Positions 1 through 64,000 of a stretch of DNA of 64,000 nucleotides are shown in pieces (the first letter of the stretch is position 1; every line of letters starts with the position of its first letter). The notes beneath the pieces were generated by a model. It did no database searches. It saw only the letters and a program-made list of their open reading frames with translations, and had not been told where the DNA came from. The DNA comes from Mobula hypostoma (lineage: Eukaryota), in contig NC_086097.1 of assembly GCF_963921235.1 (NCBI RefSeq), positions 9,176,001 through 9,240,000 of the forward strand. Reading direction: 5' to 3'. Position numbers and translations under genes: made by a program.

Positions 1-174
1 TTTTTGAGGGTCTGTTAAGAGACTTTTGGATAGTTACGTGGAGCTTAGAAAAATATAGGACTGGAGGCAAGCCTAGTAATTTCTAAGGTAGGGACATGTT
101 CGACAAAACTTTGTGGGCCAAAGGGCCTGTATTGTGCTGTAGGTTTTCTATGTTTCTATGTTTCTATGTTTCTA
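1..174 (+). mobile_element. CR1 LINE 3' end with (TTCTATGT)n tail
   Basis: gggccaaagggcctgtattgtgctgtagg 3' hairpin region followed by ttctatgt repeats. The same end occurs reversed at 43155-43445 and 54810-55100. Confidence 0.75.
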
Positions 175-1280
175 CATAATTCACACACAGCACATAAAGT
201 AATATTGCCATAAATAAATTTAACTAATAATAAGATGCATTTATGACATAAGTTAAAAAGTAAACAGTATAATGGTGTTGCTTCATACGTGATAAGATCT
301 GGGTGGTTTCAGGGAGTTCAGTAGTCTTGCAGCCTGGGGGAAGAAACAGTTTACCGTCTAGCAGTCTTTGTCTTAATGCTATGGTACCTCCTGCCTGATG
401 GTAGAGGGGCAAAGAGATTGTTGGACAGATAGGAGAGATCATTGACAATGCTGAGTGCCCTGTATACACCACACTCCTGGTAAATATCACAGATGTTTAT
501 TTTTATTTGAGAACAAGTGGAAGAATGTGAAGTGGGAGACAGGACACTGAAGTTAGTTACCAATAGATGGATAGCAGACAGTTAATATAGATTAATATGC
601 AGGCTGTAGAAATTTGCATGACCCCTTCATTAGGTAGGGAGGAGGTTGGAGGCCCAACAGTAGAGCGTTTGGTCTGTTACTGTTTAACAGAGCAGTTACA
701 TCAGAGGAGTTGGTGCACAAAGTAGGTGTTCAATCTTACAATGAGTGGACATTTTAGTCACTTCCCTTGTGATCACAAGACCCTGCTGGATATTGTTTAG
801 AGCACTGCAAGCCCAATTTACTGATTTCTTGGTGGACAGCGGGCAGCTGCATGACCTCAGTTAGTTTGGTGAGGCCTCAAGCCATGGTGTCACCTGTTTA
901 CAGCCACCCAGGAGAGAGACATTGGAGCCAGTGCCGCATGGTGTCCAAACTGGAGTCGGTGATACCCTCCAGTGTTCGCTTGGCAAAAAACAAGCCGCAT
1001 TGTGTTCAACTGCAGATTTCTGCAGCATTCATGGCTCAGGGTCTTGGACTTTTTTTTGTGTTACTGTATTTTATTGATATCTTACATCAAATCACACCAA
1101 ATCAAGTTTATTTGTCATTCAAACCATACATGTTCTCCCGGGGCCAAGGTGCAGAAACATACATCCACCTTCAAAATAATGAGAAAGGGGAAAAGAAACA
1201 TAGTCATGTAAGAAAACTATTTTTTAGACCAAGTTCCTGAGCTAAAAGTCGCCCAAATTGATGGTTTCTGGCAGTCCAGA

Positions 1281-1315
1281 CTGTAATTCCATAGATCCAC
1301 CACTGGAGGGCAGCA
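1281..1315 (+). promoter_or_regulatory. Candidate CTCF binding site (core + upstream motif)
   Basis: CCACTGGAGGGCAGC at 1300-1314 matches the CCASYAGRKGGCRS core with one mismatch. TGTAATTCC (1282-1290) resembles the TGCAGTNCC upstream motif at typical spacing. Confidence 0.5.
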
Positions 1316-3552
1316 TCAACAGGAGCTGCCACCCCAAACAAGCTCAGACACCACTCTACAGCACAAGCCCGAGGACCGAGGCAACACTGCTGCCTCGCCG
1401 CCTGTCTCCCCACAAAACAAGGGAAGCAGGCCTGTGGTAACCAATGTCCAACAGGGTCTTGCGATCGCAAGAGAAACATCCAAGACAGTTACTTACTATT
1501 TCACTGGATTCCTCCTTTGCGCCAACTCGAAGAGACCTACTCTGTTACCTCCGAGTAGCACTCAGCAGCATGGCCTGCACTCAGGTCAACTCTTCTGAAT
1601 CCAGTTTGGCTTCTCCTGTGGCCCAACTGCCCGGCTCGAATCTCCAGGCTCGATAGCCTGACTTGAATCCCAAAGCCTGATGACCCGGCTTGAATCCCCT
1701 GGCCCAATCATCCCCTGCCCAATGGGACTATTTGACTTCCCCAGTCCGCTGGGCAACTCGCCTTCTCTGAACCGTCAGCCGGCTCTTATGTGCTTGCTAT
1801 CATGTACGTGCTATACGTGTCTTGTGCTGTGTGTGACTGCTGGTTCTGTGTTTTACACCATGGCCCCAGAAGAATGCTGTTTCGTATAGCTGTATGGTTG
1901 AATGACAATTAAATTTGCACTTGAACTTATGAAGGCAAAGATGAGTGTTTTGGCAGTGCAGTATTATAGTAACGGAGGTTGGCAATCTTGCTTCGTGGGT
2001 TGAAATGAGTTTGCATCATGTCTCAGAGCCAAATGCAAAGCATCATGATATGAAAGGTTGGGAATTCAAAGAATTGACAGGAAATTCAGGGTAATGTGGC
2101 AAATAAAGATTTGAATCTCTCATGGTCTTCAGATGCTTTTCCTAATAATTAGTGGCAGAATATTTCTGAATGGTAGATGAGAAATAGGAGTAAACCAAGG
2201 GTGAATCCTTGGGGGATTTCAGTCAGTGAAGTGCAAGGTGATTCCCTGGCAAAAACAGAGAGGGTGAACTGAAGGAGATTGGTGTGATAATTAAAATCCA
2301 TTATGCACAGCATAAGGAGGATATTTCTGCTGACTTACATTTAACAGCACATTGGGGGTGACCTGAATTCACCAGTGTATTCAAAATGAAAATGCAGTAA
2401 TATTGAGGGGATTGAATCCTTCTTTTATAAATGCCACAATCATCAGTACTCTCAACTGCTCACAGTGGGAAATGACTTGTTCACAGTAAATATCAATGCT
2501 ACACAGAGGTGCACCACATCATGTCAGTCTAGGCCCGGTCAGGAGCACTATTCTTACGATTCAGAAGGTGTAGGTTCAGGCTCCAATAATATTTGACGAA
2601 AAGATTCTCATTTTAGTGGAATGGCATAGGAGCTGGGGACTTCAGTTGTACAGGGGTGGGGAAACCAGAACCAGCCCCCTCTGCACAGTGATATTTAATA
2701 AGGTGTGGAAAATCATGTAAAGGCCAATCTGTTTGCAATGGCAGGAAGAATTATAACTGGAAGGAAAAGTAACAGATAAAAGAAATAAGAAGCAAGATGA
2801 GGTGAATATTTTTCAATTCAATTCAGGATTGTTTCATGTCATTTCCAGTACACAAGTGGAAAGAAGAACAAAATAATTGTTACTCCAGATCCAATACAGC
2901 ACAAAAAGCACAACGTGATAAAGAAAACAATAATAAAAAACACAATACATATGAACACATAAGATAGCTTATATACAGTACATAGACTGATTGGATGTTC
3001 ATAAAGTGACAGCGGGCACAGGAATGTCTGTACATAAGGTGAATCTAACAGGAAATTATAAAGCAGTGGTGCTGTGGGTGTGGAGGTATAGGTTGGTGAG
3101 TGGCGATGTTGATCAGCCTTACTGCTTGGGGAAAGTAACTGTTTTTGAGTCTGGGTGTCCTGGCGAAGATGCTGCGTAGACTCCTCCCTGATAAGAGTGG
3201 AAAATTAATCCATGAACAGGGTGAATAGGATCCTTCATGAGGTAACTGGTCCTTTACCAGTACTTTCCTGTTTCATCCAGCTGTTGTTGAGCCTTCCTGT
3301 CTTCCGCAGTGCAATTTTTTTGCAATCTTCTGGAACATATGGTCTGAAATTCTGTAGAAAGCATTAATGGCTTTGAAAAGGAAATTATACTGACATTGCT
3401 ACATTTATAGGGAGAAGCATGGAAGATGAGGCTAAATGGATAACTCTTTCTCATAGCTGGCACACACAAAATGGCCAGAGAGCTTCATTCTGTGTTGTAT
3501 ATTTCCATAAATCTGTGTAATTGAGGCATACTGATAGTGAAAACTCTTCCAC

Positions 3553-3745
3553 GGAAATGAATAAATAGTTGATGTTTTGGGCTGAGACACTTCTTCAGGA
3601 CTTGAGATCTTCTTCAGGTTTTGAAGAAAGGTCTCGGCTCAAAACGTCGATTGCTTATTCATTTCCAGAGGTGCTGTCTAACCTGCTGAGTCCTTCCAGC
3701 ATTTTGTACGTATTGCTCAGGATTTCCAGCATCTGCAGCATTGCT
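3553..3745. mobile_element. Fold-back Penelope-tail derivative with two degenerate hammerheads
   Basis: 3553-3600 and 3619-3666 are imperfect inverted repeats of the hammerhead-bearing tail; both cores are mutated (GAAAC to AAAAC). Confidence 0.75.
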
Positions 3746-3956
3746 TGTGTTCATGTTGTTGACAAATTTTCCAGCAATTGTAAGACAACTTTTGATAGAA
3801 ACTGATTTGAGGAATCAAACCAAGGGCAGTATAATGGCTCTAACTCAAAAAGGCAATTCAGCTGGCACAGACATATTGGACAAAAGGGACAGTGTCCATC
3901 ATCTACGGCTCTGTGATAACAGGTGTAGCCACACTATAGTAAATAATTGAAATCTT

Positions 3957-4462
3957 CATAGTAGTCATAGTCATAGTCATACTTTATTGATCCCAGGGGA
4001 AATTGGTTTTCGTTACATGCATCATAAATAATTAAATAGTAATAAAACCATAAATAATTAAGTAGTAATATGTAAATTATGCCAGGAAATAAGTCCAGGA
4101 CCAGCCTATTGGCTCAGGGTATCTGACCCTCCAAGGGAGGAGTTGTAAAGTTTGATGGCCACAGGCAGGAATGACTTCCCATGACACTCTGTGCTGCATC
4201 TCGGTGGAATGAGTCTCTGGCTGAATGTACTCCTGTGCCCACCCAGTACATTATGTAGTGGATGGGAGACATTGTCCAAGATGGCATGCAACTTGGACAG
4301 CATCCCCTTTTCAGACCCCACTGTCAGAGAGTCCAGTTCCATCCCCACAACATCACTGGCCTTACGAATGAGTTTGTTGATTCTGTTGGTGTCTGCCACC
4401 CTCAGCCTGCTGCCCCAGCACACAACAGCAAACATGATCGCATTGGCCACCACAGACTCGTA
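3957..4462 (-). mobile_element. Rex1/Babar-type LINE 3' fragment
   Basis: ORF 4106-4453 VANAIMFAVVCWGS...INKLIRKASDVVG...KSFLPVAIKLYNS is a typical post-RT C-terminus; (GACTAT)n tail at 3957-3980. Confidence 0.7.
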
Positions 4463-4499
4463 GAAATTAAAACAAGGGGATAGCTGAAATTAAGACTAA

Positions 4500-4855
4500 G
4501 GAATCAGACTGCATTTGGGGTATTATGAGCAGTTTTGGGTGCCTTATCTAAGAAAATATTTGCTGGCATTGGAGAAGATCCAGAGGTGGTTCACAAAATT
4601 GACCCTGGGAATGAATAGATTAACATACAAGGAGCATTTGATACTTTGGGCCTTTACTCACTAGAGCTTAGATGAACGAGGAGGAACATCATTGAAACAT
4701 ATTGAATATTGAAAGGCCTAGATAGAGTAGATGTGGAGAGGATGTTTCCAATCATGGGTGAATCTCGGATGAAAGAACACAGCTTCAGAATACAAGGACA
4801 TCCCATTAGAAGAGAGATGAGGAATTTCATTATCCAAAAAGGGTAGTGAAATGTT
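4500..4855 (+). mobile_element. Degenerate CR1 ORF2 3' fragment
   Basis: Similar to the CR1 ORF2 C-terminal DNA at 35900-36290 (ccttatctaagaaaa...gctggcattggagaagatccagagg). Confidence 0.7.
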
Positions 4856-5239
4856 AATTCTGCTTCTTTCTTCTCAGAGATTTTATAAATTATTGGGTCG
4901 TTTCAGCATTCTTTGATTCTTATCTTGGCCAATATTATACCCTGACAGAAACTTTAAACATTCATGAATAGGGAAAAGTAATGATGATGGAAGTTGTTGA
5001 TCACACCAGGCAGATGGTGAATGTTCGCTCAACAACAGTTGCTAAATATTCGATGTTACTTGAAATTCCTTGCTAAAACTGGGTTTTAAAATGTTACCAT
5101 ACACGTGGAAGTTTTAAAAGCTAGACTCCAATATCCAATACAAGTATAATTACTTACCTTAATGATATATATTATTTTGAGAGCAGTGCAAGTACAATAT
5201 TCCACTATTTTGCGTAAATCGTTGAATCTGTATATTGTG

Positions 5240-5418
5240 GAAGGAGGGACTCAGCAGGACAGGCAGCATCTATGGAGAAGAGTAAACAGTCGATGTTTCG
5301 GGCCAGGACCCTTCATCAGGTTTACTCTTTTTCATAGACGCTGCCTGGCTTGCTGAATTCCTCTAGCATTTTGTGTGTATTTCTTTGATTTCCAGCATCT
5401 GCAGATTTTCTCTTGTAT
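5240..5418. mobile_element. Fold-back Penelope-tail derivative; minus-strand hammerhead core at 5287-5320
   Basis: Minus strand reads CTGATGA-agggtcctggccc-GAAAC-ATC-gactg; the helix I 5' partner is lost at the inversion junction. A plus-strand tail arm follows. Confidence 0.75.
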
Positions 5419-5573
5419 TGTGGAGGGAGGTCATTTGGCCTGTTAAGCCAATGCTGAATGCGTGCAAGAATGACTTCTTCATTGTCCTCAAATGTTCTTG
5501 CTTCTTTTAGAGTCATAGAGTCATAGAGTCATAGAAAAGTACAGCACAGAAACAAGCCCTTTGACCCATCCAT

Positions 5574-7680
5574 GAGACCATTAGACCATAACATATAGGA
5601 GCAGAAGTAGGCCATTCAGCCCATCAAGTCTGCTCCGCTATTCATTCATGGGCTGATCCAATCCTTCCAGTCATCCCCACTCCCCTGTTTTCACCCCATA
5701 CCCTTTGATGCCCTGGTTAATCAACAACCTATCTATCCCTGTCTCAAATACACATATTGACTTGGTCTCCACAGCAACTCACAGCAACAAATTCCACGGG
5801 TTTACCACCCTCTGACTAAAGTAATTTCTCCTCATCTCAGTTCTAAGAGGACGCCCTTCAATCCTGAAGTCATGTCCTCTTTTCCTAGAATCAGAGATGG
5901 CAACAACATATTTGCCAATCTGTAGCTGAATTTCAAGATCCTCCATTTTATCCAAGGTTGTCAAGCCGAGGAGTGGTAATGGGGGACAAGCTCCCACTAC
6001 CTAAAAGTGCTCCTCACGGCATGTGCCTCAAATAGCCTCTGACAACCAAGTCCAACTCCTGGCCTTCTCATGTGGCTTAGCCTCTAAGCCCGGCGGAACT
6101 GTTTCTACTGACAGGAGAAGGGGCGAAGGCGGGTCCTGGCACCTTAAAACCAGTGCTTCGGGTAGATGGAGCTCGTCAGCCTGGGAAGGCAGTCCATCTA
6201 AGAGAGGGAAAACTCTGATTTCAAACCTCTGCTGCCTTGCAGCCATACCCACTCATGGGAAAGGCTTCGGGAGTAAACCCTGAGGACAAATCCAGAGCTG
6301 GAGTCCCTAAGGCAGTCTAACGTTGCCTTCAGCCTCGCCCTGGGAACTCCTGCGATGACACTGGTGCCAAGCTGTATCGGCCCTTGCCCTTCCCTTGGAC
6401 AACGTCGGTAGTGTGGAGAGGGGAGACTTGCTGCATGGACAACCACCGGTCTTCCATACAACCTTGCCCAAGGCTGCACCCTGGAGAGGACACTCCAGCG
6501 ACGGCACAACATGAAACAAGACTTTCCAGGTGCAGATCCATGGTCTTATGAGAGTAACAGATGCCTCCACCACCACCACCACCATTCCTTATGTTACATG
6601 CATTCAAATACAACACTCTCAGTCCAGTATTTGTTGCTTTCTGTTTTAACTGCACCATGCCTCTATTGCCCTGTAACTCATGCTACTGGCTTTGATTAAG
6701 CCTCATCTCCTGCCTATTCTTTCTACAATCTCTGTTGCACACTATCCTTGATTTATTTCTGTTTTCCCCCTCCTCAGCCCTATCACTCCGGTTCTCATCC
6801 CCCTGCCAAATTAGTTTAAACCCTCCCTAACAGCTCTATTAAATGTGCCCGCTAGGATATTGGACCCGTTTGGGTTCAGGTGTAACCTGTCCTTTTCATA
6901 CAGGTCGTACCTCCCCCAGAAGAGTCCCCAGTGATTCAGGAATCTGCATCCCTGCCCCCTACACCAGTCTCTCAGCCACATCATGCTTTTCTTGCACTCG
7001 CTAGCACGTGGCACAGGCAGCAATCCTGAGATTACTACCTTAGAGATCCTGCCTTTCAGCTTCCTACCTAACTCCCTGAATTCTCTCTTCAGGACCCCCT
7101 CCTTTTTTCTACCTATGTCATTGGTACCAACGTGTACCAAGACTTCTGGCTGTTCACCCTCTCCCTTCAGAATACTCTGCACCCGATCCGTACCCTGGCT
7201 CCTGGGAGGCAATGCACCATGCGGGTATCTCTATCAGGCTCACTGAACCTCCTGTCTATTTTCCTCACTATGGAATCCCCTATGACTACCAGATTCCTCA
7301 TCTTCCCCTTTCCCTTCTGCACAACGGAACCAGGCTCGATTGGGTCAGAGACCTGGTTGGCGTGGTCATCCTCTGTCAGGTCACGCCCCTCAACAGCATC
7401 CAAAAGGAGATAACAATTACTGAGGGGGATGGCCACAGTGGTGTTTCTACTATCTTTCCCTCACTTCTCTGACCATCACCCACTTATCTAACTCCTGCAG
7501 CCCCGGGGTGACTAACTCCCTGTAGATCTTATCTATCTCCTGCTCACTCTCCCTAATAAGCTGTAGGTCATCGAGCCGCAGCTCCAGATCCCTAACACAG
7601 TCTCTTCGGAGATGCATCTCGGTGCACCTGGTGCAGATGTGGCCATCTGTGAGACTGGAAGTTTCCCTGGATTCTTCCAC
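5574..7680 (-). mobile_element. Internally deleted CR1 (ORF1 remnants, ORF2 N-terminus fused to 3' end), interrupted by an insertion at ~5953-6584
   Basis: ORF1 SGNH/esterase motifs VVIGDSIVR, VHCLPGARV, VLVHVGTNDI, DRLHLN (6811-7436) and zinc-finger/coiled coil (7450-7680). ORF2 start LRVLYLNACNIRN / KMEDLEIQLQIGKYVVAI is joined directly to the C-terminal RGHDFRIEG...FSQRVVN. Confidence 0.8.
5953..6584 (+). mobile_element. Non-autonomous RTE-related element with (CAC)n tail
   Basis: Related copies at 26341-27265, 33061-34190 (minus), 51085-51548 and 54495-54650 (minus). The 3' end ccaggtgcagatccatggtc...gagagtaacagatgcc resembles RTE-clade 3' ends. Confidence 0.6.
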
Positions 7681-7829
7681 CCTTTGAAACTCCTATCTAC
7701 CGGCACTGGGCCAATAGCCCTCCATACGTCTACCATCCATGTACCTATCAAAACCTTTCTTATGCTTTGAGTCAAGCTTGTATATATGTTAAATTCAATA
7801 AATAGATGAATTGTGTTAAATTTAGTAGA

Positions 7830-8170
7830 TTGTGTTCATGGGTTGAATATCCATTCAGAAATCGGATGGCAGAGGGGAAAGATCTATTCCTGAATCACTG
7901 AATGTGTGCCTTCAGGCTCCTGTACTTCCTTCCTGATGGTGGCAATGAGAAGAGGGCATGTCCTGAGTGATGGGGTCCTTACATATTTTTGAAGCATCGC
8001 TCCTTGAAGTTGTCCTGGATGCTGAAGAGGCCACTGACCATGATGGAGCTGAACGAGTTCACAATTTTCTGCAGCTTACTTCGATGATGGAGCTGAACGA
8101 GTTCACAATTTTCTGCAGCTTACTTCGATCCTGTGCAGTGGTCCCCCTCCCCACCATACCAGACGGTGAT
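7830..8170 (-). mobile_element. Rex/Babar-type 3' fragment containing a 44-bp tandem duplication (8041-8129)
   Basis: Similar to 49330-49780; minus strand encodes TAQDRSKLQKIVNS. tgatggagctgaacgagttcacaattttctgcagcttacttcga is present twice. Confidence 0.7.
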
Positions 8171-8947
8171 GTGGAGACCTCTGTTTTCTCCGTCCTTTTT
8201 GTCTGGGAACTCAAATATAAAGCTACAAATTTGCTTATATTTGTCACGTGCATCAGAGCATACAGTGAAATGTCATTTGTGTTAATGTCCCACACAGTCC
8301 GAGGATGTGCTGGGGGCAGCCTGCGAGTGTCGCCATACTTCTGGAATTAAGGTAGCATGGACACAACTTGCTTACTCATACTGACCTGTACATTGAAGGA
8401 AACGTTCCAGCCCACTGAATCTGTAATCGCAGAGTAATCTTATCAATTTCCTTCCTGCAGTTACAAGCACTTCGTTGTCCAGCCTGAGGGACCCCTTGAC
8501 AATGAAAGAAAAATCGAGATTAATGGCCTATGTAAGAGGGAAGGGTTAGATTGATCTTATAGTAGGTTAAAAGGCCTGTACAGCACCATGGGCCGAAGAG
8601 CCTGTGTTGTGCTTTACTGTTCCATGTCCTCTTACATAAGTAATGTCAGTAAACATTTCTAACACAAAGCAACGCAGCTTGCTTATACAAATAACAGTTG
8701 ATGCTGGTTCAGTCCAAGATTTCTTATGGTTTTGTAACATGAGGATTTAAGCATTATGAGCCAAAGGTGGATAAATAGACTAAGATCCAAATTCTCACAG
8801 CTGTTATATCTTTCCTTAGCTGAATGAGTTTTGGAAGTTTAGAAACCATTAGTTTCTATATTCCAGCACACATTCCCATGAGATTGAAACCATTAAATTT
8901 CTATCCATTAAGGACTCTTGGAGTTGACTATCATCCTATTGGCCTGG

Positions 8948-10719
8948 CGTATAGTCTGGCGTACTGACCTCTACCTTGCCGAGGCACAGCGACAACTCGC
9001 GGATACCTCCTCTTATTTACCCCTCGATCGTGACCCCACTAAGGAGCACCAGGCCATTGTCTCCCACACCATCACCGACTTTATCCGCTCAGGGGATCTC
9101 CCATCCACTGCTACTAACCTTATAGTTCCCACACCTCGCACTTCCCGTTTCTACCTCCTACCCAAGATCCACAAACCTGCCTGTCCTGGCCGACCTATTG
9201 TCTCAGCTTGCTCCTGCCCCACCGAACTCGTTTCTGCATACCTCGACACTGTTTTATCACCCCTTGTTCAATCCCTTCCGACCTATGTTCGTGGCACTTC
9301 TCACGCTCTTAAACTTTTCGATGATTTTAAGTTCCCTGGCCCCCACCGCTTTATTTTCACCATGGATGTCCAGTCCTTATATACTTCCATCCCACATCAG
9401 GAAGGTCTCAAAGCTCTACGCTTCTTTTTGGATTCCAGACCTAATCAGTTCCCCTCTACCACCACTCTGCTCCGTCTAGCGGAATTAGTCCTTACTCTTA
9501 ATAATTTCTCCTTTGGCTCCTCCCATTTCCTCCAAACTAAAGGTGTAGCTATGGGCACCCGTATGGGTCCTAGCTATGCCTGCCGTTTTGTTGGGTTTGT
9601 GGAACAATCTATGTTCCGTGCCTATTCTGGTATCTGTCCCCCACTTTTCCTTCGCTACATCGATGACTGCATTGGCGCTGCTTCCTGCACGCATGCAGAG
9701 CTCGTTGACTTTATTAACTTTGCCTCCAACTTTCACCCTGCCCTCAAGTTTACCTGGTCCATTTCCGACACCTCCCTCCCCTTTCAAGATCTTTCTGTCT
9801 CTGTCTCTGGAGACAGCTTATCCACTGATGTCTACTATAAGCCTACTGACTCTCACAGCTATCTGGACTATTCCTTTTCTCACCCTGTCTCTTGCAAAAA
9901 CGCCATCCCCTTCTCGCAATTCCTCCATCTTCGCCGCATCTGCTCTCAGGATGAGGCTTTTCATTCTAGGACGAGGGAGATGTCTTCCTTTTTTAAAGAA
10001 AGGGGCTTCCCTTCCTCCACTATCAACTCTGCTCTTAAACGCATCTCCCCCATTTCACGTACATCTGCTCTCACTCCATCCTCCCACCACCCCACTAGGA
10101 ATAGGGTTCCCCTGGTCCTCACCTACCACCCCACCAGCCTCCGGGTCCAACATATCATTCTCCGTAACTTCCGCCACCTCCAACGGGATCCCACCACTAA
10201 GCACATCTTTCCCTCCCCCCCTCTGCATTCCGCAGGGATTGCTCCCTACACAACTCCCTTGTCCATTCGTCCCCCCCATCCCTCCCCACTGATCTCCCTC
10301 CTGGCACTTATCCGTGTAAGCGGAACAAGTGCTACACATGCCCTTACACTTCCTCCTTTACCACCATTCAGGGCCCCAAACAGTCCTTCCAGGTGAGGCA
10401 TCACTTTACCTGTGAGTCGACCAGGGTGATATACTGCGTCCGGTGCTCCCGATGTGGCCTTTTATATATTGGTGAGACCCGACGCAGACTGGGAGACCGC
10501 TTTACTGAACATCTACGCTCTGTCCGCCAGAGAAAGCAGGATCTCCCAGTGGCCACACATTTTAATTCCACATCCCATTCCCATTCTGACATGTCTATCC
10601 ACGGCCTCCTCTACTGTAAAGATGAAGCCACACTCAGGTTGGAGGAACAACACCTTATATTCCGTCTGGGTAGCCTCCAACCTGATGGCATGAACATCGA
10701 CTTCTCTAATTTCCGCTAA
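8948..10719 (+). pseudogene. Penelope RT-GIY-YIG polyprotein, N-truncated, one frameshift near 10215
   Basis: RT motifs FYLLPKIHKP, GRPIVS, FTMDVQSLYTSIP, GVAMGTRMGPSYA, RYIDD, YYKPTDSHSYLDY. After a frame change in the poly-C tract the reading continues GTYPCKRNKCYTC...VIYCVRCSRCGLLYIGET...EH...HFN...GMN to the stop at 10717-10719. The ORF-track start at 8918 lies in flanking DNA. Confidence 0.92.
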
Positions 10720-11011
10720 GGCCCCACCTCCCCCTCGTACCCCATCTGTTACTCATTTTTATGCACACATTCTTTCTCTCACTCTCCTTTTTCTCCCTCT
10801 GTCCCTCTGAATATACCTCTTGCCCATCTTCTGAGTCACCCCCCCCTGTCTTTCTTCCTAGACCTTCTGTCCCATGATCCTCTCGTATCCCCTTTTGCCT
10901 ATCACCTGTCCAGCTCTCGGCTCTATCCCTCCCCCTCCTGTCTTCTCCTATCATTTTGGATCTCCCCCTCCCCCTCCAACTTTCATATCCCTTACTCACT
11001 CTTCCTTCAGT

Positions 11012-11049
11012 TAGTCCTGACGAAGGTTCTCGGCCTGAAACGTCGACTG
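11012..11049 (+). ncRNA. Minimal type-I hammerhead ribozyme
   Basis: tagtc-CTGACGA-aggttctcggcct-GAAAC-GTC^gactg: helix I tagtc/gactg, helix II agg/cct, loopless palindromic helix III (ACGT). Predicted cleavage after 11044. Confidence 0.85.
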
Positions 11050-11533
11050 CACCTCTTCCTATAGATGCTGCCTGGCCTGCTGCGTTCACCAGCAACTTTG
11101 ATGTGTGTTGCTTGAATTTCCAGCATCTGCAGAATTCCTGTTGTTTGCATCCTATTGGCCTGTTCCCCTTAACTGTTTGTAAACACTCCTGATCTCCTAT
11201 TCACCTCATCATACCTTTATATAATCCAGGTACAATAGATCTGGCCTTAGGGCCTGGATTATGGTATTAATGACATACAAAATAAAGTGGAGATTATTTG
11301 ATGATTCCTTTTCAAGTACAGATGTAAATAATCTGGAATGTCCTTCCCTGGAATGTCAAATGGTTTCCTTGTATGATATAATAGATTCTTGATCTCACAG
11401 TCTATCTCGTTACAATCTTGCACTTTGTGTTAATCTGCTCTGCACTTTCCCTGTAGCTTTTACACTTTATTCTGCACTCTTACTGTTTTGCCTTCTTTTA
11501 CATTGATGCACTGTATGAACAGTATGCAAAACA

Positions 11534-11780
11534 TAAACGCAAGAGATTCTGCGATGCTGGGGAAAAAACAGAGCTACACACACAAGACACTGAAGGAGCT
11601 CGGTGGATCAGGCAGCATCTATGGAAATGAATAAACTGTCAACACTTCAGTCTGAGACCCTTCATCAGGACTGGCAAGGAAGGGATGAACTCGCCAGAAT
11701 AAAAAGATGGGGGAGGGGAAGGAGGACTAGCCAGAAGATGATAGGTAAAGCCAGGTTGGTGGAGAAGAAGGAATCTAAAA
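11534..11780 (-). mobile_element. Older Penelope-tail derivative, degenerate hammerhead
   Basis: Minus strand cagtcCTGATGAagggtctcagactGAAGTgttgacag; tail homologous to 30440-30550. Confidence 0.7.
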
Positions 11781-12395
11781 GTATGGAAGACAAGCTTTTC
11801 ACTGTATATTTGTACATGTGACAATAATTAATTCCAAGTTCCAATTCCTAAAATAGTCTATAGATATAAGGATAACCTAAACTTTAAATGAGACATCAGA
11901 TAGATTTTTACGAGGTTATGTTTTGAAGGGAAAAGTTCCAATGACCTAAAGTGGAGGAGAGTTTTGGGTCAGCTATGACCTAATGAAATGACAGAGAAGA
12001 GTTGGAAGCCTGATCCAATGATCTGCTTGTTTATAAGTACTTGATTCTGTTTCTACCGTAGTATTAAACAAGTCTATATTAAAACAAAAGCACCTTTTGG
12101 TAATTTCATCCTCGAAGGTAGATGTTTAGATGCTTCACCTCAAAGTCTTTGGATTAAAGGCTGAGGTCAAAACAAATTTCTTTGAAGTTCAAAGTTCAAA
12201 GTAATTTATTAGCAAAGTACATAAATGTCACCATATACAACCCCAAGAATTATTTTATTGCAGACATTCACAGTAGAGCAAAGCAATACAATAGAATCAA
12301 AGAAGATCTACACACAAAGATTGACAAATAACTAATATGCAAAAAAAGATTATCTATACGAATACAAAATAAGTAAATTATGCTCAGAACCAGAG

Positions 12396-13285
12396 TATTA
12401 CATGGGACGTCGGGAGCGAACCCAAGTGCAGGACACCGACACGTAGGTAGCATTTACAGAAATGTATTTATTAATATTTGCAAGGAAGGCCGAGGAGTGA
12501 GGATTAGGCCAAGGGGGGCCGAGGATTGAGCGAAGCTGGACCAAGGATCGAACCCGGGTCACTACAGCAAGACTCTGGCGTTTTTAGGCAGAGCAAGGAT
12601 GTGGACCAGGGGATGTGCGTGGCCGGGATAGAACTGAGGGCGGAATGCCCTACTCCTATCAACATTGGGGGAAATTAACACAGGCAACCGGAGCGGGAAC
12701 AGAACTTAGAATGTAGAACACACAATTTGTTTCTTGACTCGGAGTAGCGGCAAACGGACAGCAATACTCAGCTGTACACGAGATGACAAAACCAAACAAC
12801 GACAGACAATTCATATCTTGACACAGAGTAGCACATGAAGCGGCAAACAGCCGGCGATCACTCATCTGGACACGAGACAACAAAACCAAACAACGACAGA
12901 CAATTCGTATCTTGACACAGAGTAGCACATGAAGCAGCAAACGGCCAGCTGGACATGAGACGACAAAACCAAACAATGACAGACAATTCATATCTTGACT
13001 CAGAGCAGTGGCAAATGGCTGGCAATCACTTAACTGGACACGAAGAGACAGAATTCCCAAAGCAACCCCAGGCACCGAAGCAACTTAGAATCCACCATTC
13101 TCGGTGGCCGAGAACATGCATTGCCCCACTGGCTGAGGTAACACTTCAGCCCTGAGTAGATGTTAGCCGGAGTTTCTATGCTGCCGGTTTGGATGAGAAT
13201 CAGGTGCCTTAATCAGGGAACCCAGTAGAACACGGGGAAAAGGGAATTAAAAGAAAATGAGGAGTCAACGAACCGGACCGTGACA
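12396..13285 (-). mobile_element. Probable solo LTR with internal ~83-94 bp imperfect tandem repeats (12722-13050)
   Basis: Minus strand starts TGTCAC and ends GTAATA (degenerate TG...CA), with AATAAA near its 3' end (tttatt ~12467). It splits a Rex-type tail (gaac..gag / ..agttgtagagtc). Repeat units start at about 12776, 12870, 12953 and 13038. Confidence 0.6.
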
Positions 13286-14485
13286 CTAAGTTGTAGAGTC
13301 TTTAAAAGTAAGTCCATCAGTTGTAGAATCTGTTCAGAGTTGAGGTGAATGGAGTTATCAATGTTGGCTTAGAAGTCTGATAGCTGAAGGGTAACAGCTG
13401 TTCCTGAACATGGTGATGTGAGACCTAAGGCTCCTGTACCTTCTCAGTGGCAGCAGCAAGACGAGAGCATGGCCTAGATGGTGGGGGTCCTTGATGATGG
13501 CTGCTCTGCTTTCTTGTGGCTCACTTAGAGCATTAAACATTCTTTGCAAGAGATATATCCGAGTGATTATCTGAAGTAATATTGTCGTTTGGTATCCTGC
13601 AGACTTTAAAGCTGGTGTAAAGGATCTAGTCTCCTGCAGCACGTGGAACCTGAATGATTTCTATAGAAGCCTGGAATCAATATTAAGCCAATCTACATAG
13701 GGATTGGGTAAGAAAGTGAAGTTAACATCTGCCTTCATCTTGTAGAATGGACAAATGGTATAAACATTTTTTAGACCCTTCCTGCTCCTGGACCCTAGAT
13801 TAACGTATTATAGAAAGTACGTTTCCAAGTCCCACGAAAGAAGAAATGCTTCACACTGGCATCACAGCACTGGTGAAATACTCACAACTTTTACTGTTTG
13901 GGTGGTCCATTAACAGACAGCAGTGAAAGGTTGTCCTAATGGGCTAACCTCTTCTGTAAACTTTCACTGTCTGCAAGAACTCAGTAAAGTCTCTGGAGTA
14001 TCAAAGGTCCATATTATTTCAGAGGATTGCTTTGATATATCTCTGACACATCAGCATGGTTCTATTTCAAGAAGGGTCAAATTTCAAATTTTAATGAGCA
14101 AAATTTAATTCTGGACCAGATTGAATAATATAATCAAACTGAGATTGGATCAAGACTTTGATCTGAATCCAAAATTATCTTAGAGTTTTGTCTGTATATC
14201 ATATTACAGCTTATGAAACAACAATTAAAGGCAAACATGCCTGTCACATGACTTACTGGATCAGCTACATTATTGCTAAGTTTCAATTAAAATTTTCAGT
14301 GATGTCACTCGGCTGATAATTTATGACCCATCATTACCATATCAAGTGTTAATCAACGTTGAACGATACATAGTCCTTAAATTACAGAGCTTTAACAGGC
14401 TGAAGAATATCCAGAAAAGAAAAACAGATTCAGCCAGCTTGAAGGCTCTACACAAATTCTCTTAAAGATATGTCATCATTCAAAG

Positions 14486-15235
14486 CAACACACACAAAAT
14501 GCTGGAGGAACTCAGCAGGTCAGTTGGCATCTATGGAAAAGAGTACAGTTGACATGTCAGACTAAGACCCTTCATCAGGACTGAGAAGGAAGGGGGGAGA
14601 TGCCAGAATAAAAAGGTGTGGGGAGGGGAAGGAGGGTGGCTGGAAGGTGATCGGTGAAGCCAAGATGGAAAGATCGAAGGCTGGAGAGGAACGATTCTCA
14701 TTCTCCTTCCGAAGTGTCCATCCCTGACCTCCTTTTTTGCCAAGTTGAGGTCACCTTCAGGGTGAAGGAGCAACACCTTATATTCCTTCTGGCTAGCCTC
14801 AAATCTGATGGCATGAATAGCTATTTCTCTTTCTGGTGAACAAATTACATACTATCACCCCCTTCCTCTATTCCCCACTTTGACCTTTCACTTCTTCTCA
14901 CTTGCCTATTACTTCCCCTGGGTCCTCTCCTCCTTCCCATTTTCCTATTGTCCACTCTCCTCTCCCATCAGATTCCTTCTTCTACAGCTCTTGACTTTTC
15001 CCACCCAACTGGCTTCAACTATCACCTTCCAGTTAACTTCTTTCCCCTCCTCCCACCTTTTTATTCTGGCGTTACCCCTTCACCTTTCCTTCTCAGTCCT
15101 GAAGAAGGGCCTTGGCCTGAACCATCAACTGTTTACTCATTTCCATAGATGCTGCCTGACCTGCTGAGTTCCTCCAGCATTTTGTGCATGTTGTTTTAGA
15201 TTTCCAGTACCTACAGATATTCTCATGTTTGTGAT
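14486..15235. mobile_element. Fold-back Penelope derivative (older subfamily): minus tail arm + plus GIY-YIG C-terminus and tail
   Basis: VTFRVKEQHLIFLLASLKSDGMN is homologous to ATLRLEEQHLIFRLGSLQPDGMN. Degenerate hammerheads at ~14546-14583 (minus) and ~15094-15131 (plus). Confidence 0.8.
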
Positions 15236-15812
15236 GTTATCACTCACTTCCTTCTGCATGATGCTCTGTCCAGAGTCAGAATCAGGTTTATTATCTCTGA
15301 TATACTGTATGTCATGAAATGCGTTGTTTTGCGATAGCAGTACAGGGTAATACATAATAATAAAACAACTGTAAATTGCAATATATATATACTCTATATT
15401 ATATATTTACAGTATATACTATATTTGATACATAAATAAACAAGTAGTGAAAAAAGAAAACAAAAAAGAAAAAAGTATATATAGTGTGGTAGTGCACATG
15501 GATTCATTGTCCATACAGAAATCTGATGGCAGAGGGGAAAAAGTTTCTAAAAAGTTCATTGAGTGTCTTCAATCTCCTGTACCTCCTAAAGGGAAACAAT
15601 ACCGGCAAGATGAGATACTTTACTCAACTGTGTTTTTGAAACTGAAGAAAAATGTTCCTTGAAATATACCACGAGAAAAAAATACTTGAATTACTAATTT
15701 TTTGAAAAACAGCGCAATCATCTCTGATATAAAGTTTTGACCTAGAATAGCAAGGAACATGTGCTCTTCAATTACCTCTGGCTAAGTCTGAAATTACCCT
15801 CAGCATACTGTA

Positions 15813-15819
<7 letters not shown>

Positions 15820-15903
<84 letters not shown>

Positions 15904-15912
15904 TGTATGTGT
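15820..15912. repeat. Compound microsatellite (TA)n(TG)n abutting an RTE-type 3' tail (15913-15966, minus)
   Basis: Directly visible; the adjacent sequence is the reverse complement of the tail at 6520-6566 and 39035-39080. Confidence 0.9.
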
Positions 15913-16346
15913 GTTGGTGGCATCTGTTAGTCTCGCGTGACCATGGGTCTGCGCCTGGAAAGTCTTGCTTCAGTTGTGTCTGTTGTGCTATCCTTCAGTG
16001 AAGAGGACAGAAAAAGACTTTCCCACAAAGTACTGAAAGAAACTTGATAATTGGCCAAGGCTGAAGGAAATTAAAGCTCTGCTACTTGTCTCTAACAAAA
16101 TGTTTAGGAATTTCACAGGCTCATGGTGGGATGGAGTGGGGTGAGGAAGCCCCGAATATTTTTTATATACATTTGAGGTGAAAAAACTGCCAAACAGAAC
16201 TGGTTTACAATTCTTGGTAAATCCTAGGCTGGTTCTCAGAACTTGTAAGCAAATTAGATGATCTTACTAACATGTTTTCAATAATGTTAATATGTATACC
16301 AGGTTATTATGGTTACTTAGGATGAAAACTATTGTTATACAAGCTT

Positions 16347-16550
16347 AAACACACGAGGTTCTGCAGATGCTGGAAACCCTGAGCCACATACACAAAATAT
16401 TGAGGAATACAAGAATTCAGGCAGTACCTATGGAGGGCAATAAACAGTCGACATTTCAGGACATGACGAAGGGTCTTGATCCAAAATATTGATTGCTTAT
16501 TCCTCTCCATAGATGCTATCTGACTTGCTGAATATACAAGTTTCTCTTCA
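16347..16550. mobile_element. Fold-back Penelope-tail derivative, degenerate
   Basis: Minus arm ...taaacagtcgacatttcagg joined to plus arm tgacgaagggtcttgatccaaaat...agatgct. Confidence 0.7.
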
Positions 16551-16699
16551 AGCACCAATCAATTTTTGTTGTGGTTTTGGTTTTGTGTTCATAAAGGTGT
16601 TTTTTAAAGGTTTTGAATTACCAGACAATCTTTCTTTTATTGTGATGTTTGAGGGTAGAATCTTAATTAAGATGATGGAAAAGCTTTTTTTATATATTT

Positions 16700-16995
16700 G
16701 GAGATGCAGTCTGGATAGACCCTTTGAGTCCAACAAGTCCCAGCATCCAGCAATCCAAATGTTTAACCGTAGCCTACTCACAGGGCAGTTTACAATGACC
16801 AATTAACCTTCAAACCAACACATCTTTGGACTGAGGGAGGAAATTGGACCACTCAGAGAAAACCTACCCAGTAACGGGGAGATCGTATAAACTCCTTGCG
16901 GATGGTACTGTAATTGAACTCTGAATTCCTGAACACCCAAAAACTGTAATTGCTACTATAATAACTATAATAGCATTAAGCACTACACCACAGTG
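16700..16995 (-). mobile_element. HE1/V-type tRNA SINE
   Basis: Reverse complement of the V-domain-like tctccccgt...ggtttcctcc...ctcccacagtccaaaga block, shared with the other copies listed. Confidence 0.65.
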
Positions 16996-17041
16996 GCTAA
17001 GAGGTACACCAGAATCTATAACATGTGAACCAAGGCTGCAT

Positions 17042-17425
17042 ATCATTATCATCATTATGTAGCATGTCATATGACAGAGGCCATCATTGTCCCATAACCG
17101 TGGTGGTTCATGGCAAATTTTTTTACAGAAGTGGTTTGCCATTGCCTTCTTCTGGGCACCGTCTTTACAAGATGGGTGACCCTAGCCATTATCAATACTC
17201 TTCAGAGATTGTCTGCCTGGCATCTGTGGTCGCATAACCAGGACTTGAGATTTGCACCAGCTGCTCATATGACCATCCACCATCTGGTCCCATGGCTTCA
17301 AGTGACCCTGATCACGGGGTAAGCAGGAGTTACACCTTGCCCAAGGGTAACCTGCAGGCTAGCAGAGGGAAGGAATGCTTTACACCTCCTTTGGTAGAGA
17401 CGTATTTCCACACTGCCACCCCAGC
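17042..17425 (-). mobile_element. RTE/BovB-related short element
   Basis: gaagtggtttgccattgccttcttctggg motif and (ATC)n end. Second copy at 57668-58040; deleted plus-strand copy at 18380-18562. Confidence 0.6.
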
Positions 17426-20400
17426 AATTAATAATAGCCGACCATTAAACAAACTGATGGAATATACTATTGGTGTTATGTCATACTTAAATGCACATGA
17501 CATCTGTTTTGACTTTATACTTTTGCAATCTTATTGAATGGTCCCTTATATTCTGTGTATATTCACACAGTGACAAGTATATATTATAGTGTTGACAATA
17601 TATCAAACTAAAAGGAATCATACTTAAGTCATTACTGTGAAATAATTTATGCTCTGTCACTGCATTGAATTTGCATATTTATCTTCACTGGCACACTCAA
17701 AGTCTGCTGGGATGTTTTTCTTCATCCAACGTGAATGGGTGGTTGCAATGTTAAAATGTCTGTATTAGCATCAGCTTATTTGATCTGGACACTGCTACCC
17801 TGACAGAGTCATCAAGTTATTCAGCAAAGCAACAGGATTGTTAGTCTAACTCAATGGTCACCACTGGACCACAGGAATGTGTAACACCCCGAGAAGACAC
17901 ACTCCCTGTCATGAGTCCTGCCAGCCTTCCAACTGTATTTCTTAATTGTAGAATGATTGCTTTGTCTTGCGGTGCCTCTCAATCAGGCCAAGGAAATTCA
18001 GTTGCTATTCCGATGAATAAACTCTTTTTTTTCTGTCTCAACATGCCAGTTTGTCAATCTTCCACACCTGGGTTCAGTCATCTGTCAGCACACACCGTAA
18101 CGCTCCTGTTGTGGGGCCAGTAGGAGCACACAAGAAAATCTTTCCTACCAAATGCAATAGGCATATCATCTCTGTACGACAGGAGAACACACATCATCAT
18201 ACAATAGTCTCTGGTTTATTAGTTTGTACATTATTATTGCAGATTATTGCACATTGGTAAATTATTATTATGTATATTTTTATTCCATACTTTATTATTA
18301 GTCAAATCTGCACACTGCTAAGTGTGTTTTTAAATGTTGCTGCAGTAATGAAGTAATTTCCCACTCAGGATCAATAAAGTGGGATGAAGATTGGTCTCTA
18401 CGAAAGGAGGGGTAAGGTGTTCCTTCCTTCCACTAGCCTGTGGGTCACGCTTGGACAAGGTGTAACACCTGCTCAGCCTCCTGGTCAATTTGATTTGCAA
18501 GAATAATCATGGTCACCGTGATTGGCTACACCATACAACACGGAACATAAAGATGATGATGATTGTTGTTAATTGCAGAATGAGAGAGTTTTCTTTGTCC
18601 AGCAAAATCACAATTAGATGTAGAATCACTTTTAATATCATTGGCATATGCCGTAAAATACCTTGTTTCACTACCATGATATTTGTAGTCTGCTGAGGGC
18701 TAGAGCTGAGGCATTCAAGACAAAAACAATTCTCATGCAGGGCTTGCAGGCCATTACTTCCAACAAAATGAAACCTAATATCATGAATGTCTGTGATGCC
18801 TCACTCCCATGTGAGCTCAATGCCTTTTATGTAAGCTTTGGAATAAAACTACACCTGTATGAATCTCTGCAGTTTAAGCAATGTTTACTGTATGCACCTC
18901 AAAACAATAGAATAAGGTTACAAAAACACCACACGATAATGTTTTCATTTCCTTTCTCTATTTCAACCAGTGTTTTTGTTGCATTTGGCTTCATCAAGAA
19001 CATATCTGTTTCCAAAGTGATTTTCAGGGATTTAGATTATGAAAGTTAAAACAAAACTGTAGCAATTTCAATCATGAAGATTCTTAACTACACTTGAGAA
19101 GGTTGAACCTTTTCTATTAATGCCAGGTCCTGTCAGGTCCTGTTATATCTTCTGTGCTTTGATCAAGCAGTGCGCAATGTGGATAATAAAGAAATGGTGT
19201 GTTTCTATGGTCAATCCACAGGCATTTGATGGCTTCATAGACAGCTTTGAATCTTCTAGCTGCCACACAGTACAAAACAAATCCCCTGTTGAAAACTGTC
19301 CATCATATTGGCACATGTGAAACTCTGAAGCAAACAACACACAAAGGAAAATCAGAGAGATGACAGAAAGGCAGGGGAGATGCACAACTCATAAAAGTTC
19401 CAGACTTCTAGTGCCATGTCATAGAATTACAAGATTATTCTGCCCTTCTGGCTCTGCTGAACCTTTCCTAAAGATATCCAATTAATCCATACATCCACTC
19501 GTTCCCATAGTCCAGTAGTTTCTTTTCCATATCTATATTGAACCTTTCTATCCTCTCCTGTTTCACCAAACCTCTCCCTGCTTCCAACTAGATCAAAGTT
19601 GAATGTACTTTTAATTGCTTAGCAATATTTAGATTACAATAGCATTTTACAATGTATAAATATTTAGTAGAATAGACTAGACCAGAAAAAGAAGAATCAT
19701 TAACATTTCAAATTGATGAAATTGCATCCGAATATTTTCATATGTGAATATAGAATTTAGAACACTACAGCACAATACAGGTCCTTCGGCCCACAATGTC
19801 CTGCTGACCTATTAACCTATTCTAAGATTGATCTAACCCTTCCCTTTTTCAGAGCAGTCCAATTTTATCAAAGTTGATAGAAAACATCATCAAAATATTA
19901 TATCATAGTATCGTAGTATTAAGAAGCATGAGTTATTTATCTATTGAGATACAATGTGGAATTGGCCCTTTGAGCTGCATGAACCACCAATCCCCTAATT
20001 TAATCATAGATTCATAGTCATAGAGAAGAAGACCCTTCGGCCCATCTAATCCATGCCAAAACCATCCTTCTCCCATCGACCTGCACTGGGATCACAGCCC
20101 TCCCTATCCCCACCCAAACTTCTGTTAAGTATCGAAATTGAGCTCGCATGCACCACTTGTGCTGGCAGCTCATTCCACACTTTCACAAACCTCTGAGTGA
20201 AGGTTTCCCCTTTCACCTTTCACCTTTATCCTGTGACCTCCAGTTGTAGTCCCACCCAACCTCAGTGGAAAGAGCCTGCTTGCATTTACCCCATTAATAC
20301 CCCTCATAATGTTGTATACCTCTATCAAATCTTCTCTCAATGTCCTCTTAATCCAAGCCTAATCATATATACTACCCTGAGATTCATTTTCTTACAGCAT

Positions 20401-21892
20401 TCACAGTAAATACTAAGAAACACAATAGAATCAATTGAAAACTCAAAAAAACAAAAGAATTGTACAAATACAAAAGAATATAATATATAAATACATATTG
20501 AGAACATGAGTTTTAGAGTCCTTCAAAATGAATCCATAGTGTGTGGAATGAGTTCAATGTGGTATGAGTGAGATTGTTCACAAGATGTTTCTGCATAACG
20601 TTTATTATCCGTTGCTAGTTATCACGTATTGAACTTACCACATTGATGGGCCATGCATTGCAATTAGGTTACTCTGACTAAAGAAAGCAGATAGCCTTCC
20701 TGAATAATATTGATGAAACTTTGTTCTTCCATTGCAACAATATAGTAGTTTCACAGTCACATTGTTGATACTAATTCAAATTCCCCAGCTGCTAAAATGA
20801 GATTCCAACCTGTCTACCAGATCAATAATCCAGCTCTCTAGACAGTTGGCCAATAACTACATCTGTAGTGATGGCGTGTTCCTTTATGAAACCTATTCCA
20901 CCTTCTCCTCAGTTTTTTAATGTTGACTTTGGATCATTCAACTTCCACAAATTTCCTTTGAGACAGATAAGACCTTTCTTATTTTGCAGATACAAAATCT
21001 GTCTGTGTTATCAAAGACTCACCGGAAGCTTAACTGAGTTTCCTTTGCCCTTCAGTGACTTAAAGATCTTTGAATACCTTCAATAATTTCTTTGCCTGCA
21101 TTTTCAGCACACACTATTGATATATTTCAAGTATTGCAAATTTGTATACTGTAGATGATTTGCTGTAAAAGTACCCTGGGACCATTTAGTTTTATTCACA
21201 AACCCTTGAGTTATTTATTACAGGTGCTCCTGGCTTTGGCAATATGTTCAGAGGATCTAATAACTTTGATCTGTCACTTTAGCCTGAGTTCACTTTGGGT
21301 AGTTCAGACACTCTCTAAAAGATAAAATGGAATAATTGCTCTCATGAGGATCAGATGAGGATTCTGCTATCTCTAACTGTTTGGATCTTTACTTTGTCTC
21401 ACCCTCTTTACCGGTGCTAATTGTCTGTAATGCAAAGTAAGGTGCAGTGTAGGCACCTGGAACGTCTCTGAGGCTGTATTGCATTGTTCCTTGATCTTGG
21501 CCATTTTCTTGCAAATGTTTCATCATCAGCGTGCTGTTAATGGTGAGGTCTTCAGAACGTTTTTGCCTTTATATACTTATCAATCAGCTGGTTTGTCGTC
21601 ATGTGGAAAACTCAGTTGTGATGTGGGGAGGAGATCTCGTCACTTTGTGTGCTCTGGAACTTTGAGATCCACATGTCTGTTTGCAGAATTGTTCATGGAA
21701 AACCATGCTTCTAGAATCAACCACCTGACCAGCACATTTTCTGAATTATTTGCCTTTCTCTGAGGTATAAAATGCTTGCTGGCGGTGGAGTTGGACTTGT
21801 TGCATATTGTTTTTCTGTCTGCTACAGCCACCCAAAAAGGAAGATGACAGTAGCAGCACACAGTCTAACAAATGGTGCAAATTGTTGTCTCA

Positions 21893-22012
21893 AACACGAG
21901 GAAATCTCTTACTAGCTCTCCTTTCGATTAGTCCTGACGAGGGGTCTCAGCCCGAAACGTCGACTGTACCTCTTCCTAGAGATGCTGCATTCACCAGCAA
22001 CTTTTATTGTGT
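21893..22012 (+). mobile_element. 120-bp Penelope-tail insertion with its own 14-bp TSD
   Basis: TSD aaattgttgtctca at 21879-21892 and 22013-22026. Confidence 0.88.
21929..21966 (+). ncRNA. Minimal type-I hammerhead ribozyme
   Basis: tagtc-CTGACGA-ggggtctcagccc-GAAAC-GTC^gactg. Confidence 0.85.
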
Positions 22013-22574
22013 AAATTGTTGTCTCAGATGTTTTTCTGTTGGTCATTGGTAATGTGGAATATTGCAGATCTGGTTCACTGGTTCATTAGTGAGACCAATG
22101 GTGGGGGAACTGCATTGCCTTGGTTTTTGCATGGACTAGGCCCTCATACAATGGGGCAGCTTGTTGCAGCCAGCCAGGACAGGAGATGGCAGAGTGGTCG
22201 AGAACTGTAGTCCATGCTGGGTTGGGGGCTTGCCTTTCCTGTTGGTGCTCCCCTCTGGTGTTCTTATCGTGGAAGATAAGCTGGATTGCTTTCATCTGCT
22301 ACTGCACTTGCAGGTTCATTCTTGCAGAAACATGACCCCAGGACAACATCTACAAGCCATGACACTCAGGAACTTGTGTTCAATACTTTTCTGTGACTGT
22401 ACATTTTTCTGCTATCAGAACTATATGTGTTGTGTGTGATTGTTGGTAGTGTGTTTTGCACCTTGGCCCATGAGGAATGCTCTTTTGATTGGCTGAATGA
22501 CAATTAAACATGAAGTTGAACTTCAACTTGAACTTGAAATAGGTCACATATTTATGGACTATTGTTATATATAT

Positions 22575-23075
22575 TTTTTCCTTTCTTTTCAAATCTTTTT
22601 ATTATTATTGTCCAAAATTAACAAGAGTACATTGAAGTAAGCAACACTTACAATGTCTCAAGAAAAAAAAACATTGTATTAAAGATTGAAAAAATCTTGG
22701 TGACCAAAAAAAGAGGGGTAAAACCCTACTAAAGCAAGAAAGGTGAGAAAAAAAACATTAGGTGTTCAACCCCGGAGCCATGTGTCACACAAAAACTTTC
22801 AAAAGATAAACATCAAACCATCAGCAAGAAAAAAATGTACCAAAAATTTACAATTAGATTGTGGAGGAAATCTACCAATTAACTCAAATGATAGTAACGA
22901 GCAAATGAACTCCATCTTTTCTCAAAATCAAACATAGGTTCAAAGGTTCGACTTCTAATTTTCTCCATACTAAGACATAGCATCATTTGAGAGAACCATT
23001 GTGACAAAATGGGAGCCGATGTATCCTTCCACTTCAACAAAATGGCCCTCCTAGCTATCAATGTAATAAATGCAA
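22575..23075 (-). mobile_element. L1-clade LINE 3' end
   Basis: IARRAILLKWK...W...L.MEKIR...F.K.W..F is the characteristic fish-type L1 ORF2 C-terminus; long 3' UTR ending in an A-rich tail. Confidence 0.75.
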
Positions 23076-24016
23076 TAAGACTATTGTTATAGGTGCTGTG
23101 TATTGTTTCCCAGTTACATTAGAGTCAGCCATAATTGGTTATTCCAAAGATTTGAGAAAGTGGTGTTGCCTTCTGGTAAGACAACGCATATTGCCCATTT
23201 TAGCCGGATGGCTTAAACAGTGCAGTCCAAATGGTAATAATGTTCCCATAATGATTGGAAACTGAGGGTTCCAGGAATTTGATTCAGTGGCATTAGATAC
23301 AACCCTAGAGTTGTATGCCATTCAGGGGATCCTAGATTTATTATGAATGACACAATTTCTTTTTGCATATATTGGAAATCTCTCTGCCTTCACATTTCAC
23401 CTTTTGTGAAAGTACAATTGATTGCTCGTGAAGGGTGTTGGATCTGAAACATTGATTGTGTTCCTCTTCCGCAGACCTGACCTGACCTTCTAAGTGCTTC
23501 CGGAATTTTCTGTTTTTGCTTGCAGATGATTTCTGTTTCTTCTATATTATCCTTTACTCCCTGACTGTGTCTCTGTCTCCCCTAATCACCTTATGTCTCT
23601 CTCCCACCTTGCTGCTATCAACACTGCCAAGCCTGTTCTCAGGATGTGGGAGTGCACATCTCACACAATATCTCATAGTCCCTCAACACATTCCAAAATA
23701 TCAGGAAATCTCACTAATGCCTTTACTTTCTGAGAAGGCTGAAGAGAGCTGGACTATGCACATCAATATTCATGACATTCTGCACATGCGGAGTAGAAAG
23801 CATCCTAACCAGTTGCATCAATGCATGGTATGGAAACTGCACAGCAGTGGACAGGAAGGCTCAACAAAGCTGCCTAATGCATCACCCACAACAATCTACC
23901 ACCATCAAGGACTTATATACAGAAAGATACTGGAAAAAGACCAGTAACATCATGAAAGATTCTGTCCACCCTGCTCATGGCCTGTAGAACCACTACCATC
24001 AGGGAGGAAGCTTTGT

Positions 24017-24305
24017 TTGTTTCTTTTTGCGTGCGTCTGCGTGGGCGTGCGTGCGTGCGTGATGATGTCTTTTTCATGGCTTTTTACAAGACGCGGAGTG
24101 AGAGAGAGGCACTGTGTGGCCCGCCACTCCTCACACAGACACTTTTGCAGTGATTTTCCCTTTATTTTACGAGGTCGAGTTGTGATCTCGACACTCAACC
24201 CAGCACAGATGGAAAGCGTACTCGGGAGCAGACCCGACTGGTTTCGAACCCGGGAACCTCCCTCCCGGGTCTGGCGCTGATGTCATTGCACCACCAGCCA
24301 GCCCT
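24017..24305 (-). mobile_element. Full-length tRNA-derived SINE with 15-bp TSD
   Basis: TSD gggaggaagctttgt (24002-24016 / 24306-24320). Minus strand has A box tggtgcaatg and B box ggttcgaaacc; tail is (GCAC)n + A-rich. Confidence 0.88.
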
Positions 24306-24590
24306 GGGAGGAAGCTTTGTAGCATCCATACCAGGACCACCAGACTCAAACACAATTACTTTCCCCATGCAGTAAGGCTGATCAACATATAACCATAGAA
24401 CAACTACAGCATGGAATCAGGCCATCTCAGCCCTTCCAGTCTGTGCCGAACTCTTACGCTACCCTATTCTCACCGACCTGCACTCAGCCCATAACCCTCC
24501 ATTCCTTTCCTGTCCACTCATCAACATCTCCACCCACTAACCCCCAACATAATCCCCAACACCACTGCTTTATTATTTCCTGTCAGATTT

Positions 24591-25023
24591 CATCGTCGTC
24601 GTCGTGGCTATTCCTCGAGGTCGAGGATGATGGTTTTCGTTCTGTTGACCAATCAAGTGGCCTACAGAGCGAAGATGCCTGTGCGTGTATTTGTTTAACG
24701 TGTACTTAACATTGCACTCCAAGAAGCACACCATACTTCATTAATCAGCCAACTGATTCCAATGGCATGGAAACCACGATGATTGGAGCTCATGGATTTG
24801 TTGCAGCTTTCATCCGCCTTCACAGCCGTTGAGTTCGAAGTAACATCGTCCTCCTGTTCCACCATTGAGGTATTGGTTGGATTGTTCTTTGTCGGGGACC
24901 TCACCCTCGACCTTACCACCATGGGTGACCCTACCAGGAGCATAGCTCCAGACGACATCGCTCTCGGGATCACAGGACCACACAAGCTTCTCCACCGCGA
25001 CAAGATGATAATCCATGGAGAAG
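24591..25023 (-). mobile_element. Bipartite non-autonomous RTE derivative (5'UTR + 3' tail) with 10-bp TSD
   Basis: TSD tgtcagattt (24581-24590 / 25024-25033). The 5' part cttgtcgcggtggagaagcttgtgtg...cctggtagggtcacccatgg resembles an Expander/Rex3-type RTE 5'UTR; (GAC)n tail. Confidence 0.75.
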
Positions 25024-25924
25024 TGTCAGATTTACCTTATGTACATACAATCAATCAATATATATAAACTAGATAAATATGTACTTGTATTGATAGCGTA
25101 TTGCTTTATATTTATTGTGTTTTTATTTATTACATTCTTTATCTTATTGTGTTTTTTGTGCTGAATCATAACCAGAGTAACAATTATTTTGTTCTCATTT
25201 ACACTTGTGTATTGGAAATGACATGAAACAATCTTGGATCCTGAGTCTTATAGGCACTGGTTATGTTGATACTGATGCAATTGATCGTGTCTCAGGTATT
25301 CAGTGTTAGCAGACTGTTGATTCAAAGTGCCCCTATTGCCTATTGGAGTATCAACCTCACACAAATAACTAGAGTCAGAGAGTAGCAAGGAAGGCTGGAA
25401 ACTCCAGCTTGTTTTCTGCTCTTTAGCCCAGGGCCACTCAGACCAATTTGTAGGATTTATTGCCTCCCTGGCTGAGATCAACCATCTTGACACAATACGG
25501 GAGTCAGACTCAAGCCTCCTGATAGTTGATAGTGTTAACCCCCACATGGTTCTGACTAGCACAATCCGTTTTCACTTCTAAAAACTTCTGTTCAATTTGC
25601 TAATGAATCAACAGAGAATTTTTATCATATAGTTAAACAGATGTCGTTAACAGTCCTCACTTTTGCTTTTCATTATAATTAAATTTACATCAGATTATTC
25701 TGCAGGAAAGGAAAATGTTTCTAAAATATCTTTAAATATTTAATGCAATCTTCCCGAGAAAGGTCCATTTATTACCATTCAGCTTAGAGCATTGCATTGA
25801 TTTTTATATTTACTTTTTAATTAAAGAGAAAGCTACTCCTACAGTAATCAGATTTCTTGATATAGTTGATACAGTCTGGGGTAGGTTCAGTTAGATGGGC
25901 AAGTAAAGACCAAATTATCAGATA

Positions 25925-26330
25925 ACTACTACTACGTTGACTCAGGCCTGGGGAGCCGGTGTCGGGCATGATGATGGACTCTTCACTTCTCCCTCTCCCT
26001 TATCAGTGTGTTCAGTTCATCTACATTAGCCGCGCTGCTGTCTTCTAGGAGCGTGTTGACCACAGTCTTGGGAGGGTGCCCAGGGTTCATCCTCCCGTGC
26101 TTGGGCTCCCATATGATGACTAGGCTGGCAGGTAGCTCGGGGTGGCGTAGACAGTACCCTGCTAGTTGCAGTCTTCTCGCCTCGATTTTAGTGGAGAGCA
26201 TCGGTAGGTTGTTATAGAGTTCAACGTTCATCATATGCTTTTGCCAACTCACATCAAAAGCCATCTGGAGCATTCGTGTATAGCAACCATCTAGAGACTT
26301 TCGCATAGTCTTGGTGAGTGTCCAGATAAG
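25925..26330 (-). mobile_element. RTE-clade LINE ORF 3' fragment
   Basis: LDGCYTRMLQMAFDVSW...IEARRLQLAGYCLRH...WEP; (GTA)n tail. Confidence 0.8.
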
Positions 26331-26340
26331 GTATTACAAT

Positions 26341-27265
26341 TCCTTGAGGTTATCATAGCTAGGGGTGGTAATAGCAATGACCTCCCACTCCCTATTAAAT
26401 GCTCCCAGTGGTATACATTAACAAGGATACAGCTCACCTTGACCATGGACTTTTTACTCTCTTCCCATTCGGTAGGCGCTACAGGAGCCTCCGCTCCCGC
26501 ACCAGCAGGCACAGGAAGAGCTTCTTCCCTGAGGCTGTGACCCTGCTGAACCTCACATCACAGCGCTAAGCAGTATTGCATCCATATTGTACTGTCTCAG
26601 TACTTTTATATTTGTGTGCTGTAGCACTTTTTTTATTCACAGTTATTTTGTAAATAACACTATTCTTTGCATCTCTGGTTAGATGCTAACTGCATTTCAT
26701 TGGCTTTGTATCTGTACTCGGCGCAATGACAATAAAGTTGAATCTAATTGAATCTAATATCAAATAGCTTCTGACAATCATCCAACACTTGACCTTCACG
26801 AGTGGCCTAACTACTAAGCCCAGTGGAACTGTTTCTGCTGATAGGAGAAGGGATAAAAGTGGGTTAATCTCACCCTAAAACCAGTCGCTTCAGGCAAATG
26901 GGGCTCAACAGCTGTGGTTGGCAGCCCGTCTAGGAGAAGGAAAACTTTGATCTCAAACCTCTGCTGCCTTGTGGCTATAGACACTCATTGCGAAGGCTTC
27001 AGGACTAAACCCGAGGAAAAAGATGGAGCTGGAGCCCTAAGGCTATTCTACATTGAGTTCAAAACCGACTGGCAACAATTGTGATGCTGCTGTTGCCAAA
27101 CTGTATTGCCCTCTGCCTTTCCTTTGGATTCATCAGCTATTTGGAAAGGGGAAGACAGCTGCATGGGTAACAGCTTGCTCTCCATATTGTACAACCCAGG
27201 TTTACATATCACGTAGACAGCAGAAACACAATATCCGTTTTCGAGCCTGACCAACGAGGGCTTCC
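26341..27265 (+). mobile_element. RTE-related non-autonomous element split by a Rex-type 3' end (~26420-26758)
   Basis: Both halves align by eye to 5953-6450; the insert ends aataaagttgaatctaattgaatctaat. Confidence 0.65.
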
Positions 27266-27737
27266 TCCAATTGTTATTCTTCAAAAGCTGCATAGGTGTC
27301 AATAGCTTGGACTCCTCATTAGTTTGAGAGGGCTGGTTTTAAAGAAATCTCACAGTGATACCTCGAGCTCTGTGGCATGTACTCCCGATGTCCTGATGAG
27401 AACTGTAGTCACATTCCGGCTGTAAGAGATCATGCCATTGTGCACTAAGTTGGCTGAGGATCAATCTGATTGCTGGCTGTGACAATTCAGATGCAGAAAT
27501 TAAAAAGTCATTGGATGAAGCAAATGACACCAGCTCCAGATTTTCCCTCAGGCTTACGCCTGAAGCCTTCCCTATGCGTGGGTATAGCCATCTATCAGCA
27601 GACATTTGAGATCACAGTTTTCCTTCTCCTACTTTCAAAACTAAGTATTTAGGGTTGGAGATTGGTCAGGAGCTATTACGACTTAGTTTACTTATCAAAC
27701 CTCAGTTACACCTCATTCAATAAGCCTGGACTTAATA

Positions 27738-27920
27738 AACACACATAAAACGCTGGAGGAACTCAGCAGTCCGGGAGCATCTATGGAAGTGAATGAGCAG
27801 TCGACATTCAACTCTTCTTCAAGCCAGTTTATTTAGTTTCATAGACGCTGCATCACCAGCTGAGTTCCTTAGCTGTGTGTTGCTCTGGATTTCCAGCATC
27901 TGCAGAATCTCTCATCTTTT
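27738..27920. mobile_element. Fold-back Penelope-tail derivative, hammerhead mostly deleted
   Basis: Inverted arms gctggaggaactcagc...gcatctatggaa / ttcatagacgctgc...gctgagttcct. Confidence 0.7.
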
Positions 27921-27984
27921 TCAGCTTAATAACATGCACTTCAAATCATTTTGGGTTAAACAACAGAAAACAGAAAATCCGTGT

Positions 27985-29480
27985 GAATGATGCCGTATAC
28001 CAATCTCGCACTCAACATCAGCAAAACCAAACAGCTGAACGTTGACTGCAGGAGGAAGAAGCTAAAGGTTCACGGGACAGCCCTTTGGGGGATTGGAAGG
28101 TGGAGAGGGTCAGACGCCTTAAATATAAAACACAGGAGATTCTGCAGACACAGATGCCCTGATGAAGAGTCTCAGCCCCAATCATTGACTTTTTATTCCT
28201 TTTCATAGACGCTGCTTGGCCAGTTGAGTTCCTCCAGCATTTTGTGTGTGTTGCAATAACTTTAAAGTCCTTGGCATTATCATATCAGCAGATCTATCCT
28301 GGCATCAGCACGTCAATGCCATTGCAAAGAAGGTGATGGCCTCTATTTTCCTCGAAGCTTGTGTAGATTCAGCATGTCATCTAAATCTTTGACAAACTTC
28401 TGTGGCTGCACAGTGGAGAGTATCCTGACTGGTTGCATCACAGCCTGGTATGGAAACATCAATGCCCAGGGGCAGAAAAGTGGTGGTCACAGCCCAGTGC
28501 TTCACAGGGGAAGTCTTACCACCGAGCTCATTGGCATGGAGTGCTGCAACAAGGAAGCTGCATCCCACCAAAGACCCACACCATCGAGGCCATTCTCTCT
28601 TCCCTCTACCAACATCAGGCAGGAGGTTCAGAGGACAGGTTCCGCACTGTTAGAGTGGATTTTTTTTGGGTAGATGATTTGTTTACACTTAAATGACTTT
28701 GGCCACCAGACTTCTATTTTAACTGTTTGACAAAGGACTGTGGATTGAGTCCACCACAACGGGCTTCCTAAAAGGTGTAAATATCAGATGCTTCTGGCGC
28801 CTGATGCTGTAGTTTCGAAGACAGTACTATCGATAGATTATAAATAATAATTGTCTTCTATGTTAGCATGTAAAATGCCAAATAAATGTATTGTGGATTG
28901 AACTAAAGGCTGTGGATACCAACCCAGACATGTTGGCGTTGGAAGGAAAGGATGAAATCCGAAGGTGTGATGTTTGTATGTAACTTCAATAGGAAGCATT
29001 GTCCATGCATTGTCTGTAACTTTTTAAGTAGCGATTGCCTTTGTGTTTAGCATATAAATATCGAGTCCTCATTTAGCTAGCAGACCTTTCTGCAGAAAGC
29101 ATCTTCGTCCGTTAAGATGTCTGCTGTACCTTGTTGTGTTGAATAAAGAAGCTGCTTTGTATCTACCAGTGACTCTGTCTCTCCGGTAACTTCATCCAAA
29201 CTGCCATGGATAACTTCACTCACCTCAACTCTAAATTTGAATATTTTCAAGGACTCCTCAGCTCATGTTCTCAGTATGATTTATTTTTCTATTTGCACAA
29301 TTCGTCTTTTTCACATTGGTGTTTTGTCAGTCTTTGTTCATTTATAATTTATTTTTTTCCATAAATTCTACTGCATTTCTTTGTTTTCTTCCAAATGCCA
29401 ACAAGAAAATAAATCTCAAGATAGTATATGGCAACATATACATGCTTTGATAATAAACTTACTTTAACTTTGACTTTGAA
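27985..29480 (+). mobile_element. Rex/Babar 3' fragment, interrupted by a Penelope tail (28128-28256) and a probable LTR
   Basis: NLALNISKTKQL and LTNFCGCTVESILTGCITAWYGN motifs; (actttg)n tail near 29460-29480. Confidence 0.75.
28648..29206 (+). mobile_element. Probable solo LTR
   Basis: TG...CA ends with a partial inverted repeat (tggat/atcca); TATAAAA at ~29053 and AATAAA at ~29142; interrupts a Rex fragment. No clean TSD. Confidence 0.5.
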
Positions 29481-29514
29481 AGGAAGGACCATCCGGAAAA
29501 TCAGACTTCCAAGA

Positions 29515-29792
29515 CTTACTTAGCATGACGCTATTACAGCTGGGTGCGTCAGAATTTGGACTTCAATCCTGGTGTTCTCTGTAAGGAGTCTCTGTACGCC
29601 ATCCCTGTGGGTTTCCTCCAGATCCTCTCATTTCTTCCCACAGTCCAAAGGCGTACAGGGTAGCTTAATGGGTCATTGTAAGTTGTCCCTTGATTAGGTT
29701 AGGATTAAATCAAGGTTGTCGGGGGTTGCTGATCAGCATGGCTCGAAGAACCAGGAGGGACAATTCCGCGCTGACACCCCAGATAAATAAAT
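29515..29792 (+). mobile_element. HE1/V-type tRNA SINE
   Basis: gtgggtttcctcc...ttcccacagtccaaagg V-domain-like block; aataaataaat tail. Confidence 0.65.
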
Positions 29793-30447
29793 GAAATCAC
29801 TGATACAGTCTTGATTTCATTTAAGAAGATTTAAACAGTGTACTCTGTGGCAGGGCCTGACTCCGGTGTTTATGAAGACACCAGAAGTAACTGTCAGCTT
29901 CTCATGGTGACACCTTCCTGTGCCAGTAGCCTGACTCTCAATATCATTGCAAATTCAGGACTATAGTCCGGGACTGTAATAGGTCTAAGGCCAGGTACAG
30001 AGTTGCAGGGGGTTGTTTGAATAGCGAGTGATTTCTCCTGTAACTACGGCTCCCACATTGCCAACAGAACAAAATCAGCAATTGCTGGAATGACTGTCAC
30101 AACCAAAAGGAATGTGACTCTTTATTTCTGATTAATATTTGCATAAGGATAATAATACAGTAATATTATTAGGTCAACATCATTGTAAGATAGAAATTTA
30201 TCTGTTCATTAGTGATATCATTGCTTTTTTAATAAATGTAAATTTTCAGAGTGGTTTAATGTTTCTTTTTAATTTAATATTTCAGTTCAAGCAAAGTAGG
30301 TGTCTTTTCCCTCTGGTTCAATCTCCTCTCCTTTCAGATTCCTTCTGCACCAGCTTTTGACCTCTCTCACCTTCTGCTAACACCTTCCAGCTCGCCCATT
30401 TCCTCTCCCCCACACATTATTATTCAGGCATTTTTCCCCTTCCTTCT

Positions 30448-30485
30448 CAGTCCTGATGAAGGATCTTGGCCCGAAACGTCGACTG
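30448..30485 (+). ncRNA. Minimal type-I hammerhead ribozyme (older subfamily tail, ~30305-30550)
   Basis: cagtc-CTGATGA-aggatcttggccc-GAAAC-GTC^gactg with a perfect 5-bp helix I. Confidence 0.82.
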
Positions 30486-30556
30486 CTTATTCATTTCCAT
30501 AGATACAGCCTGAAATCTTGAGTTCCTCCAGCATTTTGTGTGCGTTGCAAAGAATA

Positions 30557-31044
30557 CGATGCGTGATTGATAAGTTCGTGGCCTAAGGTAGAAGGAGTCA
30601 ATTTTAGAAAACCTAGCACGTTTATTTTTCCTACACTTACACACTTAGTCCAGCTGTCGTGGAGCATACGGATCCCTTCTTTGTAGAAGTCAGAGTTTTG
30701 GATCTCCAGAAAGTGTTCCACAGCAGGGGTGAGTGATAAGTTTGTGGCCTAAGGTAGAAGGCGCTGAGTTATTAACTTCAAACTTTCTGCATTTTCGCTC
30801 AAAGAGCTGACCTGCATGTGCATGTAACGAGAGCTGTATAACTCATCTCCTTCTACCTTAGGCCACAAACTTATCAATCACTCCCTGCTGTGGACCACTT
30901 CTACAAAGAAGGGATCCGCATGCTCCACGACTGCTGGACTAAGTGTGTACATGTAGGAGGGGACTATGTTGAAAAATAAATGTGCTAGGTTTTCTAAAAT
31001 TGACTCCTTCTACCTTAGGCCACAAACTTATCAATCACCCCTCC
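30557..31044. mobile_element. Mariner-derived palindromic MITE
   Basis: TA TSDs (30555-56, 31045-46); TIR gtgattgataagtt(c/t)gtggcctaaggtagaaggag; transposase C-terminus YKEGIRMLHDCWTKCVHVGGDYVEK* on the plus strand and a homologous copy on the minus strand. Confidence 0.9.
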
Positions 31045-31098
31045 TATCTCAATTGAAACAATTAAAGCAATATATCAATCGAAGCAATTACTTTAATT

Positions 31099-32059
31099 CA
31101 GGGGTCCCCAACCTTTTTTGCACTGCGGACCAGTTTGATATTGACAATATTCTTGCGGACCGGCTGACCTGGGGGTGGGGGTAGGGTTGCCAACAGAAAA
31201 AAGTAGTAGTCAAATACGTTGTGTTTACCCCGAGAAAGACTACCATGACCATGAAGCCTTGCATGGGCACCTATGTGCGCATGCGTGTACGTGCCCATTT
31301 TTTACTACAAGTCGTTTTTGGTAATTCTGTTCAGTGAAACTACACTGTACATACATTATTTCTACTTTATATAGGCTGTGTATTTATCATATCATTCTTG
31401 CTTTTACTATATGTTAGTGTTATTTTAGGTTTTATGTAACACAGCGCATGAATATAGTGAGAAGTCAATTAGTCACTTGCAAGTCAATAACATCATAACA
31501 TTTTAAGTAACATTTGGATATTAAACACACAGCACATATTTTCCCCATATGAACATATAAAATCATTGCAACACACCAATATCGCTGAATCAGTGGGAAC
31601 CCTGGGCTTGTTCTCTGCAACAAGACGGTCCCATCGAGGGGTGATGGGAGACAGCGATACTCGAAGGGGGTTCCTGATGTCCAGTCTATTCTGCAATTTA
31701 GTTTTCGTTGCATTCATTGCAGAAAAGCCCGCTTCGCGGAGATATGTTGGAAATGGAAACAACATTTTCAGTGATTTCGTGGCTATCTCAGGATATTTAA
31801 CCTTGACTTTGATCCAGAACGCCGGCAGAGATGTTATGTCAAACATACTTTTCAGCCCACCGTCATTTGCAAGCTCGAGGAGTTGATCTTCTTCCCGCGC
31901 TGACATGGATGAAGCGTAGGTAATGACTTCGCGTGTGTTCAAGTTCAACAGCGGGCGTGACAGGGAATGAGGAAAGGTGCAGCTGACTCCTATCGCCAAA
32001 TCATATCGTTTCCTCGCGGCCCGGTAACACATGCTTTGCTTGGTGGTTGCAGACCACTG
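31099..32059 (-). mobile_element. hAT (Buster/Charlie-type) internal-deletion derivative
   Basis: TIRs caggggtccccaacc / ggttgcagaccactg; 8-bp TSD ctttaatt / ctttaagt; C-terminal dimerisation domain DQLLELANDGGLK...FW...YPEIA...FPTYLREAGFS...KTKLQNRLD. Confidence 0.92.
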
Positions 32060-33206
32060 CTTTAAGTTCACAAATGACCAGCATCTATTGATAGTATCAA
32101 AATGCCCCTGAATGGAGTCCTTGTTTGGTTATTTAACCACGTTGCAGTGAGCCTAGCTTTATATATTTGCCCAACCAGAGTGTCAGTGATTCATGGTCAA
32201 CATTACTGATATAAGCATTTCCGTAAGAAAAAAATCACATTTATTGAGTCAACTGAAGTGCAACAACAGTGAGATTGAAGCCTTTGGCCTAGGCCTTGAG
32301 GACAGCACACAGCCACCAGGCTGCCATTCCTTAAATAGATGAAGAATCATTATTGTACTTCGTCATTTCTAAAGATTCACATACATCACTAACCTGCTAT
32401 TACCCTGGAAACCAGCAGTACAAATGGAAACAGCCCAAAAATGTTAATATTCACAGAGAAGGTAACAGTGGTGATAGAGTGAGAATAAGCAGAAAAAGTG
32501 TTTCGCACCTCGGTGATTTTCCTGATCTGTAAAAGGTTAATAACTACCTTGCTTGGTGGCTGCGAGCCACTGACTTTTAATTGGCAGCTTTGAGCAAATT
32601 GTGCGACACAGACAGCGCATTGGGGAGGCTTTTTGTCTTCTCCAATATTATGTTCTGTGCATATTTGACTCTGAACTACGAACACCTTAAGATTAATGAT
32701 GCTCTAGGAATTCACTCATAAGGAGAGTGATAAGTTAGCACCGATTTATCACTCGTACTTTTAATATACCCTGGGGCTGTTGCATCTCAGCTCTCAGATC
32801 TACAACCTTTGGTAGATTTGCTGTTCTGCGTGATTAGGAATTTCCATTTATCATGTTCACCACTTTAGGATAAATGATAGATTGTGATTCTATATTGTAC
32901 TTTCTCCAAAGCTAAATTCCACAAGGCAATGCTATTAAGATGCAGAGCGATGTCAGGCAAAAATGTTCTTTTGAAATGAAAGCACTGAACAGAACTGTAG
33001 GTTTGTTCTCCGACTTTTTTAGAAGGTTACTGGTGTCTACTTAATAATATTCCCATCTTCTCTTAGGCCTCCGTTGATAGGAGTTGACCATGGTTCTTGC
33101 ATCCCAGCCATCTACATAATATGGAAGCCAGGGCAGTATGATATGGAGAACAAGCTGTTATCCATGCAGCAGGCACCCACTCTCCACACAGCTGATGAAT
33201 CCAAAA

Positions 33207-33743
33207 AACACACATAAAAGTTGCTGGTGAACGCAGCAGGCCAGGCGGCATCTCTAGGAAGAGGTACAGTCGACGTTTCAGGCTGAGACCCTTCGTCAGG
33301 ACCAACTGAAGGAAGAGCTAGTAAGAGATTTGAAAGTGGGAGGAGGAGGGGGAGATCCAAAATGATAGGAGAAGACAGGAGGGGGAGGGATGGAGCCAAG
33401 AGCTGGACAGGTGATTGGCAAAGGGGATATGAGAGGATCATGGGACAGGAGGCCCAGGGAGAAGGAAAAGGGGGAGGGGGGAAAAAACCCAGAGGATGGG
33501 CAAGGGGTATAGTCAGAGGGACAGAGGGAGAAAAAGGAGAGAGAAAAAGAATGTGTGTATATAAATAAATAACGGATGGGGTACGAGGGGGAGGTGGGGC
33601 ATTAGCTGAAGTTAGAGGAGTCAATGTTCATGCCATCAGGTTGGAGGCTACCCAGACGGAATATAAGGTGTTGTTCCTCCAACCTGAGTGTGGCTTCATC
33701 TTTACAGTAGAGGAGGCCGTGGATAGAGATGTCAGAATGGGAA
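33207..33743 (-). mobile_element. Penelope 3' fragment (GIY-YIG C-terminus + tail) with 14-bp TSD
   Basis: TSD tgatgaatccaaaa (33193-33206 / 33744-33757); HSHSDISIHGLLYCKDEATLRLEEQHLIFRLGSLQPDGMN. Confidence 0.92.
33267..33304 (-). ncRNA. Minimal type-I hammerhead ribozyme
   Basis: Minus strand tggtc-CTGACGA-agggtctcagcct-GAAAC-GTC^gactg. Confidence 0.82.
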
Positions 33744-34405
33744 TGATGAATCCAAAAGTAATGGCGGAGACCAAAACAGTTTGGCTTCAGCAGCATCGCA
33801 GGGGTTGCCAGTCAGCGTCGAACTCAACATAGGATTGTGTTGGAGACTCCATCTCTGGAATTTTCCCTTGGGGTTTACTACCAAAGTCTTCCCCATGAGT
33901 GGGTGTAGCTGCAAGGTAGTGAAGGTTTGAGATCAGAGTTTTCCTTCTCCCAGGTGAGCCGCCAACCACAGCTGATGAGACCCATCTATCCGAAGTGACT
34001 GGCTTTAAGGTGCGAGTAGCCTGCCTTTACCCTTTCTCCTGGTTCCGGCTGGCTTAGCAGCCAAGCCACATTTGAAGGCCGGGAGCTGGACTTGGCTGTC
34101 AGAGGCTATTTGAGACGCACACCATTGGGAGCATTTATTAGGTAGTGAGAGCTTGTCCTCATTACCGTCCCCAGCTGTACCAACCTTAAGGAAGCAATAT
34201 TCCCATGATGTAGCATAATAAAATACATATTCACAGCACGATAGAAGTAAAATTGAATTTCATTCTTCAAGATACAGCACCAATAGGCTTTAGTTGTGAC
34301 TGCCAAGCATTTCCACTAAGGAACATTGGCTAAAGTAATTGAATAACTGCAGATTACAAACCAAATAAACACATGTTTTCAAATTTAATAAAGGTAGGGC
34401 ATTAG

Positions 34406-34705
34406 AACAGCACAGTATTGTAGTGGTGAGCACAATGTTTTACAGTACCAGTGACATGAGTTCAATTCCCACCGCTGTCTGTGAAAAGTTTGTATGTTTC
34501 TCCGGCGACCCTGTGGGTATCTTTTGGTTGCTCCAGTTCCTTCCTGCTGTTCAAAGGTGTAAAGGTTGGTAGGTTAATTAGTCATTGTAAATTGTCCCAT
34601 GAATAGGGTAAGATTAAATTAAGGGTTGCTGGGGAGTGTGGCCAAAGGGCCATAAAGTCCTATTCCGCACTATCTCAATAAACATACATACATAAATAAA
34701 TAAAT
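34406..34705 (+). mobile_element. HE1/V-type tRNA SINE
   Basis: tRNA-like head (tagtggtgagcac...gagttcaattccc), V-like block, (AAAT)n tail. Confidence 0.7.
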
Positions 34706-34879
34706 ATACTATGAATGTGGTGGCCCTAGATAGTACTGAGGAGCAAATAAACCTTGGTGTACAGGCTGAAAGATCCCCGAAGGTGGCAGTGTAGGTGAAT
34801 GTCTACATTAATCGGAACATAAAGCATAAGATCAGAGAGATCTTGGTGCACTTTCATAAATATTGCTCGTTTTAAGAAA

Positions 34880-35392
34880 GAGGCTACTGAAAGTGTTGGA
34901 TACAGCCCAGTCCATCACAGGCAAAGCCCTCCCCACCAATGTATACATTTGCTTGGAACATTGCCTCAAGAAAGCAGCATCCATCAACAAAGACCCCACC
35001 AACCTGGTGGTGCCCATTTCTGACTAATACCATCAGGCAGAATGTACAGAAGCCTTAGCTCCCAGACTGCCAGCTACAGGAATAATTATTACTACACAAC
35101 CATCAGGCCCCTGAACTGGAGAAAATAACTTCATTCGCCACTACTCTGAACTGATTCTCCAACCTATAGATTCACTTTCAAAGCCTCTTTACAGCTCATA
35201 TTCTCAATATTATTCTTATGTGCACAGTGCTTTTGAACATCAGTCATTTGTCAACCTTTGTGTGTTTATGTACAGTTCTCTCATAAAGTCTATTGTATCT
35301 CCTTTTTTTCCTGTAAATGCCTGTGAATCTCCAGGTAGTATATGGAACATATATGCACTTTGATAATAAAATTACCTTGAACTTTGAATTTG
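34880..35392 (+). mobile_element. Rex/Babar 3' end
   Basis: gtgttggatacagcccagtccatcacaggcaaagccctccccacc; tail tttgataataaa...gaactttgaa, as at 29440-29480. Confidence 0.7.
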
Positions 35393-37022
35393 AGGCTCCG
35401 TATTTGAAGGTAAAGTTTCTCCATTGTATGATTACTTTTTAGGAGTCCTGTAAGTCTCAAAACCGTAAGCCTCATCAGAAATGAGTTATTGTTTGAAGTA
35501 GCAAGGGAGAAAGAGCAATATATTGCAGGGTAGGGGCCATTTGAAAACTGTAAGTCTCATTGGAGTGAGCCAATAAAAAGAAGGGAGGTGTAAATGGAGT
35601 GACCATTGTTGGAGTAGGCCAGTTTTAGAGTGGTCCACCTTTGGTTCAACCAGCTACGGCAAGCACATGCAGGTGTCCTAAGCTTTAATTCTTGATGCTA
35701 TTTCATATTTAATCATTGCATTTTATAATATAAGACCATAAGACAAAGGAGCAGAAGTCGACCATTCGGCCCATTTGGCCCATCGAGGCTGCTCTGCCAT
35801 TTTATCATGAGCTGATCCATTCTCCCATTTAGTCCCACTCCCCCGCCTTCTCACCATAACCCCTGATGCCCTGGCTACTCAGATAACTATCAATCTCTGC
35901 CTTAAATACACCCATCGCCGTTCGTGGTAGCAAATTCCATAGATTCACCACCCTCTGGCTAAAAAAATTACTTTGCATCTCTGTTCTGAATGGGTGCCCT
36001 TCAATGCTTAAGTCATGCCCTCTCGTACTAGACTCCCCCATCATGGGAAACAACTTTGCCACATCCACTCTGTCCATGCCTTTAACATTCGAAGTGTTTC
36101 TATCTGGTCCCCCCTCATTCTTCTAAACTCCAAGGAATACAGTCCAAGAGCGGACAAACGTTCCTCATATGTTAACGCTTTCATTCCCGGAATCATTCTA
36201 GTGAATCTTCTCTGCACCCTCTCCAACGTCTGCACATCCTTTCTTAAATATGGAGCCCAAAACTGCCCACAGTATTCCAAGTGAGGTCTTACCAGCGCCT
36301 TATAGAGCCTCAAGATCACACCCCTGCTCCTATACTTTATTCCCCTAGAAATAAATACCAACATTGCATTTGCTTTCTTCACCACCGACTCAACCTGAAG
36401 GTTAACCTTAAGGGTATCCTGCACGAGGACTCCCAAGTCCCATTGCATCTCAGAACTATAAATTCTCTCCCCATTTAAATAATAGTCTGCCCATTTATTT
36501 CTTCTGCCAAAGTGCATTACCATACACTTTCCAACATTGTATTTCATTTGCCACTTCTTTGCCCATTCTTCCAATCTATCCAAGTCTCTCTGCAGACTCT
36601 CTGTTTCCTCAGCACTACCGGCCCCTCCACCTATCTTTGTACCATCAGCAAACTTAGCCACAAAGCCATCTATTCCATAATCCAAATCGTTGATGTACAA
36701 TGTAAAAAGAAGCGGCCCCAACAATGACCCCTGTGGAAAACCACTGGTAACCGGTAGCCAACCAGAATAGGATCCCTTTATTCCCACTCTCTGTTTCCTG
36801 CCAATGCCCTATCCACGTATGTAACTTTCCCGTAATTCCATGGGCTCTTATCTTGTTTAGTGTGGGCACGTGGCCAAGTGGTTAAGGCATTCGACTAGTG
36901 ACCTGAAAGTCATGAGTGCGAGCCCCAGCTGAGGCAGCTTGTTATGTCCTTGAGCAAGGCACTTAACCACACAGTGCTCTGCGACGACACTGGTGCCAAG
37001 CTGTATCGGCCCTTGCCCTTCC

Positions 37023-38938
37023 ATATAACCATATAACCATATAACAATTACAGCACGGAAACAGGCCATCTCAGCCCTTCTAGTCCGTGCCGAACTCTTA
37101 CCCTATCCTAGTCCCACTGACCTGCACTCAGCCTATAACCCTCCATTACTTTCCTGTCCATATATCTATCCAATTTAACTTTAAAAGACAACATTGAACC
37201 TGCCTCAACCACTTCTGCTGGAAGCTCGTTCCACACAGCTACCATTCTCTGAGTAAAGAAGTTCCTCCTCATGTTACCCCTAAACTTTTGTCCTCTAATT
37301 CTCAACCCATGTCCTCTTCTTTGAATCTTCCCCACTCTCAATGGAAAAAGTCTAACCACGTCAACTCTATTAATCCCCCTCATAATTTTAAACACCTCTA
37401 TCAAGTCCCCTCTCAACCTTCTATGCTTTAAAGAATAAAGACCTAACTTGTTCAACCTTTCTCTGTAACTTAGGAGATGAAACCCAGGTAACATTTTAGT
37501 AAATCTCCTCTGTACTCTCTCAGTTCTATTGACATCTTTCCTATAAATCGGTGACAAGAACCGTACCCAATACTCCAGATTTGGCCTTACCAATGCCTTA
37601 TACAAATTCAACATTACATCCCAACTCCTATACTCAATGCTCTGATTAATAAAGGCCAGAAAACCAAAAGCTTTCTTCACCACCCTATCCACATGAGATT
37701 CCATCTTCAGGGAACTATGCACCATTATTCCTGGATCCCTCTGTTCTAAAGCATTCTTTAATGCCCTACCATTTATCATGTATGTCCTATTTTGATTAGT
37801 TCTACCAAAATGTAGCACCTCACATTTATCAGCATTAAACTCCATCTGGCATCTTTCAGCCCACTCTTCTAACTGTCCTAAATCTCCCTGCAAGTTTTGA
37901 AAACCTACCTCATCATCCACAGCACCACCTATCTTAGTATCATCTGCATACTTACTAATCCAATTTACCACCTCATCATCCAGATCATTAATATATATTA
38001 CAAACAACATTGGACCCAGTACAGATCTCTGAGGCACACCACTACACACCGTCCTCCAAACTGACACACAGTTATCCACCACTACTCTCTGGCATCTCCC
38101 ATCTAGCCACTGCTGAATCCATTTTACTACTTCCATATTAATGCCTGTCGATTGAACCTTCCTAACTAACCTTCCATGTGGAATCTTGTCAAAGGCCTTA
38201 CTGAAGTCCATATAGACCACATCCACCATTTTACCCTCGTCAACTTTCTTAGTAACCTCATCAAAAAACTCAATAAGATTTGTCAAACATGACCTTCCAC
38301 GCACAATTCCATGTTGAATGTTCCTAATCAGACCCTGTCTATCCAGAAAATTATATATACTATCTCTAAGAATACTTTCCATCAATAGCCACCACTGACG
38401 TCAAACTCACAGGCCGATAATTGCCAGGTTTACTCTTAGAACCCTTTTTAAACAATGGAATCACATGAGCAGTACGCCAATCCTCTGGCACCATTCCCAT
38501 TTCTAATGACATTTGAAATATTTCTGTCAGAGCCCCTACTATATCTACACTAACTTCCCTCAAAGTCCTAGGGAATACCTTGTCCGAACCCGGAGACTTA
38601 TCCACTTTTATATTCCTTAAAAGTGCCAGTTCTTACTCTTCTTTAATCATCATACTTTCCATAACTACCCTACTTGTTTCCTTTACCTTACACAATTCAA
38701 TATCCTTCTCCTTAGTGAATACCAAAGAAAAGAAATTGTTCCAAATCTCCCCCATCTCTTTTGGCTCCGCACATAGCCATCCACTCTGATTCCCCAAGGG
38801 ACCAATTTTATCCCTCACTATCCTTTTGTCACTAACATAACTATAGAAACCCTTTGGATTTATTTTCACCTTACTTGCCAAAGCAGCCTCGTGTCTTCTT
38901 TTAGCTTTTCTAATTTCTTTCTTAAGATTCTTTTTACA
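37023..38938 (-). mobile_element. Young 5'-truncated CR1 with (GGTTATAT)n tail
   Basis: ORF2 pieces 38633-38938, 38366-38605 and 37108-38385; short ttcc duplication at the junctions. Confidence 0.92.
37108..38385 (-). pseudogene. CR1 ORF2 reverse-transcriptase domain, 425-aa open stretch
   Basis: QHG..RGRSCLTNL, VDVVYMDFSKAFD, GVPQRSVLGP, KYADDTK, RRLRGDLIEVFK, FFTQR; frameshifted upstream. Confidence 0.9.
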
Positions 38939-39671
38939 TTCCCTTGGACAACATCGGTGTCGGGGAGAGTGGAGACTTGCAGCATGGGCAACTGCTGATC
39001 TTCCATACAACCTTGCCCAGGCCTGCGCCCTGGAGACTTTCCAGGCACAGATCCATGGCCTCGGAAGACTAACAGAAGCCTTAAATAATCTTGTTTAGCA
39101 GCCTCATATGTGGAACCTTGTCAAAGGCCTTCTGAAAATCCAAATATACAACATCCACTGCATCTCCCTTGTCTAGTCTACTTGTAATTTCCTCAAAAAA
39201 TTGTGATAGGTTTGTCAGGCAGGATTTTCCTTTAAAGAATCCATGCTGAGTTCTGCCTATCTTGTTATATGCCTCTAGGTACTCTGTAACCTCATCCTTG
39301 ACAATCGACTCCCACAACTTTCCAACCACCGATGTCAAGCTAACAGGTCTATAATTTCCTTTTTGCTTCCTTGCCCCCTTCTTAAATAGCGGAGTGTGGG
39401 CATATGGGCATGTACAAACTTAGATGGGGCAGCCAATGCTTCTTATAATTTTAGAATTGTTTATTTTTGATTGAGTTCTAACTTAGATATTATTCTAAAT
39501 AACTCTGTTGTTGTATTAATTTTAACATTGTGTTTTAGTAATTAAATTAGCAGTATGCTTTTTTTACACTGAATGGAGTAGCACTACAATCTTGTTGTCC
39601 TCAGCAATGACAATAAAGCTCGAAGTTTCTAGTAAGTTTTCTTTCTCTTTCTTTGTCTATTAGTACATAGA

Positions 39672-40260
39672 ATGGATCCAGAATTAGTGGGATGTTCTTT
39701 TTGTGAGATATGGGAGCTCTGGGAGATCTCCAGACTTCCTGATAACTGCATCTGCATGAAGTACGCCGAGCTGCAGCTCCTTAGAGACCGTGTTAAGGAA
39801 CTGAAGCTACAGCTCGACGACCTTCCGCTGATATGGGAGAATGAGGAGGTGATAGATAGGAGGTACAGGGAGGTAATTCACCCTTTAAGGTGCAGGAGGC
39901 AAGTACCTGGGTGACTGGCAGGAGAGGGAAAGGGAATTGAGAGCCAGCTAAGAGTGCACCTTTGGCTGTCCCCCTCGATAATCAGTATGCCTCTTTGGAT
40001 ACCGTTCAGGGGCTGATATGCCAAGGAGAAGCCACAATGGGCAAGTCTCCGGCACTGAGTGTGACTCTGTGGCTCAGAAGGGAAGAGGGCAAAGAGGAGT
40101 GCAGTAGTGATAGGGGATACCATAGTCAGAGGGGTAGACATGAGATTCTATGGATGTGAAAAAGACACCAGGATGGTATTTTGCCTCCTAGGTGCTAAGG
40201 TCAGGGACATCTTGGTTCAGGTCCACAGCATTATAAGTAAGGAGGGTGACCACCCAGAAT
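39672..40260 (+). mobile_element. CR1 ORF1 5' fragment
   Basis: MDPELVGCSFCEIWE...CICMKY..LQLLRDRVKEL; VPLDNQYASL; IGDTIVRGVD...VFCLLGAKV. Confidence 0.8.
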
Positions 40261-40271
40261 CACGTCTATCA

Positions 40272-43200
40272 GAAGACCATAAGATAAAGGAGCAGAATTA
40301 GGCAAGTACGCCCTTCAAGTCTGTCCCACCATTTCATCATTACAGATCCATTTTTCCTCTCAGCCCCATTCTCCAGCTTTCTCCCTGTATTCATTCACGC
40401 CCTGACCAATCAAGAATCTATCAACCTCTGCCTTAAGTATAAGGACTTGGCCTTCACAGCTACCTGTGGTAGGGAATTCCACAGATTCACCACTCTGGTG
40501 AAAGAAATTCCTCTTTATCTCAGTTCTTGTGCTGTAGGCTTTCTATGTTCTAAAAGAATGCCCTTATATTCTGAGGCTGCGTCATCTGGCTTTAGATCCT
40601 CCCACTATCGGAAACATCCGCTCCACATTGACTTCAATTATTCACCATTCGATAAGTTTCAATTACATCACCACTCATTCTACTGACAGGCCCAGAGACA
40701 TCAAACACTCTTCATAGGACAAGCTGTCCAATTCTGAAATCATTTTCATGAACCTCCTTTGGACCCTCTCCAGTTTCAGTAAAATAAGGGGCCCAAAACT
40801 GCTCAAAATACTCCAAGTGAGGCCTTACCAGTACTTTATAAAGTTTCAACATTACAGCCTTACTTTAATGTAACCGGGTGACCGTCGGATCTTATTCGGT
40901 ATTGTTAAAATGGTACTTAGGCATCCATCCGGGTAATGCTAGAATAGTTGTCTGTGCCTTTAAGGGAGACGGTGATGTCATTACACACGTGAGGGATAGT
41001 GGGGAGACCATTTCGCTTTCTGCTGAAGACGTGGTAAGGCATTGGAATTGAGTTCCTCCCGAAGCTGGGCATGGTGAGGAAAGATTTCCACGAGTGAAGA
41101 AATCAATGCTGGGTAGCGTGGCTTATACAAGGTTCCTCACCATCCAAAATTGCCACTACAGTATTAGTACCGTATTAGTTCTGGTATTTTTTGATACTGC
41201 ATACGCAATTCTGTCCATACACGAGAGTGTGGATTGGAAGTTAAACTGAGATTGTAACAGCAAGAACTGGTTGTAAATTCCTTCGCTTTTTTTCCCCCAG
41301 CGTGTACTTTCCCCCAGGCTACATTAATATTCTTGTCCTCCAGAAATGAGTCCTAACATCACATTTCCCTTCCTCAACACAGACTCAATAAGCAAATTTA
41401 CCTGGAGGGAATCCTACACAAGGATTTCCAAGTCCATTTACACCTTTTTTTTTTATATTTTCTCTCCATTTAGAAAATAGTCTACCCTTTTATTTCTGCT
41501 ACCAAGGTGCATGACCATGCATTTCGCAACACTGTATTCCATCTGCCTTTTCTTTGACCATTATCCTAATCTGCCTAAGTTCTTCTGTAACCTCTCTACT
41601 TCCTCAAAGCCTCCTGCCCCTCCCCCTATCTTTGTATCATCTGGAAACTTTCCAACAGAGTCATCAATTCCATCATCCAAGTTATTGACATATAATGTAA
41701 AAAGATTCAATCCCAACGAAGACCCCTGTGGAAACCACAAGTCACCGACGGCCAGCCAGAAAGGGCTCCAATTATTCCCACTCTTTCCCTTCCGCCAATC
41801 AGCCACTGCTTTATCCATGTTAGAATCATTCCTGTAATACCATGGGCTCATAGCTTATTAAGCAGCCTAATGTGTGGCGTCCCGTCAAAGGCCTTTTGAA
41901 AATCCAAGTACACAACATCAACCAATTCTCCTTTGTCTATCCTACTTGTTATTTCTTCAAAGAATTTCAACAGATTTGTCAGGCAAGTTTTTCTGTTGCG
42001 GAAACTATGCTGACTTTGGCCTATTTTATCATGTGCCTCCAAGTACCACATCCTTAACAATTGACTCCAACATCTTCCCAATCACTGAAGTCAGACTAAG
42101 TGGCTGATAATTTCCTTTTTTCTGCCTCTCTGCCTTTTTGAAGAGTGGAGTGACAGTTGCAATTTTCTGTTGCACTGGAACCATTCCAGAATCTAGTGAT
42201 TCTCGAAATATCTTTACAAATGCCTCCACAGTCTTTTCAGCCACCTTGTTCAGACCCCAAGATGTAAACCACGTAGTCCACGTGACTTATCTGCCTTCAT
42301 GAGTTTCATTTTCCAAGAACCTTCTCCCTTCGTGACCCCCGACACTTAGAGCAGCCACAATATCATTAGTCTTGCGCAGTGAAGGCTGATACAAAATACT
42401 TATTCAGTGCCTTCCAAGTTACTTTCAGAAATTCCAGCCATAGCTGCTCTGCCGTCATCCCTGCCAGTGTTCTTTTACAATCAATTCTGACCAACTCTTC
42501 TCTCATAGACTCTGGAATCCCATTTACTCCACTATAATACTGATCCATCTGATTTTGCCTTCTCCTCAAACTTCAGTGAGAATTCAATTATATAATGATC
42601 AGTTCGCATAAAGGTTCTTTTACCTTAAACTTTCAAACCAATTGCAATTCATTGCACAACTCTCAATCCAGAATAGTTGATTCCCTATTGGGCTCAACCA
42701 TGAGCTGCTCTAAACAGCCATCTGATTGGCATTCTAGAAATTCCTCTTCTTGGGATCCAACACTAACCTGATTTTCCCAATCTACCTGCATATTGAAATC
42801 ACCCAGGAATATTGTAACATTGCTCTTTTGATATAGTAGTAAAGATGTGTAATTTGTAAACCACATCTTTACTACTATTTGGAGGTCTGTAAACAACTCT
42901 CATCAGGGTTTTTTTTTATCCTTGCATTTTGTTAGCTCTATCCACAATGTTTCAATATCTTCCAACCCTATGTCACCTCTTTCTAATGATTTGATTTCAT
43001 TTTTACTGAGAGAGCAACACCACCCCCTCTGCCTTCCTGCCTGTCCTTTCGATACAATGTGTATTCTTGGACACTAAGCTCCCAGCTATAATTCTCTTTC
43101 AGCCATGATTCAGTGATGCCTACAGCATCAAGTTACTGCAAGCGCTGCAAGTTACACAGAAACATAGAAAACCTACAGCACAATACAGGACCTTTGGCCC

Positions 43201-44790
43201 ACAATGCTGTGCCAAACATGTACTTACTTTAGAAATTACCTAGTGTTACCCACAGCCCTCTATTTTTCTAAGCTCCATGTACCTGTCCAAGAGTCTCTTA
43301 AAAGGCTCTATCGTATCCACCTCCACCACCGTCGCCGGCAGCCCATTCCATGCACTCACCACTCTCTGTGTAAAAAATTTACCCCTGCTATCTCCTCTGT
43401 ACCTACTTCCAAGCACCTTAAAACTGTGCCCTCTCGTGTTAGCAAAGTTCATCTACCTTTTTCCGTATACTGTGCGCATTCAAATATAACACCTTCAGTC
43501 CTGTATTCATCCTTTTCAATTTTGTCCATCGTTTACATTGCAACGCATTCTGTTGATGACTACTTTTCCCTGTCATCAACCTCTCCTTGCTTAGTGTCTC
43601 ATTACACATTGCCTTTGTTTGTAAACCAACCACCTCATCTTCAGCACCAATACTCAGTTCCCATCCCTTGCTAAATTAGTTTAAACTCTCATGAACAACT
43701 CTAGCCAACCTGCCCACAAGGATATTGGGCCCCCTTTGGCTCACGTGTAATCTGTTCCTTTTGTAGAGATCATAGCTTCCCCAGAAGAGATCCCAATGAT
43801 CTATAAATCTGAACCCTGCCCCCTGCACCAGTTCCTCAGCCACACATTCACCTGCCAAATCATCCTATTCTTACCCTCAGTAGCATTCGGTGCAGGCAGC
43901 AATCCGGAGATTACTACCCTGGAGGTCTTATTTTTCAGCTTTCTACCTAGCTCACTAAAATCTCTTTTCAGGACCTCCTCACCTATGTCATTGGCACCAA
44001 TATGTACCAAGACTTCTGGTTGCCCACTCTTGTCTTCAACAATGCCATAGACCCAACTTGAGACATTCCTGACCAGGGCACCAGGGAGGCAACATACCAT
44101 CCGGGTGTCTCTATCGTGCCCACAGAATCTCATCTCCGTTCCTGTGTCTATGGGATCTCCTATCAACACAGTAGTCCTCTTCATCATTTTTCTTTACTGA
44201 GCCACAGGGCCAGACTCCGTGCCAGAGTCCTAGAATCCCCCTCAATAGTATCTAAAGCTGTATACTTATTATTGAGGGGAATTGCCACAGGTGTACTTTG
44301 CAGTAGCTGTTCATTTTCTCTCCTTGCCCTGTCAGTCACCCGGTTACCTGTCTCCTACAATCTAGGAGTGACTACCTCCCTCTATCTTCTATCTGTCACC
44401 TCCTCATTATCCCGTATGAGTCGAAGGTCATTGAGCTGCAGTTCCAGTTCCTTAATACATTCTCTCAGGAGGTGTCACTCAGAGCATCTGTTGCAGATGT
44501 GTTTATCTGGGAGACTGGAGGTATCCCAGACCCCCTACACCCCAAACACAGTGCAAAATACTGCCGCTGGAGCCATTATCACTAAACTACTATGCCCTAA
44601 CAGATGAGGAACCAACAAATAAGAACCAAGAAAGAGTAATCTCCCTCACCCAAGCCTGATGAGCCAAAGCCACTCTAGAGACTGGCACACTCCAAATGAA
44701 TGGCCGCTCAAAGAGTAGTCTCTCTGCTTGCATTTGAGTTATTTTTATTGGTTCTTTCCAATGGTTGCCTCTTGTTGATTGGTCTCTCCT
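40272..44790 (-). mobile_element. Near full-length degenerate CR1 (5'UTR, ORF1, ORF2 EN-RT, 3' end)
   Basis: ORF1 LIGDPI..VCCLPGA..VHIGANDI (43676-44187); ORF2 start LKVLYLNAHSIRKKVDEL; EN GDFNM (42663-42896); RT LVDVVYLDFQKAFD and KFPDDTK. Interrupted by an LTR and a CR1 tail (43155-43445). Confidence 0.85.
40869..41323. mobile_element. Solo LTR with 4-bp TSD
   Basis: Ends tgtaaccggg / ccaggctaca (TG...CA, imperfect inverted repeat); TTAA duplicated at 40865-40868 and 41324-41327; splits the CR1 cleanly. Confidence 0.8.
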
Positions 44791-45049
44791 TAACTTAGAG
44801 AAACGGTCATGAAACTATGCCTTTGAAATCTTGATTGCAGTTTTGATTGAAAGGTGTCTATTTTCACATCCCTGACATTGATTGTCGAACTCAGAGAAAA
44901 CTTCTGCAAAGCTCTGTCTTTTAAATCTTGAATGCTGACCTGACTGGAAGTTCGCTCTTGCAGATTGGCTGCTCCTCAACTCAGAAACTGCCACAAAGCT
45001 CTGCCTTTTGCATCTTGATCAAGTGGATGTGTTATGTAGTGATACTGTA

Positions 45050-46180
45050 AGGAGGGAAGGATAGTCAGATGATAGGGTAAAATTGCAGTCAGAGGGTTGA
45101 AGTGTAACATGGGGGCAAAATCAAAAACTGTGATGAATACAGGACTGATGGTGTTATATTTGAATGCATGCAGTATTGGAAATAAAGTAGATGATCTTGT
45201 AGCACAGTTACAGATTGGCAGGTACAATGTTGTGGGTATTACTGAGTCACGGCTGAAAGAAGATCATAGCTTAACATCCAAAGACAGACCTTGTTTTGAA
45301 AGGACAAGCAGGAAGGCAGAAAGGGTGGGGTGGCTTTGTTGTTAAAAAATTATATCAAATCCTTAGAAAGAGGTGACGCAGGATCAGAAGATGTAGAAAC
45401 CTTGTTGATAGGATAAGAAGCCCCTGATGGGAGCTATTTACAGGCCTCCTAATAGTAGCCAGGATGTGGGACAGAAATTACAAAGGGAGATTGAAAAGGC
45501 ATGTAAAAAGGGCACTGGGGGAAAGCCAATTCTGGCTTAAGTGTGTAATGAAACAGGTTTGATTAGGAAGTTGAAGGTAAAAGAACCCTTAGGAGGCTGT
45601 GATATAATGTGATAGAATTCATGGAGTTTTAGAAGGAGAAGATAAAGTCAGATGTGTCAGTATTACAATGGTGTAAAGGGCATTATAGAGGTTTGAGAAA
45701 GGAACTGGCCAAAGTTGAATGGAAGGACACATTAGAGGGGTTGGAGTTTCCAGGAGCAATTTGGAAGGCACAGGGTAGATACATCCCAAAGAAGAAAAAA
45801 TATACTAGAGATAGGATGATACAACCATGGCTGATGAGGCAAGTCAAGGACAGTATGAAAGGAAGAGAAATGGCATATAATAGAGCAAAAATTGGTGGGA
45901 AGTTAGAGGAATAGCAAGCTTTTAAAGAATAACAGAAAGCAACTAAAAAACATAAAGAGAGAAAAGATGAAATACGAAGGTAAGCTAGCCAGTAACGTAG
46001 AAGAGTAATGTTCGTCCTGACGAAGGGTCCCGGCCCGAAATGTCGACTGTACTTCTTCCTATAGATGCTGCCTGATTTGCTGGGTTCACCAGCATTTTGT
46101 GTGTGCGTTGCATGTTAAAGAGGATACCAATTTTGTTCTCAAATATATAAAGAGTAAAGAAGAAGTAAGAGCGGATAAAC
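45050..46180 (+). mobile_element. Degenerate CR1 ORF2 endonuclease fragment
   Basis: GLMVLYLNACSIGNKVDDLVAQLQIGRYNVVGITES; W.KGHYRGLRKELAKVEW; QPWL. Confidence 0.8.
46012..46049 (+). ncRNA. Minimal hammerhead ribozyme, variant
   Basis: gtc-CTGACGA-agggtcccggccc-GAAAT-GTC^gac; C15.2 to T (still a wobble pair), helix I shortened. Confidence 0.6.
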
Positions 46181-46553
46181 AGTCATTTTGGGCTGAGACC
46201 TTTACTTGATGCCCTCCATAGATGCTGCCTGATTTGCTGGGTTCACCAGCATTTTGTGTGTGCGTTGCATGTTAAAGAGGATACCAATTTTGTTCTCAAA
46301 TATATAAAGAGTAAAGAAGAAGTAAGAGCGGATAAACAGTCATTTTGGGCTGAGACCTTTACTTGATGCCCTCCATAGATGCTGCCTGATTTGCTGGGTT
46401 CACCAGCATTTTGTGTGTGCGTTGCATGTTAAAGAGGATACCAATTTTGTTCTCAAATATATAAAGAGTAAAGAAGAAGTAAGAGCGGATAAACAGTCAT
46501 TTTGGGCTGAGACCTTTACTTAATGCCCTCCATAGATGCTGCCTGATTTGCTG
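46061..46553 (+). repeat. 157-bp tandem repeat, 3 full near-identical units + partial
   Basis: Unit starts atagatgctgcctgatttgctg at 46061, 46218, 46375 and 46532. Confidence 0.95.
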
Positions 46554-46611
46554 AGTTCCTCTGGCAGTTTGACTGTGTTGTTCAAGATATTTAGCATCTG
46601 CAAAACTTCTT

Positions 46612-47035
46612 GTCATAGAGTCATATAGTTATAGAACACTGCAGTATAGAGAGGGACTTGCCAGTCGATCTAGTCCATGCCAAAATATTAACCTGCCTAG
46701 TACCATTGACTCGGACCTGGACTATAGCTCTCCATACCCCTCCCATCCATACCCCTTTCCAAATTTCTCTTAAATTTTGAAATCAAACCTGCATCCACCA
46801 CTTACGCTGGCTACTCCTACCATACTCTCACCACCCTCTGATGAAGGAATTCCACCTCATGTTCCCCTTAAATATTTCACTTTTCACACTTAACCCATAA
46901 CTTCTAGTTCTAATCTCACCCAATGTCAGTGGAAAAAGCCTGCTTGCATTTAACCAATCGATACCTCTGATAATTTTGTATATCTCTATCAAATCTCCCC
47001 TCATTCTCCTATACTCTAGTGAATAAAGTCCTAAT
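46612..47035 (-). mobile_element. CR1 3' end
   Basis: Homologous to 20000-20345 and 55713-56752. Confidence 0.75.
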
Positions 47036-47659
47036 ATTGAGTTTATGATCTATAATAATTTTGACATTTTGCAAACATGTAACCTTTAAACAAATAGAAT
47101 CTGTGAGCTATAAGGCCAAACATTGAAACAAAATTTACTTTGGAGGAAACAATATAAATTTGAAGCAGTTGGCAATAATTCTTCAAAAATACCTAGTTTC
47201 ACATACAGTTTCAAGAATGTAAGTGTCCCTGAACAGGAGTTTTAAATTTGTATAGTACAGTGGCCATCGTTCTTCAGCTCTTAGTGAAGAAAATTGTCAA
47301 TATCTTGTTCCAATTAGAATTGTTATTATTGGGCAAACTAAATTATGGCTATGATGTTAGGGTTCAGCAATCCGAATAAGAATTCCAGATGTCCCACAGC
47401 AAAGTAAGATGCCATTATTTTACAAATGAGTTCCAGCAACAAAGCACTATTAATTCCATTGGCAACAGTTAAAAGAAACTCCTATATTAGACAGGGTGTA
47501 TTATACAAAAGAATGTCTTAATAAATGTGATTGCAATTTACCAGCTCAGCTCCACCTGCATCTCAAATAAGCTCAATATTTCATATTTGCTTTGCTTTGT
47601 GGACCGGAGTAGGCCACAAAATCACTTTAGAACCCTTAGGTCTTTTTCTGCCACTCTCT

Positions 47660-47942
47660 TAAATTTAAACAATCTCACTCAAAAGACTATTGGCAAATCA
47701 ACTTTTTTGAACTGCGTTCCTGAACTGTAGAATTCAATACCTTAAAGTATAAGGATTGTAGACTCATTTGACCCTTTTAAACACCAGCTCAATACCATTT
47801 ATTTAACCTTGCTTTTAACTAACAACTTTATTTTCATGTTTGCACTTTATCCCATTGTAAAGCACTTTGAAACTACATGGTCTGTATGGAAAGTGCTCCA
47901 TAAAAAGATGTTGTTGTTATTATCATTATTATTATTATTATT
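47660..47942 (+). mobile_element. L2-type LINE 3' end with (ATT)n tail
   Basis: ...ttttaaacaccagctcaatacc(c)atttattt... followed by the tgtaaagcactttg...aaagtgct stem and a tta repeat. Confidence 0.6.
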
Positions 47943-48424
47943 GCAATTTCAATTTTTTCTCAACTTAAGTTGGTAAAACCTGAGGTGCGGGCATAGCCAA
48001 GCGCACTCATTTCTCAATTGCTAGGAACTTTTGGACTATTCTAATGGTATTTAGTATTGTGGTTTTGTGGAGAGTTACATAGACATTGCTGTGTAGGCAT
48101 AATTGTTTAATACTATTGTGTAGTGACTGTGGGATGATACCAGTTGTAGATATTATTATCGGGACAACATATTCTCTGTTCATGTTCCATATTCTTTCAA
48201 CTTCCTCTTTAATTCAGCATATTTTACTTACTGATTTTTGTACGGGTTTGGAATGGCTACATCTATTAAGTAAGTTGTTCCTGCATATTTATCCTGTAAT
48301 ACTATATCTGGACAATTATAATGGATTGTCCTATCTGTAATTATGGATTGGTCGTAGTATAATTTGGAAGACTCTGACTCTAAAACTGGGTCAGCTTTGT
48401 ACTTATAGTTAGGTATGGTGTTGT
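47943..48424 (-). mobile_element. R4/Dong-clade retrotransposon 3' fragment (restriction-like endonuclease)
   Basis: VLESESSKLYYDQSIITDRTIHYNCPDIVL...YLIDVAIP, then (frameshifted) EEVERIWNM...VPIIISTTGIIP...TILNTIRIVQKFL; flanked on both sides by (TTA)n. Confidence 0.82.
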
Positions 48425-49179
48425 TTATTATTATTATTATTATTATTATATCAACTTTTGTTTTCAGTCCAAAATGAAATATAGAGCTCCACAAAATGTT
48501 TTTCCACTATTAGACTTTCACATTGTGGAGGTACTGCACTATGTACTGGGATAATGATTACCTCAAGCATTTTTGAGGGAAAGCTCGAAAATATATAATT
48601 TTCTAAACTTATAAAAATGGAAACACAAAATCTGACAAAGTCATTTCCAATTGCCTTCTTGTGTGTTGAAAGCTGCTGTTATATTGCATGCAGTATTGTA
48701 CAAGGGTTGAAATTGATTATAATGTAAAATCCTAGATTCTTGTCTTTCAAGGGCACATTGACATTTCTGTTGCTGCCTGCCCAGTGGGAATGTCCTGGTT
48801 GGTGACAAATCAATTACACAAACTGTAAAAATCTATTTCATGTTGTCTGATACATTCTGGCAAAATGAAAATGGTCCAAAAATTTAATACAATGTGGAAA
48901 TTTGATTTCAGCTGTCAGAACTGGACAATTTGTTTCTTGGAGTCTATAGTTATTCCCAGGATTTGCAATATGGAAATAAAACTCAAAACACCTCTTTTGG
49001 TGTTAAAAATAGCTGTTCCTTAGATTTTGTAGTTGTTTTCCGCCCTAAACTACTGACCAGTAGTGACTTAGGAAAGGAATACACTGATCAGGAATTCTTC
49101 ATTGGATGTCTCCTGTTCTTGGTCAGACTCTCTCTTTGCTGGTCCAGGTAATGGTTCACTGAATGTGAACTCAATGAAT

Positions 49180-49782
49180 CAGAAACAGAATCAGCTTTAA
49201 TATCACTGACATGTGTTGTGAAATTTGTTGTCTTTGCAGCAGCAGTACAATGCAATACATAATAAAAGAAATAAAGAGTGTGAATTAAAGTAAGTATATA
49301 TTAAGTAGTTAAATCAGTAGTGCAAAAATAGAAATAAAAAAAGTGGTGAGGTAGTGTTCATGAGTTCAATGTCCATTCAGAAATTGGATGGCAGAGACAA
49401 AGAGGCTGTTCCTGAATCACTGAGTATGTGCCTTCAGGCTTTTGAACCTCCTTCCTGATGGTAGCAATGAGAGGAGGATATGTCTTAGGTGATGGGGGTC
49501 ATTAATGATGCATGTTACCTTTTAGAGACATCGCTCCTTGAAGATGTCCTGGATACTAGAGAGGCTAGTACCAGCGATGGAGCTAATTAAGTTTACAACT
49601 CTTTGCTACTTATTTCGATCCTGTGCAAAAGCACCCCACCCCGTACTAGACAGTGATGTAGCCAGTTAGGATGCTCTCCATGGTATATCTGTAGAAATTT
49701 GTTAGTGTTTTTCATGACAAACCAAATCTTTTCAAACTCCTAATGAAATATAACTGCATATCGCCTTCTTTGTAGCTGCAAG
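49180..49782 (-). mobile_element. Rex/Babar 3' end
   Basis: Similar to 7830-8170; (ATCAGA)n at the terminus. Confidence 0.7.
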
Positions 49783-49819
49783 CAGATCAATCTGAAAAAG
49801 GATCTAATACTTTCCTGGA

Positions 49820-50608
49820 CAATATGACGAATAAACTCTTCTCGGGCTTCCTGCCTGGTACAGGAATTAATTTTTACTGACGTTTCAATGACAAACTTGC
49901 CGAATTCATCAAGGATGATGCCTGGGCATGTCTAGTCCTGTGTTATTTATATCCCCATTTTCTATCCCTCCTGATTGTTTAGTCCTCATCCAATCAGGAT
50001 TTTTGTTGTCCCACCTTGTTTGCAATTGAATTCCAATTCTTACTCAGACTGAGACCTTCATCTTTGTTAAAATTCTTTTCGAGGCTACCTTCACCAGGCG
50101 GTCCAAAAGGTTACTGGCATAGTAGAGTAGCTTTTCGCCGACATAAGTCAATCCTATGGCCATTGTGAGTGCAATGTTCTGCTTCTGCCGATTTCTCTGG
50201 GTAACCCAAACGGATACACCTCCTGTGCTCATTGATGCGGGTTTCCGTTGTGCGTCCCATTTGGCCGAAGTATGCTGCTCTGCACGCGCAGGGATCCTGT
50301 AAACGCCAGCCGTCCTGAGTCCCAGTTCATCTTTGACCTGCATAAGCTGTGATTTGAGCTTCCTTATGGGTTTGTGGATGGTATTAATTCAGTATTTCTT
50401 CAGGATCCTGGTGATCCTTCCAGAAAGTGTGGAAATATGGGGAAACAGGTGGAAGCGACAGCTTCCTCCTAGGATTGGGAAGTTCAAATCACAGCTTATG
50501 CAGGTCGAAGATGACCTGGGACTCAGGACGGCTAGTGTTTACAGGATTCCCTGTGAATACAGAGCAGCACATATTAGCACAGTGGAAACCCACATCAAGG
50601 AGCAGGGA
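49820..50608 (-). mobile_element. Second Penelope family (Poseidon-like) GIY-YIG 3' fragment with partial inverted duplication
   Basis: VKDELGLRTAGVYRIP then (frameshift) AAY.GQMG...TRINEH on the minus strand; an inverted copy VEDDLGLRTASVYRIPCE on the plus strand at ~50478-50605. Confidence 0.8.
49874..49918 (-). ncRNA. Degenerate minimal hammerhead of the second Penelope family
   Basis: Minus strand atcc-TTGATGA-attcggcaagtttgtcatt-GAAAC-GTC-agt; C3 to T, helices eroded. Confidence 0.55.
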
Positions 50609-51084
50609 TGATCAGGGTTGTGTGGTTACTGGGGCAGCATGGCTTGAAGGGCAGAATGGCCCTAGTCCATGCTGTGTTACTAAATAAGTGATAAAAATAT
50701 AAACACTAAATAAATTTCAAGCATCTTCAGAATCACTTGTGCTTATTTTAATTTCTTCAAGTGGTTTTTCAGAAATATTTAAAAACGAAAAAAAGGATAA
50801 ATAAAGGATTTTAATTATTCAAAACACTGGCAAAAGATTTTGTGGCATTAGGTATTTATTGGTCATCTCTGAATAACTCAAAGCTACATTTTACGCAAAT
50901 TGATTTCCATATCCAAGCCTTTGTCAGGTTTAGCTTCAACTTACATCATGTTGAAAACTGTCCCAGTCGATCAACAACACCATATGTTCTGCAGCAGCGT
51001 CTGTGATTAGTTACGAGTCATCCACGCTCCGAAACAGACTTCCCCGCTGAAGAGCTCATCCAAGTACATAGTCACTTCTCTCTG

Positions 51085-51548
51085 GCAACCAAGTCCAACT
51101 CCTGGCCTTCATGTGTGGCTTAGTTACTAAGCCCTGCAGAACGGTTTCTACTGACAGGAAAAGGGGTAAAGCAGGTTGCTGGTGCCTAAAAAACAATTGC
51201 TTTGGGCAGATGAGACGTCAGCCATGGTTGACAGCTCATCTAGGAGAAGAAAAAGTCTCATCTCAAACCCTCCGCATCCCTCACGGGGATGGTTTCGAGA
51301 ATAAACTCCGGGAGATTATCCAGAGCTGGAGTCCTTAAGGCAGTCCTACATTGAGTTCAACACCAACTGGCAACTCCTGTGAAGCTGCTGGTGCCAAACT
51401 ATATCGTTCTCTACCATTCCATTGGGTTCATCAGATTCGTGGAGAGGGAGATCCTGCTATATGGGCTCTCCATATTGCACTGCCCTGACTTGCATATCTA
51501 GACACCTAGGACACAACATCCATGTTGACCGTAACCAACAGAGGCCTC
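51085..51548 (+). mobile_element. RTE-related non-autonomous element
   Basis: caaccaagtccaactcctggccttc...ctggtgccaaact shared with 6043-6400. Confidence 0.7.
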
Positions 51549-52304
51549 GAATGTTGATACAAGATAGTTAGGCTATTAAGATATCTTTGTGGCAGACATG
51601 GGAAATAGAACAGTACACCAGAAGTACAGGCCCTTTGGCCCACATTATTGTGTAGAACTAATTATTTTAATGGCAGCTAATCCCTTCTGCCTGCATATTG
51701 TCTATACCTCTCCATTCTCTGTATATTTAAGTGCCTAAGAGCCTCTTAAATACCTCTTTTGCATCTGCCTCCACTCCCACCTTTGGAACCACATTCCATG
51801 CATGCACTAATCTTTTTGTTTATAAAACATCCTGCCCTGCACATGTCCATTTAACTTCCCCTCTTTCACCTTAAAGATACTGTATTGCGCAAAAGTCTTA
51901 GTCAAACATGCATGTGTCTCAGATTTTTGCACAGAGCCTTCATTGGTGTTTGGTTTGCATTGTTATTCGATTTTGGTAATTCATTTGCAAAAATTTTGTC
52001 ACCACACAGAAGATGGCTCCTCGTATGGTGACAAAAAGTTTTCAAGAAAAATTGCCCCAAGATCAGAGAACAACTCAATCCAACCATAAACCAGCTGTGC
52101 TACACATTTTCTGAGTCATTTCCTTCAATTCATAAGCAGTGCAATGGGCAGCAAGTAAGTAAGTATGTAATTAAGACCAATTAAATTTAGATCTTTTGGA
52201 GAAACCACAATGTGCAACATATCTATAATAGTATACTCCTTATTTTCCTTCTATTAATAACTTCACAACTAGTCTTCTATGACAGATATATGTCTGTCTT
52301 CTAT

Positions 52305-52640
52305 GAGGACAGATTCCCATGGTAGGGGATTCTAGGACAAGGGGGCACGACTTCAGGATTGAAGGACGTCCTCTTAAAATTAAGATGCAGAGAAATTACT
52401 TTAGTCAGAGGGTGGCAAATCTGTGGCATTTGTTGCCACAAGCGGCTGTGGAGGCCAAGTCATTGGGTGTATTTAAGGCAGAGATGGATGGGTTCTTGAT
52501 TAGCCAGGGCATCAAAGGGTATGGAGAGAAGGTAGTGGAGTGGGGATGACTGGAAGAATTGGATCAGCCCATGACTGAATGGCAGAGCAGACTCGATGGG
52601 CCGAATGGCCTACTTCTGCTCCTATATCTTATGGTCTTAT
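52305..52640 (+). mobile_element. CR1 3' end
   Basis: VGDSRTRGHDFRIEGRPL...NYFSQRVANLWHLLP; same subfamily as 5574-5890. Confidence 0.85.
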
Positions 52641-52655
52641 ATTTGAGTGATGGTG

Positions 52656-52963
52656 TTTTATTTATTTAGAGGTACAGGGCGAAACAGCCCACTACCACCC
52701 CACCCCCCAGCCCAGCAAGCCGCACTACACAGTGACCCACCTATTTAACCCTGGCCTAATCACAAAACATTTACAATGGCCAATTAACCTACTAGTCATT
52801 ACAACTTTGGAATGTGGGAGGAAACCAGAGTATCTGGAGGAAACCCACACTTTCACAGGGAGAATGTGTAAACTCCTACAGATGGCATTGAAATTTAAAC
52901 GAGAAACTCTGACACCGTGAGCTGTAATAGTGCCGTGCTAACTGCTACACACCCTGTGGCACG
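52656..52963 (-). mobile_element. HE1/V-type SINE
   Basis: tttggaatgtgggaggaaaccagag...ggaggaaacccac (reverse V-like block). Confidence 0.7.
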
Positions 52964-53129
52964 CTTATTGGACCACTGATGTGAGACTGATATCACTGGA
53001 GAAAATAGCTGCTTGAATATATGTAAAACATTCAGCATTGTAATATACTCCAAAAAATTTCACAGAACCATAATTGATATGGAGACTAAATGAAATAGAG
53101 GATCCGTGATGATCAAAGTTTATTCATTA

Positions 53130-53530
53130 ATTTTATTTTATTTGGAGATACAGGGTGGACCAGGCCCTTCCAGCCCAGCAAGCCACAGCACCCAGCAACC
53201 CACCTATTGATTGATTCTTGATTAGTCTGGGCATGAAGGGATACGGGGAGAAGGCAGGAGACTGAGCCTGAGAGATGGATCAATCTTGATGAAAAGGCAG
53301 AGCAGACTCGATGGGCTAAATGGCCTAAATCTGCTCCTATATCTTATGGTCTTCACCCTAGCCTAATCACAGGATAATCTACAATGACCAGTTAACCTCT
53401 TAACTGGTACATCTTTGGACTGTGGGAGGAAATGTGGTCATTGGGAGAACATACAGACGGTGTCGGAAATACAGACTCCAATGCCCCCATATGTAATCGC
53501 ATCATGGTAACGGCTATGTTTCCATGGTAC
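53130..53530 (-). mobile_element. HE1/V-type SINE split by a CR1 3' end (~53210-53353, plus)
   Basis: V-like block catctttggactgtgggaggaa; the insert ends ctgctcctatatcttatggtctt. Confidence 0.65.
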
Positions 53531-53902
53531 GATGAAAGTCAGAATCCTCCCTGCCTTGCATATCACCCAGAGAGCTAGGACACAATATGCAAGGTTGAGC
53601 CTGACCAATGGAAGTCCTCAGTCAGATCTTTCAGCAAGAATTCATGACTCAAGGTGGGCCAATAAAATGTCTGGAATTCCTGTCCTAAAGTATTGTGGGA
53701 ATTCGATCAGCAGTAAACTTTTTAAGTACACTATAAACTGGAAAGAAAATTCTAAAATAACTGTTTACCTAAAAACAACATTTTTCTTCTGAATCCCCGT
53801 CATTTGAAAATGTCTCTAAAGTAATTAGCCGTTGAATGTGACTCCAATATGCCTGGCTCTATCCACAACAGACACCTAAAAATGTGAACGTCTTCTTCAT
53901 CA

Positions 53903-54172
53903 CAGTGACATAGTGGTTAGTGCAACGGTTTACAGTTCATTTCCCATGCCAGAAGTTGTATGTTCTCCCCGTGACCACGTGGGCTTCCTCCGGGTGCCCC
54001 AGTTTCAAATTCACACTCACATTCACATCCACATTCCAAACAACGTACCGGTTGGTAGGTTAATTGTACATTGTCATGTGATAGGCTGGGATTAAAATTG
54101 GGAGATTGCTGGACTGTATGGCTCAATGGGCCAGGATGGACTACTCTGTATTGCATCATAATAAAAAAAATT
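53903..54172 (+). mobile_element. HE1/V-type SINE
   Basis: gttctccccgtgaccacgtgggcttcctccgggtgccccagtttc. Confidence 0.75.
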
Positions 54173-54809
54173 AAAATACTCAGTAACAAGGTTTAAACTG
54201 CTGATAAGCTCAAGCATTTCTCCATCTAAGCTTATGGTTGGACATTAAATATTCCTCTTTTGGGCAAACAGGATGGAAATGATGCAGGTGAAAACAGAAG
54301 GCTGTGCCAATCATTTGAATTTTATAAGTGAAAGCGTGTGGGTTTTGGATTACAGGTGCCCTTAGGCGGATGGAGTGGGGAATCTTGCAAGCCATGCTTT
54401 CAAGGTTTCAATCATAGATCTACCTCCTTCCATGGTCTGCTCCAGAGTCTTCGAAGTTCAAGGTAAATTTATTACCGAAGTACGTGTGAGTACGAGGCCC
54501 TCCGTTGGTCAGTGCCAGTCATGGATGTTGTATCCCAGCTGTCTACGTGGTACACAGGCCAGAGCAGTATGATCTGGAGAGCAAGCTGTTGCCCACACAG
54601 CAGGCTTCCCCTCCACACTCAGCTGATAAATCGAAAGGAACGGCAGAGAGCATCCACGCTGATTCAGGAGCCTGATGGCTGAGGGATAACTGATGATAAA
54701 GCTGGCTAACTCCTGATAGGAAACCGGTCAAATTTAAACAATATTCAAGAGTGTCGGAGGGAAACTACAACAATAGTTCACTCACACATAACTCTCTGGA
54801 TTTAGAATA

Positions 54810-55566
54810 TACAGCATAGAAAACCTACAGCACAATACAGGCCTTCAGCCCACAAAGCGGTGCTGAACATGTCCTTACTTTAGAAATTACCCAGGGTTAA
54901 TCATTGCCCTCTAGTTTTCCAAGCTCCATGTACTTGTCCAGAAGTCTCTTAAAAGACCATATCATATTTGCCTCCACCAGCGTTGCTGGCAGCACATTCC
55001 ACGCACTCACCACTCTCTGCATAAAAGAAAACTTACCCCTGACATCTCTTCTGTACCTACTTCCAAGCACATAAAAACTGTGCCCTCTCGTGTTAGCCAT
55101 TTCAGCCCCGGAAAAAGCCTTTGACTATCCACATGATCAATGCCTCTCATCACCTTATACACCTCTATCAGGTCATCTCTCATCCTCCATCACTCCAAGG
55201 AGAAAAGGCCGAGTTCACTCAACCTATTCTCATAAGGCATGCTGCCCAATCCCGGCAACATCCTTGTAAATCTCCTCTGCACCCTTTCTATGGTTTCCAC
55301 ATCCTTCCTGTAGTGAGGCGACCAGAACTGAGCACAGTACTCCAAGTGGGGTCTGACCAGGGTCCTGTATAACTGTAACATTACCTCTCGGCTCTTAAAT
55401 TCAGTCCCACGATTGACGAAGGCCAATGTACTGCATGCCTTCTTAACCACAGAGTCAACCTGCGCAGCTGCTTTGAGCGTCCTCTGGACACAGACCCCAA
55501 GATCCCTCTGATCCTCCACATTGCCAAGAGTTTTATCATTAATACTATATAAATCATATTTGACCT
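54810..55566 (-). mobile_element. CR1 ORF2 3' end
   Basis: LYRTLVRPHLEYCAQFWSPHYRKD...LGLFSLE; NTRGHS. Confidence 0.88.
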
Positions 55567-55712
55567 CCCCTCCTCAAATCCCTCATGTAAACTGTGTCAG
55601 AAAATTTCCATGCATTTCATTCTAGGAATGACTCCATGCACTGGTTTCCACTGCACAGTTTTACAATTTGCAGAACCTCTGCAATGATTTGTTGGGCAAT
55701 ATGATCAGTCAC

Positions 55713-56752
55713 AGAATCATAGAAAACTACAGCATAGAAACAGGCTCTTCAGCCCATCTAGTCCATGACGAGCCGTTCATACTACCTTGTCCCATCGACC
55801 TACATCTGGACTATAGTCCGCCAGAACCCCTCCATCCATGTACCTATCCAAACTCCTCTTGAGCATTGAAATTGAAATCATACCCACCACTTGCTCTGCA
55901 TTCCGCACTCTGAGTGAAGAAATTTCTCCTCTTTACAATATATCTTTATCACAAATACAATACATTCTACAAAACAACAAATATACTGTGTATACAGGAC
56001 AGAGCATAACACAGTTATAAGACAAACCAAATTAAACTAAAACCTGTCATCTCTATCAAGGGTGGTGCTAGTACCCCACGGAGCCCAGCAGTCCCAGAAC
56101 ACTTCTATGGTACATGGGGACAGCATGTGTTCCCTCTCAATGGTCACCTGGGCATGGACATACCTCCTAAACATTGGCAAGCAGTCTGCCCAGGCAATAT
56201 CCTCTACCACCTGCTTCCAGGACTCACGGATAGCTGTTTTCGCCAGGTCTAGGACATCCTCATCCCTCCTTGCACTCCTCCTTAATGAAGGACCATATAG
56301 AAATAAGGTGGAACTAAATGTAACCAGAAGGTGAGGAGCAGCTCTCGCGGATGTGCAGAAGGGGGCTCCAGCATGCACACTAAATGTACATGTGGTTCTA
56401 GATCTGCTCCAGCCCGTAGCAGGGAAATTTCCACTCATGTTCCCTTTAAACATTTCACCTTTCACTCTTAGCCCATGGCCTCTAGTTGTAGTCTCACCCA
56501 ACCTCAGTGGAAAAAGCCTGCTTGCGTTTACCCAATCTATATTCCTCGTCATTTTATATATCTCAAAAAAAAAATCTTTCAATCTTCTATGTTCTAAGGA
56601 ATAAAAATCTAACCTATTCAATGTTTCCTTATAACTCAGGTCTTCCAATCCTGGCAACATCCTTGTAAATTTTATCTGTACTCTTTCAAACTTATTGACA
56701 TCTTTCCTGTAGGTAGCGGACCAAAACTGCACACAATACTCCAAATTAGGTC
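55713..56752 (-). mobile_element. CR1 3' end split by a Tx1 fragment
   Basis: EYCVQFWS.TYRKDVNKFERVQ...TTTRGHGLRVKG (56425-56752) continues at 55713-55928. Confidence 0.82.
55929..56422 (-). mobile_element. Tx1-clade LINE 3' fragment
   Basis: LAKTAIRESW...DCLPMFRRYVHAQV..E.E...FWDCWAP resembles a Tx1 ORF2 C-terminus; gaaatttc occurs at both junctions. Confidence 0.65.
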
Positions 56753-56904
56753 TATTGTTATTAAAGATTTCTACAAATTACATGCACATATTGCTTATGT
56801 CATGTCCATTACTGGAGTATTCTGCAAAATATCATTTGGAGAATAATGAAATGGAAATTTATAGCCCTCCCCAGTTGCCCAGAAGAAGGAAGTTGTAAAA
56901 TTAC

Positions 56905-57157
56905 TTATTTAGAAATACAACACAGTAAACAGGCCCTTCAGGCCCCCAAGCCTACACTGCCCAATTACATCTATGTCTCTAATTAACTTGCTAACCCATA
57001 TGTTTTTGGACTGTGGGAGGAAACCGGAGCAGCCAGAGGAAACCCACATGGTAAAGGTGTGAATGCACAGACTCCTTACAGTCAATGGCAGGAAATGAAC
57101 TCAAGTGATCAGTTCTGTGATAACACTATGCTAACCGCTATGCTCTTATGCCACCAC
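56905..57157 (-). mobile_element. HE1/V-type SINE
   Basis: tttggactgtgggaggaaaccggagca.ccagaggaaacccac. Confidence 0.75.
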
Positions 57158-57179
57158 AGATGCTGCCGGCTCCTTGAAC

Positions 57180-57615
57180 TTGGAGAGGATCAAGAAGAAG
57201 CTCACAAGGATAATTCCAGGAATAAGAGAGTTAACATATGAGGAGTGTTTGATAGCTCTCCATCTGTACTCACTAGAGTTTAGAAGATTGGGCGTGATCT
57301 CACTGAAACCTATTGAATACAGAAAGGCCTAGATAGTGCGGATGTGGAGAGGATGTTTCCTGTAGTAGGGGAGTCTAGGATCTGAGGGCGCAGAAAAGAG
57401 AGATGTCCATTTAGTATAGAGACGGGGAGAGACTTCTTTAGCCAGTGTGTGGTGAATCTGTGGAGACCAAATGATTGAGTATATTTGAAGAAGATGTTAA
57501 TATGTTCTTGAGTGTCAAAGGTTATGGGGAGAAGGCAAGAGTTTGGGGCTTAGAGGGAAATGGATCCACCAGACACGACGGATCAATTAGCCTAATTCTG
57601 CTCCTATATCTTACA
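57180..57615 (+). mobile_element. Degenerate CR1 3' end
   Basis: Similar to 4560-4850; ends cctaattctgctcctatatctt. Confidence 0.7.
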
Positions 57616-57667
57616 GTTTAAAACTTCACTGTTCACTACCAGACATCTGCTGTATTGTCTGAAGTTT

Positions 57668-58040
57668 ATCATCATCATTTTGTGCTGTGTCGTATGACAT
57701 GGGTGATCATGGTCTTATAACCATGATTGTTCTTGGATTTTTTTTCTACAGAATTCAATTTGCCATTGCCTTCTTCTGGGCAGTGTCTTTACAGGACAGG
57801 TGATCCCAGCCATTATCAATACTCTTCAGAGTTTGTCTGCCTGGAATTAGCAGTCACATAACCAGGACTTGTGATATGCACTAATTACTCATCCACCACT
57901 TGCTCTTATGTCTTCACATGACTTTGATCAGGAGGCTAAGCAGGTGCTACACCTTTCCCAAGGGTGACCTGCAGGCTGGCGGAGGGAATGAGCACCTAAC
58001 ACCTCCTTTGGTAGAGATGCATGTCCATCCCGCCACCCAT
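57668..58040 (-). mobile_element. RTE/BovB-related short element (second copy)
   Basis: Collinear with 17042-17425. Confidence 0.65.
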
Positions 58041-58465
58041 AACAATAGATGTCCATTATTCTGAGGAGGTTCTATTTTATCAGATCACGGTTGGATCATA
58101 TCCCTCTGTCACTATAAATCAACACAAAAGCCACAGGCTTGTTGTGGATGTAGAAATTGTCTTAAAAGTGCATTCACACCCTGCAAGTTTAGTGTTAGTG
58201 TGAAATTGAAAGCTGCTTCATTAATTGAGGAGTGTTAATTGGGTGCAATATCTTGAATCACTGAGTACCTGAACTGAAGAAATCTCTCATCTCCCTTTGA
58301 GCCCTCACAGCAGACTCATGCTGCCTTGGTATCTTCTCTCATTCACACTCAAACATACTGGAGAATAGCCAAAATTTTAAACAAAACAAAGATTCTCCAT
58401 TTGTAAGAGAGCTTATATTTTTGTAAAACATTTCATCCAGCAGATTTCTCCTCAGATTCAGACCA

Positions 58466-58735
58466 TCAGAGAGAGAGGGAGAGGGAGGAGAAGATGGTGG
58501 CGCGATGCTGCGCGCGCGGCTGTTCCGAATGAATATCGTATGTGTAACTAGGACGACGTGCACAATCTGGATTTGATGGAGACAGCCGGTGTAACTTCTG
58601 AAATGCCTGCTTCACTGCTGCTGCTACTGTGCGATCGAGAATCTCCGAAGACGAAGGCCCCAATTCCTCGGCTTTGCCTTTTGTCTGTTGCCGGGGCCGG
58701 GGTCGAAGCGCTCAGCAGAGATGGTGCCCGGTGCC
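58466..58735 (+). mobile_element. CpG-rich segment, probable 5'UTR of a non-LTR retrotransposon
   Basis: GA-rich start, YY1-like aagatggtgg, locally high CpG against a CpG-poor background; no linked ORF. Confidence 0.4.
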
Positions 58736-60104
58736 AAACCCCTCAATTGCCTATCCAAATCCATTTTGAGATTATTCTCTCAACTGCCTATTTAGATCCA
58801 TTCTGAAAGCATTGGTTAATTCTCTTCCCACAACATTTACAGGCAGTGAATTTTAAATCATAACCACTTTGAGTTTAACAAAAAGCTTCTAGTTTCTTCC
58901 CCCTTGTATATTTTACCCAAAACATCAAGTTCTCTTGACTTTGAACTTGTCCACCGATGAGTAAAGCTTCCTTCTATTTATCCTTTCTAAACCAGTGGTT
59001 CATTTCCATTAGTCAAAAGCACGGTTTCAATTTGATGATAGAAATGTAGAATTTATTAAAACTTTCATGCCAGAGCAATACACACATAATGCTAAAGGCA
59101 TTCCAGGCAGCATCTATGGAAATTAATAAACAGTTGATGTCTCAGGCCGAGATCTTTGATCGAGACTGGAAAGGAAGGAAAAAGAAGAACCCAGTGTAAT
59201 GAATACAGATTAGGATTCCAATTTGTCAAAATGTGTATCACTTTATAAAAGATCTATTAATTCAGAAATATTGTTCAAATTTAAAATGGTGGATTTCCAC
59301 AAAAATACTCTCTTCTCATGATGGTGGATTTCTCACTTTCAAGGACTCTTCATCTCATGTTCTCGATATCTATTGCTTATTTATTTATTATTATTTTTTC
59401 TTTTTGTATTTGCACAGTTTGTTGTCTTTTGCACAGTGGTTGATGCCCTCTCTGTTGGGTGAGGTCTTCCATTAATTCGATTGTGTTTCTTGTATTTACT
59501 GTGAATGCCCATGAGAAAATGAATTTCAGGGTTGTACGTGGTGACATATATGTACCTGAATAAGAAACTTACTTTGAATTTTGAACTTCAACTTTGAAGG
59601 GATTTATTAGCAAGGCATTATATTGATTGGACAGTCAGTAAATTTATTCCAACAATTAATCCCTGCTGGCTCCATCATCCACTCAGTATGGTAATATCAA
59701 AGGCACGAAACCAGACAACGAATGTGAATTGGAATGGAAAGCATTGAAAAGCACAATCAGTTTGATTATGATTGGTGCCCACTGTAAAGCAGCTCACAGT
59801 TTGACAGAATTTACTAGTTACCTTTAAATGGATATGAAGAAGATGCACTGTACTTTAATGCAATCATTTCGTTTTTCTTTATAAATAAAGAAATATTCTA
59901 TAGCAGCTGGAGATCAACATTCAGGCTCTCCAGAAATCAATTTGTTTTATCATCTTGCAGTTTTGCTTTGATGAAATGGATTGAGACAATCACATGAAAG
60001 CCTTTTTAATCTTAAACAACCATTTCCCTATTAAAGTAAACACAAAAATCTTAAATGAATCAAAGATCGCCTATGTTAGTCCTTCAGCAAATGTGTATGT
60101 CAAC

Positions 60105-60312
60105 GCATTGGCTCAGCTGCTGGTATTCTTGTTTTTGAGTCAGGAGTTTGTGATCAGATGTTAAGCCAAGACACCAAGTCAGTGCTTCCATGTTGTACAG
60201 AGATGGTGCAGCATTGTTGAATAACCGTCTTCTCTTGAAATATTAAATGGAGATCTCTTCAACTCTGTTTGGTTGCATTCAAAGAACCCATGACACTAAT
60301 TGAAATAGCAGA
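60105..60312 (+). mobile_element. Ancient Deu-type SINE remnant
   Basis: tRNA-like head (ggctcag...gagtcaggag) and aaagaacccatgacactaattgaa resembling the Deu-domain aaagatcccatggcactattt; highly diverged. Confidence 0.4.
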
Positions 60313-60640
60313 ATCAGGATCTGGGATATGGCAACAAATTTGTTGTTTTGCGACAGCAGTGCACAGCAATGCATAATAATAAAAATTATGTAAATTATAA
60401 TAAGAAATATATATCAAAGTTCAAAGTACATTTATTATCGAAGAATGTAAAATGTTCCACAACTTGTGATTTGTCTGCTTACAGTTGTCATGAAACAAAG
60501 AAATGTAAAAGAACCTATTTAAAAAAAAGATATTCAAACACCCAAACAACAGGAATTCTGCAGATGCTGGAAATTCAAGTAACACACATCAAAGTTGCTG
60601 GTGAACGCAGCAGGCCAGGCAGCATCTCTAGGAAGAGGTA

Positions 60641-60678
60641 CAGTCGATGTTTCAGGCCAAGACCCTTCGTCAGGACTA
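60641..60678 (-). ncRNA. Minimal hammerhead ribozyme (AUC variant)
   Basis: Minus strand tagtc-CTGACGA-agggtcttggcct-GAAAC-ATC^gactg; the G to A change breaks the ACGT palindrome. Confidence 0.7.
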
Positions 60679-61528
60679 ACTGAAGGAAGAGTGAGTAACA
60701 GATTTGAAAGTTGGAGGGGGAGGGGGAGATCCAAAATGTTAGGAGAAGACAGGAGGGGGAGGGATGGAGCCAAGAGCTGTACAGGTGATTGGCAAAAGGG
60801 ATACGAGAGAATCATGGGATAGGAGGTCCGGGAAGAAAGACAAAGGTGGGGGGGAACCCAGAGGATGGGCAAGGGATATATTCAGAGGGACAGAGGGAGA
60901 AAAAGGAGAGTGAGAGAAAGAATGAGTCGGCTGGGGTGATGTACTGCGTCCGGTCCTCCCGATGTGGCCTTTTATATATTGGCGAGACCCGACGCAGACT
61001 GGGAGACCGCTTTGCTGAACACCTACGCTCTGTCTGCCAGAGAAAGCAGGATCTCCCAGTGGCCACTCATTTTAATTCCACATCCCATTCCCATTCTGAC
61101 ATGTCTATCCACGGCCTCCTCTACTGTAAAGATGAAGCCACACTCAGGTTGGAGGAACAATACCTTATATTCCGTCTGGGTAGCCTCCAACCTGATGGCA
61201 TGAACATCGACTTCTCTAACTTCCACTAATGCCCCACCTCCCCCTCGTAGCCCATCTGTTACTTATTTTTATACACACATTCTTTCTCTCACTCTCATTT
61301 TTCTCCCTCTGTCCCTCTGAATATACCTCTTGCCCATCCTCTGGGTCCCCCCCCCCACTTCCTTGTCTTTCTTCCTGGACCTCCTGTCCCATGATCCTCT
61401 CGTATCCCCTTTTGCCTATCACCTGTCCAGCTCTTGGCTCCATCCCTCCCCCTCCTGTCTTCTCCTATCATTTTGGATCTCCCCCTTCCCCTCCAACTTT
61501 CAAATCCCTTACTCACTCTTCCTTCAGT

Positions 61529-61566
61529 TAGTCCTGACGAAGGGTCTCGGCCTGAAACGTCGACTG
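61529..61566 (+). ncRNA. Minimal type-I hammerhead ribozyme
   Basis: tagtc-CTGACGA-agggtctcggcct-GAAAC-GTC^gactg. Confidence 0.85.
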
Positions 61567-62542
61567 CACCTCTTCCTGCAGATGCTGCCTGGCCTGCTGC
61601 GTTCACCAGCAACTTTGATATGTGTTATATTCAAACACCCAATGTGCAGAGACAGAAAAAAAATGAATCATGCAGACAATAAAAAGTCAGCAAATAGCAT
61701 TCAGAGTGAAAGCGAGTCCACAAGCACAGAACCCGGAGAAGCTGGAACAGGCCACAGTCTCAGCCTCAATTCAGCGCAGAACCAAGTACGCATTGTGGAG
61801 CAGCAAGAGGAACCAGCCAGATCCTAGCCTCTGGTCCTGACACCCTGCATTTTCAATCCATCGTGACCGGCATTTAAATCATCCAAACAGTGGGTCATAC
61901 CTGGCTTTAGGACCCAGGCCCTGTTGCATTGGTATGCTCTGGGCCTGCACCCCGCTGCCACACTTCAACCCAAAACCAACGTTTCCAAAGCGGCCTGGTG
62001 CTTAGATCGATCAGAGCCTGCCCTCGGTTTAGGTGCATGGGCCCCGAATCTGCTTCTCCTTTAATAATTTAATTATTATGTTAAGTTAGAGTGAAAAAAA
62101 CAACCATAAAAAAAATAGTGAGGTAGTGTATATGAGTTTATTGCCCATTCAGAAATCTGATGGTGGAGAGGAAGAAGTTGTTCCTGAAACATTGAGTGTG
62201 TGTCTTCAGGATCCTTGATGTTAGATAAGAGAAGAGGGCATGAAAGCATAGGTAAATATGTTGTTGTATAAGTTATGTATAACCTTTGCTAATTTAAGTT
62301 TAAGTGAACTTCACTTCGTAATGTACTGTGTTGTTGTTAAAGGTTAATTTCTGAGGTATTTATACTCTAGGAACGTATGCCTATGACATTAAATCTGAAA
62401 AACAGTGGAGCTGATCTAGCAGCCTAGCTAGTGATTATTCTTTAACATCAGGGATTGGCTTATTTCTGATTCAGGAGCTATTCTGTGTAAATTTTTTGCC
62501 ATTTTTTCCTACATTATAACAATGGATCCCTTTTTAAAAAAT

Positions 62543-62797
62543 TATTTAGCAATATAGTGCAGAATAGGCACCCCGATTTAACGCTAACCTAATCACAGGA
62601 CATTTTACAATGACAAATTAACCTACTAACCTGTATGTCTTTGGACTGTGGGAGGAATCTGGACACCCAGGAAAAACGCACACTTTCCCCTGGGAGGATA
62701 TACAGACTGCTTTCAGATGACGTCAGAATCGAACTCCAAACTCCAGCACCCCAAGGTATAATAGCAGCATGCTAACCACAATGCCACCCTGATGCCC
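62543..62797 (-). mobile_element. HE1/V-type SINE
   Basis: gtctttggactgtgggaggaatctggacacccagg. Confidence 0.7.
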
Positions 62798-63149
62798 ATA
62801 CTGTTCCAATGTGGGTCACTGGCTATGAGACACTCTGAAAGGAGGTCAAAAATTACAACTTAAATAAATCTCACGGTCTTGGGATGTTCCAAAACACTGT
62901 AGAGCGAACAATGTTCATTTGCAGTATGAATCCTTTTGGAATGTCAAAGTGACAGGAGCCAATATGTGCACAGCAAGTTTTCACTATCAACTCCGCCATG
63001 GATTATCCTAAGCCTGGCTGTGGAAGAAGAACAATTGGGCATGAGGCTAGCAAACACATCCCATAAAATCTCAGAGATAAAGAAATGCCAACAGAAGCTA
63101 CCTTAGCCCTGGGAGAATGAGGAACTTCGCCTGGAAGGCTTCTGTGGTG

Positions 63150-63552
63150 GCAGAGAGGAGAGATCTGTGAAAGGTTTATAAGATTATGAGAGGGATGGAT
63201 AGAGTAGAGAGGGAGTATCTTTTTTGCAGGGTAGAAATACCTAATACCGGAGGACATGTATTTAAGGTGTGAGGGGGTAATTTCAAAGGAGCTGTACAGG
63301 CAACTTTTCTACACAGAGAGTGGTGGGTGCCTGGAATGTGCTGTCTGGTGTGGTAGCAGAAGCAGATACACTTGGGACCTTTAAGAGACCTTTAGATAGG
63401 CACATGAATATGAAGAAGATGGAGAGATATGGACATTCTGTAGGGAGCAGGGGTTAGTTTTTGAGGGTATTTGATTTACTTTTTAGTTGGTGCGGCATAA
63501 TAGTGGGCTGAAGGGCATGTTTCTGTGCTGTACTATTCAACGTTCTATGTCC
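63150..63552 (+). mobile_element. CR1 3' end
   Basis: gagaggagatctg...ggtttataagattatgagagg...acacagagagtggtgggtgcctggaatg. Confidence 0.8.
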
Positions 63553-64000
63553 TAAGTTGTATGAAGTCGTGTAATGAAAGCTGAAGCCAAAAGACCGATC
63601 AATCTTCAATCGACCCAGGATAGAGGACTCTGGCGAGATGTTGTCAGTTGTTGCCCGAGTACGGCTAACGGGCTTAAGAAGAAAAAGAAAGTTTCACAAT
63701 TAGCAACACGATAATGATCAGATAATTGAAACAAGTTAGAGCTACAGTGGTTTGATGCTGAGCTGGCAGACTCTGCTCCGATTAATATCACAGATACATT
63801 GGCAAACTAATGGATATACTTGCCGTTATTATTTTATTTGTCCTAATGATCTAATGCTTCTCCATAACAAAATCTCTGCCCCAATTGACGCTTTTAAGTA
63901 TGGTGGTCAGTCTTCAAAATGTCTCCATCTCTTTAATGGCAGATTACTGTACTTTCTCAGCTTTCACAGTTTAGGACTTTAATCCCTGGAGCGTAGGAGA

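What the first reader, a model, noticed from the sequence alone, without database searches (positions are those of the whole stretch)
3553..61566. Dense population of Penelope-derived minimal hammerhead ribozymes (about 17 copies in 64 kb)
Seen: the motif agtc-CTGANGA-helix II-GAAAC-GTC-gact recurs throughout. Cores are intact at 11012, 21929, 30448, 33267(-) and 61529; single CpG-type variants are at 5287(-), 46012 and 60641(-); eroded copies are near 3570(-), 3620, 11640(-), 14546(-), 15094, 16462, 23425, 28158 and 59131(-). Helix III has no loop and is the palindrome ACGT. Established: Penelope-like elements carry minimal type-I hammerheads thought to act as dimers. Inference: this genome carries a very large, repeatedly active retrozyme-like family of self-cleaving units in at least two age classes (CTGACGA/gcgttcacc versus CTGATGA/gagttcctcc tails). 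If the window is intronic, sense copies could trans-dimerise and cleave host pre-mRNA.
Basis: partly seen in the sequence, partly recalled or inferred. Interest (0 to 1): 0.75.

Follow-up and report, generated by a model that had tools for sequence, protein, structure and literature searches.

The report
Penelope retroelement hammerhead motifs, massively amplified
The repeated motif is the small hammerhead ribozyme sequence carried near the 3' end of a Penelope-like jumping gene that has multiplied to well over 100,000 copies in this genome; the kind is already described, and only its scale stands out.

Summary
All 17 listed sites carry one homologous module of about 95 nt: a loop-less type-I hammerhead motif plus a conserved tail. 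I found 10 further partial pieces.

The modules are 3' ends of Penelope-like element (PLE) copies. One window copy (about 8951-11149, +) has a reverse transcriptase ORF, a GIY-YIG endonuclease and then the motif. A tandem copy elsewhere gives a 3512-nt unit. The optional 35-45 nt tail, 5' truncation and head-to-head inverted partners are all present.

Genome-wide there are 88,531 exact intact cores against 35 for the reversed control, and about 148,600 young-family tails. This is the minimal hammerhead of metazoan PLEs (Cervera and de la Pena 2014), so a new member of a known kind. The scan noted the same kind before on other DNA.

Cleavage is not shown:
- Rfam finds no hammerhead.
- No covariation is seen.
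- Nearest-neighbour energies disfavour the active dimer.
- The dominant young variant has G10.1-U11.1.
- 5' ends of inserted copies do not peak at the cleavage site.
- No RNA evidence was usable.

The retrozyme and host pre-mRNA ideas are unsupported.

The parts
8951..11149 (+). 5'-truncated copy of the young Penelope-like element: RT, GIY-YIG, 3' UTR, hammerhead motif, tail, optional tail extension
   Evidence: ORFs; Pfam; aligned at 96.8% to locus L008 over 9883-11113 and to L005/L007 up to 11146-11149. The 5' limit is inferred: other copies match the ORF only from residue 14.
8912..10396 (+). Reverse transcriptase reading frame (stop to stop, 494 aa); its last ~57 aa are out of frame
   Evidence: RVT_1 E 3.7e-6, 27.2 bits, below the 29.6 cut-off. 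Genome copies are 97-98% identical. Frames read.
10201..10719 (+). GIY-YIG endonuclease frame with a C-x4-C-x2-C linker (CKRNKCYTC), here in the -1 frame relative to RT at a C-run near 10225
   Evidence: PF01541 E 1.1e-4, 22.8 bits, above the 22.6 cut-off. Frames. In most genome copies this domain is in frame with RT.
11009..11049 (+). Hammerhead motif, core intact (helix II has G>T)
21926..21966 (+). Hammerhead motif, core intact, G10.1-C11.1 kept; short 111-nt copy
30445..30485 (+). Hammerhead motif of the older CTGATGA class, core intact
33267..33307 (-). Hammerhead motif, core intact; part of a 541-nt young copy at 33207-33745(-)
61526..61566 (+). Hammerhead motif, core intact; part of a 704-nt young copy at 60923-61627(+) that ends without the tail extension
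   Evidence: GIY-YIG remnant at 60789-61226
60543..60927 (-). 385-nt young copy, head to head with the copy at 60923-61627; motif at 60641-60681 has G16.2>A; carries the tail extension
5287..5323 (-). Older-class motif with G16.2>A, abutted by an inverted tail piece at 5320-5379(+)
46010..46049 (+). Motif with C15.2>T; followed by a 157-bp tandem array (46061-46558) of tail plus inverted fragment
3566..3653 (.). Head-to-head pair of eroded motifs: 3566-3606(-) and 3613-3653(+)
11636..11676 (-). Eroded older-class motif
14546..14586 (-). Eroded older-class motif
15091..15131 (+). Eroded older-class motif
16386..16536 (.). Eroded motif at 16455-16495(+) with an overlapping inverted partner at 16465-16386(-)
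23419..23458 (+). Eroded motif
27739..27873 (.).
28156..28251 (+). Eroded older-class module
59131..59171 (-). Eroded older-class motif

Best explanation
**What the repeats are.** They are the 3' terminal (pseudo-LTR) modules of Penelope-like retrotransposons with a Neptune-type linker. Each module carries a minimal type-I hammerhead motif with no helix III loop (ACGU palindrome).

**Layout of the unit.** In a tandem unit of 3512 nt, the predicted cleavage site lies about 600 nt after the ORF frame read in L016 and 61 nt before the first in-frame ATG of the next unit.

**How copies arise.** Reverse transcription starts at either of two sites downstream of the motif, which gives ends with or without a 35-45 nt tail extension. 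Synthesis often stops early. Most copies are therefore short 3' stubs that still hold the motif, and many have an inverted partner. This is inferred from the anatomy and from Frangieh 2024.

**What selection acts on.** The dispersed copies decay neutrally, fastest at the four CpGs inside the motif. The motif is kept only in the master lineages (inferred).

**Cleavage.** If the ribozyme cuts at all, it would do so as a dimer on multi-unit element transcripts. The RNAs that were copied into the genome were mostly uncut. Self-cleavage of this variant is not shown; I put it at about 40%.
For: - Motif and its excess over chance.
- RT plus GIY-YIG directly upstream.
- Tandem unit, and position of the motif relative to the ORF.
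- Two 3' end classes, near +50 to +73 and near +102 to +115 from the cleavage site. This matches the optional 30-40 bp tail of PLEs and the two internal RT start sites (Frangieh 2024, PMC11167929, passages; Craig 2021, PMC8557442, passages).
- Inverted 5'-truncated partners: window pairs; 17 of 40 sampled 5' regions had an inverted piece at 90% identity or more.
- Scale: 88,531 exact CTGANGA-N13-GAAACGTC against 35 for the reversed control; 112,291 hits to the young 32-mer at up to 2 mismatches against 0; 148,620 hits to the young tail 32-mer against 0.
- Recent activity: RT copies are 97-98% identical, and endonuclease-containing open frames of 950 aa or more occur in 5 of 150 scored hits, up to 1043 aa.
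- No protection of the motif in situ: the motif 32-mer survives in fewer copies than the tail 32-mer.
- Master-level conservation: the HHR and tail blocks are 0.73-0.83 identical between three subfamilies, against 0.54-0.60 for the upstream 60 nt. Subfamilies differ at N7, in loop II and at 11.1 only.
- Uncut templates: copies run through the motif in tandems and 3' stubs. 5' ends lie at -36 to +19 with no peak at +1.
- The features Cervera and de la Pena 2014 (PMC4209133, parts 1-2 read) list for PLE min-HHRs are met, except G10.1-C11.1 in the young class.
Against: - No Rfam hammerhead model matches, at gathering score over the whole window or at E up to 10 on 61480-61640. Those models expect a helix III hairpin (my understanding, not tested).
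- RVT_1 scores below Pfam's cut-off.
- No covariation: on 25 distinct rows, 1 pair has a change on both sides, and 405 to 451 of 500 shuffles reach the observed values on every measure.
- The monomer MFE is not the hammerhead fold (z = 0.18).
- The dimeric hammerhead structure scores -12.9 kcal/mol. An extended duplex scores -32.7 and two monomers score -24.4. A competing pairing joins GACG (core positions 5-8) with CGUC (15.2-17).
- 55,017 of the 88,531 intact cores have C7 and U11.1, which loses the conserved G10.1-C11.1 pair.
- The element's clade rests on a linker motif read by eye, not on a tree.
Confidence: 0.88

Rival explanations
1. The motif of the dominant young family no longer cleaves. 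It is kept as a structured RNA element: a rod in which helix I, GACG/CGUC and helix II stack. Such a rod could serve protein binding, or merely be tolerated. An attenuated ribozyme may even have helped the burst.
For: - U11.1 together with C7 in 55,017 of 88,531 intact cores.
- Energies favour the rod over the active dimer.
- 5' ends show no peak at the cleavage site.
- PLE hammerheads cleave poorly in vitro (PMC4209133).
- HHR mutants did not affect insertion in vitro, and no RNA-seq reads ended at the site in Anolis (PMC11167929).
- 1 of 9 Xenopus dimer elements cleaved (preprint 10.64898/2026.07.22.740005).
- Naiads thrive without the motif (PMC8557442).
Against: - The unpaired core bases (CU, A9, GAAA) are kept across subfamilies that differ upstream. 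A mere stem would not require that.
- G10.1 itself is kept, and G-U still pairs.
- Nearest-neighbour energies ignore the tertiary core.
Confidence: 0.3
2. The copies are a non-autonomous retrozyme-like family. Tandem units would be cut by the hammerhead into monomers, circularised and re-inserted.
For: - Same-strand motif pairs 275-460 nt apart exist.
- Two loci (L016, L075) have a downstream partial copy starting at the same unit position, 3121, at about 89-90% identity. This hints at a short subfamily.
- Non-LTR retrozymes derive from PLE pLTRs (preprint).
Against: - The one such pair I read through, L075, is two adjacent independent 5'-truncated insertions of different age (98.4% and 89.9%), not identical tandem units.
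- Copies end downstream of the motif, not at the cleavage site.
- No tandem array with intact cores occurs in the window.
- The family is autonomous.
Confidence: 0.08
3. Sense copies sitting in introns pair up and cut host pre-mRNAs, so the population acts on host gene expression.
For: Only the numbers: 88,531 intact cores in 3.48 Gb. Same-strand neighbours 1.5-4 kb apart occur in the window.
Against: - There is no evidence of cleavage at all.
- Strand counts are even genome-wide: 56,123 against 56,168.
- The gene context of the window is unknown.
- In Xenopus, related elements are depleted from introns, which would fit a cost rather than a function (preprint).
Confidence: 0.03
4. The hammerhead resemblance is a chance feature of a repeat.
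For: No Rfam hit and no covariation.
Against: - All core positions, the type-I order of helices, the extra base after A9 and the palindromic 15.2-16.2 pair are present together.
- The motif sits where PLEs of many phyla carry it (PMC4209133).
- Subfamilies vary only at permissive positions.
Confidence: 0.01

Closest known systems
Minimal hammerheads (min-HHR) in the pseudo-LTRs of metazoan Penelope-like elements (Cervera and de la Pena 2014, PMC4209133)
   Same: - CUGANGA and GAAA boxes.
- Type-I order of helices.
- Short helix I of 4-5 bp.
- An extra base between A9 and 10.1.
- Palindromic 15.2-16.2 pair with no helix III loop.
- Location in the terminal repeat.
- Mostly single, truncated copies, some on opposite strands close together.
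   Different: - Helix II here is 4 bp with a tetraloop, against 7-8 bp in the Schistosoma families.
- The dominant variant has G-U at 10.1-11.1.
- Variability is low and the population belongs to one lineage, whereas that paper stresses extreme variability.
- The number of intact cores is about ten times the ~9,000 (Xenopus) and ~4,000 (coelacanth) quoted there.
PAc, the Poseidon element of Anolis carolinensis (Frangieh et al. 2024, PMC11167929; passages read)
   Same: - A tandem pLTR-ORF-pLTR locus.
- Two adjacent 3' end classes that define an optional tail.
- The tail overlaps the start of the ORF.
- Inserted copies derive from RNA not cut at the motif.
   Different: - In PAc the ORF starts at stem II, with the cut site 26 nt after the ATG. 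Here the first in-frame ATG is 61 nt after the cut site.
- The linker here has a C-x4-C-x2-C motif, which the literature assigns to Neptune/Nematis, not Poseidon (PMC8557442).
Non-LTR retrozymes of animals (Cervera and de la Pena 2020, PMC7229834, abstract only; Li et al. 2026 preprint)
   Same: A type-I hammerhead with a weak helix III, related to PLE terminal repeats.
   Different: Retrozymes are short non-coding tandem units, each with a motif, that give circular RNAs. The copies here are dispersed 3' stubs of a coding element, and I saw no such arrays.
Rfam Hammerhead_1 (RF00163) and other Rfam hammerhead families (family names recalled)
   Same: The catalytic core.
   Different: No match, even at E up to 10. 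The motif has no helix III hairpin.

Membership tests
PLE minimal hammerhead (min-HHR) | Core boxes C3-U4-G5-A6-N7-G8-A9 and G12-A13-A14, A15.1/U16.1, H17 | tested here: met
   Intact in 5 of 18 window copies that hold the motif part. 88,531 exact matches genome-wide against 35 for the control.
PLE minimal hammerhead (min-HHR) | Type-I order: open helix I, helix II closed by a loop | tested here: met
   AGUC/GACU plus one further pair; GGGU-CUCG-GCCY. 88-91% of cells are paired in helices I and II on 25 distinct rows.
PLE minimal hammerhead (min-HHR) | No or minimal helix III, with palindromic 15.2-16.2 | tested here: met
   GAAA-CG-UC, that is ACGU with no loop.
PLE minimal hammerhead (min-HHR) | Unpaired base between A9 and 10.1 | tested here: met
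   A in nearly all copies, G at 21929.
PLE minimal hammerhead (min-HHR) | Conserved G10.1-C11.1 pair | tested here: inconclusive
   C11.1 in 24,044 of 88,531 intact cores. C7 with U11.1 in 55,017. The older subfamilies meet the feature; the dominant young one has G-U.
PLE minimal hammerhead (min-HHR) | Compensatory changes in the helices between families | tested here: not met
   One pair has a change on both sides, and 451 of 500 shuffles reach that. Only one-sided changes are seen (C-G to U-G in helix I, G-C to G-U in helix II). The sample is one lineage.
PLE minimal hammerhead (min-HHR) | Self-cleavage, as a dimer | not testable with these tools
   Energy models disfavour the active dimer. 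No usable RNA data.
Penelope-like element | RT joined to a C-terminal GIY-YIG endonuclease | tested here: met
   GIY-YIG is above Pfam's cut-off. RVT_1 gives E 3.7e-6 to 3.6e-5, below its cut-off, with a YIDD box read by eye. Open frames up to 1043 aa contain the endonuclease domain.
Penelope-like element | Pseudo-LTRs from partial tandems, with the motif inside them | tested here: met
   In L016 the motifs are 3512 nt apart and flank a 935-aa frame. Tandem 5' regions also in L024, L036 and L057.
Penelope-like element | Optional 30-40 bp tail at an end | tested here: met
   Ends near +50 to +73 or near +102 to +115 from the cleavage site. Window examples: 61627 without the extension, 11149 and 60543 with it.
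Penelope-like element | Inverted 5'-truncated copy next to the 5' end | tested here: met
   Window pairs at 3566/3613, 5287/5320, 16386/16455, 27739/27826 and 60543/60923. Also L017 and L018 and many of L019-L058.
Neptune/Nematis clade of PLEs | CX2-5CxxC zinc-finger-like linker between RT and EN | tested here: inconclusive
   CKRNKCYTC fits the pattern by eye. I made no phylogeny and no profile test.
Animal non-LTR retrozyme | Short non-coding tandem units, each with a type-I hammerhead | tested here: not met
   No such array in the window. The one close same-strand pair read through is two separate insertions. The genome was not scanned for arrays.
Rfam hammerhead families | Score at or above the family's gathering threshold | tested here: not met
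   0 matches in the window. No hammerhead family at E up to 10 on 61480-61640.

The most novel reading that the evidence does not exclude
The largest burst (about 150,000 copies) was made by a lineage whose hammerhead was weakened. It has G10.1-U11.1, plus C7, which lets GACG pair with CGUC. Self-cleavage would then be a cost to retrotransposition that this lineage escaped.

As a by-product, the genome holds tens of thousands of near-identical latent half-ribozymes. Same-strand pairs in long transcripts could still assemble into active dimers and cut them.
Probability: 0.1. Interest if true: 0.6.

Novelty: new member of a known kind. Interest (0 to 1): 0.3.

Why it matters
The role of hammerheads in Penelope-like elements is still open. 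The papers I read report low activity in vitro, no effect on insertion in vitro, and no cleaved ends in RNA-seq.

This genome offers a very large, young and nearly uniform population:
- 88,531 intact cores;
- open frames up to 1043 aa that contain the endonuclease domain;
- natural variants at 11.1 and N7 with known copy numbers.

That makes it a good system to ask whether cleavage helps or hinders proliferation, and to look for 5'-OH ends in vivo. For annotation, it shows that Rfam-based scans miss this whole class.

Tried and rejected
**1. Rfam.** No hit at gathering score, and no hammerhead family at E up to 10.

**2. Single-strand fold of 61520-61575.** It is not a hammerhead fold, z = 0.18.

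**3. Covariation on 51 motif copies (25 distinct).** None beyond shuffles.

**4. Does cleavage define the 5' ends of insertions?**
- Three full-length copies start at -22, +18 and +81.
- In 40 sampled 5' regions, 16 gave no match. The direct-copy starts seen near the motif lay at -359, -278, -26, +60 and +144, with further short matches from about +240. Three to four regions ran on as tandems.
- Of 48 exact young tails in the first 3.27 Mb of contig C1, 27 had an intact core at the right offset. That figure is a hand cross-match of the lists.
- Of the other 21, I read 20 in 18 fetched stretches and the 21st in L076 (start near +19 by BLAST only). Two are duplicates of one event.
- Seven have a point-mutated motif.
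- The rest start between about -25 and +19 (for example -25, -23, about -20, -15, -15, -11, -2, +1, +2 to +5, +7 to +9, +10, +19). Only one is compatible with +1.
- There is no peak at the site. These junction readings are by eye.

**5. Programmed frameshift between RT and EN.** The window copy and L015-L018 all have EN in the -1 frame at a C-run. That sample was biased by my query. With an EN-only query, 24 of 150 hits have 172-173 aa frames (hand count) and most are longer, up to 1043 aa. The frameshift therefore marks a subset, and I rejected the idea.

**6. RNA evidence.** No RNA holder is listed among 22 rows; all are contigs of guessed kind. Laying X1, X2, X9 and X19 gave no table of ends and nothing on cleavage. 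Contig loose ends at 61530, 61566 and 61626 only show that other subfamilies share the core and that the tail extension exists.

**7. Host gene context.** 35 ORFs of 110 aa or more gave only retroelement domains.

**8. A larger random sample of the genome.** A 40-kb sample gave 7 module hits.

**9. Literature.** Lunse et al. (RNA Biol.) is not held; I saw it only in a reference list. Searches for PLE or hammerhead amplification in cartilaginous fishes found nothing specific. The whale shark paper only lists Penelope as present.

**10. Earlier notes of this scan.** No note on this genome and no look-alike window by sequence.

Full report
**Observation**

The pattern CTGANGA-N(4-30)-GAAAC occurs 9 times in the window against 1.37 expected, and 0 of 100 shuffles reach 9. 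Seven of the nine share a 25-nt core.

Every one holds the same module:
- helix I 5' strand (c/u)AGUC;
- CUGANGA;
- one extra A;
- helix II GGGU-CUCG-GCCY;
- GAAA;
- C-G (15.2-16.2), U16.1, C17, then the predicted cut;
- GACUG;
- a variable 12-14 nt linker;
- a conserved tail of about 45 nt.

- Five cores are intact: 11012, 21929, 30448, 33267(-) and 61529.
- Three have one transition: 5287(-) and 60641(-) have G16.2>A, and 46012 has C15.2>T.
- Nine are eroded.

A profile built from the 17 sites finds 27 hits. The ten additions are:
- two inverted partner pieces, 5320-5379(+) and 16465-16386(-);
- one unlisted head-to-head pair at 27739-27873;
- six fragments inside a 157-bp tandem array at 46061-46558. 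The array has 3.2 copies at 99% identity, and its units hold no intact core.

**What it is**

Directly upstream of the motif at 11012 lies a 494-aa frame with an RT signature and a YIDD box (RVT_1 E 3.7e-6, just below Pfam's cut-off). After it comes a 172-aa frame with a GIY-YIG domain above the cut-off. RT joined to GIY-YIG is the hallmark of Penelope-like elements (PLEs).

The window's own genome (G000, 3.48 Gb, 200 contigs) holds copies of the RT 97-98% identical to the window's. Locus L016 shows the full layout as a tandem:
- two motifs lie 3512 nt apart;
- the predicted cut site lies about 305 nt after the upstream RT-frame stop and 61 nt before the first in-frame ATG of the next unit.

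Copies end in two ways. One class ends about 50-73 nt after the cut site; the other ends about 102-115 nt after it. The extra 35-45 nt are the first codons of the ORF. This is the optional tail of PLEs. Frangieh et al. 2024 (PMC11167929, passages) traced that tail to two internal start sites of reverse transcription.

Two further PLE marks are seen:
- 5' truncation;
- an inverted, 5'-truncated partner next to the 5' end, as described by Craig et al. 2021 (PMC8557442, passages). Window pairs lie at 3566/3613, 5287/5320, 16386/16455, 27739/27826 and 60543/60923. The same is seen in sampled loci.

The RT-EN linker reads C-x4-C-x2-C. The literature assigns that pattern to Neptune/Nematis. I did not test the clade further.

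**Scale and age**

| Measure | Count | Reversed control |
|---|---|---|
| Exact CTGANGA-N13-GAAACGTC | 88,531 | 35 |
| Young 32-mer motif, up to 2 mismatches | 112,291 | 0 |
| Young 32-mer tail, up to 2 mismatches | 148,620 | 0 |
| Young 32-mer tail, exact | 60,472 | 0 |

With an endonuclease-only query, 5 of 150 scored hits have open frames of 950 aa or more, up to 1043 aa. The family is therefore recent and may still be active.

Density differs by region. The window has 27 module hits in 64 kb. An arbitrary 40-kb sample has 7.

Window copies of the young class are 91-95% identical to each other over 350-700 nt. The older class is about 75-86% identical to the young query. Further subfamilies exist, and they differ in loop II, N7 and 11.1.

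**Is the motif under selection?**

Not in situ. The motif 32-mer, which has four CpGs, survives in fewer copies than the tail 32-mer, which has one. The erosion seen in the window is mostly at CpGs.

At the level of master lineages the answer is yes, though the evidence is modest. I compared individual copies of three subfamilies:

| Block | Identity between subfamilies |
|---|---|
| 41-nt motif | 0.75-0.83 |
| 45-nt tail | 0.73-0.79 |
| Linker | 0.63-0.67 |
| Upstream 60 nt | 0.54-0.60 |

The motif is thus conserved, but not clearly more than the tail, which has its own role. Subfamily differences inside the motif sit at N7, in loop II and at 11.1. All three are positions that tolerate change.

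There is no compensatory covariation. On 25 distinct rows, one pair changes on both sides, and 405-451 of 500 shuffles reach the observed values. The sample is one lineage, so this says little either way.

**Does it cleave?**

This is not shown. Five points weigh against it:
- Rfam finds no hammerhead.
- The monomer does not fold as one.
- The dimeric hammerhead structure scores -12.9 kcal/mol for the young form. An extended duplex scores -32.7 and two monomers score -24.4. A competing pairing joins GACG (core 5-8) with CGUC (15.2-17).
- 55,017 of the 88,531 intact cores carry C7 and U11.1, and only 24,044 keep C11.1.
- The genomic record shows uncut templates. Copies run through the motif, and 5' ends around it are spread from about -36 to +19 with no peak at +1.

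This agrees with what I read in print:
- low activity in vitro (PMC4209133);
- no effect of core mutants on insertion, and no reads ending at the site in Anolis (PMC11167929);
- 1 of 9 Xenopus dimers cleaving (preprint 10.64898/2026.07.22.740005).

In favour of cleavage, the unpaired core bases are kept across subfamilies, and PLE hammerheads of other species do cleave as dimers according to those papers.

**Comparison and verdict**

This is the min-HHR of metazoan PLEs, described in 2014. All features that paper lists are met except G10.1-C11.1 in the dominant young class. The class has been reported in fishes, coelacanth, Xenopus and reptiles.

Earlier notes of this scan describe the same kind in other windows said to be from sharks, and judged it known (e1-7789389, e1-7790369, e1-7789493). 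None concerns this genome.

Two things are unusual here. The first is the size and uniformity of the population, about ten times the largest counts quoted in the 2014 paper. The second is that the burst was made by a variant with a weakened 10.1-11.1 pair.

I found nothing in print on this for cartilaginous fishes. However, one key paper (Lunse et al.) is not held, and I did not establish the organism.

The retrozyme reading and the host pre-mRNA reading have no support in what I could test.

Noticed in passing
window 46061-46558: A 157-bp tandem array (3.2 copies, 99% identical). Each unit joins a PLE tail to an inverted, eroded motif fragment. It looks like a recent local duplication of a composite junction, not a ribozyme-bearing satellite.
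   Followed up: partly
window about 10225; loci L015-L018: At a C-run between RT and endonuclease, the window copy and four other copies have the endonuclease in the -1 frame. With an unbiased query, 24 of 150 hits show this short frame (hand count) and most are in frame. It is therefore a common 1-nt variant of a subset, not a programmed frameshift.
   Followed up: yes
window 36044-39419(-), 43804-44193(-), 6811-7230(-): A different retroelement is present. There are LINE-type RT frames (RVT_1 E 1e-22 to 4e-10), and two frames with weak OSK / GDSL-lipase-like matches (below Pfam's cut-offs) of the kind seen in some LINE first ORFs. They coincide with a strong negative GC skew at 36-44 kb.
   Followed up: partly
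L016:6257-6717 and L075:569-1068; window 33207-33745(-) and L017: Independent partial copies share the same 5' start. Unit position 3121 is shared by two loci, both about 89-90% identical to the young unit. Position 3036 is shared by two others. This may mark short non-autonomous subfamilies or preferred stop sites of reverse transcription.
   Followed up: no
L077 (C1:170463-170593) and L092 (C1:2960834-2960964): A tail fragment starting about 7-9 nt after the cut site has near-identical flanks at two places 2.8 Mb apart. The stub has been carried along by another repeat or by a segmental duplication.
   Followed up: no
L094, L078, L090, L083, L088 (contig C1): In short head-to-head pairs the junction often falls inside the motif. 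One pair is symmetric, at -23/-23. Another holds an inverted 11-nt piece of the core. The palindromes in and around the motif may favour snap-back or template switching during insertion.
   Followed up: partly
window 61530, 61566, 61626 in coded runs X1, X2, X9, X19: Contigs from runs labelled as at least four coded organisms hold this family. Loose ends begin exactly at the borders of the motif and at the tail-extension site. Related species thus seem to share the core while the flanks differ.
   Followed up: no
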